64,000 nt of DNA from a virus (IMGVR_UViG_3300031998_000010); one strand, 5' to 3'; shown: positions 1 to 64,000, counted from the stretch's first letter. The notes: generated from the sequence alone by a model not told the origin. A program made the numbers and translations.

Positions 1-368
1 CCACAACATGAACAATAGGATGACCTACTATTTTTTGCTATGAAGTCAAACACTTCTTGTCTATTATCGTTTGCAATATTGAATACTCTTTGTGCAGAAT
101 CATATATGTTCATTCCATCTTCGTCAATGTGACCATCACTTGTTTTAGACCTTATTACCTGACCAACAACTTCGTATGCACCCTCAGGAACAGCTCCAAC
201 ACTTGTTGTGTTAAAACTTATAGGTTTAGATATGCCACTGATATCTAAAATCTCGGCATCTTTGTCATAACTTATGTTAGGAGTTACACTATCATGACTT
301 TCTGCATACTTATTGATGATGTGTTTGATTATCTGATACTTCTTTAGGGTTATATTTTTGTATTTCAT
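1..368 (-). CDS. hypothetical protein (partial, runs off window start)
   Basis: ATG at 368 with GAGG RBS; frame open to position 1 (MKYKNITLKKYQ...SSYCSCC); AATCGTTATA motif upstream. Confidence 0.7.
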   Translation of the reverse strand, partial: MKYKNITLKKYQIIKHIINKYAESHDSVTPNISYDKDAEILDISGISKPISFNTTSVGAVPEGAYEVVGQVIRSKTSDGHIDEDGMNIYDSAQRVFNIANDNRQEVFDFIAKNSRSSYCSCC

Positions 369-425
369 ACCTGGTACCTCTTGTACTTTTGATGTATAGA
401 TACTTACACATAGTATAACGATTCT

Positions 426-465
426 AAAATAAGAAAACCTCCTTCGGAGGTGACGAAGAAGGTTT
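426..465 (-). terminator. intrinsic terminator
   Basis: 12-bp hairpin AAACCTTCTTCG/CGAAGGAGGTTT followed by TCTTATTTT on minus strand. Confidence 0.75.
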
Positions 466-534
466 GCTTGAAAGGAGGTTGTCCAATATGACCATGAACA
501 ACATACGAATTATTGATGCAATAATAATAAAGGT

Positions 535-2319
535 TTACACATTTATCAAAATATCCTGTGCATTAGTACATTCTTTAACTCCGGCTAAGATAAACTGAAT
601 ATTAGGAATATTTTTCAAAGTAGCGAATGTATTTTCTATTGATGTAGAATCTAAATGGTCAAATGCATCATCAAGTAGTAAGAGCTTAAGTGGTGACTTG
701 CTACTATTGATTATACAAATCATCAAAGCTAAGCTGTATGAACATTTTTCACCAGAAGATAACATATCATAAGGAATATAAACTCCATTTCTGACTAATC
801 CAAAACTGAATGAATTTGCTTTGTTTGATATATTGAAATGAGCCTTTAAATCGCTATTACCATACATCTTTTGAATATATTCTGTCATACCTGCTGCTAA
901 TTCATCAAATGGTTTAATCATCAGTGTTGTCTGAAGTCCATTAGTGTCTGTTTTCTTAACCCAGTTAGACAATGCTTGACCCTTTAATTCTGCTTCATAT
1001 TTCAGTTTAGTTATAGTTTCAATAGTTTCATTATAACGAATATTTGCTTCTAATTTGTTCTTACTTTCTGTTAAAACAGATATCTCTTGGTCTAAATCAA
1101 ATACAGTCTTATCTGTTTCAGGTTTCTGAGGTAAATCTTGCATAGTCTTTTCAAGAGTTACTACTCTATTCCAAGTTGTCAAGAAATCATTTATACTAGA
1201 TTCGCATTTTCTAATACTGACATGTAATTCATTTAACTTCGTAGAATCTATTTCTATTTCTTTAGACAATTCAAGATTACGAGCTTTTCTTTTAACAGAT
1301 TCATTTCGTATATCATCAATTTTTGCAACAATAGATTTACAAGATTCATTTGTATAGGGACATATTCCCTTACTCTGTATAATTGAATCAGCAGTAGCAT
1401 CTGTAGCTCTTAATGCAGAGAGTGCATTCTGCTTATTAGAAATTAATTGAGATAATTCATTATATTCTTGTTTAAGTTGAGGAAGTTTAGCATTAAGTTC
1501 GTCATAAGCATCATGACCTCCCATATCTGCTATATCTTGATTGAGATGGGCTAATTCTTCTGATGCTGATTTTGTAGCCTCACAAGCTGAATTGTATCTG
1601 ATAAGTTGGTCTCGTAAAGCTCCAAGTGAAAGTAAGTTAGAATTTATTTCTGCTAAATTAGTAGGACCACAATAATCATCATAATAAATAAGTGAATCAA
1701 TTGTATTCTGCAACCTTTGTATTTCTGACTTATTAAAAGATTGCTCATTTTTGAATAATGTATTTGCCTGAATAACTTGGTCTAATATTTCTCCATCTAG
1801 GTTAGAAATCAATGAAAGGCCATATTCAACCATTGAATTTCTATCTTCAAAGTTGCAATCTATAATACTTTCTGTCAGTATCTGATTCCAATTCAAAGTA
1901 CCATTTGTTGTGGGAAGAATATTCTTAATAAAATACTCCTTCAACTTATTAGCGGTTTGACCTACAAACTCATTAAAATTGAAAATAGGTAATTCAAGTT
2001 CTTTTGTAATATCAGCAAGTTCAACTGTTCCCGGTTGAACATCAACCTGATTCATATTCTTATTTATTCTTCGAGTAATGGTAACACCATCTAAATTCAA
2101 CTTAACAGTGATATCACCTTTTGGAGAATGGCGGAGTATAGCTTCTTTTGAATTTTTAGCCGTTCCTGGAATATAACCCAGCAAAGCAAATTGGATAGCT
2201 TGGAGTACAGTAGATTTTCCTGCTCCATTATGCCCAAAGAGATAGGTTATATCTCCAAAATCATAAGTTTTATTTACGGCGTTATGCAGACCGTCTATGT
2301 AAATTGAATTAATTTTCAT
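535..2319 (-). CDS. SbcC/Rad50/gp46-like SMC-family ATPase
   Basis: Walker A GHNGAGKS, long coiled coil with CPYT..C hook-like motif, LSSGE signature, Walker B LLLLDD. Confidence 0.85.
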   Translation of the reverse strand: MKINSIYIDGLHNAVNKTYDFGDITYLFGHNGAGKSTVLQAIQFALLGYIPGTAKNSKEAILRHSPKGDITVKLNLDGVTITRRINKNMNQVDVQPGTVELADITKELELPIFNFNEFVGQTANKLKEYFIKNILPTTNGTLNWNQILTESIIDCNFEDRNSMVEYGLSLISNLDGEILDQVIQANTLFKNEQSFNKSEIQRLQNTIDSLIYYDDYCGPTNLAEINSNLLSLGALRDQLIRYNSACEATKSASEELAHLNQDIADMGGHDAYDELNAKLPQLKQEYNELSQLISNKQNALSALRATDATADSIIQSKGICPYTNESCKSIVAKIDDIRNESVKRKARNLELSKEIEIDSTKLNELHVSIRKCESSINDFLTTWNRVVTLEKTMQDLPQKPETDKTVFDLDQEISVLTESKNKLEANIRYNETIETITKLKYEAELKGQALSNWVKKTDTNGLQTTLMIKPFDELAAGMTEYIQKMYGNSDLKAHFNISNKANSFSFGLVRNGVYIPYDMLSSGEKCSYSLALMICIINSSKSPLKLLLLDDAFDHLDSTSIENTFATLKNIPNIQFILAGVKECTNAQDILINV

Positions 2320-2473
2320 GTGTCCTCCTTAAATCATCATTCCAGAACTCACATTCTGTAAATAATGCAAAGCTATGGTCTAACCAATACTGTTTGATAT
2401 TGCTTTGATTCCGCTCACAATTCTTATTAGGGCACTTAGCATATCCACAAAATGTTATATCTTCGCTTGACAT
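2309..2473 (-). CDS. small Cys-rich hypothetical protein (54 aa)
   Basis: hand-translated MSSEDITFCGYAKCPNKNCER...; GAGG RBS; overlaps ATPase start. Confidence 0.6.
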   Translation of the reverse strand: MSSEDITFCGYAKCPNKNCERNQSNIKQYWLDHSFALFTECEFWNDDLRRTHEN

Positions 2474-2540
2474 CTGCGTATTCCTCTGTATCTATATATT
2501 CCTTGCATTTTGCAAGATAAGTATAATAACGATTTGGGAG

Positions 2541-2762
2541 TTATTTCTTCTTCCACCAAGGCACTTTCTTTGCACCTTTTAATTTTTCAATTTCGTCAAT
2601 TCGGTCTTCTTCGTCAAATTTCTTCTTGTAATAATCAAGATTTTCAATTATATCATCTAATTCATCAGAAGTTAGACCTACCTGCTGACGAATTTGCACA
2701 TAATTATATACACCGGAATCAACTAATTTTTCTACAGACCTAAATTGAAACTTTGTAATCAT
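2541..2762 (-). CDS. hypothetical protein
   Basis: ORF track; ATGA overlap with upstream gene. Confidence 0.65.
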   Translation of the reverse strand: MITKFQFRSVEKLVDSGVYNYVQIRQQVGLTSDELDDIIENLDYYKKKFDEEDRIDEIEKLKGAKKVPWWKKK

Positions 2763-2992
2763 TCTTCTTTATTCTCTTCAAGGAAATTATAGTTTTTACA
2801 TTTTCTTTTAACACACTTATGTAGTATCGACTGATTTTTAGTTAAGTATGCTTGATAATGTGTGCAGTAAGCATAAGGTCTACAAGTAGGATTGCCATCT
2901 ACTGTTAAGTAGTATTTGTCTAATCTAGCAACTCCTTCATTATTTATTTTGTGCCTTTGTCTTTGAGCTTTAATATTTCCTTGCTTCTTCAT
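2759..2992 (-). CDS. hypothetical Cys/His protein
   Basis: ORF track; likely start MKKQG at 2992 with GAGG RBS. Confidence 0.6.
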   Translation of the reverse strand: MKKQGNIKAQRQRHKINNEGVARLDKYYLTVDGNPTCRPYAYCTHYQAYLTKNQSILHKCVKRKCKNYNFLEENKEE

Positions 2993-3017
2993 GTTTGCCT
3001 CTAACCATATGAAAGGT

Positions 3018-3058
3018 GGGAGGCTCAACCTCCCTTGTCGGAGTATTTCCGAGTTCCC
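3018..3058 (-). ncRNA. two-hairpin motif copy 1 (GGGAAC-stem-CAA-GGAGG TTGAG CCTCC)
   Basis: second copy at 3301-3349 with compensatory changes in the first stem. Confidence 0.55.
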
Positions 3059-3260
3059 TCTATTTCATTTGTATACCGCAAATATGAGGTGAATGGATTA
3101 TTGCAATTCTCCAATGCGGTTTTGTTACGCAAGATTGTCATCTCTTTATTTCCTAGCACCGTAACATGTACTGTGTATCTTCCCTTATCGAAGTAAGATA
3201 TAAGTACGCCTCATTGTCGTTGAAGGTACGTCTCGTTGTGACATGAGGTGAGATGACCTC

Positions 3261-3298
3261 TGGTGATAGGTTTTTAATAAGCTACCTATCAAACTTAT
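3261..3298 (-). ncRNA. NCCA-ended H-type pseudoknot, copy A
   Basis: ATAAG TTT GATAGGT AG CTTAT TAAAA ACCTATC ACCA. Confidence 0.75.
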
Positions 3299-3300
3299 CT

Positions 3301-3349
3301 GGAGGCTCAACCTCCTTTGTTAGAGTTATCAGGTATTCTCTAAGTTCCC
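3301..3349 (-). ncRNA. two-hairpin motif copy 2
   Basis: GGGAAC TTAGAG..CTCTAA CAA AGGAGG TTGAG CCTCC. Confidence 0.55.
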
Positions 3350-3547
3350 GCTACCCAAACCTGATTAGCACAAGGACGGTGTTAGGCTGTGAAAACGGTG
3401 GGTGACTAATCCTTTTGGCATTTAGGAAACCGTGACTCCCTTTTATTCATACTCTTTGTTTTACAAGGCGATGCCTACCTTTAGCACTATATCGATGCCA
3501 CCCGCTGAAGTTTCGCAGTCACGCAAGGTATTCAGAATATACCTTTT

Positions 3548-3662
3548 TGGTGAAGAAGGATAGGATTTGCACCTATCAGCGATAACATTCCTAGCCTGAC
3601 TCAACCTCATTGTGAGTAGTTATCATTACAGGATAACCTGTCTGCTATTCCAGCACTTCTTC
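3548..3662 (-). ncRNA. tRNA-like RNA (Tyr-type GTA anticodon arm, ~42-nt variable region, 6-bp T stem)
   Basis: acceptor GAAGAAG/CTTCTTC+ACCA; D arm CTG..CAG; TTATC-CTGTAAT-GATAA; T arm GATAGG-TGCAAAT-CCTATC; 115 nt. Confidence 0.7.
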
Positions 3663-3776
3663 ATATAACAGTTTTCATATTGAAAACTTCGGCTTTACCT
3701 ATAAAAGTCACACCCTCGACGCGGAGTGTACGGAATTTCTTATTGAAATGTCTAAAGTCACGTCTATATGACGATT

Positions 3777-3927
3777 TGGTGAAGTAGAGAGGATTCGAAC
3801 CTCTATGTCCTTGATATTGCACCTGCACCCCCAAGAGTCGAACTTGGAGATAGCCGAACTCGAATCGACTCTCACTCAGACTCGTTACTACCGTTCACTT
3901 AGCATTCACCCACTCTGCCACTACTTC
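3777..3927 (-). ncRNA. tRNA-like RNA with two extra internal T-loop hairpins
   Basis: acceptor GAAGTAG/CTACTTC+ACCA; D arm GCA GAGTGGGTGAA TGC; T arm AGAGG-TTCGAAT-CCTCT; 151 nt; no canonical anticodon arm. Confidence 0.7.
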
Positions 3928-4088
3928 ATATAATGCAGATTTGTTTATCGTAAACCTCTTAGGTCACGTTCACCCGTATGAATACTGTTAGAAGTTCTGC
4001 TTCTCCTAGGTACTGCCGTTATTTCGTGTGCTATACCGTATCTCCACGCTAAGATTTTTCTAGAAGAGGTACTTAGGATTAACCTCAT

Positions 4089-4162
4089 TGGCAAGAACAC
4101 AAGGATTTGAACCCTGACTAGCGGTTTTGGAGACCGATGTGCTACCGTTACACCATGTCCTT
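4089..4162 (-). tRNA. trnW: tRNA-Trp (CCA)
   Basis: 74-nt cloverleaf; acceptor AAGGACA/TGTTCTT, anticodon loop CT-CCA-AA, T loop TTCAAAT, encoded 3' GCCA. Confidence 0.92.
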
Positions 4163-4350
4163 GTATTTGCAAAGATTGCTTTGGCGTTGCTTATAAAATA
4201 ATCAGAACCCTAGGCATACGATTATTTTGGTCAGATGTCTTTGCGGTCATCTCAGTAGATTAGAGTTCTACCATCTCGATTTCCTTGCTTTCGGAGACTG
4301 AAATCAACTCCGCTTGTGTATTTAGCCGAGGAACACAAGAAAAACCTTAT

Positions 4351-4447
4351 TGGTGAAGTAGGTTAGGACTCGAACCTAACAGCTTTCGGATAGTTTTCCG
4401 TCATAATAATTATGACCACCTCGCGTCTACCTTTGCGCCACTACTCC
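4351..4447 (-). ncRNA. tRNA-like RNA (Leu/Tyr-type D arm, non-canonical anticodon domain)
   Basis: GGAGTAG/CTACTTC+ACCA; TGGCGCAAAGGTAGACGCG; T arm GTTAGG-TTCGAGT-CCTAAC; 97 nt. Confidence 0.7.
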
Positions 4448-4553
4448 ATATTTTAGTATAACCAAGCCATCTCCCAACAGTTATACTGTACTCCGCACCG
4501 TCCGATTTCTACAACCTCGGTCAAGGGTTTTGACTAGACGGAGTGTCCCAATT

Positions 4554-4649
4554 TGTGAAGTAGGTTAGGATTTGAACCTAACTTAGATATAAATATCCCA
4601 TCCAAATTCTATAAGAATCCGACTGCGTATGCCATTCCGCCACTACTTC
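4554..4649 (-). ncRNA. tRNA-like RNA (Leu-type D arm, elongated anticodon helix)
   Basis: GAAGTAG/CTACTTC+ACA; TGGCGGAATGGCATACGCA; T arm GTTAGG-TTCAAAT-CCTAAC. Confidence 0.68.
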
Positions 4650-4820
4650 ATATCTAATGTGAGTGTGGAGAATCCCCCGAAGTCATCTGCCTCTTCGTAT
4701 TTCCATGTCATTAGGTAGCACTCACAACTACCTGACACTCTAACGGCGAGTGACTACCGCCCTACTGCTCGACATAATCTGCTAAAGAGATTAGCCTTTG
4801 CGCTAACGCAGTATAGGAAT

Positions 4821-4905
4821 TGGCAAGATGGTTCAAGCGTCAGGGCGCGAACCCTCCGTTACTCTCATTTAAGTTAGTACGAACTTGAACGAACTAACCC
4901 ATCTT
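4821..4905 (-). ncRNA. acceptor-stem + GCCA RNA with two internal hairpins
   Basis: AAGATGG/CCATCTT 7-bp stem + GCCA; internal GTTAG..CTAAC and AGGG-TTCGCG-CCCT. Confidence 0.6.
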
Positions 4906-4942
4906 TGGTAATAGGTTTTAAAGAGATACCTATATAAACTCT
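4906..4942 (-). ncRNA. NCCA-ended pseudoknot, copy B
   Basis: AGAG TTTAT ATAGGT AT CTCT TTAAA ACCTAT T ACCA. Confidence 0.65.
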
Positions 4943-5033
4943 TGGTGGGAGTGGCTTATAGTCATATTTGCAAACCCTTGTTTCTCCAAATATTCGTATG
5001 ATATCCTACGAGATATTCAGATTGACTACTCCC
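4943..5033 (-). ncRNA. acceptor-stem + ACCA RNA
   Basis: GGGAGT/ACTCCC + ACCA; begins directly after the CCA of pseudoknot copy C. Confidence 0.55.
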
Positions 5034-5071
5034 TGGTGATAGGTTTTTAGACAAGAACCTACCAAACTTGC
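5034..5071 (-). ncRNA. NCCA-ended pseudoknot, copy C
   Basis: GCAAG TTT GGTAGGTT CTTGT CTAAA AACCTATC ACCA. Confidence 0.75.
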
Positions 5072-5187
5072 GTAGACAATGAAGCAACTATCACTCTACG
5101 GCGGCTCATATTCATTTATATAGCACTCCGAATCTCTTAATAAAGATTAACCTCGTCGGGTTGGTTGCATAGCCATCCGAGTGCTTT

Positions 5188-5223
5188 TGGTGATAAGTTT
5201 TTGAAGAGAACCTACCAAACTCT
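5188..5223 (-). ncRNA. NCCA-ended pseudoknot, copy D
   Basis: AGAG TTT GGTAGGTT CTCT TCAAA AACTTATC ACCA. Confidence 0.75.
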
Positions 5224-5285
5224 ATTCAAGGCACGTTGTGTTTCACTTGCTTTTATATTTTATGTATAATTGCTGTATGTGCCTT

Positions 5286-5323
5286 TGGCGATAGATTTTT
5301 AATAAGAATCTACCAAACTTACT
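5286..5323 (-). ncRNA. NCCA-ended pseudoknot, copy E
   Basis: AGTAAG TTT GGTAGATT CTTATT AAA AATCTATC GCCA. Confidence 0.75.
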
Positions 5324-5331
5324 ATTAAATT

Positions 5332-5340
5332 ATCAAGGTT
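5332..5340 (-). promoter_or_regulatory. AACCTT-class (late-type) promoter heading the RNA array
   Basis: AACCTTGAT about 8 nt upstream of pseudoknot copy E; same core recurs upstream of structural genes. Confidence 0.55.
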
Positions 5341-5343
5341 CAC

Positions 5344-5461
5344 ATATAACCGCCAACCCTCAAATCAGAAGATACCAATATCTGTATGTGGTGACATTTC
5401 AAGCGATAAGGCTATATATTGGCTATATCCACACCCCTAATTTGAGGGGTGGCGGTTACAT
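5344..5461 (-). ncRNA. putative ~120-nt structured RNA
   Basis: 24-bp terminal stem (one mismatch, G.U pairs valid on minus strand) starting just after AATCGTTATA at 5466-5475. Confidence 0.55.
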
Positions 5462-5473
5462 ATATTATAACGA

Positions 5474-5629
5474 TTATCCTTTCGGTTCTTTTTTCATCGG
5501 GTTTTCGATGAAATGGTCTTCTTTATGCAAAAGACAAGAAGTAAGTTCTGCATCGTTCAGACAACATACTGAATGTAATCCGTTTTCCGAAACTACTGTC
5601 CTTGCGTTTAAACATCTATCGCATCGCAT
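5474..5629 (-). CDS. small Cys-rich hypothetical protein (51 aa)
   Basis: hand-translated MRCDRCLNAR...; AAGGAGG RBS; AATCGTTAT upstream. Confidence 0.65.
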   Translation of the reverse strand: MRCDRCLNARTVVSENGLHSVCCLNDAELTSCLLHKEDHFIENPMKKEPKG

Positions 5630-5659
5630 TGTTATATCCTCCTTCAGATATAATAACGA

Positions 5660-5860
5660 TTACAACGATAGATAATCATTCTTTCCGTCGTTGAAACCTT
5701 CACTATATCCATCTTCTTCAGCTTCTTGAATAAGCTGATTAAACAACTCAACGGCATCTGAACCTAATTTCTGCTCAATAATATTTCCAAATTCTACTCT
5801 ATCACTTGAATTTGATTCTGTAAAAAATTTATCGCCGTCTTTTGTTTCAAGATAGAACAT
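5660..5860 (-). CDS. hypothetical protein
   Basis: ORF track; AAGGAG RBS. Confidence 0.7.
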   Translation of the reverse strand: MFYLETKDGDKFFTESNSSDRVEFGNIIEQKLGSDAVELFNQLIQEAEEDGYSEGFNDGKNDYLSL

Positions 5861-5866
5861 ATAATT

Positions 5867-6097
5867 TTACTCCTTGCAGAAAATTTGTACATATTCTTCA
5901 AGATATTCAATGACACTCAAGTAAAATCTCTCACTTTTGTCATCATTTGACTCTCTTGCAGTTTTTGCTAGATTCTTTGTATGACGAATAAGTTCAGAAG
6001 TAGACTGAGATTTAGCAATCCCACAATACTGTGCTCTTGCAAGTGCATAGCCCTCTTCTAGGCCTTTGATGTATGCTTTTTCTGTTGCTCTAGCCAT
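5867..6097 (-). CDS. hypothetical protein
   Basis: ORF track; AGGAG RBS; downstream of consensus sigma-A promoter. Confidence 0.7.
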   Translation of the reverse strand: MARATEKAYIKGLEEGYALARAQYCGIAKSQSTSELIRHTKNLAKTARESNDDKSERFYLSVIEYLEEYVQIFCKE

Positions 6098-6117
6098 TTT
6101 AGTCTCCTGATATATAG

Positions 6118-6145
6118 ATTATATATTTAAAGTAAGAATTGTCAA
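6118..6145 (-). promoter_or_regulatory. consensus sigma70/sigmaA promoter
   Basis: TTGACA-16 nt-TATAAT. Confidence 0.8.
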
Positions 6146-6155
6146 TGGTTTGCTC

Positions 6156-6668
6156 TTACTGCTTATCAGAAAATTCTCCATATAATCTATGATAGTTTTC
6201 ATAATCTGTAGGAGCAAGAAATTTCCCTACACCTTCAAAATAGTCCAATGTAAACTTAAGTGCACGAGATATATATTCTTTATCTGAAATTGAGATATTT
6301 ACTGTAATTGTTCCGGCAGTGTCCTTGAGCGGAGTGTCATTGTTAACTATAGACTCTTCTTCAGCTTTGTAATAATTATAAGCAGAAGGTTCAGGAATTA
6401 TCTGCTTATTTTTCCTAGGTTCTGATTTACTTACAGCCTTAAAGTAAGAATCATACAAATCCTTATCGGGAATAACCTGATGAATTCTGTGGAATGTTTC
6501 TTCCTTAGGCAAATACTTGCCTGATGCATAATCAGAAATTGTTGTCCTATGAACGCCTACAACCTTCCCAAGACCCTTCATAGAAATTTTCTTATCTGAC
6601 ATCTTTTGTCTAAGGAGAGGTCCGAACTCGGTAGACTCCTCAGAATTATGCTTCTTAGTAATTATCAT
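6156..6668 (-). CDS. XRE-family HTH transcriptional regulator
   Basis: ISMKGLGKVVGVHRTTISDYASGKYLP HTH; start MIITKK at 6668 with GGAGG RBS. Confidence 0.8.
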   Translation of the reverse strand: MIITKKHNSEESTEFGPLLRQKMSDKKISMKGLGKVVGVHRTTISDYASGKYLPKEETFHRIHQVIPDKDLYDSYFKAVSKSEPRKNKQIIPEPSAYNYYKAEEESIVNNDTPLKDTAGTITVNISISDKEYISRALKFTLDYFEGVGKFLAPTDYENYHRLYGEFSDKQ

Positions 6669-6768
6669 ATTGTAGTATCCTCCTAAATAATAAATGATAA
6701 CTACTTTAACGATTCGGACTTTCATAGAAAAGGCGACCTATTACAGGCCGCCAATCCTACGTTATTTA

Positions 6769-7215
6769 TCAAATCTTAGCGACAGCACCACTGAGGATAA
6801 TCCACTTATCCTCTCCAACTTTCGCCCAATTTCCTTTTACTTCGCTAACGATGAGCTTTGTTCCCTTAACATAAACTTTACCTTTCTGCTGGTCAAGTCC
6901 AGGTTTCTTGAATGTAAAAATTCCACTAGGTGATACTACTTGAATCTGATAGGAACTTTCTGTTTTTGGCTCTTCTTTAGCAGCCGGCTCAGTAGTAATT
7001 TCTACTACTTTCTTTCCTACAACCTCTACTTCAGGTTCAGATTTAACTCCCTCTACAGGAGCTTCCTCTACAGGTGTTTCTTCTACAGGAGCTTCCTCTA
7101 CCTTTTTCTTTGATGACTTCTTTGTAGTCTTCTTAGGGGCTTCCTCTACAACTTGTTCTGTAGCTTCAACTTCCTTGATTTCTTCTGTTACTTCTGTCTT
7201 CTTTTTAGTTGCCAT
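6769..7215 (-). CDS. Glu/Lys low-complexity protein with C-terminal SH3b-like domain
   Basis: EEAPV repeats; GTKLIVSEVKGNWAKVGEDKWI. Confidence 0.6.
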   Translation of the reverse strand: MATKKKTEVTEEIKEVEATEQVVEEAPKKTTKKSSKKKVEEAPVEETPVEEAPVEGVKSEPEVEVVGKKVVEITTEPAAKEEPKTESSYQIQVVSPSGIFTFKKPGLDQQKGKVYVKGTKLIVSEVKGNWAKVGEDKWIILSGAVAKI

Positions 7216-7231
7216 AATTAATTTCTCCTAT

Positions 7232-7447
7232 TTATATTAGCTTACCTATATATTCTTGTAAGTCAAAAAGAATTTCATATGCTTCCATGAGTGTAGCTAC
7301 TTCATCTTCACCAAGATAATCTTGAACTTCCTGAGGTGCTACACCGAAATTTGTTACTAAATTTCCAAGGTCATCTGCAACTTGCGAAGTATCCTCTTTC
7401 CAATACTTCAGATAAGATAAATGTCCTTCTCTACTCATATTATACAT
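7232..7447 (-). CDS. hypothetical protein
   Basis: ORF track; AAGGAG RBS. Confidence 0.65.
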   Translation of the reverse strand: MYNMSREGHLSYLKYWKEDTSQVADDLGNLVTNFGVAPQEVQDYLGEDEVATLMEAYEILFDLQEYIGKLI

Positions 7448-7811
7448 CTCCTTCTGTGAAGTCCCAAAGTTCTAAAGCTGCTTCAGCTTCTTCTCTAGAT
7501 ACAGTTAAACCGGATTTCTGACTTAAATATTTTCTTGCTTTATCAATATTAGGGCGGAGTGCAGTAGCTTCACTTGGATAAAGTTCCCAGTAACCATCAA
7601 GGAATCTACAAAGTTGCTTTGTCTTCTCATCACCCATTCTGGCAAACCAAGCATATCTTAACCAATCAGATAACTCATCTACTCTTGCATATCCATCTAA
7701 TTCAGATTTATCATTGATAGCTTCAAGAGTTTCATCATCCATATCTTCAAGTATGTCGATAACATCTCTCATTGCATCACAAAATTCTTCAATTTGACTA
7801 ATATCTCTCAT
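7440..7811 (-). CDS. hypothetical protein
   Basis: ORF track; tightly packed operon. Confidence 0.7.
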   Translation of the reverse strand: MRDISQIEEFCDAMRDVIDILEDMDDETLEAINDKSELDGYARVDELSDWLRYAWFARMGDEKTKQLCRFLDGYWELYPSEATALRPNIDKARKYLSQKSGLTVSREEAEAALELWDFTEGDV

Positions 7812-7815
7812 GGAT

Positions 7816-8205
7816 TTATCCTTTCTTATGTGGCCTATTGTCCCACAATATGTTTAATATTATTCTGATTCGAGACCTTCTAGGTTCGTCATGAACATCT
7901 TGATAATCATATATAAGGTGAAATTTTTTTAAGGATTCTTCATAAGACGCAATTATTGCTCTTTGTATCTCTTTATCGCTTATATATGAAATATAATCTT
8001 TAACTCTATCTAACCTGTGGTCAGGAAAGTCCTTTGGGTCAGGTACAAGCCCATTTGCTACATAATCGAGAGCACAAGCCGTAGTTATTCTGTTGTCTAG
8101 TGCTTCTGTTATTTCACGAGTATTTTCTGCCAATATCATAACAGCCACATAAGGGCCTACTTCAGTTGTTAATTGACGATATGTTGGACTCGCTGCTAAC
8201 GACAT
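7816..8205 (-). CDS. protein with RNA polymerase omega (RpoZ)-like N-terminal domain
   Basis: PTYRQL..PYVAVMILAENTREI..CALDYVANGL resembles omega PSIDxL..KYxLVxxxARRAREx..xALEEIxxGxL. Confidence 0.45.
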   Translation of the reverse strand: MSLAASPTYRQLTTEVGPYVAVMILAENTREITEALDNRITTACALDYVANGLVPDPKDFPDHRLDRVKDYISYISDKEIQRAIIASYEESLKKFHLIYDYQDVHDEPRRSRIRIILNILWDNRPHKKG

Positions 8206-8208
8206 AAG

Positions 8209-8607
8209 TTATTCTTCAAAGTAGTCTGATGTTACTGCCCAATGCTCAAGACAACTAGAAACAATTTCTTCTAATTCTTCGTAATCTCCAATTGTTTCGC
8301 CCCATTTCTCCATGAAATCGCTAAATACAGGAGCTAATGCTTCTTCCATATCTGAATTTCTTGTAAATGCATCATAGCTTTCAGAAGCAAAGATTGCATC
8401 GTCGCAACCTAAAAGTTCACAAGCACAAACAGGATTAGGACAAGCACCCCAAACCTGGAGAATTTCATCTAAACTAAGATTAATGCCCTCTGATAAGAAG
8501 AATTCTTTTACATCTTTAGCAGACCATTTGGTCTTTCCGCTTTCGTCTATCTCTTGTGATAAATCTTCTGCAAGTTCATAAATATTCATCTTTTTGCACC
8601 TTCTCAC
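8209..8607 (-). CDS. acidic hypothetical protein
   Basis: ORF track (start may be MNIY at 8589); internal IFAS. Confidence 0.65.
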   Translation of the reverse strand: MRRCKKMNIYELAEDLSQEIDESGKTKWSAKDVKEFFLSEGINLSLDEILQVWGACPNPVCACELLGCDDAIFASESYDAFTRNSDMEEALAPVFSDFMEKWGETIGDYEELEEIVSSCLEHWAVTSDYFEE

Positions 8608-8904
8608 TTTATTAATCTAGGTCTTAAAACCCAATTACGCCTATCCATATTAAATCTTTTATCATACTGAATTTTCATTTGCAAGATTGCAAACATATTC
8701 ATTTACACCAATTAAATAATCCAAATCTATCATCGCCCAAGTACTCTCATTGCTTTAGCATACTTCTTTGCAATCGGGGCAGCATCATTATATCCTCTTT
8801 TTTGAGAATCATTCATAATAGGTTTGTTACTGTTCTTAGGCCTTATATACCTCTTCACACTTCCTGCCTCTCTAAGAAATAATTCAACTGCTTGTTCCAA
8901 TATC

Positions 8905-9132
8905 TCAAAGTTTAAGTATAAGCACACCGTTCTCATCTGTAAGAGTAAGGTATGTTGAACCATAATCTTCAAATTCACCGTCGTGATAGTAATAATCACT
9001 TAATTCAGCTACTGTAGTAATATCTTCGGGGAAACTAAAAAGAAAACGACGAATAAACTGCACGACTTGATTATCATTCATTAATCTAACATTGATTCCA
9101 TCTTTGGTAGTATATGCCAAAATATATCTCAT
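8905..9132 (-). CDS. hypothetical protein
   Basis: ORF track; starts 2 nt after upstream stop. Confidence 0.6.
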   Translation of the reverse strand: MRYILAYTTKDGINVRLMNDNQVVQFIRRFLFSFPEDITTVAELSDYYYHDGEFEDYGSTYLTLTDENGVLILKL

Positions 9133-9133
9133 A

Positions 9134-10888
9134 TTATTCCTCCTGATTCTTTACAAAATAATTCATTTGTTTATTCCAATACCTAATCCATTCATCTAAT
9201 GTACTCTGAACATCTGATGTCTGGTTAGGATATGCATAATCAATGCAATCTAAATACATATTTACTAACGATTTGATTGTCTCAAGGCTACCCTGGAATT
9301 CATATTTTTGAACCGGAACATAATCACAAGGAAAGTCTAACTGCGGAACTGTGCCTTGTTTCTCTACAAGTAATTCACCCAATGTATCAATCTCTTCGAT
9401 AAGTTCCTTATACATGTCTTCTGCTAAGATATGTAATTTCATCATATCATTTCCAGATGACATCCAATGTATTATGTAGAGATTTCTATAGGCTCTGATT
9501 GCTGCTTTGAATACTTCGCATAAACTAGCACAAGGGTCACATTCACAAGCTTCACAAGGCTCAATATCAAAGCCTTCGTCATCTACTTCAATAGTAAATG
9601 ATTGAGGCTCTTCTGTTAATACAGAAATAAAGTCATCTTGATTAATTATCTCATCAATATCGCTTAAAGTTTCGCTAGGTTGATAATTAGAATTTAATGC
9701 TAATATTGATAAGTCATCAGATGCTTGAACCTTCTTTAGTGTTATACTGATATGCTTACTGCTGTTCAAATCTTCATCGCCTCCATTCGGATTTCCTGAA
9801 CCATCGTCGGAAGGATTTCCTTGGTCGTCGGGAGGATTGCCCTCACCATTTTGGTCTCCTTCTTCCTCAGATTCTTCATATTTTGCATTGTGGTCTATAA
9901 TAGTATCTAAAGATGTTTCTTCGTTAAGTTTCTTTTGATACAAATCACGTAACTGAGCTTGTATCTCTATTAATATAGGCAATACAAGAACATTAGCAAT
10001 ACGTTCTGTATTTTGTTCATTAGCCTTCTTTTCTTCAGCACTCAATTGCTCAGCTACTATAGCTTCTTTATCAATTTGAGTAGATTCATTTACTTCAGAA
10101 GGTTTATGACGAGATTCAACAAATGCAATATATTTTGATACCCATTTTGCACAATCAATTAATTTCTGATTAGTTACTTTTCCTGCGTCATCATTAGCAG
10201 TTTCACACATCAATGTATATCTTAATTCTCTAGTTGCTATTGACTTCCAATATCCTACTTTCACGTATCCTTGAGTTTGAAAGTCTTTTTGAGCTACTTT
10301 TTGCAAGTTAACCCCAAGGAAACCTCCCTCAACTCCTCCATCAGCTCCCTTCTTCATAGCTGTAGCTAATGAAATATCACCTACATATTGTCCATTGTCA
10401 AGTTTTAGAGCAGTGTCACCGATAAGAAATTTAAGTTTAGTAACAACATCTTTTGACTTTATGTGCACCTGTCCGGACTGTTGAGCTTTTTGCTTTGCTT
10501 TTTGATTCTTTTTTCTTTGATTTCTAGAACGAGCTTCTATTTCAGTAGAAGCACTTGCTTCGTCATCGATATCTTCATCATCGGGATTAGTAGGAACTTC
10601 CTCATCTTTGTTAATTCCACTAAATAATGAATTATAGTCTAAGTTATTGATTACATTTGTATATTGCTTAAAAACACTACCAACATTTGTAGCAGTTAAA
10701 TCTACTCTAACGTCAACTTTTTCTCCGTTGATGTCAGTAGTAATGACCATAGAGTTTGTAACTCCGCCTTGACGCTCAGTAACTTTGTTATTTGTAACTG
10801 AATAACCGTCAATAAAATTATCAAATAATTTGAATAGTTTAGATATTATAGATTTTATACCATTCAATGCAGATGACTCATTTGCCAT
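9134..10888 (-). CDS. large head-associated protein with C-terminal Dps/ferritin-like domain
   Basis: YRNLYIIHWMSSGNDMMKLHILAEDMYKELIEEIDTLGE matches Dps HW..G....LH...E..Y......D...E pattern. Confidence 0.7.
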   Translation of the reverse strand: MANESSALNGIKSIISKLFKLFDNFIDGYSVTNNKVTERQGGVTNSMVITTDINGEKVDVRVDLTATNVGSVFKQYTNVINNLDYNSLFSGINKDEEVPTNPDDEDIDDEASASTEIEARSRNQRKKNQKAKQKAQQSGQVHIKSKDVVTKLKFLIGDTALKLDNGQYVGDISLATAMKKGADGGVEGGFLGVNLQKVAQKDFQTQGYVKVGYWKSIATRELRYTLMCETANDDAGKVTNQKLIDCAKWVSKYIAFVESRHKPSEVNESTQIDKEAIVAEQLSAEEKKANEQNTERIANVLVLPILIEIQAQLRDLYQKKLNEETSLDTIIDHNAKYEESEEEGDQNGEGNPPDDQGNPSDDGSGNPNGGDEDLNSSKHISITLKKVQASDDLSILALNSNYQPSETLSDIDEIINQDDFISVLTEEPQSFTIEVDDEGFDIEPCEACECDPCASLCEVFKAAIRAYRNLYIIHWMSSGNDMMKLHILAEDMYKELIEEIDTLGELLVEKQGTVPQLDFPCDYVPVQKYEFQGSLETIKSLVNMYLDCIDYAYPNQTSDVQSTLDEWIRYWNKQMNYFVKNQEE

Positions 10889-10918
10889 GTCTGATATCCT
10901 CTAAATCTTAAGTAAACA

Positions 10919-10953
10919 GCCCTGTAGGCAATATCAATAATCACCTACAGGGC
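10919..10953 (-). terminator. hairpin/terminator
   Basis: GCCCTGTAGG/CCTACAGGGC. Confidence 0.6.
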
Positions 10954-10981
10954 CGATGCTGAGTTAAGTAACTTCTAGAAA

Positions 10982-11419
10982 TTACTTGCGATTGCGAAGT
11001 CTGCGGGAAGCAGAAACTCTCTTAGCCCTCTGCATTCTACGAGCTGCTGCAATCTTACGACCACGAACTCTTGTAGACTCCTCAACAATCTCTTCGTCAC
11101 CCTCAGGTGTAACGGTGATTTCTTCCTCACCTACTGTGAAAGTAACTTCTGTTGTCTCATCATCTACTGTGTAGTCAACAGGCTCACCTGTGACCTCTGC
11201 AAGAACCTCTGCAACGTCCTCAACCTCAAAAAGAAGCTCGGACTCTTCAGCCGGAACATCATCGGGAATATCACCACCAAAGTCCTCTTCAACTTCCTCG
11301 AAATCATCAACTTCTTCGATTTCGTCGTCGGACTTGATAGGTCTACGAGATGCACGGACGGGGCGTCTTGCGGAAGTAGCTAATCTTCTGCTTGCACGTA
11401 CTGTCTTTGTTGTCTTCAT
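10982..11419 (-). CDS. putative prohead core/scaffold protein
   Basis: Arg-rich termini with VRAS, IAAA, VSAS repeats around acidic core; adjacent to neck gene. Confidence 0.5.
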   Translation of the reverse strand: MKTTKTVRASRRLATSARRPVRASRRPIKSDDEIEEVDDFEEVEEDFGGDIPDDVPAEESELLFEVEDVAEVLAEVTGEPVDYTVDDETTEVTFTVGEEEITVTPEGDEEIVEESTRVRGRKIAAARRMQRAKRVSASRRLRNRK

Positions 11420-11437
11420 AGTTTTATTTCTCCTTAA

Positions 11438-12148
11438 TTAATTAAGTGCGACTAATTTGTTCTTTTTCGCCTCAAGTTCTGTCCTTATTGCTTCTAATTC
11501 TGCATTAGCTTCAGTTAATAAGGTTTCACCGTCTAGTGCGACATTTGAACCATCTACCCTGTACTTGCTCCTTGTTCGGCCTAATGACTTCTTCATTAAA
11601 GCTTCAGACATTCTTACCAGATAATCTATCCAAGTATCGCTAACTATTTCACTGACATCTTGATAATCAGGAACATATGTTATTGTTACTTGAGTAGGAA
11701 CTGGTTCGCGATGAGCTACATAAACAACTTGATTATCTACATCGTGTTTCCACTGGAAATCAGTAGATAAAGTATTTCTAACTTGAGCCATCGCCATCTC
11801 AGTCATGATAGGGTCAATATTCAATGAAGAAGTTTGACCTATCGCTGAATAAGTATTGACTGCGGCTGCTACTTGAAATACATTTCCGCTGTCGATGGAG
11901 CTCATTACGAGACCAACCCTTGGATAAGCACATTGAACGTTTAAGACTTTTTTCGTCTTTATTCCTAATGCAACAAGGTCAACCCTATGTTGAAAAGGAA
12001 TTGTCAAGTCGACAGGTGTCTTCATATAACGCTTTAATTCACGAAATGCAATGAGTACTGCTTGTTCGATTTGCATCTCCTCAATATTACTATTGGCAGG
12101 CATACCGAGCATAAAGCTTACTTGCTGTACTATCTCTTGCATCGTCAT
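11438..12148 (-). CDS. neck/head-completion protein (T4 gp13-like)
   Basis: C-terminal LGRTRSKY..VALDGETLLTEANAELEAI typical of gp13-like adaptors. Confidence 0.65.
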   Translation of the reverse strand: MTMQEIVQQVSFMLGMPANSNIEEMQIEQAVLIAFRELKRYMKTPVDLTIPFQHRVDLVALGIKTKKVLNVQCAYPRVGLVMSSIDSGNVFQVAAAVNTYSAIGQTSSLNIDPIMTEMAMAQVRNTLSTDFQWKHDVDNQVVYVAHREPVPTQVTITYVPDYQDVSEIVSDTWIDYLVRMSEALMKKSLGRTRSKYRVDGSNVALDGETLLTEANAELEAIRTELEAKKNKLVALN

Positions 12149-12177
12149 GATTAGATGTTATCCTTAGTATTTAAAGA

Positions 12178-12525
12178 TTAAGTACCGGAAGAAGCGCCTG
12201 CAAACTCAAAACCCTGGTCCTTAAGAGCAGGAGCAATCTCGCCAACATACTGAACATCAGCATCTGTTGCTTCCCAATCATAGGAACCAGCACGCATTGC
12301 AGCACGAAGAGCAGCAATGAGACCGGGATGAGCTACCTGAGCATTGAAGAATTCCTCAGGTGTCATGCCTGCACCGTAACCAGGAACATTTGTGTCATAA
12401 TAAGTGCCGTCAAAAACTGCATTATCGCAAGCAGCATTAGCAGGAACATAAGTAGCACAAATCTGTGAAGCAGGTACTACACTCTCATCAACGGGCTTTG
12501 TATAAGTAATGGTGATTGTAGCCAT
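12178..12525 (-). CDS. putative virion structural protein
   Basis: late-type promoter at 12608-12616, strong RBS, codon bias like capsid gene. Confidence 0.5.
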   Translation of the reverse strand: MATITITYTKPVDESVVPASQICATYVPANAACDNAVFDGTYYDTNVPGYGAGMTPEEFFNAQVAHPGLIAALRAAMRAGSYDWEATDADVQYVGEIAPALKDQGFEFAGASSGT

Positions 12526-12632
12526 GACTTTTGCCTCCTTATAAGATAAAAAATTTGATAGTTCCTTGATGACCGGTCAAGGATAGCAAATTTCACTTCT
12601 ACCTATATTTAAGGTTATTTTTATTTCATAGA

Positions 12633-12662
12633 TGTAGCCGAGGCATTTCTGTCTCGGCTACA
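12633..12662 (-). terminator. hairpin/terminator
   Basis: TGTAGCCGAG/CTCGGCTACA. Confidence 0.65.
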
Positions 12663-12690
12663 AAGGAAAGAAAGTAAAAGTGGGAAAGAA

Positions 12691-13092
12691 TTAGTCAAAA
12701 TTTGCGTGGTCTAATAAGTATTCTAAGCATTTTTCATCATAATCATAATCCCAAAACATGTCTTCAGCATTCTGACATTGTTCTAAACAAAAATCCATAT
12801 ATGATTCTGTGTTCTCTATATCAGAAGGCGCAGCTAAGTCATAAAAATTCTTTGCGTCTTGAGTCCTTAGATACTTGTCTACTATACTCCAGAAATCTCC
12901 ATATACCCAATCACTAATTATGTTACCAGGTACGGTGCAAGAAGCAGGAACCATGTAATATCTATCTACATCTGACCACTTCGGAACATCTCCATCGACT
13001 ATTTCATCATCAAATGTCTTTGAAAGTCCTTGTGATACATACTGGCTTACTGCTTCATCTTCAATTAATTGTATGTCTGAAAAACTCAACAT
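12691..13092 (-). CDS. acidic hypothetical protein
   Basis: ORF track; AAGGA RBS. Confidence 0.7.
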   Translation of the reverse strand: MLSFSDIQLIEDEAVSQYVSQGLSKTFDDEIVDGDVPKWSDVDRYYMVPASCTVPGNIISDWVYGDFWSIVDKYLRTQDAKNFYDLAAPSDIENTESYMDFCLEQCQNAEDMFWDYDYDEKCLEYLLDHANFD

Positions 13093-13095
13093 ATG

Positions 13096-13488
13096 TTATT
13101 CCTTTACTAAAAAACTGACGATATCAAAATCATCTAATGCTTCTGTTTGAGCAGCTTCAATTGCTCCGTATTCATCCTCAGCATCTACTGTATATGTAGT
13201 ATCTGTTCCATTGTATCCTGCAAAGTCAAAAGTTACTTCCCAAACATCTTCATCTAACGATTCTGTTTCTTGTATGCCTAACTCATCAATGAGTTCATAC
13301 ATGTAATCAGTTAGAAGAATTCCTTTTAAACAATCTTTGCTACAATTACTTGGACCTTCAACTTCAATTGTAGTTGTTGAATCTATGTATCCGTTGAAAG
13401 ATATTTCTACTTCATAAGTAACTGTTTTAGGCTCAGTTATTTTATAGCCACGAGATTCTAAATATTTTATCATCTCTTTGATTGACAT
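13096..13488 (-). CDS. hypothetical protein with internal duplication
   Basis: YEVEISFNGY..TTTIEVE and WEVTFDFAGY..DTTYTVD. Confidence 0.7.
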   Translation of the reverse strand: MSIKEMIKYLESRGYKITEPKTVTYEVEISFNGYIDSTTTIEVEGPSNCSKDCLKGILLTDYMYELIDELGIQETESLDEDVWEVTFDFAGYNGTDTTYTVDAEDEYGAIEAAQTEALDDFDIVSFLVKE

Positions 13489-13491
13489 TGT

Positions 13492-13752
13492 TTACATCTC
13501 CGGTTCAGGTGCACTTGTGTCATCAAGAAGTTCACTGATTTCACCAATTGCATCTTGAATAGCAGCAGACAACTTATCCATTATATCAAGAGCATCCTGA
13601 CAATTTCCATCTCTGCAAAGCTTATCAAATCCAGACATTGCATAATCAAAATCATCTGCAAGAGCGTCGCCTTGTTCTTCCACAAGCTCTTCGAGTGTGA
13701 GCTTATTTTCATCTTCGGCTGCAACGATTTTCTTGTTACGTGAAACTTTCAT
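13492..13752 (-). CDS. putative internal head protein (leader MKVSRNKKIVAA)
   Basis: basic leader ending IVA-A; GGAGG RBS. Confidence 0.6.
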   Translation of the reverse strand: MKVSRNKKIVAAEDENKLTLEELVEEQGDALADDFDYAMSGFDKLCRDGNCQDALDIMDKLSAAIQDAIGEISELLDDTSAPEPEM

Positions 13753-13754
13753 CT

Positions 13755-14111
13755 TTATTCCTCCAAATATTCTGTAAATTCGGGATTAGCATTCTCACAT
13801 TCGTCAATCCACTTGACTATAAGATTGAACCAATTATCTATGTTTCCTGCGTCATAATCAGCTTTGTAATCTTGTGCATCGTCGTAAAATTCTGTTCCAT
13901 TTACATCAAATGCATATTGTACACATTGAAAAATTAATCTATCAGGAAGTACAAATACTCGATATACATTGTGATGATTTATTTTAAATGAATAACAATA
14001 GCCATCATACGCGTCTGTTTTAGCAATGAGTCTATCGCCTAAATAATCAAGAAGTTGTCTGTCTACTGTTCCTATAACTGAATCTGTAGTTGCTTTAATG
14101 TAGAATCTCAT
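13755..14111 (-). CDS. putative internal head protein (leader MRFYIKAT)
   Basis: shared leader; GAGGTG RBS. Confidence 0.65.
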   Translation of the reverse strand: MRFYIKATTDSVIGTVDRQLLDYLGDRLIAKTDAYDGYCYSFKINHHNVYRVFVLPDRLIFQCVQYAFDVNGTEFYDDAQDYKADYDAGNIDNWFNLIVKWIDECENANPEFTEYLEE

Positions 14112-14126
14112 AAATTCACCTCATTT

Positions 14127-14438
14127 TTATATCAAACGATAATTAGGAATGTAGGTATAGTAATGATATAGCTCAGGACCCCAATCAGAACCTGTGTCCT
14201 CAAGCTCTTCACTTTCATACTTAAGTATTTCGAAATTCTCTTTGATAATATACTCAGACCTTAACAAATCATGCTTCCAATCGCCACAGACATAAATATC
14301 AATGATTCCAATTTCAGGGATAGGTTCGTAAATTCTAACACCATAAGGCTCTACATCATTAATTCCTTCATTCTGAAGAAGTGAAATCATTTCATCTTGG
14401 ATATCATATAGTATATGAATTTTATCTTGGTTATTCAT
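14127..14438 (-). CDS. hypothetical protein
   Basis: start MNNQDK at 14438 with AGGAG RBS; AACCTTATT upstream. Confidence 0.65.
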   Translation of the reverse strand: MNNQDKIHILYDIQDEMISLLQNEGINDVEPYGVRIYEPIPEIGIIDIYVCGDWKHDLLRSEYIIKENFEILKYESEELEDTGSDWGPELYHYYTYIPNYRLI

Positions 14439-14503
14439 AATGTATACTCCTATAATAAGCACTATCAAAGTATAGATAAATATAAATAAGGTTTACATCT
14501 GTA

Positions 14504-14530
14504 ATAACGATACAACCATGAATCGTTATA
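14504..14530. promoter_or_regulatory. back-to-back ATCGTTAT motifs at strand switch
   Basis: ATAACGAT-10 nt-ATCGTTAT; another plus-strand copy at 14638-14647. Confidence 0.6.
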
Positions 14531-14713
14531 ACTTTATAAATAATTATTAATATATATTAATATTTTGTCTTAACTATTGATGCTCAAGTTTTACATTCAG
14601 AAGGTCTTTTTAGTAAATTTCATAAACGAAGATATACAATCGTTAATATCTATATATAATAATTTATGAAATTTATATTTTATAGGTAAATATATTTATG
14701 AGGAGGACTGAGT

Positions 14714-14914
14714 ATGAATCCCGATGACCTCAACAATGATAACAAGAAATCTCATTTTGAGTATTCAACAGACGGAATCCATTTCAAGCCTATAGGGGCT
14801 GAAAATGAAATGAGTTTTGAAGATGCAATTTGTTTAAGTGTCAGCCTTTCAGAGGAAGATGCTGCTAGATTATGGGCAGCTCTTGACCCGCTAGAAATTA
14901 TAGGAGGTGATTGA
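14714..14914 (+). CDS. hypothetical protein
   Basis: GAGGAGG RBS. Confidence 0.7.
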   Translation: MNPDDLNNDNKKSHFEYSTDGIHFKPIGAENEMSFEDAICLSVSLSEEDAARLWAALDPLEIIGGD

Positions 14915-15247
14915 ATGATAACTACAGCAGTATCTGATTGCACAAGCAATCATGTAAACTACACAGACTCAACAAAGTATTGCTCAATTTCAAGAGGTGA
15001 TAGTACCGGAGATATTATTTCAATTACAACTACAGGCACATCTCCAATATGGTATACAAATACAACTACAACAAATCGCTATACTATTAGCTCTCCACCG
15101 ATTACCATACAAGATGCTCTCAATAGAATCGAAAAGCGGAGATATCATTGCATCTACTGCGGAACAGAATACATTGAAGAAAAAGAAGGATTTATTCCCA
15201 ACTGCAAAAATTGCGGAGCTATATTGAGGCATAAAGAAAATGATTGA
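14915..15247 (+). CDS. Zn-ribbon protein
   Basis: C-terminal CIYC..CKNC; GGAGGTG RBS. Confidence 0.65.
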   Translation: MITTAVSDCTSNHVNYTDSTKYCSISRGDSTGDIISITTTGTSPIWYTNTTTTNRYTISSPPITIQDALNRIEKRRYHCIYCGTEYIEEKEGFIPNCKNCGAILRHKEND

Positions 15248-15419
15248 AATTGATATAGATATGCCAAGTTGTTGCATAGATTGTCCTATTTATGATAATG
15301 AATTCGGCCAGTGTAATTTAATACCTGATAGTTGTTTTTATAACAAAGATACAGGTGAAGAACTTTACGACCCATTTGAAGAAAGAAATAAAGACTGTCC
15401 GCTTAAAGAGAGAAAGTAA
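15240..15419 (+). CDS. small Cys-rich phage protein (59 aa)
   Basis: hand-translated MIEIDIDMPSCCIDCP...DCPLKERK. Confidence 0.65.
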   Translation: MIEIDIDMPSCCIDCPIYDNEFGQCNLIPDSCFYNKDTGEELYDPFEERNKDCPLKERK

Positions 15420-15514
15420 ATATGGAGTTGATTATTGCAATTTGTATGATTATTATGATAATGATGTTACTGTTTGTAAGATAGTATAATTTTACAGAGG
15501 AGAATAAGTCGATT

Positions 15515-15697
15515 ATGAGCTGCATAAAGATTACTAGATTCGAATGGCTAAATCCGCAACAGATTACTTCGGTGTACTACTACGAAAATAACCACTTAGA
15601 AATTAGATTAGCAGACAAGCAATGCTATTCATTTTACGACGAAGCTGCTGTCGAAAAATTCAACCTGCTGAAAGAACATGGAATCATATATGAATAG
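15515..15697 (+). CDS. hypothetical protein
   Basis: GAGGAG RBS. Confidence 0.65.
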   Translation: MSCIKITRFEWLNPQQITSVYYYENNHLEIRLADKQCYSFYDEAAVEKFNLLKEHGIIYE

Positions 15698-15705
15698 GAG
15701 GCTAT

Positions 15706-15912
15706 ATGACGTTAGACGAAGTTATTTCCTTGATTGAAACTGAACGAGAATGTGTACTTAGACAAGATACACCAAAATGTCAACGATATGAACATGAAGG
15801 CTGTCTAAGATGTGATTTATGTAAAGATACTGAAGATGTTATTGAAGCATACAATAAAACAATCCTTATATTAAGAGATTACCAAAAAATAAAGGAGAGT
15901 TTAGATGATTGA
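15706..15912 (+). CDS. hypothetical protein
   Basis: AGGAGG RBS. Confidence 0.7.
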   Translation: MTLDEVISLIETERECVLRQDTPKCQRYEHEGCLRCDLCKDTEDVIEAYNKTILILRDYQKIKESLDD

Positions 15913-16501
15913 AATGAAAATACCTAAGATTGTAATCACGGGAGGACCTTGTGCAGGAAAGTCATCTGCAATGCCGAGAATACAAGAAGAATTAGGAAAG
16001 CTCGGCTACAAAGTACTTATTGTATCCGAGTCTGCTACTGATTTCTTGACACATGGGGCACAATACAGTGACCCGAAGTTTCAAAGATACTTGATTGAAT
16101 ATCAACTTGAAAAAGAAAGAATCTGCGAAGATTTTGCTAGACATCAAGAAGGTAAAACAGTTATCATTCTAGATAGAGGTTGTCTAGATTGTAAAGCGTA
16201 TATGGCATTAGACGAGTGGTCAGAGACATTAAGAGAACTCCATACTAACGAGATAGAAATTAGAGATAGTTATTATGCAGTATTTCATCTTATGTCAACA
16301 GCCAAAAGTAGTGACCTGATATACACCCAAGAAAATAATGCTGCTAGATTTGAATCTAGCGAAGAAGCAGCAATAGCCGCAGATGACGCAGTATACAATG
16401 TATGGGCATCACATCCTCGAAGGGTTGTCATTGATAATTACTCAAATTTTGAGGATAAAGTTAATAAGCTTATTGGTGAGATATTAAACATTATTGAGTA
16501 A
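15905..16501 (+). CDS. P-loop NTPase, AAA_28 (NadR/Ttd14-like nucleotide kinase fold)
   Basis: KIVITGGPCAGKSS, SESAT, IILDRG.LD.KAY. Confidence 0.8.
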   Translation: MIEMKIPKIVITGGPCAGKSSAMPRIQEELGKLGYKVLIVSESATDFLTHGAQYSDPKFQRYLIEYQLEKERICEDFARHQEGKTVIILDRGCLDCKAYMALDEWSETLRELHTNEIEIRDSYYAVFHLMSTAKSSDLIYTQENNAARFESSEEAAIAADDAVYNVWASHPRRVVIDNYSNFEDKVNKLIGEILNIIE

Positions 16502-16530
16502 ATTGAGCTACATTAAATCTCGTAAGTAAG

Positions 16531-16557
16531 AACCTCCGATGTATTAAGTCGGAGGTT
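16531..16557. terminator. bidirectional terminator
   Basis: AACCTCCGA/TCGGAGGTT between convergent genes. Confidence 0.75.
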
Positions 16558-16564
16558 TAATTTA

Positions 16565-17398
16565 TTAAGATTTCTCATCAGAATGTTTCCACAAATTCTG
16601 AAGGTATTCATTGTATAATTCTTCTCGAGTTACAATGTTTTTAGGGTCTTCTAAGAATTCTTTCATATACTGAAGTGAATACATATGCATCGGCTGTTTT
16701 GTTGGGTCTTTTTCATAGTCTGATTGAAGAGATTCCAAATATTTAATGAGTTCATCAGCTGTTTCTTTATCAATTCGCTTAGTGCTCATCTTAGGATGTG
16801 TATTGAAACCCTTGTTGATGTAATCATTAATATCATCTATATTAAGCCTTTTGATATTTGATTTTTTGAGAGCTTCTAGTGTTTTAGATTGCATCTCATC
16901 TTCTGTATAATCAGATGACTCAAATTCACTAATTAGAGGAGTAATGACTGTTTCAAAGATGTATGCCAATGTTCGATTCTTGATAAAATCTTTGTTTTTC
17001 ATTGAATCTAAGATAATATTATCAAAGTCAAAAGCTTCATTAGCATCAAATCTTCCTGTTAAATCTCCGCTACTCTTAGCAATTTCTTTTCTAATATCCC
17101 CTACATTATGCAATTTTCTGTGAGTATTCGGCTCTATTATCAAGATATTTTCGGGCCTATGGTCTTTTGGTCTTCCATTTATATGATGAAACCAGAAACC
17201 ATATTCACTATTATCTCCTGTAATTTTCTTCCACTCTAATATAGCATCTCTTATTGCATTAAAGATATGCTTATCTGTAAGGTCCGGAAAGTACTGTCGC
17301 ATGCAAGTGGTCAATACATCTCGAGGCTTTGTAGACGCAATAATACTCTTGCTGCATCTAATATAATTGGAATTATTGTTATGTATTAATAATTTCAT
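16565..17398 (-). CDS. HNH-domain protein with putative capsid leader
   Basis: HHINGRPKDHRPENILII..THRKLH; likely start MKLLIH at 17398 next to upstream stop; YIRCS/IIAS in N-terminus. Confidence 0.7.
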   Translation of the reverse strand: MKLLIHNNNSNYIRCSKSIIASTKPRDVLTTCMRQYFPDLTDKHIFNAIRDAILEWKKITGDNSEYGFWFHHINGRPKDHRPENILIIEPNTHRKLHNVGDIRKEIAKSSGDLTGRFDANEAFDFDNIILDSMKNKDFIKNRTLAYIFETVITPLISEFESSDYTEDEMQSKTLEALKKSNIKRLNIDDINDYINKGFNTHPKMSTKRIDKETADELIKYLESLQSDYEKDPTKQPMHMYSLQYMKEFLEDPKNIVTREELYNEYLQNLWKHSDEKS

Positions 17399-17399
17399 T

Positions 17400-18254
17400 T
17401 CAGTTCCAGAACCCCTTGGGCAATGTTCTTCCTGTAGACTCAAATAGATATTCAACTTCTTCTTTATCATCGGAATCATATTTGCCAAAATCGGGAGATA
17501 TCTTAGGGAAGCTATACCATACAATATCATATAAATCATCATATTGATTAGCTTTATCACGACAGTTATTTAGTGTTTCACTAATAGTACCAGCAAGAAT
17601 ATCTCCATCATCAACGCACACTACAAATATATCATCATCTATAAAACCGTAGTATCCGTCATCAATCCATTTATTGAGTTGAGATAATATCTCTGCTCTG
17701 TATTGCTTATTAGTAAAATGTGGTTTCTTCTTAGGGGTTCCAGTTAAGGTTTTCACTTTTGTGCAGCTTATGATATCCGATGGATTTAACACAATGATAC
17801 CCTGACCATTTGATTCTGCAGAGTCACTGTATCTTACAACTATATCAGGATTACCTACTTTTTCAACAATATATCTAATACAATCCTTAGCCTGTATTGG
17901 CATCGGCAGCTCTTCACGCAGTGTTTGGTAGTCAACATCTATACCAAAACCCTCCGTTAATATTGTTTTAACGCTATTAGGGGTGGTCCAGCTCTGACCT
18001 AAACTACCTGAAATCATGTTAGAATATTGGACTGAGGGTGAAATACTGATTTTATATATGTCGTAGTTAACTTTAGGATTTCTCTCTGCAATCAGCTGCT
18101 CTGCTTTTTCTAGCCCATAGCAATGCAATGCTAATTCCCCTACAGCATCTGTTCCCAGTACATACCAATACATTGCTATTGGGTCTTCAACATGTGACGG
18201 AACTGCAATATACCAATCTTCTGAGAATGTTGATGCTTTTACATATATCTTCAT
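17400..18254 (-). CDS. ADP-ribosyltransferase-like protein (leader MKIYVKAS)
   Basis: paralog of 18686-19147; VVRYSDSAE..GIIVLNPSDI; extra C-terminal domain. Confidence 0.5.
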   Translation of the reverse strand: MKIYVKASTFSEDWYIAVPSHVEDPIAMYWYVLGTDAVGELALHCYGLEKAEQLIAERNPKVNYDIYKISISPSVQYSNMISGSLGQSWTTPNSVKTILTEGFGIDVDYQTLREELPMPIQAKDCIRYIVEKVGNPDIVVRYSDSAESNGQGIIVLNPSDIISCTKVKTLTGTPKKKPHFTNKQYRAEILSQLNKWIDDGYYGFIDDDIFVVCVDDGDILAGTISETLNNCRDKANQYDDLYDIVWYSFPKISPDFGKYDSDDKEEVEYLFESTGRTLPKGFWN

Positions 18255-18652
18255 ATTCGAGCCCTCCTTAAATCATTGCTCAATGTGTTATCTGAAACTT
18301 GTCCTAATTTTCTTATCTTACCATCGCCGAACTTAAACGAACCGTCGTCATAACAAGTTAATTCAAAAGTATATATCCCAGTAACTCCATGAAATTTTGG
18401 CGAAGTATATGGAATACTATATATTCGACAATCATCTTGAGATTCTATTATATGAATAATTTTATCTTCAGGTTCATAGTTTTGTGTTCTACCTAATTCA
18501 TTTCGGCTAGAAGGTGCCGAAAATAGCTTACCATTGAATGTTTTGATATTCATAAGCTGCTGAATAGTATCAGTATCTCTAGTATCGACTTCAGATAAAT
18601 ATTCTTGTATTGTAGGAATTCTAGATTCAGATGCTTTTACATATATCTTCAT
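18251..18652 (-). CDS. putative internal head protein (leader MKIYVKAS)
   Basis: shared leader; AAGGAG RBS. Confidence 0.65.
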   Translation of the reverse strand: MKIYVKASESRIPTIQEYLSEVDTRDTDTIQQLMNIKTFNGKLFSAPSSRNELGRTQNYEPEDKIIHIIESQDDCRIYSIPYTSPKFHGVTGIYTFELTCYDDGSFKFGDGKIRKLGQVSDNTLSNDLRRARI

Positions 18653-18685
18653 AATGTTCTATCTCCTTTTGTGTTACCGGATACT

Positions 18686-19147
18686 TTACACTTTTTCTAC
18701 AGATTTAATAATTGATTTATCTAATATGATAATGTCTTCTTCATTTAATTCTATTTCGTTATTATATTTAACAACAGCAGGGCTTCCTACTTCATTAATG
18801 ATATAATCTGCTGCAGTTTCTTTTGTCCATATTTTATCTCGTAAATCTTTAATTATTTGTGCCCTAGAAATGCTGATATCAAATCCAACATTAAGAATTT
18901 CATCAAGGCATTCAACAGAAGTCCATTCTTCAAAATCAGATATAGGATTAGAAAATTTAACTCCAGGATTAAGCTTTATTTCGTAGATATCGCAATCTCT
19001 ATTTTCTGCAAAATATTGAGCCTGCCCTAAACTTCCGCAATGTATTCCTAATTCATACCACCGAAATGATAGAGGGTCTTTACCTTTAGGTACTGCTCTG
19101 TAATATGTAATAGAAGGAACTTCAGTAGCTTTTACATATATCTTCAT
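18686..19147 (-). CDS. ADP-ribosyltransferase-like protein (leader MKIYVKAT)
   Basis: YYRAV..GIHCGS..QA.YFA..IYEIKL..VVKYNNEIE..IIILDKSII; start at 19147 by AAGGAG RBS. Confidence 0.55.
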   Translation of the reverse strand: MKIYVKATEVPSITYYRAVPKGKDPLSFRWYELGIHCGSLGQAQYFAENRDCDIYEIKLNPGVKFSNPISDFEEWTSVECLDEILNVGFDISISRAQIIKDLRDKIWTKETAADYIINEVGSPAVVKYNNEIELNEEDIIILDKSIIKSVEKV

Positions 19148-19207
19148 AAAACTATTCTCCTTCAAAAATAAATATCACTATAACAGATAAAAGGTTATCT
19201 CACTATT

Positions 19208-19233
19208 CATAACGATTTTATAAAATCGTTATG
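19208..19233. promoter_or_regulatory. perfect palindrome of two divergent AATCGTTAT motifs
   Basis: CATAACGATTTT-AT-AAAATCGTTATG at strand switch. Confidence 0.65.
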
Positions 19234-19261
19234 TTATGTATCAGACTAAAGGAGGTTATGT

Positions 19262-19723
19262 ATGATTAAAGAAATAACAGAAATACCGAAGCCAGATGTA
19301 TCACCTAAGAATGATAAGCCAGTAGGTTTTTATCGTGAAATTCTCAATAAAGATATCACAGAAGCATTCGATAATAAGATTGCTAAGTTTGAGTTAGTTG
19401 GGTATGATGCAAAGCCGGATTATCTTATTCAGGCTGCAAGAGCTGAAGCATACAATGTATGTAATGAAAAGATATATAAACCAGCTAAGGAGTATGTTAA
19501 GAGAAAACTCAGTAAAGAATATGATAAATCTCATATCAGGTGCTTAACACCTAGAAAGTATTCGCCAAATCATATTATTCGCTTACATGGAGTAACACTC
19601 AAAGACGGAATCAAGCACATGTATTGTGAAATTGATTTCAAAGCAGCAAGAAATTTCAAAAAAGAATTACTTGAAGATAGCAGAGAAAGGACTGAAGATT
19701 TTATACAAAGAGGAGATAAATAA
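19262..19723 (+). CDS. hypothetical protein
   Basis: AAGGAGG RBS. Confidence 0.75.
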   Translation: MIKEITEIPKPDVSPKNDKPVGFYREILNKDITEAFDNKIAKFELVGYDAKPDYLIQAARAEAYNVCNEKIYKPAKEYVKRKLSKEYDKSHIRCLTPRKYSPNHIIRLHGVTLKDGIKHMYCEIDFKAARNFKKELLEDSRERTEDFIQRGDK

Positions 19724-19725
19724 GA

Positions 19726-20010
19726 ATGGCAGATAATGAAAATTATAGCACTGAAGAACTCACTCAATATCTTGCAGAAACTCAACAGGGTTTATTGGAT
19801 GCTAGTAAAATTATTGCAAGAATTATTAATGTTTTATGCACACAGGGTGTAATAGATGACACTGATAAAGCATACATATTAGGTAAGATGACTGAAGAAG
19901 ATTACATCAAACATTACAAAGAGTCGCACGATTTGGCAAACATGATGCGACAGATGTTTAATTTTCCGATGCCAACAGAGAAACCTGATGATACAGAAGA
20001 AGGGAGATAA
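19726..20010 (+). CDS. hypothetical protein
   Basis: GAGGAG RBS. Confidence 0.7.
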   Translation: MADNENYSTEELTQYLAETQQGLLDASKIIARIINVLCTQGVIDDTDKAYILGKMTEEDYIKHYKESHDLANMMRQMFNFPMPTEKPDDTEEGR

Positions 20011-20013
20011 CTG

Positions 20014-20433
20014 ATGAGCGGATTAAGAAAACTTCAATGTGATAACTGCGGTGGAGTAATTGACGGTGTGACGCTTACTTGTCAGTCTTGTGGCATGCAA
20101 TACATGCTAAAAGAAGATATGACACTATGTAAAATGGTTACTTCAAATCTACAGTGGTCAACAATTGGCTGCTGTGTAGCCGTACCTTCTTATGTGTTAT
20201 TTGATATTGGCAAAGAACAGGCAGCTGAAATGACATTACAGCAGATATCAAAAACATTAGCTACTAAACTTCTACCTTTCATGGAATTTCAATCTTCATT
20301 TGACCCTAAACATAATGACATAGTAACTTATGGAAGAATTAGAGTAGCAGAACCAATTGTTAATAGATATGGGCGAGTTCAAATGACAATGCCTGATATA
20401 TCAGATAGCGTATTTCATTGGAATGAGTTATAA
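20014..20433 (+). CDS. Zn-ribbon protein
   Basis: CDNCGG..CQSCG; similar N-terminus to 59704-60036. Confidence 0.7.
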   Translation: MSGLRKLQCDNCGGVIDGVTLTCQSCGMQYMLKEDMTLCKMVTSNLQWSTIGCCVAVPSYVLFDIGKEQAAEMTLQQISKTLATKLLPFMEFQSSFDPKHNDIVTYGRIRVAEPIVNRYGRVQMTMPDISDSVFHWNEL

Positions 20434-20442
20434 TTCAAAATA

Positions 20443-20466
20443 AACCTCCGATTAATTTCGGAGGTC
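20443..20466. terminator. bidirectional terminator
   Basis: ACCTCCGA/TCGGAGGT between convergent genes. Confidence 0.75.
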
Positions 20467-20475
20467 TTCTATGTT

Positions 20476-22338
20476 TCATGTTGATTTCCAATCCCAAGTT
20501 ATTGTACCAGAGTCAAATACTTGTATGCACTTGTGTAAATCTACCATCTGCTGTGTTACTTCGCTAGCTTCAATAGCCTGATTATCAGAATTTCTTATCC
20601 ACACACCCTGTTCATCATTGATAGAGACTTCTTTGAATCCCAATGTATAATACAGCTTGCTACTAGCATAAGCCCTATCTGAAGTTGTTATAATATCAGT
20701 AGGACTGTATTCAGAGATAAACTGCTTAAATAATTTGGAAGCACCTCCAACTACGCAAGTATTAAGCTTACTTGCTAACCTAGTTATTTCATATCTATCT
20801 GTATGCTTAATTGCAATTACTTGAATTAGCTCATCCTGATTATAAAGTCCGTAGTGTATGTTGGAATCGCTATATCCTTTAAGATGATTATTCTCTAAAA
20901 ACTTCTTAGCTTCTTCTGAAGACACTTTACAACACTTACACTTACTGGCATGTATCTTATCACTACAACCCAAAATGTTTCGCAACATAGATGTGATAAT
21001 GTTTTTCTTATGAGCCCACTCATATCCGAATATATGAAATAGATGTATTCCTGAAGCTTCACATAAGTCTGTTTTCATTTTATGATAAGTTGAAGGTAGA
21101 GGAGTATCTCCATATGCAGTATATGTAGAATTATGAGTACCCGTAGGATTCATCTCAATTGCTACATTGTACTCAGGTAGATACACATCAAGCTCATAGG
21201 GACTGATAAGAAATCTATTATGTTGTTGAATCTCTAAATCAGGCTTGATATCTTTCAGTATAGCTATGAGCTCTTCTTCAAAATAAGAAAATACTTTATG
21301 TTCAACTAAATCTAGTTTATCTTCATTAGTTAAGAATACTTCAATAGAATGTTCACTAACACCCAATGTAACTTTCAGTTCAGCTATATTGGGTTTATGG
21401 TCAAAATGAGCAGAAATAAAATCTTCAGGGTCACTTAGAAACTGTTTATAATTTTCAGATTTGCTTGGGTCAACCATAATAGATTCACGATGGTTCCAGG
21501 AAGCAGTATAAGAATTAGCTCCATATTTATTTTGGTTAGTTTGTATTAGTTTTGCTTTGACTTTTTGAGACTGAATGGGATGCTCTACACCATATTTTTG
21601 CTTTGATGTTTGTTTAATCTTGCTTTTTATCTTTTCACTTTGAAATACATTATCGACACCATATCGGTCTCGCACAGTATCAATTCGCTTAGCAATAACT
21701 TGAGGAGACTGCAAATGATATCTAACACCATACTTCCTTCTAACAGTATTCGCGTATTTTTTAATGTAGTCATCAGTTTGAGTATACCACTCAACTCCAT
21801 ATTTCTGTTTATTAGTCTCTTTTATCTTATCAATAACTCCAGGAATCTGAAAAGGGTTCTCAACACCTTCGCCATATTTAGCTTGAAGATTTTCTTTCTG
21901 ATGCTGTATAGCAGCTGCTTTATCTGTATGTTGTTGAGCTAAGATATAACGACATTCATCAGAACAAGTTTTATTAGGCTCACGATGAGGGTCATATTCA
22001 AACTGCTTACCGCATAATTCGCAAGTACTGTAATGAGGACCTTCGCAATATTCTTCTCTAATATATCTAGGATGAAACTCTTTTCCGCAACATTTGCACT
22101 TCTTAGTCAACTTACTCCCAGATTCAACTTGACGACGTTTTATTAATTCAACACCACATGCATCACTACAAGTTTTCTTCTGAGGCACTGTAGAACACAC
22201 TCTATCCATTAAATTTCCGCATATTACACAAGGAACTTTAATCGGCCTGTTGCAATTCATCTGACGAGTAGACGTAGGATGAAATGATTGCCCACATACT
22301 TGACATATCTTTGTATAATCAGGACTAAGTTTACTCAT
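20476..22338 (-). CDS. Hef-like homing endonuclease: Zn-finger repeats, KYG repeats, PD-(D/E)xK nuclease, GNAT-like C-terminus
   Basis: CxxC repeats; KYG(V) repeats; ELDVYLPEYNVAIE; FLENNHLKG..YEITRLAS..VVGGASKLF..SDR. Confidence 0.7.
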   Translation of the reverse strand: MSKLSPDYTKICQVCGQSFHPTSTRQMNCNRPIKVPCVICGNLMDRVCSTVPQKKTCSDACGVELIKRRQVESGSKLTKKCKCCGKEFHPRYIREEYCEGPHYSTCELCGKQFEYDPHREPNKTCSDECRYILAQQHTDKAAAIQHQKENLQAKYGEGVENPFQIPGVIDKIKETNKQKYGVEWYTQTDDYIKKYANTVRRKYGVRYHLQSPQVIAKRIDTVRDRYGVDNVFQSEKIKSKIKQTSKQKYGVEHPIQSQKVKAKLIQTNQNKYGANSYTASWNHRESIMVDPSKSENYKQFLSDPEDFISAHFDHKPNIAELKVTLGVSEHSIEVFLTNEDKLDLVEHKVFSYFEEELIAILKDIKPDLEIQQHNRFLISPYELDVYLPEYNVAIEMNPTGTHNSTYTAYGDTPLPSTYHKMKTDLCEASGIHLFHIFGYEWAHKKNIITSMLRNILGCSDKIHASKCKCCKVSSEEAKKFLENNHLKGYSDSNIHYGLYNQDELIQVIAIKHTDRYEITRLASKLNTCVVGGASKLFKQFISEYSPTDIITTSDRAYASSKLYYTLGFKEVSINDEQGVWIRNSDNQAIEASEVTQQMVDLHKCIQVFDSGTITWDWKST

Positions 22339-22440
22339 GATTAACACCTCCTATATCTATATTATAGTATAGAATGGTGCAAAAATAAATGGTATATTTA
22401 TAAACTCAGCGTTATTTGGTTAAATTCAAACAAAATAAAA

Positions 22441-22462
22441 CAGCCTCGATTTCTCGAGGCTG
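22441..22462 (-). terminator. major capsid gene terminator
   Basis: CAGCCTCGA/TCGAGGCTG followed by TTTTATTTT. Confidence 0.85.
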
Positions 22463-22542
22463 CAATATTTGAAGTGAAATTAGATTTAGTATTTTATCAA
22501 GGCGCAAGTGGTCAATTTGTACCTTGTTAGGTTTGAGGTTTA

Positions 22543-24024
22543 TCAGAAAGCTCCGAGAACCTTGCCGGATACTACGGTTTGAGGATTGATTACGGATGCG
22601 GCAAACATCGTGGCATAACCGCTCTGTACAGAAGCATTAGCGAGGCCAATATCATCTGTTTTCACCATTGGCATGTAAATTCCCAGGAGAGCACTATTAC
22701 GTCTGATGTCGTTGCTCTTAGAGCACATAACCCAAGTATTCGGGTCATAGTAAGGGTCAACGTAGATTGTATACTGGTCAAGTGTACCGAGCTTGTAAGG
22801 TCCAACTGTCTCTTCGTTGGATGCTGCACTGAATCCAGGAAGTCTAGAAACAAGAGAAGCTACCTTTGTACCAACTACGAGTCTGTTAGGTCTTGCAAGG
22901 TTTGTTGCCTGATATACGGAATTTGCTGCGTCATCAAGCTTGAACTTGAAGAGGTTAAGGAAATCCGAAGGCATAACTGCACCATTGAATGCAAGGCTTG
23001 CATCCCAGTTATACTGAGGAGCATATGTTGCGGCCTTAAGGAGTTCGTTGAAGCAATAGCTGTTGATTTCAGCTGTGAGCTCGGAGAAAGCAGCCTCCTT
23101 GGAAATCTCACCGATATTTGCACCATACTCTTGCTGAGCTGCAAATGCGGAGTAGATGGACCAATAAGAAGCAAGCTCATGAGCCTCGGCGATGAGGTTG
23201 ATTTCATCGAGCTGGAGGTAAACCTTACCCATCTTAGCGCCATAGTTACCAGCATCATCAGGACCAACTGTCTCGTTGTCATACTCATAAGAAGCAACGA
23301 TGGAGTCGCCTGTAAGTGTGCCGATAGCACCTGTTGCATAGTTGATTGTACCAGCAGCAGCACCGCCGCCTACAGGAACGATATTGCCTGCGCCGTCGTC
23401 AACATACCTTGTTGTTGTGCCACCTGTTGTAACTTCGAAGGAAACGGAACCAGGAAGGATAGGAGTATAAGCGATTGTTGCATTAGCAATTGTCTCATTC
23501 TTTACTACTCTTCCGGTGAAGTTTGCATCATAACCCTGACGGTTAACAAATGCAGAAGAAAGGATATCACCCTTATGTGTCTCACCCTTTGTATTCTCTG
23601 CAACTACCTTGAAGTAAGGGATAATCTGCTGACGAGACTTCATTGCAACAGAACCGAAAACGTCCTCAACGAGGAGCTTCTGAACGAAAATAGGAAGGAG
23701 CTCTACGAAATCGGGCTTAGCGATGATGTTGGAAGTATTTGTAGCAGCCGTAATAGAAGTAAGTCTACGTGTGTTGCTGATGAGCTGATTAGCAAAGATT
23801 CTCTGCTCAGGTGTGAGCTGAACGGAAGCTGCAACAGACTGTCTTGCAACAGGACGAGCCATTCTAGAACGACCAGCAGCCGTAATAGATGTACCTGCGT
23901 TGATGCTACGAGGAGCAGAATAACCAATTCTTGAAGCCGGACGAGCTACCGGTCTGTTCATTCTGCTAGAAGCCGTAACACGAGTAGAAGGAGTAACTCT
24001 ACGAGTTGTCTTTTTAATAGCCAT
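22543..24024 (-). CDS. major capsid protein (T4 gp23-like)
   Basis: VAMKSRQQIIPY, LASYWSIYSAFAAQQEYG..ELTAEIN, YKLGTL..YTIYVDPY, YMPM; downstream of protease; strong codon bias. Confidence 0.85.
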   Translation of the reverse strand: MAIKKTTRRVTPSTRVTASSRMNRPVARPASRIGYSAPRSINAGTSITAAGRSRMARPVARQSVAASVQLTPEQRIFANQLISNTRRLTSITAATNTSNIIAKPDFVELLPIFVQKLLVEDVFGSVAMKSRQQIIPYFKVVAENTKGETHKGDILSSAFVNRQGYDANFTGRVVKNETIANATIAYTPILPGSVSFEVTTGGTTTRYVDDGAGNIVPVGGGAAAGTINYATGAIGTLTGDSIVASYEYDNETVGPDDAGNYGAKMGKVYLQLDEINLIAEAHELASYWSIYSAFAAQQEYGANIGEISKEAAFSELTAEINSYCFNELLKAATYAPQYNWDASLAFNGAVMPSDFLNLFKFKLDDAANSVYQATNLARPNRLVVGTKVASLVSRLPGFSAASNEETVGPYKLGTLDQYTIYVDPYYDPNTWVMCSKSNDIRRNSALLGIYMPMVKTDDIGLANASVQSGYATMFAASVINPQTVVSGKVLGAF

Positions 24025-24065
24025 GTTAATTCTCCTAATGTTTAATAGCTTTAATATAGTTTAAA

Positions 24066-25577
24066 TTAAAGGACTGCTAAATCTCCACCGTCACTGTCTA
24101 AATTATCAACTTCTGTAGGCAAAAGTGCTTCTTCATCAAATGAAGGATGGATGCCTATGTTAGCTGTATTTGTTGCTCCTTGGATTAAGTTTTCCAAATC
24201 GCTGACGGAAGTAGACGCAGTTACCTGTAAGCCAGACACTGAAATTCCTATTGCATTTGCATAAATATTAGCATACGCTTGCTGATATTCGAGCAACATA
24301 TCTTCCATTGCCTGAACTCTATCTAATGCAGAATTAAGTTCCTGCTTAGAAGCTGATATTTTAGCTTTGAGATTTTCAATTTGCTCACCAAGGTTTGATG
24401 CTTCTCTCGTTGCATTAGTACTAGCAACAACAGTTTTGTTAAGTTCTGAACGCAACTCGGCAATTTCTATATCTTTTGCCTTAATATCAGAAGAGGAATT
24501 CTCTATCTTCTGTTTATAAATAAGGTTATTTTTATTAACTGATTTCAATTTTTCAGATATTTCAGAATTTGATGCTTGAATACGAGATAATTCTTTACTG
24601 AAATTCTTATTTGATATAATTAATTTTGCATTTGATGCATTCACTTCTTTTAACTTTGATTGCATTAAATCTTGTTGGCTTGATGTTATTCTCTTAAGTG
24701 CTCTAATCTTTCTTCTAGATTCTAATTTAGTAGCAGACAGAATGCTTTCTGTTGAAGCTAATTGTGATTTAAGCTTCTTGTTTTCTGCCTTCTCAGCAAG
24801 ATATAGTTCAGTCATTGCTTTGATTTTCTTGCCCATGACTTCTTCTTTGTCTTCATCAGTGCATTCGGGGCACTCTTCCTCTTCGTCGTCATCAGGAATA
24901 TTTTGGTCTGCTACGCCAATATCTTCTTTACGAGCTTCTAACTTTTCATACTGCTCAGAACCTTCTTTGAACTGCTTCTGCATTGCTTCAATTGTATGAA
25001 TATCAGTTACATCTTGAATATTCTTTTCAATAGCAGCGCAAACTCTCTTAAATTTAACTTGGTCATCTAAATTCTTTGAAGCAGCAATCTGTTGGAATTC
25101 AGGAACAGCATCTGCATAAGCAGGAAATGCTACAAGGTCAAATCCTCTAAATACAAATGTATCGGGGTCAACATTTCCTTCTGCATCTACATCGCCGGCT
25201 CCTCTAATAGATATGCCCCATTGTACTCCGGCGTCTATAAATGATTCAACAATTCTTCCTACAGGAGTATCAATCAAATCAAATGTGCCGTAGATTTCAT
25301 CATCGTCTGTAATTTCCATTGAGGTCATTACAATACATGCATCTTGGAATGTTTGTGCACCTGGGTCTTCAGGGTGGCCAAGATATCCGATGTAATATCT
25401 GTGCTCCATTGCATCTTTATACTCATCAGAAGCAAGCAAGTGTTCAAATAATTCACGATTTAATTTCATATCGTTATTATTGAATACTGCTGCATCACAA
25501 CACTTTCCTGTGAATGTTCCGATGATAGATGATGTTTTTGGCATTTCAGTTGCTTTAATTGCAGTTTTCTTTGCCAT
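24066..25577 (-). CDS. prohead protease (T4 gp21-like) fused to coiled-coil scaffold
   Basis: GYLGHP, DTPVGRIV, GISIRGAG, FDLVAFPA; long C-terminal coiled coil. Confidence 0.85.
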   Translation of the reverse strand: MAKKTAIKATEMPKTSSIIGTFTGKCCDAAVFNNNDMKLNRELFEHLLASDEYKDAMEHRYYIGYLGHPEDPGAQTFQDACIVMTSMEITDDDEIYGTFDLIDTPVGRIVESFIDAGVQWGISIRGAGDVDAEGNVDPDTFVFRGFDLVAFPAYADAVPEFQQIAASKNLDDQVKFKRVCAAIEKNIQDVTDIHTIEAMQKQFKEGSEQYEKLEARKEDIGVADQNIPDDDEEEECPECTDEDKEEVMGKKIKAMTELYLAEKAENKKLKSQLASTESILSATKLESRRKIRALKRITSSQQDLMQSKLKEVNASNAKLIISNKNFSKELSRIQASNSEISEKLKSVNKNNLIYKQKIENSSSDIKAKDIEIAELRSELNKTVVASTNATREASNLGEQIENLKAKISASKQELNSALDRVQAMEDMLLEYQQAYANIYANAIGISVSGLQVTASTSVSDLENLIQGATNTANIGIHPSFDEEALLPTEVDNLDSDGGDLAVL

Positions 25578-25629
25578 TTATATCGCCTCCAAAATTAAAT
25601 TCTGAAATTATTCTAGATTATTTGAAATA

Positions 25630-25638
25630 ATAAAGGTT
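25630..25638 (-). promoter_or_regulatory. AACCTT-class late promoter
   Basis: AACCTTTAT upstream of protease; motif recurs before other structural operons. Confidence 0.65.
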
Positions 25639-25653
25639 ATTTCAACAAAAATA

Positions 25654-25682
25654 TAGCAGATAGAAATTAGCCTACCTGCTAT
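25654..25682 (-). terminator. intrinsic terminator
   Basis: ATAGCAGGTAG/CTATCTGCTAT followed by ATTTTT. Confidence 0.7.
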
Positions 25683-25708
25683 CAAAAAGAATCAAATTGT
25701 ATAAGAAA

Positions 25709-25981
25709 TTAAATTATGTCAACAGCACTATCTATTTCTGCAAGACCTAATCTGAGTTCAATACCTCGTCTAGGTAAGTCTACATAAAACTCCGAATCTA
25801 AAAGGTCGTTATCACTGAGTTCTTTAATTATGCTGATGTCTTCTGTAATATTTTGGTCAGATTCTTTCCAATATTCAAGATTTGCAATCAAATAATCTTT
25901 AGCAGTGTCAATATTAGAGTATATCTTTTCTGCCCAAGTATCATTATATTCATTTGTTGCATATATGACATAAAGTTTCAT
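25709..25981 (-). CDS. hypothetical protein
   Basis: AGGAG RBS. Confidence 0.7.
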   Translation of the reverse strand: MKLYVIYATNEYNDTWAEKIYSNIDTAKDYLIANLEYWKESDQNITEDISIIKELSDNDLLDSEFYVDLPRRGIELRLGLAEIDSAVDII

Positions 25982-25994
25982 ATGATTCTCCTAA

Positions 25995-26396
25995 TTACCA
26001 CTTGAATCTATTGCGACCATATTCCCTTAACAAATCATGAAATTCATTTTTGATAAATTTAGGATGTTCATCAAGAAACTCACCTAAAGCTTGCTTACCA
26101 AGATTTACATCATTCTCATCATAGAACCAAGAACCTGTAGCAGGATGGGACTGGAATTTTTCACCTGTTGATTCATTTACAAAGATGTAAAGAGGTCCTT
26201 TGTTGGCATATTGATTAAAGTATCTTTCATCTCTACCAGTAGCCCACTTCGAACCTTCAGATAATTTTGCACAAGCATCAAATGTAGTAGGGGAATACAT
26301 TGCCCACTCGTCATCTCTAGCAAGAGGGACTTCATCATTCATGAAAAATGATGCCCTTACATAGTCTGATGGATATTTAGTAAATGTTCTTTTCAT
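25995..26396 (-). CDS. putative internal head protein (leader MKRTFTKYPSDYVRAS), PcfJ-like domain
   Basis: shared leader; P.TFDA..L..GSKWAT..YFNQY..GPLYIFV..KFQ.H. Confidence 0.65.
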   Translation of the reverse strand: MKRTFTKYPSDYVRASFFMNDEVPLARDDEWAMYSPTTFDACAKLSEGSKWATGRDERYFNQYANKGPLYIFVNESTGEKFQSHPATGSWFYDENDVNLGKQALGEFLDEHPKFIKNEFHDLLREYGRNRFKW

Positions 26397-26436
26397 TGTT
26401 ATTTCTCCTTTACACCTAACCTCTTAATTATTGTGA

Positions 26437-26838
26437 TTATCTCCAACGCTGTCCATCATTGTATCTACGCACGCCATCAAGATATTCTTCCTCACTAATT
26501 GGAGATAGACAAAACATATAGTCGTTTAAATCGCATTGCTCTAATTCATTATCATAAAGATTAAACTTAGCTTCATCCCTATCATAACCAGTAGTAAAAG
26601 CATAATATTCTTGTCTACCACTTCCATCTTCAGGCCAGTATTGCATTACGGCTTGCCAGTATCCTGTACTATCGGAATTATTATTCGATAACTTCCCTTC
26701 AGCCATCTTTTCAGCTTTCCATTTTTCACGAGCCTGATACATAGTATAATTATGTTCTCTCTGTTTATTTATAGCATCATCAGTATATCTACTGCCCTTT
26801 ACATAACTACTAGGATACTTTGTAAATGTTCTTTTCAT
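26437..26838 (-). CDS. putative internal head protein (leader MKRTFTKYPSSYVKGS)
   Basis: shared leader; GAGGAG RBS. Confidence 0.65.
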   Translation of the reverse strand: MKRTFTKYPSSYVKGSRYTDDAINKQREHNYTMYQAREKWKAEKMAEGKLSNNNSDSTGYWQAVMQYWPEDGSGRQEYYAFTTGYDRDEAKFNLYDNELEQCDLNDYMFCLSPISEEEYLDGVRRYNDGQRWR

Positions 26839-26858
26839 AATCTTATCTCCTCTACCAT

Positions 26859-27536
26859 TTATCTTCTAGGTGCTACTAAATATGAAACATCTTCAATAGC
26901 ATTATTAAATGCATCAGTAACTGTTTTTATATGTCCTACATTTTTAAGACTCATATATCTGCCATCAACTAAAAGTGCTATATCATCATATATTCCCTGA
27001 CCTAAATCGGGAGAATATGCAAAATCGTGTAAAGGGGTCCTAGTTTTTTCAGGATATCTTGTTCGATGTCTCCAACTTTGTTTAATACCATAAACTTCGC
27101 TTAAAAGATAGATGGGGATACTATTTTCAACTGGCTCATCATAAAACTGTGCTTCATCTACCTTAAAATATCTTCTTATGTAATTCATAATTGGCTGCCC
27201 TTCAAGCCAATAAGGTATTTCCGAAATAAAATTATCATCTTTTACACCATAAGCAGGTTTATCGGCAAGTCGGTAACAATAATTTCTGCCATATGAACCA
27301 GTCATCATTTTATATTTATCTTTCTGACTGCCTATCAGATGAGTAATATAATCAAAATTTTCGTCATTTTTAGATAAAATTACAGGTTCTCCAGCCACCA
27401 ATTCAACAGCTTCTTTTGGTCCATATGCCTGTATTTCAACCCAAGAACCGTCCTTCTTATTTTGAACTTCCCATAACCTGAGTTCTTTACTAGCCTTCAC
27501 ATAGTTGCTTGGATATTTAGTGAATGTCCTTTTCAT
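26859..27536 (-). CDS. putative internal head protein (leader MKRTFTKYPSNYVKAS)
   Basis: shared leader; AAGGAG RBS. Confidence 0.65.
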   Translation of the reverse strand: MKRTFTKYPSNYVKASKELRLWEVQNKKDGSWVEIQAYGPKEAVELVAGEPVILSKNDENFDYITHLIGSQKDKYKMMTGSYGRNYCYRLADKPAYGVKDDNFISEIPYWLEGQPIMNYIRRYFKVDEAQFYDEPVENSIPIYLLSEVYGIKQSWRHRTRYPEKTRTPLHDFAYSPDLGQGIYDDIALLVDGRYMSLKNVGHIKTVTDAFNNAIEDVSYLVAPRR

Positions 27537-27553
27537 GGTTCTTTATTTCTCCT

Positions 27554-27802
27554 TTAACCTAATCTTCTAAGTATTTCTTCTTCAAGTAAATCGAGAATAT
27601 CTCCGAGTTCGTGATTTGGGGCAGTAATTGCTGAACCTTCACACATGAGTAAATATTTTTTGAAATGACTCAACAAATCTAATCCAGATAGCCCTTGAAT
27701 AATTTTAATCTTATCTTCCCGTTCTTCTGGCGAAAGAGGTTCAGTACTAGAATAAGATGCTTTAATATAATTATTAGGATATTTAGTGAATGTTCTTTTC
27801 AT
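27554..27802 (-). CDS. putative internal head protein (leader MKRTFTKYPNNYIKAS)
   Basis: shared leader; AAGGAG RBS. Confidence 0.65.
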   Translation of the reverse strand: MKRTFTKYPNNYIKASYSSTEPLSPEEREDKIKIIQGLSGLDLLSHFKKYLLMCEGSAITAPNHELGDILDLLEEEILRRLG

Positions 27803-27818
27803 GAGATATATTCTCCTT

Positions 27819-28193
27819 TTATTTCTTCAGGTCGTCACCAAGGACTTTACCTGTTAATCTGACCATTCCGCCAACTGCCAGTGTCTTAAGGATTTCACTA
27901 ATGATTCCTGCTTCAATCGGAGCATCTTCGGGAATATCAGCAAACTGCTCATAATCTGTATTGTCTATTTCTTCATAAGTAGCATCGTTGATTTCGGCTA
28001 CTTCGTCAACAGCTTCGGGTTCAACTTCAACAGGCTCGGCTTCATTCTTATTAATAGTATAAACTGACTCTCCAATTGTTACTTTAACAGTAGAATCATT
28101 TTCATCTACTGTTATTGCATAATCGGCTAATTCATCTATCTGACAAAGAAAGTCCAACAAAGCTGCTGGAGTAAACAATGTTTCTTCATTCAT
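27819..28193 (-). CDS. acidic protein with C-terminal amphipathic segment after IEAG
   Basis: ORF track; acidic core reminiscent of 10982-11419. Confidence 0.6.
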   Translation of the reverse strand: MNEETLFTPAALLDFLCQIDELADYAITVDENDSTVKVTIGESVYTINKNEAEPVEVEPEAVDEVAEINDATYEEIDNTDYEQFADIPEDAPIEAGIISEILKTLAVGGMVRLTGKVLGDDLKK

Positions 28194-28195
28194 GA

Positions 28196-28663
28196 TTAAT
28201 GCCTTCTTTCATAACATACTGTATCGGCTATTTCTTTTGCTATATCTAATCCGTAAGTACCCTTTAATTCTGCTACTATAAGTGACCATCCTGCACCAGA
28301 ATCTCTATAAGCATCCACTAACTGGTCAAATTCTTGTGCAGATATTTCAGGATATGTTGCAGCTTTTACATAATTACTTGGATACTTTGTACCACACTTG
28401 ATACTAGTTGAAGCATAAGTAGATTTAGGCTGATATTCTCCGTTAAAATCAATCCACCCACCGGCAACAATATCAGCACCCTCTTCCATTGCATTAAGGA
28501 AGTTTATGCAGTCTTCATCAGTATATCTTGATACAATATCAAAGACTTCTTCATTTGCAATGTAATTATCGTCTTCAGTGCAGATTTCAATATCAGAAAA
28601 TCTTTCTTTTGTAACTGTGTCACTGAGAATATAATCAATAACTTCTTGCCTTAAATCATTCAT
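28196..28663 (-). CDS. two-domain protein with internal copy of the capsid leader
   Basis: internal TKYPSNYVKAA. Confidence 0.65.
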   Translation of the reverse strand: MNDLRQEVIDYILSDTVTKERFSDIEICTEDDNYIANEEVFDIVSRYTDEDCINFLNAMEEGADIVAGGWIDFNGEYQPKSTYASTSIKCGTKYPSNYVKAATYPEISAQEFDQLVDAYRDSGAGWSLIVAELKGTYGLDIAKEIADTVCYERRH

Positions 28664-28724
28664 ATAAAGGTATACTCCTTTAGTAATATTAAAAATAAAA
28701 GGTTTGATGCTTGCTATAACGATT

Positions 28725-29048
28725 TCATACTCGTTCTGCGTCTTTTATCATGCCCTTAAATTGTTCCCAATCTTCTTTATCATACTTCGGTCGACAATAT
28801 GTTGAAACCCACTTGAGTTCATCATTCTTGGTCAACATATAATCTTCTACACAGCCATTTTCTTTCTGCAATACGTGAAGATATCCTTGGCTGCTGATAT
28901 AGAATATTTGACCATATTGTTCATTTACATAGAATTGATTTGGAGTCCATGACCTCATTCCATTTGTGAGGCGTTCAAAAGTCTCTAGCGACTTTCCTTC
29001 ATATTTTCCGATTGTTCCGGCTGCATGAGCCTTAATGTATCTCTTCAT
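28725..29048 (-). CDS. putative internal head protein (leader MKRYIKAH)
   Basis: ATG at 29048 with GAGGA RBS. Confidence 0.6.
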   Translation of the reverse strand: MKRYIKAHAAGTIGKYEGKSLETFERLTNGMRSWTPNQFYVNEQYGQIFYISSQGYLHVLQKENGCVEDYMLTKNDELKWVSTYCRPKYDKEDWEQFKGMIKDAERV

Positions 29049-29056
29049 GATAGTCC

Positions 29057-29713
29057 TCAATATTCAAAGTTATTATCAGGGTATACTAACTTATCGCCTT
29101 TGAAGTATGTAGAATATGAGATGTCATCGCATCTTCCACACATGAATTTCTTTTCCTCTCTATCATATTCGTCTTTGATATATACTTGCTTATCGGTGGG
29201 ATATGCAATAGGCTTGATAGTGAAGTATTCGCCTTTCTTCAAAGAACGAAGAGGAACTGCTTTGAATTCCCAATCGTCGGGATTAGGTTCTATTGCTGCT
29301 TTGATTGTATCACAACCTGCTATAGACTCTTCATAATCTCCAATACACTTAAGATATTCTGTGTCAAACTTCTGTAAAAGTTCCGGAACATATTTCTTCA
29401 AATCACTGGGATATTTAATTCTTCGCATATCAATCGGTTTATCTAATTTGATATTAAAGAAAAAATCATCTACGTCTACATCAACATCTAACTTATTGTC
29501 GTCTTCAATGTAGCAGCGAAGATTAATGGGGTCGTCTTGTTGGAAATTATAACATTCTTTAGCTCTGATTGCTTCTTCAAGCGGAATCTCAATATATTCG
29601 ATACAATCATCTCGTGTAAAGAATCCATCTTCAATACCTAAGAAGTTATCGCACTCAATTCGTTCTTTAGCTTCCCATTCTAATTGTCTTTTTGATGCTT
29701 TGATATGCTTCAT
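29057..29713 (-). CDS. putative internal head protein (leader MKHIKAS; internal IKAA)
   Basis: ATG at 29713 with AGGAG RBS. Confidence 0.65.
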   Translation of the reverse strand: MKHIKASKRQLEWEAKERIECDNFLGIEDGFFTRDDCIEYIEIPLEEAIRAKECYNFQQDDPINLRCYIEDDNKLDVDVDVDDFFFNIKLDKPIDMRRIKYPSDLKKYVPELLQKFDTEYLKCIGDYEESIAGCDTIKAAIEPNPDDWEFKAVPLRSLKKGEYFTIKPIAYPTDKQVYIKDEYDREEKKFMCGRCDDISYSTYFKGDKLVYPDNNFEY

Positions 29714-29727
29714 AAATATATCTCCTA

Positions 29728-31128
29728 TTAATGTGATGACCAAATATTCCAAACTTCTTCAGGATACTGAGAAGGATAGATATATCTTAAACCGTTCAAC
29801 TGCTGTAATCCGCCTAATTGTAATTTCCAAACTACCTGGGCTACTTGATTCTTTCCAATTCTAAGTATACTTTGTTGAACCTTCTGTCTATTTTCTTCTT
29901 TAGTCATGTCTTTCCAAGTATACTCAGTGCTTGTTGTTGTATATGTTACTACAATAGGGGCACTATCTTGAGGTGCCTCACTAAATACAATAGCATTATC
30001 AACTAATTCATAAGAAGTTACTTGCTCTCCATGAATTGTTACTGATAAAATTTCGCTTACTTCTTTATCTAATTCAAATGTTGTTGTAACTCCATCACCT
30101 ACAAATGATTGCTCTAATCTAACATCATATATTTCGTCATCAGCAGGAAGAATCCTATATCCTGCTAATAAGCCGTTATCTCCGCTTGTATCATAATAAC
30201 TTCTTGACCAAAGGCCGGCTTCAGTTATGTAGATATAATCATTTCCACCTCTAAAATCTTTTAATGCACCAGTTGAAATGAATGCAGAATAAATAACATC
30301 AAGAGTATTTGGAATTTCTGCTTGAACCTCAGGAACGATATTACGATAAGTTATCTTACTGCGAAGTGTTGATGTTTTAATCAGCTCGCAATTTATAGCT
30401 TCGTCACTTGCTACTTTATACTGGATTGCTATTCTTCCACTATAAGAAGTTCCATTAGTAATTGTTACTTTAGTCCCTGAAGAATCAAGTGAATAATTAC
30501 TTGCCGATATGCCGGCTCTACTTATCAATGTATTATGCATATCCTGATTGATTACTCCATCAGGATATACAATTATAGAAACAATATTAGATTTAGACTT
30601 ATCAAGTACTTGTGAAGATAGTGTGTATGTATTTGAACCGGCATCTCCAAAGAATTGTTCTAATTTTGCTGGCTTATCAGAATAAGGAAGACCTAACCCA
30701 AACCATTCGCGGTCATTGTTCACATTATCGCTATATCCGTCTGCACCAAAACCAGGCGTCTGATTAAGATATTCAGTAAACCTTAACACTGTATTTAACT
30801 CTTCTTCAGTATCAGTAGCATCTGAAGGAGCTAAAGGAGTAGAGCCTAAACCTATAGGCAGATAATCACTATCAGCATCTTGAGAAACTAATCCCATAGT
30901 TCCTAATGAAATATATTGAGGAACCCAAGCAGAAAGAATATCTCCTCCTTGGTTAAATACACCATCGCCCATTAAGTAATGAGCAATTCCTGTTAGAAGT
31001 GAATTAGTCGCAGAATTATGCCCTACATGCTCTTGAACAACCTTACCTGTAGGTTCATCAATAATACGAATAGTTACATTCTGCTTTACATCTAATCTCT
31101 TAATTATATCTAACGGATTTTCAATCAT
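29728..31128 (-). CDS. baseplate/fibre attachment structural protein
   Basis: YISLGT, ITEAGLW fibre-collar-like motifs with F.GDG..T.F.L Ig-like inserts. Confidence 0.55.
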   Translation of the reverse strand: MIENPLDIIKRLDVKQNVTIRIIDEPTGKVVQEHVGHNSATNSLLTGIAHYLMGDGVFNQGGDILSAWVPQYISLGTMGLVSQDADSDYLPIGLGSTPLAPSDATDTEEELNTVLRFTEYLNQTPGFGADGYSDNVNNDREWFGLGLPYSDKPAKLEQFFGDAGSNTYTLSSQVLDKSKSNIVSIIVYPDGVINQDMHNTLISRAGISASNYSLDSSGTKVTITNGTSYSGRIAIQYKVASDEAINCELIKTSTLRSKITYRNIVPEVQAEIPNTLDVIYSAFISTGALKDFRGGNDYIYITEAGLWSRSYYDTSGDNGLLAGYRILPADDEIYDVRLEQSFVGDGVTTTFELDKEVSEILSVTIHGEQVTSYELVDNAIVFSEAPQDSAPIVVTYTTTSTEYTWKDMTKEENRQKVQQSILRIGKNQVAQVVWKLQLGGLQQLNGLRYIYPSQYPEEVWNIWSSH

Positions 31129-31802
31129 TATGGTATCTCCGATACTTCTGAATTTTCATCGTGATAAAAATGCTCAACACCTCTATAAGAATTTAATCCT
31201 CCGACGAATACTGAATATTGGTCAGGAGAAACATTAGAGATTAACAAATAATATACTATATTAATTATTGCTTTATCTTCAGGGGCAGAAGTCAATGTAA
31301 CTTTTCTATTGCTAGAGTTGAATGAATATTCAGCTTCTTGATTATTTACTGTAACTTCTACTACATCTTCTATATCTGTATGATTAACTAAAGTAAATAC
31401 TTTTGTGCTTCCATTTCCTATGAATTTTTCTTCATGAAAATCAATAGAAATGTCACCGGGAAGTTCATTATCAATTCTTCGATGTAGATATGGTTTTGTT
31501 AATCCTGATTCATCTCTTGCTATATCGGATGCAGAAGCAAGCTTCACAGGTCCTTGAGCATAACTAAAATCAATCTTATACACTACTGATACTATTACAC
31601 CAGCAGCCGGAGCAGAACTCAGTATTATTGTATCATTCTCTAAATCAAATGTATAAGAACTTGTTTCGGTGCCATTTACTATTACTGAAATAATTTCAGT
31701 TGCAATTTCACTGAGTTGAAATTCAGTAGCATTTCCACTTCCAATGAATTCATCTTGAAATTCATATTCTGTAATTGGATTATACTGAAAATCTTCTGGC
31801 AT
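31128..31802 (-). CDS. virion protein with two FIG.G...F.L Ig-like repeats
   Basis: FIGSGNATEFQL and FIGNGSTKVFTL; late promoter at 31827-31835. Confidence 0.6.
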   Translation of the reverse strand: MPEDFQYNPITEYEFQDEFIGSGNATEFQLSEIATEIISVIVNGTETSSYTFDLENDTIILSSAPAAGVIVSVVYKIDFSYAQGPVKLASASDIARDESGLTKPYLHRRIDNELPGDISIDFHEEKFIGNGSTKVFTLVNHTDIEDVVEVTVNNQEAEYSFNSSNRKVTLTSAPEDKAIINIVYYLLISNVSPDQYSVFVGGLNSYRGVEHFYHDENSEVSEIP

Positions 31803-31833
31803 AGTTAATGTACCTCTTTGAAGTTATAAAAGG

Positions 31834-32994
31834 TTATGTAGATGTGAATTTGATTCCTACAACATGTGCATAAGTATTTGATGATATATAATTTCTACTG
31901 ATATATACAATCGAGTATGTATTATAAGGATTAAACACATACATAAGTGCATATTCATCTTTCAACTCATACATGTTATTAGAAGGAATAAATATATTTA
32001 TACACGGCTGAACTTCATCATAACTTCCGTCATTTGAACAGAATAATATCCAGTCAAAGCTCATAAGGTCTTCTTGTGTTGTAATATCAACACTTGTTCC
32101 TGTTTGAGATGTTGCTTTATATATTTCTGTTTCTTCGACTGTTAAATTTGTACAATTAAGTCCTATTACTTTTGAAATGAGACAACTTCTTGACCCAGAA
32201 CGACTCCAAGTTAAATTACTTTGTGTGTATGTGCAATACTGATTATTACTAAATTCATTAAAATTTATATAATTGCCTATACTAAATATAGCATCTACAG
32301 CACTAGGGGTAGTTATAATAGGAGTTTCAACTCCACTTGATGTATTATATATAATAAACTTTAAAAAATCATAGTTGTGATAATCTTCACTAAAAGTAAA
32401 TGAAGTTGCTAAGGAAGAAGAATTATCTACTAGGACAGTCTCCGAAAAAATTGGAGTGGAAGTACCTTCAACAACACTTATAGCAGGATAAATTTTCAAA
32501 GAACTCACAGTAACAGTAGCGTTGTCTCCGTTATCATCTGAGGTAGTAAAACATATATAGGCATAACCATCTGTTCTGACAACAATAGGAACATAATAAG
32601 TATGCTCATCAGTATCGGTTCTAACAAATGGAACATAAGTGGAAAACCCGTATGTTCTCGGATATGCTGATGCATTAGAATAACTATTAGAGGAATAAAT
32701 ACCCCAAGTATATTGATTATAATAAGGTGGATTTTTATCAATAGCTGCTTTTATTTGAGCAACATAAGTACCCGCAGATAAAGTAACTCTAAATATGCAC
32801 TGTTCATATCCACTCGAAGGCTGATCTTGATATGATAAAGCAAATTCATAATCACTTATTTTCGTAACAGTAGGAACAGTAGTATTTACTTTATTATTAA
32901 ATACAAAGTCAGAAATATTAATGGGCTTATTTTGTATAACCCCATTAACTACCATACTGTTTGAAATTTTATTTCCATTCAAATATAGAGCCAT
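31834..32994 (-). CDS. putative receptor-binding/fibre protein
   Basis: beta-rich S/T/Y/N composition; in fibre cluster. Confidence 0.55.
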   Translation of the reverse strand: MALYLNGNKISNSMVVNGVIQNKPINISDFVFNNKVNTTVPTVTKISDYEFALSYQDQPSSGYEQCIFRVTLSAGTYVAQIKAAIDKNPPYYNQYTWGIYSSNSYSNASAYPRTYGFSTYVPFVRTDTDEHTYYVPIVVRTDGYAYICFTTSDDNGDNATVTVSSLKIYPAISVVEGTSTPIFSETVLVDNSSSLATSFTFSEDYHNYDFLKFIIYNTSSGVETPIITTPSAVDAIFSIGNYINFNEFSNNQYCTYTQSNLTWSRSGSRSCLISKVIGLNCTNLTVEETEIYKATSQTGTSVDITTQEDLMSFDWILFCSNDGSYDEVQPCINIFIPSNNMYELKDEYALMYVFNPYNTYSIVYISRNYISSNTYAHVVGIKFTST

Positions 32995-33006
32995 ATATTT
33001 ATCCTC

Positions 33007-33570
33007 TTATATTGTTATTATATAAGTGAAACCATAATAATAAGCACTTTCGTTAGGTGTAGCTACACTTCGATTTCCACATCTTCCGATTTCACAGTTA
33101 AAATTATTATTGTTATTATAATAACCGCATTGAAAAACATTCAGATAAAAACTATCTCCTGTATTAAGTGCAGAATAACTACTATCCGCTCCCCAATATC
33201 CAACAAGACTAAAATTTGACACATCTGCATTTTGAAGTATGAATAATTGCATACCACAATTTGATATGGCATTGGTATTTTCAATAGATATAACATCATT
33301 AGCATTAATAGTTATATTCCCGTAAAAGAACCCCACTCCATTTATCAAGTAAAGGATCGGAGTTATTGCAACACCATTTAATTTAACCGTAACATCTGTT
33401 GAAATAGCTGTACTTGATTTTATTATATAAGCATAGTATTGAAATGTTCCACTTTCTGTAAAAGTATAAGTTAAAGAGCCTATACTATTAGTATTGCGAG
33501 ATTGGGCAGAAATAATTATTGGTGCTGAAGCACCGCCTGAACCCTTTTTATGACTCCTAATCCAAGCCAT
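33007..33570 (-). CDS. putative receptor-binding protein
   Basis: MAW start then Gly linker; beta-rich. Confidence 0.5.
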   Translation of the reverse strand: MAWIRSHKKGSGGASAPIIISAQSRNTNSIGSLTYTFTESGTFQYYAYIIKSSTAISTDVTVKLNGVAITPILYLINGVGFFYGNITINANDVISIENTNAISNCGMQLFILQNADVSNFSLVGYWGADSSYSALNTGDSFYLNVFQCGYYNNNNNFNCEIGRCGNRSVATPNESAYYYGFTYIITI

Positions 33571-34175
33571 TAGCTAACCCTCACTTTCACTTTCATATCA
33601 TTTGCTTGTGCATCAAAAGTTAATGTTACACTGCCAGCAGCAACTGTTATTGAATTATAATCAACATCTGCATCAGTATAGACATCTATAGTAGAATCTG
33701 TTGTGATAATGCTATCTACAAACTGTATGCTTGTCTGCCCTGCAGTCAAAACTCCAATAAGGTCATTCCAAGAACAGTCACTACCTCCCATATTAAGACC
33801 GTAAACTCTTACAAGGCCATTAATATTACTTTGATTATCTATAATCTTCTGAATAGTTGTATCTTTGATATAAAAAGCAGATGATCTTGTATCATAAGAA
33901 TTTAAAGAAACATGGTTGGGATTCTTTGATTCATTTATTGTCTTAACATTGTAAGTAAAAAAGACCGTAGCGTTCCAATAACCGCTATCACCGCTACTTG
34001 ACATAAGTTCCAAAATAATTGAATCATAATTATTGATATTAGAATGGAGTGTTTTTGTATATGTCCCGAAAAGAACACTACCACTATTATCAGTAACATA
34101 ATCCCATAATACATTTAGAGAATAGTTATCACTACTTGCTGTATAACATCTTCCGTTTAGCATTAGTTTCCCCAT
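33570..34175 (-). CDS. fibre adaptor protein
   Basis: C-terminal WNDLIGVLTAGQTSIQF..DMKVKVRVS is paralogous to the C-terminus of 38682-39929. Confidence 0.55.
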   Translation of the reverse strand: MGKLMLNGRCYTASSDNYSLNVLWDYVTDNSGSVLFGTYTKTLHSNINNYDSIILELMSSSGDSGYWNATVFFTYNVKTINESKNPNHVSLNSYDTRSSAFYIKDTTIQKIIDNQSNINGLVRVYGLNMGGSDCSWNDLIGVLTAGQTSIQFVDSIITTDSTIDVYTDADVDYNSITVAAGSVTLTFDAQANDMKVKVRVS

Positions 34176-34189
34176 AAATCAAATCTCCA

Positions 34190-35059
34190 TTAACTTGTTT
34201 TTGTATAACGGATTGTCACATAACAATCTTGTATAGAACTAAATCCGTTACCAACACCTACTTTATAAGTTGTACTTGTAACATTTGAAATATAAATCGT
34301 ATAACTTGATGATATCGAAGTATAAGGTAAATATAAATATTCAGAATTATTATTATATTTACATACTCCTGTAATTGAAATTAATCTACCAAAATTAGAT
34401 ATATTGTGATTGAGTGTATTATCTCCTACTGAACAAGTCGGATTCATAGTTTTTTCATAGATAGTAGAGCCGTCAACCCAAGTGCCAATGATATGTTCAT
34501 CTTCTGAATAATGAACCGCAGGTACGCCTTGTGGTGTCCAAGTACCGCTTCCTGCAACATCAGTTGATTTTGTGTACCGTATTGTGACAATAAGTTTAGA
34601 TATAGACTGCCCTGAATAAGAACCTAACCAAACAATTACATTAGTAGTATCAATGGTTTCTACACCATTATAATATGTTGAACCACCGATTGAAGTAGCA
34701 GGAATAGGGGTGTAATCCCCTGATGACCTTACAATATAACCGCTTATAGGAAACCTACAATCCCCAATATTTGATATTCCGTGAGGAATCGAATTTTCGG
34801 CATTTGTAGATATTCCACTTGTAACCACTAAAGTTTTTTCATATAAAGGCTTCCCGTCTGTCCAAACACCAATCTCTCTTTCAGTAGTTGAATAAATTAC
34901 AGGCTGGAAATCCTGCCCATCGCCATTAGCATCAGTAATAAAATACATCTTACCATTATGCTTTTCTGCATCAGTAAGCTGGTCATATTGGAGTTGGGTA
35001 AGTTCTACATATTTTGCACCGCTACCATAAACTATATTATTTTTAATGATTTTTGGCAT
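34190..35059 (-). CDS. tail fibre tip protein (two YS..E..IG.W.DG..YEKT..YTK domains)
   Basis: paralogous to C-terminus of 35075-37720. Confidence 0.7.
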   Translation of the reverse strand: MPKIIKNNIVYGSGAKYVELTQLQYDQLTDAEKHNGKMYFITDANGDGQDFQPVIYSTTEREIGVWTDGKPLYEKTLVVTSGISTNAENSIPHGISNIGDCRFPISGYIVRSSGDYTPIPATSIGGSTYYNGVETIDTTNVIVWLGSYSGQSISKLIVTIRYTKSTDVAGSGTWTPQGVPAVHYSEDEHIIGTWVDGSTIYEKTMNPTCSVGDNTLNHNISNFGRLISITGVCKYNNNSEYLYLPYTSISSSYTIYISNVTSTTYKVGVGNGFSSIQDCYVTIRYTKTS

Positions 35060-35074
35060 AATGGTAGTTCTCCT

Positions 35075-37720
35075 TTAGGATGATTTTGTGTAACGAATTG
35101 TTAATCGTAAATCCAATGAGTTTGTCCTTGATGTGCCAAGCGTAACATCAGCATATACTCCGTATTGAGCCGAATTACCTACACCTTCAAGAATTGCTTT
35201 ATATGCGTTATCAATAGGCCTCGAACATAAGGAAAGTGTGTTTTCACTACTTCTAAAAATAAATGTCCCCTCATAGTCACGCACAACTACGCTCCCATCT
35301 GTCCATAATGTATGTGTACCCGTAGAGTTTACACTTACCCTCTTTGTTTTCTCATATAAAGTAGAACCATCAAACCAAGTACCAACTACTTGCTCATTTT
35401 CTGAATAATGAACTGCCGGAACTCCTTGAGGTGTCCAAGTACCAGAACCTGCAAAATCGGTTGTTTTTGTATATTGAATTGCAATATACCAATCAACTAA
35501 TCGAGTACCAAAATCACTTGGATTTACAACGGCAATATTAGTACTTGTTACATTATCGACACCAAGATACGGTGCAGACATTCTTGGTAGAACCCAAATA
35601 TGTCCATAAGTTGAATATGCAGTATCTTTTACTGTTCCCGTGTAACCTACTACTCTATCAATATTTAAAATATTATGAGGTATTGTAAAATTACCAGTAA
35701 CTCCTCCTGCATTGTAAATTGTCTTTTCATACAAGGGTTTTCCGTCTGCCCAAACACCAATCTCACGCTCTATTTCAGAATAAATAACAGGCTGAAAACT
35801 ATCTCCACCATCATCGGCATCAGTAATATAATAAGTGGTATTGGGGTCTTTCGTTACAATAGCATCATACTGTAATTGAGTACCTTCCCAAACAATACCC
35901 AAATCTTCACTATCTTTATCACCAGATAATGTTACTCCATTTACTTGCGGTTTATTGGTTAAATCATCATAGCTAGATACACCGCCACCACCGCCTGTAC
36001 CATTCACCCATTTAGAAGAAGAACTATCATATTTGAGTATCTGACCATCCGAAACAGAAGTGATATTTACATCAGTTAATCCCGATAATGATGAACTACC
36101 ACCACTTTCATTAGCGTTTACCCATTCTTGATTAGTGCTATCATATTTAAGAATTTGTCCATCTGCCAAAGAAGTCAAATTAACATCAGGTAAATCGGAT
36201 AAAGGTGCAGCATCACTTTCATCAGTAATATGAATAAGACCTACTTTTTCATCAGCAGAAAGTAAATTAAATTGAGATTTTGTCATCTCCCGAACAACAT
36301 TGACTTCGGTTATGGCATCGGTATTATTATCGGCTGAATAAGCACCTTTAAATTGCAGATCATTTCTCTGCGTAAGGCTTGTACCAGCATTATTTAAAAT
36401 GGTATGCCCACCGCTACCACCTCCGCCAGAACCATTTATCCACTGATGAGTAGTGCCATCATATTTAAGAACCTGACCATCAGTAACGGAAGTAATATTA
36501 ACATCAGTTAAATCAGTAAGTTCGGATATTCCTTCTAAAGTATCTGCTACCATTACATCTGCATAGATATATTGCCAAGAACCACTATAAGATGTAGATT
36601 TAATACTTGTTTTAGTTAGAAGGAATGTTACATTTACATGAAGTGCCAGCGTAAAAGAAATTCCGCTACCTATCTTATTAACGGGAATAAGCGTGAAATT
36701 TTCATAATCAGTTCCACTAACAGTATCATATACTTTTACAATCGCATACTTATTACTGGAAATATCAGGGAAAGTAGAAGTAACATACGCACTATCAGAA
36801 CTAACTGTTCCGTGAGATAATACAGTAGTTGTAGGAACTACTGTAAGACTACTTGTATTAACCCATTTACTTGTTGCACTATCATAGGAAAGAATCTGTC
36901 CACCAGTAGCCGAACTAATTGTTACATCGGTTAAATCATTAAGAGATGAAGCACCACCATTAGGAGCATATAAATCAGTATTAACACTATCAACAGTAAT
37001 AGTTGCAATCTTGGTACCTGTGGATTGAATTTGAGTAACAGATACATCAGAACCACCTGACGGAATAGCATAAATAGTATTATCTACTTGAAGTTTAGTT
37101 AAATCAGCAGAACTGGAGCCTGATGGGTTTGCTATTACAGTTGTTCCACCACTTTCAGCGGCATTTGCCCATTTCGTACCGTCATATTTTAATACTTGAC
37201 CTGAAGATGCAGAAGTAATTGTTACATCAGATAATTCATTAAGAGAAGATGCACCACCGCTTTCAGCTGCATTTACCCAATCACCGTTGTTGTATTTCAA
37301 TACCTGACCGTTTGAAGGTGAAGATACACTAACATCAGTAATATCATTTAAAGCAACCGAAGGCGAAGGAACATTATTATTTATCCATTCTCCATTACTA
37401 TAAGTCAATACTTGCCCATTACTTGCAGAGGAAATATCAACATCTGTAAGGTCTTCAAGAGTAGTTGCACCGCCACCACCACCATTAGCATTTACCCATT
37501 CAGAGCCATTGTACTGTAAGACCTGACCAGAAGTAGCCGAAGTAATTTCTACATCAGCTAACCCTGCTAATGTGGAAGATGTCCCACCTGCAGCAAGTTC
37601 ATCAATAGCATCTTTGACATTAGTAGCCTCCAAGCCGCTATCATAATTGTCATAAGGAAGCATGCTTGCTGAACTAGGTATCGAAGTGTATGGAATATTA
37701 TTTTTAATTATCTTTGCCAT
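35075..37720 (-). CDS. long tail fibre protein
   Basis: about 8 L.DL.DV.I....GQ[VI]L.Y...W[VI]N repeats plus two tip domains. Confidence 0.8.
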   Translation of the reverse strand: MAKIIKNNIPYTSIPSSASMLPYDNYDSGLEATNVKDAIDELAAGGTSSTLAGLADVEITSATSGQVLQYNGSEWVNANGGGGGATTLEDLTDVDISSASNGQVLTYSNGEWINNNVPSPSVALNDITDVSVSSPSNGQVLKYNNGDWVNAAESGGASSLNELSDVTITSASSGQVLKYDGTKWANAAESGGTTVIANPSGSSSADLTKLQVDNTIYAIPSGGSDVSVTQIQSTGTKIATITVDSVNTDLYAPNGGASSLNDLTDVTISSATGGQILSYDSATSKWVNTSSLTVVPTTTVLSHGTVSSDSAYVTSTFPDISSNKYAIVKVYDTVSGTDYENFTLIPVNKIGSGISFTLALHVNVTFLLTKTSIKSTSYSGSWQYIYADVMVADTLEGISELTDLTDVNITSVTDGQVLKYDGTTHQWINGSGGGGSGGHTILNNAGTSLTQRNDLQFKGAYSADNNTDAITEVNVVREMTKSQFNLLSADEKVGLIHITDESDAAPLSDLPDVNLTSLADGQILKYDSTNQEWVNANESGGSSSLSGLTDVNITSVSDGQILKYDSSSSKWVNGTGGGGGVSSYDDLTNKPQVNGVTLSGDKDSEDLGIVWEGTQLQYDAIVTKDPNTTYYITDADDGGDSFQPVIYSEIEREIGVWADGKPLYEKTIYNAGGVTGNFTIPHNILNIDRVVGYTGTVKDTAYSTYGHIWVLPRMSAPYLGVDNVTSTNIAVVNPSDFGTRLVDWYIAIQYTKTTDFAGSGTWTPQGVPAVHYSENEQVVGTWFDGSTLYEKTKRVSVNSTGTHTLWTDGSVVVRDYEGTFIFRSSENTLSLCSRPIDNAYKAILEGVGNSAQYGVYADVTLGTSRTNSLDLRLTIRYTKSS

Positions 37721-37733
37721 GAGTCATTACCTT

Positions 37734-38393
37734 TTATGATGCTGGAGCTTCGACAAGAGTATTTGTGCCTATCGCTAGATAATTTTTATTGTTTACTGTT
37801 ACTGTACTATATCGTGTTACTAATGAACAACTTCTAAAATCTGGTAATAATCCAACCGAACCTGCCGATGTAATTATGGCACAAGTAGTGGAAAATAATA
37901 TATAAGGAGAACTCAACTGTGTACCGCATATTTTTACAATACTAAAACCTGAAGTATTTAAAAGACCAGCAGAATCAAATCTGTATATATAACTACTATA
38001 ATCAAGAGCACGATTAGTATTCAAGTATAAAGCAAGATAAGTTATAGTTGAACTACTCTCATAGATAAAGAAAGTATAACCCCATTCGCTATCTTTACAT
38101 ACTGTAGCATAAAAACTGTGGTCAGTAATAATTATACGAACAAGTTCTGTCTGATTTCTATTAGTAAAACTACCCGCAGTCATAATTACATTATCATTCA
38201 TATCCAAATAACGAATAGAACTTGATGCAATTACATCAATTTTAATTCTGTTATCAAAAACTACATATTTAGTACCACTTTCTTGAGTAAATCTAGTGTC
38301 ATATGTACTAAAACAATTATAGAAATTATCTAACATATCCTCTCTATTAGTTGAAGTCAGAAATATTGTCGTATCATACATCTGTGTTGCCAT
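37734..38393 (-). CDS. fibre-associated hypothetical protein
   Basis: position in fibre cluster; GAGGTG RBS. Confidence 0.55.
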   Translation of the reverse strand: MATQMYDTTIFLTSTNREDMLDNFYNCFSTYDTRFTQESGTKYVVFDNRIKIDVIASSSIRYLDMNDNVIMTAGSFTNRNQTELVRIIITDHSFYATVCKDSEWGYTFFIYESSSTITYLALYLNTNRALDYSSYIYRFDSAGLLNTSGFSIVKICGTQLSSPYILFSTTCAIITSAGSVGLLPDFRSCSLVTRYSTVTVNNKNYLAIGTNTLVEAPAS

Positions 38394-38407
38394 AAAGTAT
38401 CACCTCA

Positions 38408-38680
38408 TTAAGTAACTACTGCAAAATCGTCATAAAGTTGTATATTCATATCTATGAATAGCATACTGCCACTACATATAAATAAACCATTACTTTCTAC
38501 CACGGTCTCAACAGCATCTGCCATCTCTGAAACCTTCAATCTTTTACCTAATGCGTTAGCAATAGCACTAATATCTTTCTCTACATATAGTTTATTATCG
38601 TCTGATGGCGAACCTACTGGATATACAATCTCGTTACCATCAGCATAAATTTTACCACCCTCGGCAGGAACCCAAGCCAT
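38408..38680 (-). CDS. fibre-associated small protein
   Basis: MAW start; DISAIANAL..LKVSEMADAV. Confidence 0.55.
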   Translation of the reverse strand: MAWVPAEGGKIYADGNEIVYPVGSPSDDNKLYVEKDISAIANALGKRLKVSEMADAVETVVESNGLFICSGSMLFIDMNIQLYDDFAVVT

Positions 38681-38681
38681 A

Positions 38682-39929
38682 TTAACTAATTCTCACTTTC
38701 ACAGGCATATCGTGTGTTTGCTCTTCAAATCCTAATGTAATATAACCATTTATAACCGACATAGATATAGGAGATACCCCAAAAAATGCACTATCTACAT
38801 AGACATTTACAGTGGAAGTCCTTTTTATTGCGTCATCATGAAACTGAATACTTGTGGCACCCGTCATTAATGTTCCAGTTAAATCTGTCCAATAGACGTT
38901 GGTTTCTACAATCTCATCAAGAGCGGATTGGACTGTTGTAGCCGATAATCCCGACCTAGTATTATTATACATTACTGCATCGGCATTAAAAGTTTGTGCA
39001 TGAGCATCTGTAATATAATAAACAATATTTGGGTCTTTTTCTTCGATTAAATCATATTCTGCTTGAGTGCCTTCCCAAGTTCCTGCTCCTGTTTCATTAA
39101 CCCATTCTTCACCATTATAAGTTAGTACTTGATTTGTGGTTGGGTTAGTGATATCTACATCTGTAAGCTCGTCTAATCTTGAAATACCGCTTGCGTCATC
39201 TGCATTTACCCATTTTTCTAATGTTTGGTCATATTTAAGAACCTGACCGCCTGTAACATTATCAATATCTACATCGGTTAAATCATCTAATACACCTACA
39301 GTACTAACTAAACCATTTATCCATTCGCTAGATTCAACATCATAAACTAATGCTTGACCAGACTGAGGATTATCAATATTTACATCGGTCAATCCTTCAA
39401 GACTTGGAGTAAACGCAGAGGCATCAACATTTTGCCATGACATCGTGCTTGCATTGTATTGAAGCACCTGACCATTTCGTGCATCTGAAATATCGACATT
39501 CTGAAGTTCATCAATATCGCATTCACTAACATTCTCAATATCATAAATAAATCCATCAATACTAACTGCGTACAATAATCCTGCGGGTTCACCCTGATAT
39601 ACCTGGATATACTGGCCTAAATTTGTAACAATATACTGGTCTTCACTAGTTCCCAAAACATAATTATCACCAACAAGAGGATTGGCGATAACCATAGAAC
39701 CTCCACCATTCAATATATTATGGCTGTTATTTGCAATAGGCCTTGCATAGAGCTCATTTATGGCCGCTACTAAAGTATTTGCATTTGTATTTAATTGAGG
39801 AAATTTTGTAGCTAATCCGCCATATTTTAGAATTGAATCAGTATAATTCTTATCAGAGATATCAGGAAGGTCAGGCTTGTTGACTTTTCTGGACTTCTCA
39901 AGTGCAGGCAACTGTCTTCTATCTTTCAT
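38682..39929 (-). CDS. proximal tail fibre protein
   Basis: LNTNANTLVAAINEL; four DV.I...GQ.L.Y repeats; WEGTQAEYD..YYITD. Confidence 0.75.
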   Translation of the reverse strand: MKDRRQLPALEKSRKVNKPDLPDISDKNYTDSILKYGGLATKFPQLNTNANTLVAAINELYARPIANNSHNILNGGGSMVIANPLVGDNYVLGTSEDQYIVTNLGQYIQVYQGEPAGLLYAVSIDGFIYDIENVSECDIDELQNVDISDARNGQVLQYNASTMSWQNVDASAFTPSLEGLTDVNIDNPQSGQALVYDVESSEWINGLVSTVGVLDDLTDVDIDNVTGGQVLKYDQTLEKWVNADDASGISRLDELTDVDITNPTTNQVLTYNGEEWVNETGAGTWEGTQAEYDLIEEKDPNIVYYITDAHAQTFNADAVMYNNTRSGLSATTVQSALDEIVETNVYWTDLTGTLMTGATSIQFHDDAIKRTSTVNVYVDSAFFGVSPISMSVINGYITLGFEEQTHDMPVKVRIS

Positions 39930-39940
39930 ACCTACCTACC

Positions 39941-40996
39941 TCAATTATCCATTGAATCTCCTGATTGTAACATAACTCCGTTGACCTTAGGCACAGGTGC
40001 ATTATAATGTTGAGTTTCTGATGTATTGAGAGTCTCAACAGGAAGTGTACCTTCTACGGCTTGTTGAGTATTCAAATCAATAGTCCTATTATATCTGAGA
40101 TTATACTTCGGGTCGTTCACATCTACCTCTGTAATTGTATCTACTGTAGGTCCATAACCTAAATCGAATATAGGCTTACTGAATAAGGATTTAACTGTGT
40201 GTTCATTATTAGCCATCTGAAGTGAACTGAGTGCACGATAGCCGGCATCTACATTTGGTGCAATTTCTTGACTTTCGTCATAAGCAGGATTTCTTGCATA
40301 TACTTTATTTCTTATATCACGAGTATCAAGAATAGGAGGATTATCATTCCTCATCTTCTGCATTCTTGCGTAATCATTTCTTGTATAATGTCCAACTTTT
40401 GTAGGTCCTATGATTCCTGTTGCATCAGCAACATTTGCTAATCTTGCATCTACAGAAATTTTTGTCATAGAATCTATCTTTACGCCTGCATGTTGGAAGC
40501 AGTACATTCCGATTGGTCGTACATACTCAATACAAGCATCAATGGGCTTCTCATCTGTAAAGTAGATTATATTGATGCAATTATCTTCAACATTAGGTTC
40601 TACATAAACAGAATTAGCAGGAATTGAGGTATCCTCTAATCTGTTATACAGAATGTCGTTTTCTTTACCATAATCATTAATCGCTTTTTGTTTGAGATTA
40701 ACTTCTGCGGCTAATGTAACACCTAATTGACTTCCTTTATACCTAATCATAGACATAAAGTATAATATTACAAATCTATTGAATGCTGCACAGAATCTAT
40801 CGTCATACTGATAGCCGATTGTATCGCCTAACATCCATAACAAATCTTTAGGGCACCTCAAAGCGTCATACAAATCTACAGTATTTGTGATATCATACTG
40901 TAATTTTGTCAAAGCATATTCGAACCAACGAATGAAAAATCTAAAATCCGCTGATTTCTTGTATTCATTGGGAACTGAAATATCACTTATCTTCAT
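39941..40996 (-). CDS. baseplate wedge protein (P2 gpI-like)
   Basis: YDALRCPKDLLWMLGDTIGY..RYKGS; follows J-like gene. Confidence 0.7.
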   Translation of the reverse strand: MKISDISVPNEYKKSADFRFFIRWFEYALTKLQYDITNTVDLYDALRCPKDLLWMLGDTIGYQYDDRFCAAFNRFVILYFMSMIRYKGSQLGVTLAAEVNLKQKAINDYGKENDILYNRLEDTSIPANSVYVEPNVEDNCINIIYFTDEKPIDACIEYVRPIGMYCFQHAGVKIDSMTKISVDARLANVADATGIIGPTKVGHYTRNDYARMQKMRNDNPPILDTRDIRNKVYARNPAYDESQEIAPNVDAGYRALSSLQMANNEHTVKSLFSKPIFDLGYGPTVDTITEVDVNDPKYNLRYNRTIDLNTQQAVEGTLPVETLNTSETQHYNAPVPKVNGVMLQSGDSMDN

Positions 40997-40997
40997 A

Positions 40998-42899
40998 TCA
41001 GTTAATTAAACACTCCGGTGCAATTCTTATTGCTGTACTTGCATTATCGGGTTCGTTGTATCTCGCAAATGAAATATAATTGAATGCATCAGGGTCACAA
41101 TTATTCCACTTGATTACAGGATTGCTAGGGCTACCTGCATCGAAATATGTTATTCTATCATCGCATTCCTGAATTATATTTACTACTTCCATCACTGTTG
41201 GCTTCTGATTAAATTGTCTATTAGCAGGAGCAAAGTAAAGAGCTAAAGCTTCCTTTGCCTTTGAAAGAATGATTTCTCCTATATCAGCTGTAACTGGCCT
41301 ATTTGTGTAGATTTGACCTACAATGTAGAAATCAAATATCCTACAGGAGCCAAATTGCAAATCTGTTGTCATAGCTTGGAGAGGCCTAAAGTCTGCAACA
41401 ATATTATCAAGGAACATTTGAGGTGGCTTGTATCTTGTATACCCAGGCAAGCTAGAAATCTGAACTGTGTCTGTTTGACCGTGACCCCATGTGTCATCTT
41501 TGAAGTCATTATGAATAGCAAAGCACACTGCAGTAGAAGTTTTGAAGTTTACTGCAAATGGAAGCTCTTTCTTATTTGCTAAATCGACTATTTCTTCATC
41601 AAGAATATCTCTCCAGTAGAATGAAGTAGAATCACTAGTAGGAAAGTCCTTATTAGTGATATACATCTTGGATTTTTGTCCTTCAGATAAATTCTTATCA
41701 TTATATATTGCAAGATTTATCTCAAGAGCCTTCTGACAATCAAGTACTACTCCGCAATCTACTCCGGCTTCTCTTCTCAAGAATCTTGTATAGTCAGGCA
41801 AAGTAACAAGGCTGTCCCAAGTATTGATATAATTTCTACTATTATGATATGCTTCTTTTGCAGTTTCAGGAGACCTTCCCGTAACTGTATATGTGTGAGG
41901 CATCTCTACTGTATTTGACAAATTACTTAAAGAAATATCTCCGTTTTCATAAGGAGGATTTCCGTTTGAAATTGTTTTAGCAAAAATAAGATTAGTAAGA
42001 ACATTTGAGCCAACACATCCAATTACTCCGGAACAATCAATCCAAAGAATCGTGAGAACATAATCTTCATAATTTGATAACTGATTAAGATAGTTTGAAA
42101 TAGTTACTTGAGCGTTTGAATAATTATCATAAGTAACGCAATATCTCGGTTCTGCTGTGTTGAATTCTGCAACATTTGCTACTTGAACCCATTGTGTTTT
42201 ATCAAATGTAGTAGAAGATAACGAATTTCTACCTTTAACCCAAACAGCTGTAGTATCAACATGCTGAGAAGGCAAAGTTATAATGTAGTTATTTTGAATA
42301 ACTTCTTTTACTGAGACAGAATAACTTCTTAAATCCCCTTCGATAGCTACTCTTGTACAAGATTCTCCGGGACCTAATGTTACTGTATCATATTCAGAAA
42401 ATACGTCGATATAATCAGTAAGAACATTTCTCCTACTTCTACTTTCGCTCTCACCATAACTAGATGTCATTGGTAAGATATTATAAGTAATTACTCGACT
42501 TGTATTAGTAATATCCGAATATGCATTTACTGTGCAGAAATTAGAACCATTAAAGCCGAAATCAAGATTGGTTGTCCCTAAAGCTGTATTAGTGAATGTA
42601 ACTTCAGTTCTTGCAGCTGTATAGAAACCTAAATCATAACCAATAAGGCCAAATATCTTTTCGGCATCTTTTCTTTGAACTACAGAAGGTGCAAATAACT
42701 CACTTGCAAGATAATCAATATTTACACCTAACATATCGGCAGCACTTGCCAATAATTTTTCTAAAACTACTCCAGGGTCGGCATCGGCTTCCGGTTTCCA
42801 CAAATCAGTGAGCTTGGGAACTAATGCCTCAAACTCTTTCATGAGAGATTGGTAATCTTTGCTTGCGTAATTGACAAGACCACGGTTTGAATCTGCCAT
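40998..42899 (-). CDS. baseplate wedge protein (gpJ/T4 gp6-like)
   Basis: NYASKDYQSL..W...ADADPGVVL; GRSPET..LVTLPDY. Confidence 0.85.
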   Translation of the reverse strand: MADSNRGLVNYASKDYQSLMKEFEALVPKLTDLWKPEADADPGVVLEKLLASAADMLGVNIDYLASELFAPSVVQRKDAEKIFGLIGYDLGFYTAARTEVTFTNTALGTTNLDFGFNGSNFCTVNAYSDITNTSRVITYNILPMTSSYGESESRSRRNVLTDYIDVFSEYDTVTLGPGESCTRVAIEGDLRSYSVSVKEVIQNNYIITLPSQHVDTTAVWVKGRNSLSSTTFDKTQWVQVANVAEFNTAEPRYCVTYDNYSNAQVTISNYLNQLSNYEDYVLTILWIDCSGVIGCVGSNVLTNLIFAKTISNGNPPYENGDISLSNLSNTVEMPHTYTVTGRSPETAKEAYHNSRNYINTWDSLVTLPDYTRFLRREAGVDCGVVLDCQKALEINLAIYNDKNLSEGQKSKMYITNKDFPTSDSTSFYWRDILDEEIVDLANKKELPFAVNFKTSTAVCFAIHNDFKDDTWGHGQTDTVQISSLPGYTRYKPPQMFLDNIVADFRPLQAMTTDLQFGSCRIFDFYIVGQIYTNRPVTADIGEIILSKAKEALALYFAPANRQFNQKPTVMEVVNIIQECDDRITYFDAGSPSNPVIKWNNCDPDAFNYISFARYNEPDNASTAIRIAPECLIN

Positions 42900-42946
42900 C
42901 TATATTTCTCCTAAATTAGTTACATATATCATATAAGGTAGTAATG

Positions 42947-43408
42947 TTATGCTTCCTCAATGACCCACCCTTGCTGATTAACTGTTAAAGTCTTATTCTG
43001 CTCTGGTTCAGAATTTAATTCTAGCGAAATCTCTTTACCAAAAGTAGTTACTAACGCTACTGTCATATTAAGCTCATTTGCTTGTGTAGCATAAGTCAAA
43101 CTTGAATTTCCACTGAATAATAAACCATCAGTAAATTGAGTTTTGGACGCTTCAACATCAGGTTCATAAGTTCTAAGTTGAGCTACAATTCTATCTTTAA
43201 TCAAAGCCTTTTCGTTCTCTGTATTATACTTCCAAAGATGTCGCTTTAATCCAACACCAAAATTAGGGTCATTATACATTTCAGTAGGTTCAGATAAAAT
43301 AAGTAATCTAGTTCTTGTTGTTATAGATTTTAAATCTTCATCTACGGAAACTTTATTTCCTGTTATATTAAACATGTTAGGAAATGAAAGAGATGTTGTT
43401 TCTGCCAT
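42947..43408 (-). CDS. gp25-like baseplate wedge subunit
   Basis: LILSEPTEMYNDPNFGVGLKRHL..YEP. Confidence 0.85.
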   Translation of the reverse strand: MAETTSLSFPNMFNITGNKVSVDEDLKSITTRTRLLILSEPTEMYNDPNFGVGLKRHLWKYNTENEKALIKDRIVAQLRTYEPDVEASKTQFTDGLLFSGNSSLTYATQANELNMTVALVTTFGKEISLELNSEPEQNKTLTVNQQGWVIEEA

Positions 43409-43416
43409 ATACTACC

Positions 43417-43713
43417 TCACTGATTTCCTCTTCTAGTATTAGAATAAGAACCTCCTGTTAGTCCCAATACAAGCCAAGAAGACGAAGTGTTATCAAGACT
43501 TGTCAGAGCTACAACTTCGCCTTCCTTGGGCATGTAGGGAAGCAACAAAGATGGGTACCACGGAAGGTCAGAATCTTCAACGTAGTTACGAATCTTTTGT
43601 CCTTTATAATCATATTTAAGGTAGGGGCCATGCTCATTTGGGACCCTAACTTGTATGAGGAGAGTGCCATCTCCTGAATATTTGCAACCTTTCACATATC
43701 CATATACAATCAT
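43417..43713 (-). CDS. baseplate spike OB-fold protein (gp5N/gpV-like, short)
   Basis: IQVRVP..HG..LPWY..MPKEGEVV..VLG. Confidence 0.6.
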   Translation of the reverse strand: MIVYGYVKGCKYSGDGTLLIQVRVPNEHGPYLKYDYKGQKIRNYVEDSDLPWYPSLLLPYMPKEGEVVALTSLDNTSSSWLVLGLTGGSYSNTRRGNQ

Positions 43714-44255
43714 AACAGACCTCTCTTATAATTCTTCAAAACTGTCTTTGCATACTTATGGAAGTCATCTAATCCCTTATCTGAAATTAGGGTCAAAAAT
43801 TCTAATATCAATTTTTCTGTGTCAGGATGAAAATGCCTGCCTTTTCTAACTTTAACATAATAGTTTAAAGGTTCATTCTGTGTCCACTTTTCATTAGTGT
43901 ATGCTTTGCCTGCACCTATCCAATCACACACCATCTCGATAACATAGTTAATTGGCATTTTATTCGCTACAATAGAACCACCATCTGCAAAATCTGTCCA
44001 ATATTCCCAATGATGTTTATTATGTCCTTTATGATGTAGCCATGCTTTTGAATATCCTATTTCTTCTTTCTCAGCGTTAATGGGACTTCTATTACCTTGA
44101 AAATATTTTGCAGATGAAACAAATTCTGCAATACTGAATTTTGAATTATCATGAAATAAACCTTGCCAAAATATTCCACAAGCAATACATTCTTTTAAAA
44201 CATAATGCTTATGTTTACAAACTGTTTTAAAATGTAAAAAATAGGGTCTAATCAT
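43710..44255 (-). CDS. DUF5662 HD-like metal-dependent protein
   Basis: HKHYV..HDNSKFS..EF..AWLHHKGHNKHHWEYW..EMVCDW; ATGA-coupled start at 44255. Confidence 0.75.
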   Translation of the reverse strand: MIRPYFLHFKTVCKHKHYVLKECIACGIFWQGLFHDNSKFSIAEFVSSAKYFQGNRSPINAEKEEIGYSKAWLHHKGHNKHHWEYWTDFADGGSIVANKMPINYVIEMVCDWIGAGKAYTNEKWTQNEPLNYYVKVRKGRHFHPDTEKLILEFLTLISDKGLDDFHKYAKTVLKNYKRGLL

Positions 44256-46081
44256 AATCCATAACTCCCATAATTCGTGATACTTGTAACATCTTCGCCA
44301 GACCAACTACCTAATTCGATACCGTCAACAATATTATATGATGAACCTTCCGTCTGTACTGAGCCTTCATATGTGCAGATGCGCTCCCACTCTATTACAT
44401 TGAGATACCCATTATCATAATAGTGTCCATATTCACCGCAATTAGAATCATTGGGATTTTTAGTGTCTGCAATTATTGCTGCAAATGAATCTCCATTTGC
44501 AAGATTTACCACAATTATATCACCCTCAGTTCCAAATGTAGTAGCTACTGCTACGCAATAATAGCCACCTACTAAAGCAATACTTCCTCTATCATAAGGA
44601 TAACCTTCATATGCCCACTGGTCAGCTATTCTTCTTTGCATAGTCCCAGCAGCCCATCTGTGATAGAAGTAAGAATAGCTTGTATAGTTCCCATCAATAC
44701 CAGATTGTGCTATATCACTAGGGATACTTACTGTATATTGAACAGTAAGCTTTCTTCCATCAATATCCCTGAGGTCTTTGTCTCCGGCATATCCAGAAGA
44801 TTTCTTTGTTATGATTAGGGCTTTGTAAATTTCAGCTGATTTTTCTTTAGCCCTTTTCATTGCTGCATCACTGTCAAAATAATCATTATACTTGTGAATA
44901 ATAGCTTCAGTTGCTTCTTGTGTATACTGAGGAGAAAGTGCTTTATGCTTAAATGAAGATAAAAGATTAGCATAATCTTTTGCAAGTTCATCTACAACAC
45001 AATCTAACTGACCTGGTCCGATAAGGTTATACTTATTATCATATCCTAACTGGTCTTTGACCCATTCCCATCTGGGATTAGGCCATCCGGCTATTCCTTG
45101 AAGTCTTTGCATTGTGCCATCTACCATACCTAAATCTTTGCAGTAATCGACTCGAATAGTAGAATATGCATAAAGACATCCAGTTAATGCGGAAGCTGCA
45201 GAAGCACTGAAATCATTTTCTAACAAATAATCAACGCATTCTTTTACTACTCCCTCTAATTGAGAAGTATCTATATCATAGCCTTCATTTGCATCGCCTT
45301 CTTCATAACTATCAGGAGCAAATTTGGCATATAAATCACCTAACAAAGAAGTATAGTTGATAACAGATATTGCAACACTTGAAGAAGTATTTGATAAATT
45401 ATAACTGCCATCAAGGTACCCAACTTGTCTTAAGGTCATATCATGTCTATCATTTCTTGATTTATAAAGCGGACCTTTCTTTTTACTCTTTTTCTTTGAA
45501 TCTCCACTCTTACCTGACCCGCTAGAAGAACCTGATGTATCATCTCCCATATCTTCCCATCTAGCTCTAACATATCCATTAATACTAGAACTACTCAATG
45601 AATGTGTTAGTCGTTGACAGCAGTTTCCAGCATTGCCTTCAATTGTATGAACACCATATTCATCGACATATTCAACAATACCAATATGACCACCATGTTC
45701 ATACCCGGAGTAAGTACTTGCGGGGTCACCTACAAATGAAATTAAATCACCAGGTTCAGGATATACATCTCCACCAGTAAAATATGGGCCTTCAATCCAT
45801 TCGGCATCATACTGGTCTACGCTATAACCTGTAATTGCACCTACGCTATCTCCGGGGCCTAATATCTTCCAATCAATTTCTGCCATGACTTCACAGGCAG
45901 TTACAAGACATGCACACCATGCACAAGGAGGATATGCCCACACTTCGGTAGAATGACAAAGGTCAAACATTTCTGCGCCTCTAGGGTCAGTAAAAAGATT
46001 ACTCCCATCTGGGTCTTCTGATAACCCTAAGAAGTATCTTGCTGCGTCTAAAAATGCGTCAAGATGTGGTGCTCCTGCCAT
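44252..46081 (-). CDS. tail-associated peptidoglycan hydrolase (CHAP + tail-lysozyme-like + RlpA/3D-like)
   Basis: AWCACLV..GHIGIVE..TIEGN (CHAP); ASALTG..GIAGW..RW; YCVAV..FG..GD..IIADTK. Confidence 0.75.
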   Translation of the reverse strand: MAGAPHLDAFLDAARYFLGLSEDPDGSNLFTDPRGAEMFDLCHSTEVWAYPPCAWCACLVTACEVMAEIDWKILGPGDSVGAITGYSVDQYDAEWIEGPYFTGGDVYPEPGDLISFVGDPASTYSGYEHGGHIGIVEYVDEYGVHTIEGNAGNCCQRLTHSLSSSSINGYVRARWEDMGDDTSGSSSGSGKSGDSKKKSKKKGPLYKSRNDRHDMTLRQVGYLDGSYNLSNTSSSVAISVINYTSLLGDLYAKFAPDSYEEGDANEGYDIDTSQLEGVVKECVDYLLENDFSASAASALTGCLYAYSTIRVDYCKDLGMVDGTMQRLQGIAGWPNPRWEWVKDQLGYDNKYNLIGPGQLDCVVDELAKDYANLLSSFKHKALSPQYTQEATEAIIHKYNDYFDSDAAMKRAKEKSAEIYKALIITKKSSGYAGDKDLRDIDGRKLTVQYTVSIPSDIAQSGIDGNYTSYSYFYHRWAAGTMQRRIADQWAYEGYPYDRGSIALVGGYYCVAVATTFGTEGDIIVVNLANGDSFAAIIADTKNPNDSNCGEYGHYYDNGYLNVIEWERICTYEGSVQTEGSSYNIVDGIELGSWSGEDVTSITNYGSYGL

Positions 46082-46744
46082 TTATGGTACCTCAAATAAT
46101 TCAGGCTGTAATAATTCATCATCAATAGTGCTTACATCCTTGGGTGCTACTAACCAAAGATAAAATCTATCTTGGAATTGTGTCCAAGTGACACAAGACA
46201 ACCTATCATAATCTAGATATAGCCCTATCTTTGATTTTATGCCCCATTTTTCAGCATACTTATAATATAATTCTATAATATCATCATTTGTTGATGTACT
46301 GTTGTTTGTTTCAATTTTAATCCATAATCCTAATTCTGGAGGAAATTGAGATATTACATAATACAATGCTTGACATTCATCATCAGCTTCTTTTACACTT
46401 CTTGCTCGAGTAATCACATATAGCATGAAAGGCATGTTAGCATTATTACAATCAGTTGTCAATTTTGCTAAATGAGGATTTTCATATGTCCTTTGCATAT
46501 GAGATACATCGAAAAGTGCACCACCATAGAAAGCCATAGCACTGATTCGAGCTTGTCTTATTTTTGTATAATCTAATGTATTACTGAATTGAGGTGATAA
46601 AGTAGCCACAAACGGTCTCATAACAGCAGTATTTATTTCACTGCCGTCATTAGAACTTTCTTCACTTTCAGAAGAATCATCTGACGAACCTTCTTCGTCC
46701 TCTTCCTCTTCGTCTTCGTCGTAGCCTTCGTACTCTTCGTCCAT
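46082..46744 (-). CDS. GH25 muramidase-like protein (possibly inactive)
   Basis: LYVITRARSVKEADDE..LWIKIE..IGLY..LWLVA. Confidence 0.55.
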   Translation of the reverse strand: MDEEYEGYDEDEEEEDEEGSSDDSSESEESSNDGSEINTAVMRPFVATLSPQFSNTLDYTKIRQARISAMAFYGGALFDVSHMQRTYENPHLAKLTTDCNNANMPFMLYVITRARSVKEADDECQALYYVISQFPPELGLWIKIETNNSTSTNDDIIELYYKYAEKWGIKSKIGLYLDYDRLSCVTWTQFQDRFYLWLVAPKDVSTIDDELLQPELFEVP

Positions 46745-47178
46745 TAACTTACCTCAGTTAAATCGAGTTGACCCAATAGTATAGGAGTAGGGTCATGCTT
46801 GTATAATTGTTTCATAGAAACTCTTACAGGAAAGAGCCCTTTATCTGGATTACAATATTCAAATCGCATGAGCTTCTTATAGCTGTATCCTATAGAAGTT
46901 CCAACATATACAGGTGCTCCAAGAATAACTTTTACTGCACTCAATGAACAATACCTTACCCATCTTTGAGAAGTTACTTCTATTGTAACACTCCACGTAG
47001 AATTTTTAGGGTCTCTTCCAATATCAATAACAGTGCCTTCACATATACTATTTACATCTTGAGTATTTATCCAACAACCTGCATTGAATGAAGTACTGCC
47101 AGAATATCCTTGGCTTAGAACATCTTTGACTTCTACATTTTCTATTCCTGTTAAAATTGATAATGTTTTTGTGTTCAT
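46744..47178 (-). CDS. M23 peptidase-like protein (possibly inactive)
   Basis: VNSICEGTVI..VTIE..YCSLSAVKV..G..V..G..IG..RFE..DP. Confidence 0.55.
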   Translation of the reverse strand: MNTKTLSILTGIENVEVKDVLSQGYSGSTSFNAGCWINTQDVNSICEGTVIDIGRDPKNSTWSVTIEVTSQRWVRYCSLSAVKVILGAPVYVGTSIGYSYKKLMRFEYCNPDKGLFPVRVSMKQLYKHDPTPILLGQLDLTEVS

Positions 47179-48623
47179 CCTGGTATCTCCCTAAATTCTG
47201 GATAAACTGAGTCTTCAAAATCAACTTCGCTTGTCGATTTAATGTTATTAGTTTGAGTATATGCTGTACTATAGCCGTTGCTTCCCAACACAGTTATTCC
47301 TTGAGAAGCTGCTACTTCATTTGCATTGCTCATAACTAACCTCTGAACTTTAAGTGTTGTCACAAATGTATTAGAAATACTATGTGAAACAGATATTACA
47401 TTGTATATACCTGTTACAGGTGAAACTGTATTACCTGACATTATCAATAACGATACAGGTTGTGCTACACTATATTGTTTTACATTTCCAGGAATAGTTA
47501 TTGTAAAATCTCCAGAAAATTGAGATGCAAGAGCATTTACATCATTGATAATATTAGCAGTTTGGAATACATCTGCAAGTGTAGCAGACCAACTATTAAC
47601 AATTCGAGTATTCTCTATTATTGTATTACCACTACCGTCAACAGTAAATCCAAGCGAAGAGAATGACATATTGCTCATGTTATAAGCAACACCACTATAA
47701 GAACCACTTAATGATAATATATTTGTATTAGCGGTCCCATACTCTAACATATCTCCATAATGTTGAGTAGATAACCCTGCATTACTCTTGTAATGGATAA
47801 CTCCTTTTTTCGTCATTGTAGGTTCCTCAACCCAGAAAGAGAATGTTGAACATTGAGGAGTTTCATCTACAATACTCTTTTTGAGATACTCGTTAAGAGG
47901 TGTAATTATAAGGTTGTTCATTAATGTACTTAAATTTCCACAACCATATTTAATTCCTGCAGCCTCTCTTGAGCTATTATAAGATTTAGAAAGCTTTAAG
48001 CAACCTGGAAATTGTTCATAATCATCGCTCAAAGACACATGACCTCTAATGTAACCAACAAGGCTTGTACTCATTGCACCGTGATTAACTAGTGTAACTG
48101 CGTCATTATGGTCAATATCTAAATCATAATAATCATCTACTCCAAGAGCCTTACAAACGCCTTCAACAAGAGCAGAAGGTTGAACCATTCCGCACACAGC
48201 TGGAATATTTATAACAGGGACTGCAAATTTATATCCAATTGATGCATATCCGGTTACTGTGTATCTCATGAATAAGCCATCAGTAGATACTTTGAATTGT
48301 AAAGTGAATCCTTGATAAGCTACATTTTCACCAATTGAACCGTCTTTATTAAGCCAACCAAACATGAAACAAACAGGAATTCCGCTTGAATTTGGGTACT
48401 TACTTGCGTCTTGAGCTGCAGAATATAATAAAGCTTCAAATGCTGCAACATTTGATTTCTTAGCCTGGTCGCCTCCCACAACTACATTAAGTGTCCAAGA
48501 AGTGAATGAAGTTATTTGAGAATTACTTAATTCAAGAGAGCAGAAAGGACTAGGAATTTCAAAGCCGTAAGAAGTAAGATTCACTCCACTTAATACAAAT
48601 GTACAAAACGGCTGCTTAAACAT
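47175..48623 (-). CDS. putative baseplate hub protein
   Basis: position; C-terminal ITIPGN..TGIYNVISVSHSIS..F.TTL.V.R. Confidence 0.65.
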   Translation of the reverse strand: MFKQPFCTFVLSGVNLTSYGFEIPSPFCSLELSNSQITSFTSWTLNVVVGGDQAKKSNVAAFEALLYSAAQDASKYPNSSGIPVCFMFGWLNKDGSIGENVAYQGFTLQFKVSTDGLFMRYTVTGYASIGYKFAVPVINIPAVCGMVQPSALVEGVCKALGVDDYYDLDIDHNDAVTLVNHGAMSTSLVGYIRGHVSLSDDYEQFPGCLKLSKSYNSSREAAGIKYGCGNLSTLMNNLIITPLNEYLKKSIVDETPQCSTFSFWVEEPTMTKKGVIHYKSNAGLSTQHYGDMLEYGTANTNILSLSGSYSGVAYNMSNMSFSSLGFTVDGSGNTIIENTRIVNSWSATLADVFQTANIINDVNALASQFSGDFTITIPGNVKQYSVAQPVSLLIMSGNTVSPVTGIYNVISVSHSISNTFVTTLKVQRLVMSNANEVAASQGITVLGSNGYSTAYTQTNNIKSTSEVDFEDSVYPEFREIPG

Positions 48624-49051
48624 TATTCTTCTCCTAAGTTAAGTTGTAGTGCAGCAACAGGGGCTAAGATTTCTCCTGTTGCAAATAAATCAGAAACATT
48701 CCGTGGAATGATTAATGTTTGTCCTTCTCTGACAGTATAGCCATCTTCAATGCTGTTAAAGTATGAAATAATCCAACTATATGTAGGAGCACCTAAATAC
48801 TTATTTGCAATTAAATCTAATCTATTCTCTTCCGAATATTCTACAACGTGATAGATTACATTCAATTTATTAGTTGTAACTGGATTAGTAGTTTCAAGTG
48901 TTACAAACCTATCAGCCGAATTAGGGCAATGTATTACCTGACGAAGATTTCTATACCTTGAAATATGTTCGAAATCTCTACAAGTAGAATATGCAATGCC
49001 TGTGTACTCAGCTTCGTCATAAGGCTGTGTTAAATCTCTGTATGGAATCAT
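48623..49051 (-). CDS. LysM-like baseplate protein (gp53/gpX-like)
   Basis: RLDLIANKYLG..W.I..FN.I.D..EGQTLIIP. Confidence 0.8.
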   Translation of the reverse strand: MIPYRDLTQPYDEAEYTGIAYSTCRDFEHISRYRNLRQVIHCPNSADRFVTLETTNPVTTNKLNVIYHVVEYSEENRLDLIANKYLGAPTYSWIISYFNSIEDGYTVREGQTLIIPRNVSDLFATGEILAPVAALQLNLGEE

Positions 49052-50058
49052 GTAATCAGCCCTTTCTGCATAATTGTTGAGTAACTGAGAGGTGTATCAG
49101 ATACTTCTGTAATTTCAAGAACAAGTTTAAATTCTAAGTAGAAATCATCAAGACCGAGCGGACCACTCCAATCTACTTTACAAGAATTCATAATACCTGT
49201 TATAAGTTTATCTCCGTTTAACAAAAGTGTAACAGTAGGGAAGATAACAGATGAACCTGTATACTCAGGAAAGCAGTTTGCTTCGCAAAATCTAATTAAT
49301 TCATTTGCAAGTCCGTCTCTGTGGTCTCCTGTCCACATATCTCGATGCATATGGAAAGTATAAGTATTCTGTCTAGGACCTGAATTCTTATAAACATACC
49401 AAGGCTCATATTCATAGAGCATACTAGGCATCTGCTCAAATGAAGCACTATGACCGTCTGATATTTCCTCAGGATATACAGGAAAATCTTTCTTATCATC
49501 TAATATAGATGAGTATAAACTAATCTTGCCCCAAGGCAATTTAAACCATTCAAAAGGATTCTTCTCACCCTCAGGGGCTAAATCACTTATCATTCCAAAT
49601 GAACCATAAGAAGCTAAGCTATATTCTAAGAATATTGAGGGGTCAATCTCATGACTTATATTAGATTTCAATGAATATTCGCATTTTTCATGAACATCAG
49701 AAGGAACAGATTCTCCATTTCCAAGAATCAAATCAGACATTGCTACTTCAATAGTTTCAGGAATTCTGAAATAATCAGGAAAAGTATTAAGTTGACTTAA
49801 ACAATTCCAATCGCTTTCTGTCCCTAAAGCAGCTTTTTCGTAAACATCAGAATCGCCTACCATTGTATTCAAAATATTTAACTTAGTCTGCCAATCTGTA
49901 GTTCCTGTAAGACTTTCAGCACGCTCAATTGCTACTTTACCTACTTTGACTGTCCGTGGAATATTATTGATATTGAGTACAGCATCTACATTTCTTTCGC
50001 CTACAATATCGCCTAAATCAGAAAGTGTAGTATGTTTATCAATCTTTAAAAATTTCAT
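49048..50058 (-). CDS. putative tail tube initiator
   Basis: FPVYPEEISD..YKNSGPR..GIMNSCKVDW..LEITEV. Confidence 0.6.
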   Translation of the reverse strand: MKFLKIDKHTTLSDLGDIVGERNVDAVLNINNIPRTVKVGKVAIERAESLTGTTDWQTKLNILNTMVGDSDVYEKAALGTESDWNCLSQLNTFPDYFRIPETIEVAMSDLILGNGESVPSDVHEKCEYSLKSNISHEIDPSIFLEYSLASYGSFGMISDLAPEGEKNPFEWFKLPWGKISLYSSILDDKKDFPVYPEEISDGHSASFEQMPSMLYEYEPWYVYKNSGPRQNTYTFHMHRDMWTGDHRDGLANELIRFCEANCFPEYTGSSVIFPTVTLLLNGDKLITGIMNSCKVDWSGPLGLDDFYLEFKLVLEITEVSDTPLSYSTIMQKGLIT

Positions 50059-50059
50059 A

Positions 50060-50626
50060 CTATGCCTCCAGACGTAATTGTTTTATTACATGAGGTTCAC
50101 CAAAAACAGAAGCAGGCCTAACACCTGGAGCTAATGTTGAGATATATTTTAAACTCGTGTTGTAACAAAGAGCACAGGCTGTGGGTGTAAACTTATTATT
50201 GGTGTTACTAGCTCCTAAGAGAGCTAATGTATCGTAAATATCTAGGTAGGGAGAATTTGCATATACAACTTCTCCTAACATATAAGTATAAATCCAATCG
50301 GGCAAAGAAGCTTCAAGACCATTGTCCACATCAGATATACACTGGCTGATAGAATCTTTTATGAATGACTTCAAGTTTTCATATTCGGCTCGGAGACTCA
50401 CTTCGCTAATTACAACTCCATGATTATCTAATTTCTTGTAGATTACATCCTGTTCCTCAAAGGGATTAGGATAGTTATCTTCAAAGAAATGCTCATTGTC
50501 ATCATCATTTACATTGATAAAAGCATTGAACATCTCTTTATCAGAAATAAGGTGATAAGGATAACCAGGTAAGTAGCCGAGTTTTGAATATTTGATTTTT
50601 ATGATGTCATGAATAAATTCTGTCAT
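50060..50626 (-). CDS. hypothetical tail-module protein
   Basis: coupled within tail operon. Confidence 0.6.
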   Translation of the reverse strand: MTEFIHDIIKIKYSKLGYLPGYPYHLISDKEMFNAFINVNDDDNEHFFEDNYPNPFEEQDVIYKKLDNHGVVISEVSLRAEYENLKSFIKDSISQCISDVDNGLEASLPDWIYTYMLGEVVYANSPYLDIYDTLALLGASNTNNKFTPTACALCYNTSLKYISTLAPGVRPASVFGEPHVIKQLRLEA

Positions 50627-53580
50627 ATAATTGTACCATTAATTGTTGAACCACCATAGAAAATATGATAAGAATTAGGCTCCCAACCGTCTATTGCATT
50701 AACATCCATTGTCATATACTGAGCATCTAACAAATCTGTTGTTGCATCAAAAGCAATAGTTCCCGATGTGAATGTGTCACTATCAGGTCTATATGTTCCT
50801 GTGACAGCTGTGAAATTTGTTGTAATCATTATCCAGTTATTATTTTGTACTTTATATGCGGTTACAAATGTACCTGTTACCTTGAGAGGCTTCACAATAC
50901 ATTTCTCAGGATATATTAATTCAGAACCTTGAGGTAAGTTGAATATTCCTCCGATAATTGACCTTCCATATATTACATTTGTAGCAGTAGAACCATTTGC
51001 TACATATAAGCTGCATTCAATGATATTACCATCTCCACCTAATGTAATACTACGTAATGCAGATGAATAGTGGTTATCATTTGGATTGGCTTCGTTCCAG
51101 AAGGTGATATCCTGTACTGTGGGTGTAGCCGCAGGTTGTGAAATCTCCATTCCATTTACTTGAATATCAGGGTCAGTGTCCTTAAATCTATCATACCACA
51201 ATGTAATATCTAAGAAACCTGTGAATGTTCCTGTCCTTATTACACAAGACCTGATATAATCAAATACTGTAGCATCATAATATATGCAACTTCTATATAC
51301 ATTGATAACAGGAGTTCCTGCGATATTGCTATCAATTCTAATTTTTTCACAATCTACAATATTGATAATTGTATTAGAATTTGCTTTGCCTAAGATATGT
51401 AAGTAAACTGCTGTTCCAAATCTAGAATCAATATTATTGATATTAATAACAGTAGCATTACTTTCTTCAGGTAATGTCATGTAGATATTAATAACTTGCG
51501 GTACAGCTGAAGCATTTGCATTGAAAGGAAATGCAATTCTATTATTTACATATTCATCAAGGTTAGCTTGTACCTGAGAAGAAGTAAGTGATGTAGGTAA
51601 TGTGAAATCTTCACCTAATTGATATGCTAATGTTCCTGAACGGAGTAACTCGTAATCAATTAACTTGAGTCTTCCGTCAGAATCTAATGTAACATATCCA
51701 CTATCAGTAGCTAACGGGTCTGTATTATAAAATCCTCCGGCTTGAGTTGTAGTTGCAAGAGGAATTCCGCCTGTTACTAAGATATAGTCAGACCAACTAC
51801 GCGGGCCTGTACCAATTACTACGTAGTAATAAGGCGTAACAACATTATCTTCATCATTATGTAAGTCTACTTCAAAATAATCCTTATTTTTTATTCCACG
51901 ATAAGAATTGAACCCAAAGAGTGTTGTTGCATCTTCGTTAAGAATCTTATTCCACTTTGTTTGGTCCCAATCACCTGAAGTAGCTTCAAGGCACTGATAT
52001 AATGCACCATTGTATGCAGCATAATCATCCTTGACATATGATTTACTTGTGTCATAAAAATCTGCAAGATGCTTAAGTGCTTCTGTATCAACAGTTCTTA
52101 CACCTGTGTCTTCGTTGTAATCTGTTAAGCCTTCGTTATCTCCTGTCCAGATACCAATTGCTGTATCACCTAATCTTACACCTGAAGGTAAAGATTCCGA
52201 ATAATCAATATTTGAAATTGTTCCAGGCAATACTTTATACATTGTAGAAGGAGCCGCTCCTGCATCAGTTGATATCTGTGCAGTAAAATCTTCTCTTACA
52301 AATATATAATCACCATTTTGATAACTTGTAGGAATTGTGGGCATTACATAATCAACATCTTTAGTATCTAAATACAAGATGAGATTTCCAGACGCTGTAG
52401 GAATATAAGAATTTACATCTACTGTCTGCAATCCTGAAAGCTTTTCACCTAAATTCTTTATTACTTGAGTATATTCAGCATCAACAGTACCAGGAGCACC
52501 AGAAAGATAATTAGCTTTCGGTAATTTGATATCCCTTATGCCAAAGTATAAATCTTGTCCTGCTGTATTCTTCATAGAATCAATCTGTTGATGAGGTACA
52601 GCTAAGTGAACATATCCATCATTTGTTGATAAGAATGTTGCTTGAGGAATTGTATCGTTAGGATTTACAGGTGTAAGATGATTTTGAGGTTCAGAATCCC
52701 AAACCATCAAACTTCCTGTTGAATCACACCATGTAGCCTTATCTGTCTGGCCTCCCTGACCGGAGAATGTATACAACATGTGAGGATTCAAATTATCCTT
52801 TGAAATGAAGTGGTCATTAAATAACTGACTTACATCTCCAATTCTCCGTGAATCAATACAGCTCATCTTCTCTGAATTCTGCTCAATAGTGCTTACAACA
52901 CCATTGATATAGATGAAATCTGCTAACTTCAAATCAGCAGTAACTGCATCTCTATCTTTAGGAGAATCTGCAGGAGTAATAAAATCAGTTGTAGGAAGTA
53001 CAACTAACTGAACTCCAATGTAAGTATTATCTTCATTTTCAATGAGCATTGAACCTGCCATTGTAGTTTCTTCACTATAATAAGATTTAATGCCGATTGA
53101 TAACTTACCTAAAAGCGGAGTTGCATTGTTCAATGAAAGTTGAGCATTTGCTAATACTAAATCTACAGTCATAGGAGCTGTCGATTGAACATAATGTCCA
53201 TTTATTACTGCACGACCTGGAGCTACTTGAAGAATAGAACCTGTCGAAGTAACTAATGCCCACTTTGTTTTATTGAAAGGTTCAGGTGTAAGTACTGCTT
53301 CAATACAAACATAAGTAGAAGAATTATATGTAACATATTCTCCTATTGTGTATGATTGTCTGCTACTATAGTCAGGAGCTTCTACACTCGATACAAGAGA
53401 TACTTTGAAATCTTCAGGTCCGTGAACAAAAGAAGGTCCAACTTCATAAGTAATCTCAGGCTTAGTATTTACCATCTCTCTTGAACGAAGATTGTATTCT
53501 GTAACAAGCTGACCACCTTTAGTAGAATTACTCAAAGGGAATATATTTGTTGACGCTACATTAAATGTTGGAAAATGCAT
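50623..53580 (-). CDS. large tail/baseplate protein with two CBM5/12-like modules
   Basis: YTIGEYVTYNSSTYVC..KW and YVKDDYAAYNGALYQC..KW; VAPGRAVINGHY. Confidence 0.65.
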   Translation of the reverse strand: MHFPTFNVASTNIFPLSNSTKGGQLVTEYNLRSREMVNTKPEITYEVGPSFVHGPEDFKVSLVSSVEAPDYSSRQSYTIGEYVTYNSSTYVCIEAVLTPEPFNKTKWALVTSTGSILQVAPGRAVINGHYVQSTAPMTVDLVLANAQLSLNNATPLLGKLSIGIKSYYSEETTMAGSMLIENEDNTYIGVQLVVLPTTDFITPADSPKDRDAVTADLKLADFIYINGVVSTIEQNSEKMSCIDSRRIGDVSQLFNDHFISKDNLNPHMLYTFSGQGGQTDKATWCDSTGSLMVWDSEPQNHLTPVNPNDTIPQATFLSTNDGYVHLAVPHQQIDSMKNTAGQDLYFGIRDIKLPKANYLSGAPGTVDAEYTQVIKNLGEKLSGLQTVDVNSYIPTASGNLILYLDTKDVDYVMPTIPTSYQNGDYIFVREDFTAQISTDAGAAPSTMYKVLPGTISNIDYSESLPSGVRLGDTAIGIWTGDNEGLTDYNEDTGVRTVDTEALKHLADFYDTSKSYVKDDYAAYNGALYQCLEATSGDWDQTKWNKILNEDATTLFGFNSYRGIKNKDYFEVDLHNDEDNVVTPYYYVVIGTGPRSWSDYILVTGGIPLATTTQAGGFYNTDPLATDSGYVTLDSDGRLKLIDYELLRSGTLAYQLGEDFTLPTSLTSSQVQANLDEYVNNRIAFPFNANASAVPQVINIYMTLPEESNATVININNIDSRFGTAVYLHILGKANSNTIINIVDCEKIRIDSNIAGTPVINVYRSCIYYDATVFDYIRSCVIRTGTFTGFLDITLWYDRFKDTDPDIQVNGMEISQPAATPTVQDITFWNEANPNDNHYSSALRSITLGGDGNIIECSLYVANGSTATNVIYGRSIIGGIFNLPQGSELIYPEKCIVKPLKVTGTFVTAYKVQNNNWIMITTNFTAVTGTYRPDSDTFTSGTIAFDATTDLLDAQYMTMDVNAIDGWEPNSYHIFYGGSTINGTII

Positions 53581-53616
53581 ATGTTAGTTATCCTCCAAAT
53601 ATTATCTTTCTTAAGT

Positions 53617-56600
53617 TCATGACCCAGAACTTGAAGTAGATGTTACTCCGAGTCCAAGGGCACTGATTGTATCAATCAACGAAAGACCTCCAACTGTTGC
53701 ATTATTCTGTTGCATTATTGCTTCTAATATGATAATAATCTTACCTAATAATGCATTAGTTTGCAACTGAGGGTCCATCTTCTGTAATTCTTCTGCACTA
53801 AATACATTCATTGCATTTGCTAGAGCAAGTAATGTTTCATTCTGCATATCGCCTTCTGCACGCTTTAAGTCGTCCCAAGCTCGTGCACCAGAAATTTCGC
53901 TAGTATAAGTAGTTCTTTCTGCAATATATCTAGTCCAGTCAGCTAAGCATTTTTGGAACTTGCTATTAGTGCTAACGAATGTCTCTTCAATCTGTGTATT
54001 TATAGAAGTTAAAGCTCCAATGACAGTGAATTCTGAATAATCACCTAATTGTGCTATCATTGTATCTTCTTTAATTTGAATATTAGTTAATGCAAGGTCT
54101 ACTGCATCCATCCTCTGGTCATATCTTGCACCAGAATCAAAGAACGGTTTGAAGTTATCATTAAGGAAAGGTAACCAAATAGCAGTTTCAAATATTCCAT
54201 TAGCACCTGTCTCATAATCCCAGAAACCTCTATTTTGTTCTCTAAAAAGTTTCTCGTCATCCTTACGGTCTTGCTCAATTTGAGCACCATGCATAGCACT
54301 ATTAGCTTCATAATAACCTCTAAGTGCTTCTTCGCCATATCTATCATACAAATCCTCTACGCTAACTCCACGGTCTTCTGCAGTTGCCATGTATGCTTCA
54401 TATGACATTGTTTTTGAAGCTTCATCAAAACCGGCTATAAACTCTTCATTTCTAGCTCGTACAGCCGCTTCGGCAGCTTCAGTAGCACTTGTAGTAATGG
54501 TCTTTACTATTGGACTTAAGGCCTTAGATTCCTCTCTTGCAATAGATAATGCACTTTTGCCTACATTAAAGCCTGAATATAAAGATTGAAATGTTGTATT
54601 GTATCCTACGTCATTTGGCGCACGATAACCTTCCCACATGCCTCCGCCACTACCAAGATTTCTGCTGCCTCCAATTTCATCAATAGCCTCATTCCAATCA
54701 TATCCTGTACTTCCTGCAAGAATAGGATTAAAAATTCCGCTAATTACAGTAGCCCATGTGTTATCTCTAGCTATCTGAGTAGCAACGCCTCCCATCATTT
54801 CAACAAGAGGCTTAACTAGGCCTAAATCAGTTCCTTGGGTAAGTAAATTATAATAAGAATGATTATTATTTCCTACAGCACCTAATTCTAAGACTTTTTT
54901 CAAGTCTTCGTTCATTTCTTGGGCTTCATCATAATTTTCTTGTATCTTTGTTATACCCTTAGCTATGTATCCTATAGGGTTTAAGAAATTTAAGATGTTA
55001 GCAACAGCATGACGTAATCCTTCTAATACACTTAATGAAGAACCTGTTAAGTCTACAGCATATTGAGTATTTGCTAATTCATTTGCAATCTGTTCATCCC
55101 ACATATGTTGCTGAACCATTCGTCCAGCTTCACTATCGATTACATATGCAAGACCTTCTTCAAGAATTGTATTGTTTATTTCTTGTAACTTCATCTGCTC
55201 AGCAGTTGTTGTAGATTCTCCGCTAGAAAGCAACGCCATGTTTTCTTGCAAGGATGCCTGATTGATTTGCATTGAAGCAACAGATTCTGCAAGTTGTGCA
55301 AAATCTACTCTTGCAAGTGCTTTCATGTCTACGCCAAATACTGATGAAAGTCCTTCTGCGACTTCCATGTAGTTATCAGGCGACATACTTTGTAGACTTG
55401 CTAAATTCTTGAATATCTGAACAAATACTTCTTGAGGATGTGTAGTAAACGCTTGTAAGAATTCTGTGTTACTTGCATTAATTCCGGCAAGAGAACGCAA
55501 AGCTACAATAGATTCATTATTACCACCAATGGCTGCTTGAACTACATTGTTTACTAATCCCGAAGCTAAATCAGGGGCAATAGCTCCTACTACTCCCGAT
55601 ACTGCAGTTAATACTGCCGATATATCATGAGCATTATAAATATTCTTAGCAGACTGAGCAATTTCAACTGAACTCTGGAACAACGATTGTGCATCCTTTA
55701 ATCCAGTAGTAAATCCTCCTGTTAAAGTTCTACTAGAATATAACAAGTTACTTGCAAATTGCTCTAATTCATAGTTTGCACGAGCCAACGCAACTTCTTG
55801 GTCATAGCCTTGACTTACTACTTCTGCGGCTATCTGTGCATAAGTTGATGCAAACGATGTGAAATCTTGATTAGGAATAGCAGCATTCAACTTAGTTGCT
55901 TCGTATGCAAATTCTTCTGCTATTCTACCACTGAGACCTGTATCTAATATTGTATTTAACTTTTGTATTACGTCAGTAGCAGGAATTACGGAACCAAGTC
56001 CCTCATCAATAAGTCTCTGAGACATACTTTCGTATAAATCATATACATCTTCTTTAGTATATCCCTGAGTTAAGCTTACTTTAGACAAGCTTTGGTCCCA
56101 AGTCTGTGTCCATTCATTGACTGCTTTTTCAAGAATTTCGAATGGCATCTTAGCCATTCCTTCAAGGTCTTTCTGGATACGTTCTTGTGCATTAGCTAAT
56201 CGTTTCTTGCGTAAATCTTCATCTTTCATGAGGCCTTTGCCCCAGTTTTTGATGAAATCACCTAATGCATCTAACAGGGGTTTAAGCTGAATATATGCAA
56301 GATATGCAACTGCTCCTACACCTACTGCACCGCCTAAACCACTAAATAACTTACTAGCATTTGCACTCTGAGCAGCAGAGGATAAAGCTCCTTGAGATAA
56401 TTGTTGGCCTGCAAGGCCTCCGCCTGCACTACCGGCAGCTCCACCGGCTGCTCCACCAGCTCCACCGGCTGCTCCACCAGCTCCACCCAACATTGAGCCC
56501 AGCTCAGAACTTCCGCTAGCTCCAGCTTTCTTGAATGCTGATATGATAGCAGAACCGGACTCTTTTCCAAATATACCTTCGGCTAATTTTCCGGCACTCT

Positions 56601-57078
56601 TAAGTAATTTATCTTGAAATGCTTTTCCAAGTTTAGAATCAGCTAACTGCTTACCTACATGTTTGCCCCATTCATGAGCTAAATCCTTGAATTCAAATCC
56701 AAATTGATTGGCAAATTCAGAAAGGGCACCATTCATTGCTTTCTTGAAATCGCCACCGGCAACAGAATCTTTTAAGGCATCAGTTAATCCTGTTTCCCAA
56801 TCTTCAATAAAATTATCAGTCCTGCGATAATCTTGTTGCTTCTTTCTTCTAGAATTAGCTTCCAAAGTCATCTCACGCTGCCTATCTCTAAATACAGACT
56901 GAGATGTATTAGCAGGATTGTTATATTGTGTTTGTTGTCTGTTGAGGGCGTCAGCAATTATCTTAGCAGCAGCAACTACATCAGAGTTGTTACCGTTTGT
57001 GTTGATATCATTAAGGAGATTATAATCACCGTTCTGATTGATATTATTAGGATTTTGCTGATTATTGTTTCCTGTCAT
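53617..57078 (-). CDS. tape measure protein
   Basis: 1153 aa, helical, Ala/Gly-rich with hydrophobic segment; follows tail chaperone genes. Confidence 0.75.
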   Translation of the reverse strand: MTGNNNQQNPNNINQNGDYNLLNDINTNGNNSDVVAAAKIIADALNRQQTQYNNPANTSQSVFRDRQREMTLEANSRRKKQQDYRRTDNFIEDWETGLTDALKDSVAGGDFKKAMNGALSEFANQFGFEFKDLAHEWGKHVGKQLADSKLGKAFQDKLLKSAGKLAEGIFGKESGSAIISAFKKAGASGSSELGSMLGGAGGAAGGAGGAAGGAAGSAGGGLAGQQLSQGALSSAAQSANASKLFSGLGGAVGVGAVAYLAYIQLKPLLDALGDFIKNWGKGLMKDEDLRKKRLANAQERIQKDLEGMAKMPFEILEKAVNEWTQTWDQSLSKVSLTQGYTKEDVYDLYESMSQRLIDEGLGSVIPATDVIQKLNTILDTGLSGRIAEEFAYEATKLNAAIPNQDFTSFASTYAQIAAEVVSQGYDQEVALARANYELEQFASNLLYSSRTLTGGFTTGLKDAQSLFQSSVEIAQSAKNIYNAHDISAVLTAVSGVVGAIAPDLASGLVNNVVQAAIGGNNESIVALRSLAGINASNTEFLQAFTTHPQEVFVQIFKNLASLQSMSPDNYMEVAEGLSSVFGVDMKALARVDFAQLAESVASMQINQASLQENMALLSSGESTTTAEQMKLQEINNTILEEGLAYVIDSEAGRMVQQHMWDEQIANELANTQYAVDLTGSSLSVLEGLRHAVANILNFLNPIGYIAKGITKIQENYDEAQEMNEDLKKVLELGAVGNNNHSYYNLLTQGTDLGLVKPLVEMMGGVATQIARDNTWATVISGIFNPILAGSTGYDWNEAIDEIGGSRNLGSGGGMWEGYRAPNDVGYNTTFQSLYSGFNVGKSALSIAREESKALSPIVKTITTSATEAAEAAVRARNEEFIAGFDEASKTMSYEAYMATAEDRGVSVEDLYDRYGEEALRGYYEANSAMHGAQIEQDRKDDEKLFREQNRGFWDYETGANGIFETAIWLPFLNDNFKPFFDSGARYDQRMDAVDLALTNIQIKEDTMIAQLGDYSEFTVIGALTSINTQIEETFVSTNSKFQKCLADWTRYIAERTTYTSEISGARAWDDLKRAEGDMQNETLLALANAMNVFSAEELQKMDPQLQTNALLGKIIIILEAIMQQNNATVGGLSLIDTISALGLGVTSTSSSGS

Positions 57079-57081
57079 TAA

Positions 57082-57309
57082 TTACTTCTTCTGCTTCTCT
57101 AAAGCTTGTTGTCTTTCTTTTAATTCTTTCTCAAAAGACTTTACGTATTTTTCTCTAACAAATATTGGTTGTCCCATGACCCATTCGGCACTTACCGCAC
57201 CTTCTGAGGCTCTAGATATGAATAAGGTTTCATCAACTATTCGTTCGTATCGTTCTTGCCTCATATCATGGAATGTTTTTACTTCTCCATTAATTTTTAT
57301 TGTTTCCAT
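57082..57309 (-). CDS. second tail assembly chaperone (possibly a frameshift extension)
   Basis: between chaperone and TMP; frame open from 57396; weak RBS at METIK. Confidence 0.55.
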   Translation of the reverse strand: METIKINGEVKTFHDMRQERYERIVDETLFISRASEGAVSAEWVMGQPIFVREKYVKSFEKELKERQQALEKQKK

Positions 57310-58108
57310 CACAGGGTCCACTTGACTTTTCGGCAAGTTTATCAGCTTTCCAGGCCCGGAGATTTCCCAAGGTCGGGCGAAAGAATCTATCATCAACTAA
57401 CGCGATAAATGCTGCTTCTCCGCTTCCGCACTTAGGGCAAACCGTTGTACCTCCTGCTCTGAGACCGTAATCTGTCATTTCTGTTACTACTTGTTTTAAT
57501 ATAAACAAATCTGCTGAAGATAAATTATTGATAATCTTGAACTTAAAATCAGCCGGAGTAAGATTTGACTCTCCTTTGAATGATTTAATCATATAACAAA
57601 GTTTAGCCAACTCAGAATCCTTATCTCCATTAGACCTAACAAATAATTTATCATTACCTGCATTAATAGTATCTTGAATTGTAGGAAGTTTCAATACAAT
57701 GTCTCCATCAAAATCGATGAATTCATTCTTTGATACTGTTATACTATTATTAAATCCTTGAGGAAGGGGTTTTACTTCTACTGTGCGGAGATTTACTTGA
57801 TATTCACCTCGTGATACTGCGTCACAAGCTCCGCAAAAGATTGCATTTGTAGTAATATATGGACCATAGTTTAAGATTCTTAATGCTCTACAGACCCAAT
57901 AAAAATCTATTTCTAATAATCTGTGGAAATCACATTTTTCTTCAATTGCTGCAGGGAAGATAACATCGAGCATTGTAGCCATGAAATCTTCACCGCCTAC
58001 ATAGTCTAATTCTGTAGATGTAGGAATACTCTTTAAAGTAAGAATATCAGGAATTTCTCCACCATACAGACCTTTGCCTAAAAGTTCGATTTTTTCTGAA
58101 ATAGCCAT
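57290..58108 (-). CDS. tail assembly chaperone / T4 gp26-like protein
   Basis: LLEIDF...ALRILNYG, CGAC, LKLPT, CPKCG..FFRP. Confidence 0.75.
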   Translation of the reverse strand: MAISEKIELLGKGLYGGEIPDILTLKSIPTSTELDYVGGEDFMATMLDVIFPAAIEEKCDFHRLLEIDFYWVCRALRILNYGPYITTNAIFCGACDAVSRGEYQVNLRTVEVKPLPQGFNNSITVSKNEFIDFDGDIVLKLPTIQDTINAGNDKLFVRSNGDKDSELAKLCYMIKSFKGESNLTPADFKFKIINNLSSADLFILKQVVTEMTDYGLRAGGTTVCPKCGSGEAAFIALVDDRFFRPTLGNLRAWKADKLAEKSSGPCDGNNKN

Positions 58109-58235
58109 TTAGTAATCCTCCAAAAGTGTTGTTTGATTTGGTATTTCTATGTATTTATTTGTTTCCTTATATCTATCACAAAAGTGTTGATAATAGATAC
58201 GCTACTATCATTATTTAAGGTTGTATACACACAAA

Positions 58236-58262
58236 ATAGGAGGCCTTGACGACCTCCTATTC
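58236..58262 (-). terminator. intrinsic terminator
   Basis: AATAGGAGG/CCTCCTATT followed by TT. Confidence 0.7.
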
Positions 58263-58264
58263 TA

Positions 58265-58429
58265 TTAAGCAGAATGTCGAAGCTTGTCATAGCATTTAAG
58301 CTCGCGGTACATTCGCTTAATTGCTTTGTTATAATCCCTACGCAAGTAAGGTGACTCAGTATTTGCAATAGCAGATTTATACCAATTTATCTTTTCTATA
58401 AACTGTTTTCGTTGTATATCCTGTCTCAT
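58265..58429 (-). CDS. small basic hypothetical protein
   Basis: ATGA-coupled start MRQDIQ. Confidence 0.55.
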   Translation of the reverse strand: MRQDIQRKQFIEKINWYKSAIANTESPYLRRDYNKAIKRMYRELKCYDKLRHSA

Positions 58430-59283
58430 GTTATTTTGACACACTTGCTTCGTTCTTGGTTGACAAACATATCCCATACTCTATTAGCGTCGACGTCAAT
58501 TCCATCAAAATGCAAATCAGCTAAAATATCTGTTAGCATATTTCCATGACTTAATCTGCTCTTGATATGACGATATACACCCGAATTAACACTAGAGAAT
58601 ACAACAGAATGTTCATGCTCTTCTGTGAGGTATTCTTCTAAAGGCATATGAAAATAAACTGCACCGTCTTTTGCTTTGTAGAAAATTTCATCTTCAGTGT
58701 TGTCAGACTCTGCATCTCGACAAATACTCACTTCTAATACATCATGTTTGTTTTTAAAGTTAGTTACAAATTCATAGATAGTATTTGCCCAATTGTATCC
58801 AACAGAACTGATTCTAAACCATAATTCGGGAAGACCTGCTCGACTATTATACTGACCACCATAACGCACCCTACAAAATTGCTGGTTGAATGAATGCTTA
58901 ATAGCATTTTGCAAGTAATCGATATCTAAAGAATCAATGTAATCTAGTAGACTTTCAACTGTATAATTTCCTAACTCATTGTGAATCTTCAAGTATGCAC
59001 CGTTAGGGAGAGGTGACATAAACTTATAAGGCAGATGAGATAATACATAGTCAATTAGATAATCCATAGAATATTCAAAGAACCTTGGAATTAATGCGAT
59101 TCTCATAGCTAACCAAGCATCAATAACTTCTTTAGCTAATCTAATATCGTCTGATTCAGTATTGATAATGAATGCAGATACTTCAGCTTCTGAACTTAAA
59201 TCGTCATCTCCCATAGCATACAGGTGTACGACTACCTTGAAATATCTGCCATCTTGCCTAAGATGATATGCAGTACTTTTCAT
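58426..59283 (-). CDS. hypothetical protein
   Basis: 285-aa ORF, AGGAGG RBS, AATCGTTATA upstream. Confidence 0.8.
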   Translation of the reverse strand: MKSTAYHLRQDGRYFKVVVHLYAMGDDDLSSEAEVSAFIINTESDDIRLAKEVIDAWLAMRIALIPRFFEYSMDYLIDYVLSHLPYKFMSPLPNGAYLKIHNELGNYTVESLLDYIDSLDIDYLQNAIKHSFNQQFCRVRYGGQYNSRAGLPELWFRISSVGYNWANTIYEFVTNFKNKHDVLEVSICRDAESDNTEDEIFYKAKDGAVYFHMPLEEYLTEEHEHSVVFSSVNSGVYRHIKSRLSHGNMLTDILADLHFDGIDVDANRVWDMFVNQERSKCVKIT

Positions 59284-59537
59284 ATGTATACCTCCTACTA
59301 AATATAACGATTTTTGTATAAGTAAATGCCTTTTGTGTAAATCATATATTTGAATGAAACTCGTAAAAGATTGAATGTACTACGCACTTGACGGGAACGC
59401 ATGAATATTGAATTGTGACCTTGCTACAGGAGAAAATATTTACGCCATATTCATCAATATGATTTACACTTTAACCGTCGGCCATCATGAAATTCGAAAA
59501 AAAAGGCGGAGGCTTCGGAGGGCATACATAACCAAGG

Positions 59538-59726
59538 TTAAGTTGACTTATCTAATTCGTCATTAATCTTTGTGTATACTTCAATAAAGAGTTTACTTAC
59601 CAATCGAGGGTCTTCATTGTATCTTTTAGAAATTACTACAACTGATTTTGCACAGCAAATACAAAGTTCTCTAATATCTTCAAACATTTTATCATTAAAA
59701 TCTTTATTCATTTTCATATGTACCAC
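59538..59726 (-). CDS. hypothetical protein
   Basis: ORF track; start uncertain. Confidence 0.55.
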   Translation of the reverse strand: MVHMKMNKDFNDKMFEDIRELCICCAKSVVVISKRYNEDPRLVSKLFIEVYTKINDELDKST

Positions 59727-60036
59727 TTCCTGTAGTGTAAAAATGTAAAGATATTTCAGGGTATACAGGCATCTGACGCTGATAACCTTCAGGTAATCCT
59801 AACACAGAATCGATATAAGTCGCTGGACTTGATACACTCATACTATCTGCATAGACAGGGACAGTCCAGATGCCTTTATCAGTTTTAATCCTTAGATATG
59901 TTTTCTCCGGAGATTTTGTAGGGTCAAGAACTAAATTGATATCACAAAAATCATATACTTTTGAACCACAGAATTCACATCTTCCGTGGTCATTTAAGTA
60001 CCCTCCGCAGTTAGGACAATTGTGTAAGTTATTCAT
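59704..60036 (-). CDS. Zn-ribbon protein
   Basis: CPNCGG..CEFCG; start MNNLH. Confidence 0.65.
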   Translation of the reverse strand: MNNLHNCPNCGGYLNDHGRCEFCGSKVYDFCDINLVLDPTKSPEKTYLRIKTDKGIWTVPVYADSMSVSSPATYIDSVLGLPEGYQRQMPVYPEISLHFYTTGSGTYENE

Positions 60037-60283
60037 GACACTTAACCTCAGACTTGTAGTAATCTTTATAATTTCTTGAGCATTTTCCGCAATCAGGATT
60101 TCCAAGGTAAGGACCTACTCGGTGACAACCAATACAGCCCTCAGGTCGAAAGGTCTTTGCAATATGATAAATTGCGTCTTTCAGGTCGATGTCATTGTGC
60201 TCACAAAATTCCCACAATAGGTTATAATGAAAATCATCTCTTTCATAGAGAATGTTAATTGCAGATTTTTGGTCTTTTGTCAT
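60029..60283 (-). CDS. hypothetical Cys-cluster protein
   Basis: AAGGAG RBS; CIGC..CGKC. Confidence 0.65.
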   Translation of the reverse strand: MTKDQKSAINILYERDDFHYNLLWEFCEHNDIDLKDAIYHIAKTFRPEGCIGCHRVGPYLGNPDCGKCSRNYKDYYKSEVKCHE

Positions 60284-60296
60284 TTAAAAATTCTCC

Positions 60297-60497
60297 TTAG
60301 TTAACCCAGTATGTCCTAAAATCGTTATCTCCATCAATACCTACGAGATTGAACATGTTATCATCTATCCATTTGCGATGATATTCTTCACCTCGAACAA
60401 GTTCATCATAATCAAATTTTTTGATGAATAATCCATCTGTCCTTATAACACGAGCAGACTTAATCTTGGGGACTCTACCATAGATTACTCTTTGCAC
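60297..60497 (-). CDS. hypothetical protein
   Basis: GTG start with AAGGT RBS. Confidence 0.55.
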   Translation of the reverse strand: MQRVIYGRVPKIKSARVIRTDGLFIKKFDYDELVRGEEYHRKWIDDNMFNLVGIDGDNDFRTYWVN

Positions 60498-60514
60498 TTC
60501 AGTTTACCTTTCCT

Positions 60515-60697
60515 TTATTTATGTTTTAGCTTTAATTCTGCACCGTCAAAGGAGCAATACATATAATCATCTCTGTATCGTGTACCACATTCAGGGCAAA
60601 ACTTGGTCTGCCTATCATCAGAAACATAAGATAAAACGGCCATAATAAAAAGTCCGACCATTAAACCAAAGAAAAGACCTTCTATAAAATATTTCAT
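60515..60697 (-). CDS. membrane-anchored Zn-ribbon protein
   Basis: N-terminal TM helix, FCPECG..YCSFDG. Confidence 0.65.
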   Translation of the reverse strand: MKYFIEGLFFGLMVGLFIMAVLSYVSDDRQTKFCPECGTRYRDDYMYCSFDGAELKLKHK

Positions 60698-61002
60698 TCT
60701 TTATTCTCCTTATCTTCCCAATATTTATTTATGGTAGGTCTTGAAATTCCTGTGTCTCTATAACAATCCATTTTACTGCCGTGAGGATTATTTATTCGCC
60801 ATTCCGATACTCTTTTTTGGTTTTCAGATACATCAGAAGGAATAAATACAATCTGTATATTCTTTATCTGACCATCTTTTTGTCTTGAAACATGAATATC
60901 TCTTACAGAACATAAATTTATACCAAGATTATTGACGATAAAACACGCTATGGATTTTTTGGTTTCGTCATTTACTACTTTCGTTAATTTTGTTTCATTC
61001 AT
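60694..61002 (-). CDS. protein with C-terminal HTH
   Basis: WRINNPHGSKMDCYRDTGISRPTINKYW. Confidence 0.7.
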   Translation of the reverse strand: MNETKLTKVVNDETKKSIACFIVNNLGINLCSVRDIHVSRQKDGQIKNIQIVFIPSDVSENQKRVSEWRINNPHGSKMDCYRDTGISRPTINKYWEDKENKE

Positions 61003-61244
61003 TCTTTATTCTCCTTATTAAACCCTATTGCTAATTCAGGAAATTCACCTATAAGCCTATTGTGCATATCAATACGAGATTGACATAATTCATAGTCAGT
61101 AAAAACTACTCCACAATGAGGACATTTATCAATAAGAGGTCGGCTAAATAAATTTTCTGAAACCCCAAAAATTCGTTTATCACAATCATTACAAAACCAA
61201 CCTGTCTGACCTTCGGCAATATCTCTTAAACAGATTTTACTCAT
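60999..61244 (-). CDS. Zn-ribbon protein
   Basis: CNDC..CPHCG. Confidence 0.65.
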   Translation of the reverse strand: MSKICLRDIAEGQTGWFCNDCDKRIFGVSENLFSRPLIDKCPHCGVVFTDYELCQSRIDMHNRLIGEFPELAIGFNKENKE

Positions 61245-61400
61245 TCTTGATTCTCCTTATCTTCAATAGGTTTTGCACAATAAATATTAGTAGTAATCTT
61301 GTTAATCAGGTCTTGTGTCATTTGGTCTGTATTGTTTGAATAATGTATATTTCCCTGACTATCAAGATATACTTTATCTGTCCAACGAATTTCGTTCATA

Positions 61401-61667
61401 TCACTCACTCCTCAAATTTTCACCTTCTAGTATATCAGGAACAACCTCACCTGAACAATGGAATGAATTATAAGGATTACTACCTCTAAATTGAGAAGTA
61501 AAGGGACTTGGAAATTCCTGAACTAATCCACTTCCAATAGTCTCTTCGCAATTCTTCTTCATATATTCTATTTCTTCTTCTGTACCAAAAAGCGTAGTTG
61601 ATACTGTTATACTGTAACCGCTAGTAGTTGTTGGGTTATTAACCCGATATGTACTTAATGATTTCAT
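61401..61667 (-). CDS. hypothetical protein
   Basis: AAGGAG RBS. Confidence 0.6.
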   Translation of the reverse strand: MKSLSTYRVNNPTTTSGYSITVSTTLFGTEEEIEYMKKNCEETIGSGLVQEFPSPFTSQFRGSNPYNSFHCSGEVVPDILEGENLRSE

Positions 61668-61769
61668 TCTTTATTCTCCTTTAACGATTATCATAGCAAA
61701 GAGTATTAATATGAATGGAGATGCTGGTAAAAATGACCAAGCGATAATATCAAATATAGTATCCATTCT

Positions 61770-62015
61770 TCACTCTCCTTCGTCCGCAGGGATTACTATG
61801 GGTGCGTTAATAATATAATTTTGAAAATAAACATCTTCTTCAACTGTAATAGTGTCCTTATCAACCAAATCTCCGTGTCCTTTTGGGAGAACCATGAAAC
61901 CATATCCACCAACTTCACAAACTTTACCGTCTATAAAATGAATATATGTGTCAATAATTTCTTGTTTTATAGGTATCATTTCATCAGGTATATCAATTAC
62001 TATCTGCATATTCAA
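61770..62015 (-). CDS. hypothetical phage protein
   Basis: MQIVIDIP..LPKGHGDLVDKD..AP.VIPAD, common small Bacillota-phage ORF type. Confidence 0.65.
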   Translation of the reverse strand: MNMQIVIDIPDEMIPIKQEIIDTYIHFIDGKVCEVGGYGFMVLPKGHGDLVDKDTITVEEDVYFQNYIINAPIVIPADEGE

Positions 62016-62181
62016 TCCCTCACATATACCTATAAGGTAGCAGCAATTCGCCCACCAACATCAACCGCCAAAAACTTGGAAGTATGTATTTTTCGCCTTC
62101 AAATTTGTCATATTCCTCACGAGGTACTTCGTGATACTTATTATCTTTAACGATTACATAGACCATTCTCATACACTTACC

Positions 62182-62397
62182 TCACACTCCATACATATGC
62201 GGTATGCAATTTTCCCAGTACTGTTCGGAAGTCATCTGTTTAACTGTCTCTTCCGTGATTATTCTAGAATACACCCCTGAATATGTTACTTGCCAGTAGA
62301 TTAATACTGGAGTCCCTAAAAGTGCTTTTGTAAATGCTTCAGCTATGTCTTCTTTTGTTGGGACACCATCACACCAATAGACTTCTACTTTTCTCAT
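62182..62397 (-). CDS. hypothetical protein
   Basis: GGAGG RBS, coupled. Confidence 0.65.
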   Translation of the reverse strand: MRKVEVYWCDGVPTKEDIAEAFTKALLGTPVLIYWQVTYSGVYSRIITEETVKQMTSEQYWENCIPHMYGV

Positions 62398-62690
62398 AAT
62401 AACCCTCCAGATTTGTTGTGAGCATATTGTTCTCTTGCGGATTTTAGTTCTGTTAAAAATTCTAATAACTGTTTATCCCATGCCAATTGCTTCTCTTCTT
62501 CCTCTTTTAACTTATGTTTTGATTTGAATTTTTGTTGTTGCAAAAACTTCTCTTCGAGTTTATATTCCTCGCTATTTTCAATTTCCTTAATAGTATTCTG
62601 TCTGCTCAAGACACGAAGCTCCCACTCATAAATCCAATCATCTAATGTATCAAAATTAGATATGCTATTTGGAGTTTTTACTTTTTTCAT
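62394..62690 (-). CDS. hypothetical coiled-coil protein
   Basis: AAGGAG RBS. Confidence 0.65.
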   Translation of the reverse strand: MKKVKTPNSISNFDTLDDWIYEWELRVLSRQNTIKEIENSEEYKLEEKFLQQQKFKSKHKLKEEEEKQLAWDKQLLEFLTELKSAREQYAHNKSGGLL

Positions 62691-62709
62691 TATTTATCTC
62701 CTTAAAATG

Positions 62710-63069
62710 TTATATCTTCTCCCATCTATCATGTTTAAAGCACTCCCTACAAGCACAGTGTAATGTTTCAGCGGCATGATTATTATGATGTTTACACGTA
62801 TCACAAGTTCTCGTATCTTCTGCAGTGAAAGTATCTCTACCATTAGAGATACTAGTGAAATTCTGTATTTGTTGATTACTTGTAGTTGTTACTGTCTGTT
62901 GTTTCTTCCAATCAATATCTGAAAAAGTTCCCGTCCCTGTAATTGTTATATCCGTTCCTGTGGTTGCTATACTTTCCCCACCACAGTAATAACACATCAT
63001 TGTAAGTGGCGAATATACTCGCTTACATATAGGACACTGCCAACCTTGTTGTACTGTAAAATCATTCAT
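62710..63069 (-). CDS. Zn-binding hypothetical protein
   Basis: QQGWQCPICKRVYSP..C..C; CDTC..C..C. Confidence 0.7.
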   Translation of the reverse strand: MNDFTVQQGWQCPICKRVYSPLTMMCYYCGGESIATTGTDITITGTGTFSDIDWKKQQTVTTTSNQQIQNFTSISNGRDTFTAEDTRTCDTCKHHNNHAAETLHCACRECFKHDRWEKI

Positions 63070-63221
63070 ACTTCTGTCTCCTTATCTGCTTCAACCACTG
63101 TCGGGACTTGCTCATTATTCTTTAACAGTAGGGCAACAAACAATAAGGCTTGTTCTGTTGGTGCTTTCTCATATGTTTTGACCAACATTTCACTTAAAGC
63201 GTCTGCGTCAATTAGTCTCAT
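63066..63221 (-). CDS. small phage protein (MRLIDADAL type, 51 aa)
   Basis: hand-translated; GAGGTG RBS. Confidence 0.65.
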   Translation of the reverse strand: MRLIDADALSEMLVKTYEKAPTEQALLFVALLLKNNEQVPTVVEADKETEV

Positions 63222-63342
63222 TTTTCTTCACCTCATAAGCCTTTATCAAATCTGATATTTCGGCAACCTCCCATTCGTCTTTATCGTTATTTTTCCATTT
63301 AATAATTGAATTTTCGTCAGGTATTTCTATTATCATTCTTTA

Positions 63343-63528
63343 TCACCTCGCATACTCTCTTAAAGAAAAATTCATAGTCCCATATTTTTTATATTTAATA
63401 TACTGATAGGCATATTCAACTAAAGCACCTATCAATGTTGAATGTAGATAGTAAAAAGGCTGACCTTGACAACATACAATCACATTGAATTTAGGATTTT
63501 TGCAATTTCTTTGTATCATTCTTATCAC
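63343..63528 (-). CDS. hypothetical protein
   Basis: ORF track; start probably MIQRN. Confidence 0.5.
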   Translation of the reverse strand: MIRMIQRNCKNPKFNVIVCCQGQPFYYLHSTLIGALVEYAYQYIKYKKYGTMNFSLREYAR

Positions 63529-63733
63529 CTCTCATATCTGCCTCGCTTTCTATAAGACTATTCCATTCCTCAACCGCCTGCTCTTTTGTTTTATTCCAAG
63601 TAACTTTCTTGTTAAATTTTCCACATTTGCAAGTTCCTTGATAACCAAGATTTTCATAATCGGAACCATAGTCATATTCACTCACAAATAACCAACTATC
63701 TTTGCAATTAGGACAAGGCAATAACTTTTTCAT
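63491..63733 (-). CDS. Lar-like (restriction alleviation family) Zn protein
   Basis: LLPCPNC..CKCG..AVEEWN. Confidence 0.55.
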   Translation of the reverse strand: MKKLLPCPNCKDSWLFVSEYDYGSDYENLGYQGTCKCGKFNKKVTWNKTKEQAVEEWNSLIESEADMRGDKNDTKKLQKS

Positions 63734-63897
63734 TCTTTATCTTCTCTCCTATCTCTGCGTTCATACTTCTCGATAATATCAAGTGCTTGTTGAAGTCCAT
63801 TAGCAAACTCTTGTTTTTCAATACTACGATATTGACGATTTACAGTAATCGTATGTTTGATTTCATCTTTTACAGCTTTTACATATTTATCTGTCAT
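63730..63897 (-). CDS. hypothetical protein (55 aa)
   Basis: hand-translated MTDKYVKAV..; AAGGAG RBS. Confidence 0.6.
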   Translation of the reverse strand: MTDKYVKAVKDEIKHTITVNRQYRSIEKQEFANGLQQALDIIEKYERRDRREDKE

Positions 63898-64000
63898 TAT
63901 TCATCACTCCTTAGATTGAACAGGAACTACCCAAAATTCGTGATAACTTCCTTCGGGGTAATACTCTCCATCCCAAAAGGAAATACCAAATTCTTCTGCA

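Follow-up and report, generated by a model that had tools for sequence, protein, structure and literature searches.

Why should a dozen proteins with otherwise unrelated sequences begin with nearly the same few residues? The question is raised by a window of 64,000 nt (the whole stretch of DNA analyzed) from an uncultured phage that has no cultured relative, with a genome of approximately 200 kb and a GC content of 35%. [quoted passage not shown] The original prediction proposed that the shared starts belong to an analogous but Ala-specific system.

Leader-bearing genes and their relatives

An ORF scan of the window identified 13 minus-strand ORFs with a leader within positions 13492 to 29713 (Table 1). 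Three forms were seen: MKxY[IV][KR]A[ST], MKRTFTKYPxxY[IV]xA, and a basic [IV]-x-A-[AST] that is less strict. Every leader listed in the original prediction was found at its ORF: MKRTFTKYPxxY[VI][KR][AG]S (25995, 26437, 26859, and 27554), MKIYVKA[ST] (17400, 18251, and 18686), MRFYIKAT (13755), MKHIKAS (29057, ATG at 29713), MKRYIKAH (28725, ATG at 29048), MKVSRNKKIVAA (13492), and MKLL..YIRCS..IIAS (16565, ATG at 17398). An additional internal copy, TKYPSNYVKAAT, was observed within 28196-28663. The sequences behind the leaders are indeed mostly unrelated, as 17400 and 18686 form the sole homologous pair among the 13 (E of 3e-19) and all remaining pairs gave E values above 0.5, leaving 12 unrelated bodies. 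The tagged genes from 25995 to 29713 are tightly packed, with the protease gene on one side and a tail gene on the other, and many tagged genes are located within the head and tail gene block. Among tagged bodies, an HNH nuclease, a phosphoribosyltransferase-domain protein, and BspA-type LRR proteins are not obvious effectors.

Table 1. Minus-strand features of the window; arrows mark predicted cleavage positions
Coordinates	Strand	Feature	Comment
10982..11419	-	Head core-like protein, 145 aa	Basic ends around an acidic middle
13492..13752	-	Small acidic conserved head-module protein, leader MKVSRNKKIVA↓A	
13755..14111	-	Tagged protein, MRFYIKA↓T	
16565..17398	-	HNH-domain protein, long leader ending SIIA↓S	phrog_7545 HNH, E 1.5e-6
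17400..18254	-	Tagged protein, MKIYVKA↓S	Paralogue of 18686
18251..18652	-	Tagged protein, MKIYVKA↓S	
18686..19147	-	Tagged protein, MKIYVKA↓T	
22543..24024	-	Major capsid protein, Gp23 type	Pfam Gp23, E 1.3e-19; phrog_138
24066..25577	-	Prohead protease (residues ~16-165) fused to coiled-coil scaffold-like region (~170-503)	503 aa
25709..25981	-	Possible (uncertain) tagged protein, MKLYVIYA↓T	L001 orthologue reads MSKVFVITAT
25995..26396	-	Tagged protein, class C leader MKRTFTKYPSDYVRA↓S	Body may be PcfJ-like
26437..26838	-	Tagged protein, class C leader MKRTFTKYPSSYVKG↓S	Leader, synonymous-site, and body comparisons
26859..27536	-	Tagged protein, class C leader MKRTFTKYPSNYVKA↓S	Leader, synonymous-site, and body comparisons
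27554..27802	-	Tagged protein, class C leader MKRTFTKYPNNYIKA↓S	Leader, synonymous-site, and body comparisons
28196..28663	-	Fusion protein, internal leader TKYPSNYVKA↓AT	Residues 92-103 (nt 28355-28390)
28725..29048	-	Tagged protein, class A leader MKRYIKA↓H	
29057..29713	-	Tagged protein, short leader MKHIKA↓S	

The four MKRTF leaders had been said to differ at synonymous sites. These differences are real, and in relatives such variation extends to 16 FTKYPxxY[IV]xA genes, whose invariant residues are encoded by varying codons, Ser by both AGY and TCN. Invariant residues with varied codons, including both Ser families, indicate that selection acts at the peptide level. Moreover, the leader can be exchanged, since one body was found behind class C or class A leaders; the body of 25995..26396 carries class A leaders in a close relative (G001). 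Among orthologues the N-terminal part varies, and [IV]-x-A is kept immediately before the conserved body. This was seen for 13492..13752, with a variable N-terminal part in 6 orthologues and [IV]-x-A-[ASE] retained before the body, and for 29057..29713, where the N-terminal part differs in length and the distance from I-[KT]-A to the body is constant. Likewise, the L002 homologue of the HNH-domain protein begins MKIYVKAT, and its A-T aligns with the A-S of the window. The internal leader copy coincides with the joint of the fusion protein, whose C-terminal half is 71% identical to L008:5363-5596, where the leader is N-terminal. Overall, the leader is modular and under peptide-level selection.

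The tag is greatly expanded in close relatives, with approximately 49 of 263 proteins tagged in G001 (21 BLAST-unlinked bodies); in a distant relative approximately 10 are tagged. The leader DNA pattern gave 22 forward and 0 reverse matches in G001, and 0 forward and 19 reverse matches in G005, reverse being the gene strand of that record.

Motif distribution and the head proteins

The strict motif Y[IV][KR][AGS][STA] occurs 10 times in the window (9 in the ORF set and 1 in 17400, an ORF dropped from that set), against approximately 0.58 expected from the composition of 19,550 residues, which is above background frequency; 8 of these 10 occurrences fall in the first 16 residues. The loose form [IV]-x-[AGS]-[AST] is frequent by chance, at approximately 0.4 per 100 residues. 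By shuffling, [IV]-x-A-[STA] was found 8 times versus 1.4 expected in the protease-scaffold and 4 times versus 0.44 in the core protein, counts that 0 of 300 shuffles reached in either case. Tail and baseplate proteins combined held 11 against approximately 18.5 expected, i.e., below expectation. The repeats described earlier in the capsid, protease, and core protein were recovered in the same numbers. The cargo bodies were examined for avoidance of the motif, and no specific avoidance was observed. The predicted cuts place Ala, Ser, or Gly at P1, and in many cases the residue at P1' is neither Ser nor Thr.

The protease gene passed the Pfam Peptidase_S77 model (PF03420) marginally, with 27.3 bits for a cut-off of 27, and matched the phrog_207 head maturation protease with an E value of 7.7e-19. 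An AF2 model of residues 1 to 230 (pLDDT of 70) had T4 gp21 (5JBL) as its best PDB match, with a probability of 1.0 and a TM of 0.57 by target, followed by the HCMV, PrV, and HSV proteases; a sequence-level search of the PDB with the protease gave no match. By Pfam, PHROG, and fold the protease is of the T4 gp21 type (S77), and in the 503-residue product a coiled-coil scaffold is fused to it. Sequence alignment gives H68, S123, and D147 as the candidate triad; all 11 relatives share them without exception, a Bacillus phage protease homologue has them at aligned positions, and their spacing is similar to that of the triad reported for gp21 relatives (PMC5694885).

Candidate self-cleavage sites are IKAT7, IAAS164, VCAA179, VNAS312, IQAS333, VVAS383, ISAS407, and VTAS452. 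Across 11 relatives with capsid identities of 58 to 86%, [IV]AA[ST] is conserved immediately after the protease domain (164-167), as are VVAS within the scaffold and VTAS at 452-455 of 503, approximately 50 residues before the C-terminal end. The scaffold also carries a conserved acidic stretch.

In the major capsid protein, VTAS16, INAG, ITAA47, VAAS64, and ITAA91 all lie within the first 94 residues, and the basic propeptide comprises approximately 93 residues (nt 23746-24024). The junction [IV]-[TM]-[AG]↓A-T-N-T is conserved in 6 relatives, and the predicted mature start at A94 (ATNTSNI) is consistent with this alignment. The core protein harbors VRAS7, VRAS21, IAAA123, and VSAS135, and its orthologues keep [IV]-[RV]-A-[SE] right before the acidic part. 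Predicted cut sites in the capsid junction and scaffold thus read [IV]-x-[AG]↓[AST], with no Glu. All characterized gp21-type proteases cut after Glu (PMC5694885), which counts against the Ala specificity proposed here, as this is read from sequence patterns.

Candidate roles of the leader

Overall, we think it fairly probable that the leaders are T4-style capsid-targeting propeptides cut by the phage's own Ala-specific prohead protease. Because the tag ends in the motif that this protease appears to cut, the tagged proteins are probably loaded into the capsid. The analogy originally drawn with T4 is strengthened by the protease and capsid families, by the motif at conserved processing positions, by the modular leader, and by its expansion in relatives; its Ala specificity has to be broadened to Ala, Ser, or Gly at P1. 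Some observations speak against a capsid tag. No targeting sequence as short as the leaders of 5 to 7 residues has been proven, the approximately 49 tagged proteins of G001 far exceed the cargo species known for T4, and the HNH nuclease and phosphoribosyltransferase-domain bodies have no obvious capsid role. The chance frequency of the loose motif and the lack of its avoidance in cargo bodies likewise weigh against the tag.

The motif evidence bears on cleavage and not on location, and the leader could therefore be a processing signal, with the phage protease or a host peptidase trimming or activating the proteins in the cytoplasm, never in the head. The number and variety of tagged proteins, as well as the HNH and phosphoribosyltransferase domains, would suit cytoplasmic roles, and the Firmicute phage 80alpha uses the host protease Prp on N-terminal leaders (PMC9405229). 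Nevertheless, T4-type prohead proteases are described as active inside the prohead (PMC9026906), and many of the tagged genes lie in the head and tail block. None of the N termini here has (D/N)LQ(F/L)F↓A, the motif of Prp; a six-frame scan for (D/N)LQ(F/L)F↓A(S/H)KK gave only scattered matches (window, 1; G001, 4), and in no case did a leader-type [AS][ST] follow. We regard this explanation as unlikely.

It is quite improbable that the leader serves for recognition by some other partner and resembles capsid and scaffold sites by coincidence; the partner would be, for example, a chaperone, an export route, or, as in RiPP-like systems, a modifying enzyme. A queuosine-type cluster holds the sole radical-SAM-like gene seen in G001, judged by eye from the N-terminal sequence of that gene, and the leader lacks both the Cys/Ser/Thr pattern typical of modified cores and a hydrophobic signal segment. 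Moreover, orthologues keep only [IV]-x-A at a fixed distance to the body, a pattern expected more of a scissile bond than of a binding epitope.

Selection on translation initiation or N-terminal stability, through an A/U-rich start or a favorable second codon, would agree with the low GC content and with the A/T-rich leader codons AAA, ATA, and TAT. However, the amino acids are conserved while codons vary, those for Ala including GC-containing ones and those for Ser both families; Tyr occupies position 4 in 58 of the 263 G001 proteins (22%), which is not a composition effect; and the motif is also internal, where it marks the joint of the fusion protein and occurs in the scaffold and capsid proteins. 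This makes such an origin very unlikely. Least probable, and hardly credible, is that the leaders lack a function of their own and are common only because 5' gene ends were inherited or recombined (cassette shuffling), since, although the short MKIY[AC]S starts come for the most part from one 27-member paralogous family of G001, BLAST-unlinked bodies number 21 in G001 and 12 in the window, the DNA upstream of the leaders was compared and is not conserved, positions 6 to 8 are conserved among proteins chosen on M[KR]xY[IV] alone, and a class C-like leader (MKRTFTKRPVTAS) is kept in a relative with 58% capsid identity.

For the capsid-targeting propeptide that we favor, we infer a route covering targeting, packaging, cleavage, injection, and cargo action. 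The leader would dock the cargo onto the assembling protease-scaffold core, where its partner may be the scaffold's acidic stretch or the protease's substrate groove; a complex prediction of protease and leader gave no support for docking and counts neither for nor against it. The capsid shell would then close around the core, and the activated protease would cut behind the small residue in [IV]-x-[ASG], stripping the leaders and the basic capsid propeptide, freeing itself from its scaffold at IAA↓S, and fragmenting the scaffold and core protein. Once freed, the cargo would remain beside the DNA inside the head and probably accompany it into the host. If these cuts are real, the ancient head-protease fold of phages and herpesviruses can switch from Glu to Ala specificity, with all substrates in the genome rewritten to match, and phage and herpesvirus maturation are linked by a cleavage rule and by protease-scaffold architecture. 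A 7-residue tag able to load arbitrary proteins would then be compact enough to serve as a packaging handle in phages of low-GC bacteria from gut or rumen, and dozens of unknown proteins would be flagged as candidates for delivery to the host.

Comparison with known systems

The capsid and scaffold of 80alpha carry L27-like leaders that are cut by the host Prp, so that, as proposed here, a short N-terminal leader of phage head proteins is removed before Ala-Ser (PMC9405229, PMC5744158). In contrast, the protease of the phage studied here is a product of the phage itself, whose scaffold holds further copies of the motif. Giant phages of the phiKZ type (phiKZ gp175, SPN3US gp245) are similar in having many head-internal proteins, including paralogous families, with N-terminal propeptides, which are removed by a gp21-related protease that self-cleaves at its C-terminal end (PMC5694885). 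However, cleavage there follows Glu (A/S/G-x-E), and the propeptides are long and dissimilar, whereas one short tag is shared here.

Herpesvirus proteases are also fused to their scaffold and have the same fold, with sites YLQA-T and VQA-S that follow the rule [VLI]-x-A↓S (PMC4498786). The assemblin/scaffold pair (pUL26/pUL26.5) thus resembles our gene in protease fold and fusion. At the sequence level, the predicted boundary site IAA↓S compares with the release site YLQA↓T of PrV and VTA↓S near the C-terminal end with the maturation site VQA↓S, and the class A pattern Y-[IV]-[KR]-A-[ST] fits the release sites from P4 to P1'. This agreement with the assemblin site rule was absent from the original prediction. 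The differences are a gp21-type sequence family, a third catalytic residue that is apparently Asp147 instead of His, and a site that herpesviruses are not known to use for addressing many cargo proteins through their N termini. Membership in the assemblin family (Ser-His-His triad, sequence family) was considered and rejected, as both fold and sequence match gp21-type proteins best. A broader scenario is possible, and we put it forward tentatively: an S77 head-protease lineage may have switched P1 from Glu to Ala/Ser, reaching or keeping the rule of herpesviruses, Y-[VI]-[KQ]-A↓S, and the site of 5 to 15 residues may serve the phage as an address of universal use. The substrate groove of the fusion may be where cargo docks directly, which would enable approximately one-fifth of the proteome (at least 50 unrelated proteins) to be loaded and delivered with the DNA.

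The closest parallel to the capsid-targeting propeptide is T4, which has a short N-terminal propeptide on otherwise unrelated proteins, ending in the cognate protease site (here a predicted one), an S77 protease, a Gp23 capsid, a motif-studded scaffold and core, and a leader starting M-K-x-Y. Unlike in T4, where the cut follows Glu in [LI]-x-E, the predicted cut here follows Ala, Ser, or Gly in [IV]-x-A; the leaders have 5 to 15 residues, the protease is fused to its own scaffold, and the 3 to 4 tagged proteins of T4 compare with a dozen in the window and approximately 49 in the close relative. Past MKxY there is no sequence homology to MKTYQEFIAE, and since only M-K-x-Y is common to the two, the leader is best described as an analogue of the T4 sequence and not as its homologue.

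Leaders and tagged proteins

The window is part of an uncultured phage (~35% GC) whose minus strand carries nearly all genes. All of the basic leaders listed in the original prediction were present at the starts of ORFs, and the feature is real; an example of the class C leader is MKRTFTKYPSNYVKAS, and an extra leader copy, TKYPSNYVKAAT, sits internally in the gene at 28196. The strict motif Y[IV][KR][AGS][STA] was observed 10 times against ~0.6 expected, with 8 of the 10 occurrences within the first 16 residues. The bodies behind the leaders, described earlier as mostly unrelated, indeed were so, as BLAST linked a single pair (17400 and 18686; E 3e-19) and no other. Shared descent of the leaders fits less well than the capsid targeting considered below.

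Coordinates of the features in the window
Feature	Position	Strand	Remark
Class A leaders, M-K-x-Y-[IV]-[KR]-[AS]-[AST]	ORFs 17400, 18251, 18686, 13755, 28725		
Class C leaders, MKRTFTKYPxxY[IV]xA	ORFs 25995, 26437, 26859, 27554		
Looser basic leaders, ending [IV]-x-A-[AST]	ORFs 29057, 13492, 16565		
Gene with internal leader	28196-28663	-	
Leader-like start MKKQGNIKAQ	2759-3028	-	outside the range of the original prediction
Leader-like start MTDKYVKAV	63730-63897	-	outside the range of the original prediction
Head module	~9-29.7 kb		
584-aa protein	9134-10888	-	
Core protein, 145 aa	10982-11419	-	
Cys-rich gene, 623 aa	20476-22347	-	directly downstream of capsid gene
Capsid gene	22543-24024	-	
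Protease-scaffold gene, 503 aa	24066-25577	-	
Acidic two-Cys patch	24800-24870	-	residues ~236-250
Acidic protein, 124 aa	27819-28193	-	
Tail and baseplate genes	~29.7-57 kb		
Region with few ORFs and higher GC	3000-5400	-	only two tRNAs called (ARAGORN)
tRNA-Trp	4089-4162		within 3000-5400
tRNA-Ile(tat)	4555-4649		within 3000-5400; unusually long, 95 nt

The synonymous-site differences among the four class C leaders were also confirmed, and the DNA upstream of these genes has little in common apart from the ribosome-binding site. The 16 class C genes compared across the clade all keep F-T-K-Y-P, Tyr and Ala, with varying codons and with Ser encoded by both AGY and TCN. Since invariant residues use varied codons, the conservation of the class C leader shows selection on the peptide. 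Effects of the leader on translation or stability would fit these observations less well than a targeting role.

The leader also behaves as a module. The body of 25995 carries a class C leader in the window and in two relatives; in the related genome G001 it recurs in two proteins with LRRs, there behind the class A leaders MKVYISAA and MKVYIRAA. The C-terminal half of the 28196 product shares 71% identity with a protein of 77 aa that has an N-terminal leader in a relative's locus (L008); the ~90-residue N-terminal part is unrelated to the L008 body, and the leader persists internally as TKYPSNYVKA/AT (slash, putative cleavage point). Because in L008 this half stands alone as a gene with its own leader, the window gene is a fusion with the site retained at the joint, and its product, if cut there, would be a two-part polyprotein. 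In the orthologues of 29057, 13492 and 16565, the N-terminal parts differ in length and sequence, and [IV]-x-A is kept directly before the conserved body; such a fixed distance behind a variable N-terminal part would be expected of a scissile bond.

Scanned against Pfam and PHROG, the window's tagged proteins had no significant family match, a weak phrog_10203 hit aside, and a set of 27 tagged proteins matched only LRR_5/LRR_8 (two proteins) and a PRTase domain (one protein). For 25995, only a weak PcfJ lead was obtained (Atlas). Overall, the tagged proteins are mostly without a known family, the exceptions being BspA-type LRR, phosphoribosyltransferase and HNH domains and the PcfJ lead.

The motif in the capsid and protease-scaffold proteins

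The capsid protein is of the Gp23 type. A search with it retrieved 12 related IMG/VR contigs (58 to 86% identity), some of them complete at 155 to 214 kb; in this protein the nearest cultured phages reach only ~25 to 27% identity. The propeptide/mature junction is conserved in the alignment as [IV][TM][AG]/ATNT[SN]NI, which supports the mature start predicted earlier (A94, ATNTSNIIAK), and all four strict sites of the capsid lie in its first 94 residues. In the protease-scaffold alignment, [IV]AA[ST] immediately C-terminal to the protease domain is invariant, and VCAA/IKAA ~15 residues beyond it, VVAS within the scaffold and VTAS ~50 residues short of the C-terminal end are conserved. In these alignments, conservation of [IV]-x-[AG]-[AST] falls exactly at the expected processing positions of both proteins. 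In shuffling tests, 8 motifs were counted in the protease-scaffold versus 1.4 expected and 4 in the core protein versus 0.44, whereas tail and baseplate proteins have 11 versus ~18.5, below expectation. Inside the cargo bodies, 2 motifs were observed versus 4.8 expected, and a reversed control gave 2 versus 5.1, making this avoidance test uninformative.

The protease-scaffold ORF matches Pfam Peptidase_S77 (just over the cut-off) and PHROG 207. PDB sequence searches with the protease, by single sequence and by profile, returned nothing relevant; the fold search alone matched, with T4 gp21 (5JBL) as the top hit to the AlphaFold model of residues 1 to 230 and herpesvirus proteases next. Eleven relatives keep His68, Ser123 and Asp147 without exception, and the three residues align also in a Bacillus phage homologue, which has RNKRGY and GISSRG where the window protein has NNNDMK and GISIRG. 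Residues ~170 to 503 form a coiled coil, and the gene is therefore a protease-scaffold fusion. After the protease domain, most relatives keep an acidic stretch that contains two Cys (…ECPE-C[ST]DEDKEE…) and is possibly a docking surface for basic leaders and propeptides, or a small metal site. A complex prediction for the protease domain with a tagged 82-aa protein scored 0.00, which gives no verdict and counts neither way.

Several neighbouring genes were also observed. The 623-aa gene contains Cys-rich repeats and matches a homing/HNH endonuclease (phrog_3339, E 1.5e-82); four relatives' loci (L001, L003, L006 and L008) have one or two large Cys-rich genes, similar N-terminally, at the corresponding place. 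The 584-aa protein has weak DNA-binding (phrog_3636) and DUF5856 matches in its C-terminal region, and the protein at the equivalent position in locus L010 has a leader-type start, MKKHISAS, absent from the window copy. The very acidic 124-aa protein, which has no leader, is kept in 11 of 11 relatives; in most of these its gene lies immediately upstream of that for the protease. It is a possible additional component of the scaffold or of head assembly.

Spread across the clade

In G001 (200 kb; capsid identity 77%), 58 of the 263 proteins have Tyr as their fourth residue, and leaders occur on 49 proteins with 21 BLAST-unlinked bodies. These genes include a 27-member tandem family of ~100 to 120 aa among baseplate genes (113974-116594 and 136912-148439 of G001; L018-L020), whose members start MKIY[ACS][STN] and have a GKD[LV]WVKV-like motif in common. 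The MKxY[IV] DNA pattern occurs 22 times forward and 0 times in reverse in G001, 19 times on the gene strand and 0 times on the opposite strand in the related genome G005, and 0 to 2 times in three relatives with ~60% capsid identity. One of these three, G003 (155 kb, 43% GC), has the loose motif near the N-terminus in 19 of 177 proteins, ~10 of them with basic leaders ending [IV]-x-A-[AST], including MKRTFTKRPVTAS. Since G003 still has basic leaders, the Ala-type rule and a T4-sized tagged set are old in the clade, and the set was later greatly expanded in the window's subclade.

Proposed capsid targeting and known systems

Taken together, the leaders probably, though by a modest measure, represent a T4-style system of capsid-targeting propeptides that an Ala-specific protease of the gp21 type would process; from this we infer cleavage, packaging and injection of the tagged proteins. 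Cytoplasmic processing only, without packaging, and a tag for another partner both fit less well. A host Prp/L27-type leader route was rejected, the Prp motif being absent (PMC9405229). Among cultured phages the nearest is Bacillus phage vB_BceM-HSE3, which encodes a homologous protease-scaffold fusion (30% identity); no comparable Ala-type motif was seen by eye in its capsid N-terminus, and it therefore offers no experimental handle. The literature searches run found no published description of such a tag system.

The precedent for the T4-style reading is T4 itself, in which a targeting sequence of 10 to 19 residues, cut by gp21, is sufficient for the loading of a foreign protein (PMC9026906). 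Every gp21-type protease characterised so far cuts after Glu (PMC5694885); a cut after Ala would thus be a specificity change within the family. In pseudorabies virus, where the protease is fused to the scaffold, the published release site is YLQA-T and the maturation site VQA-S (PMC4498786). From P4 to P1', the class A leader (Y-[IV]-[KR]-A-[ST]) follows the pattern of the herpesvirus release site, and the positions of IAA/S and VTA/S in the phage protease-scaffold mirror the release and maturation sites. T4-type capsid-targeting propeptides are already known and, if our reading is true, the Ala-type version described here would be a variant of that kind of system.
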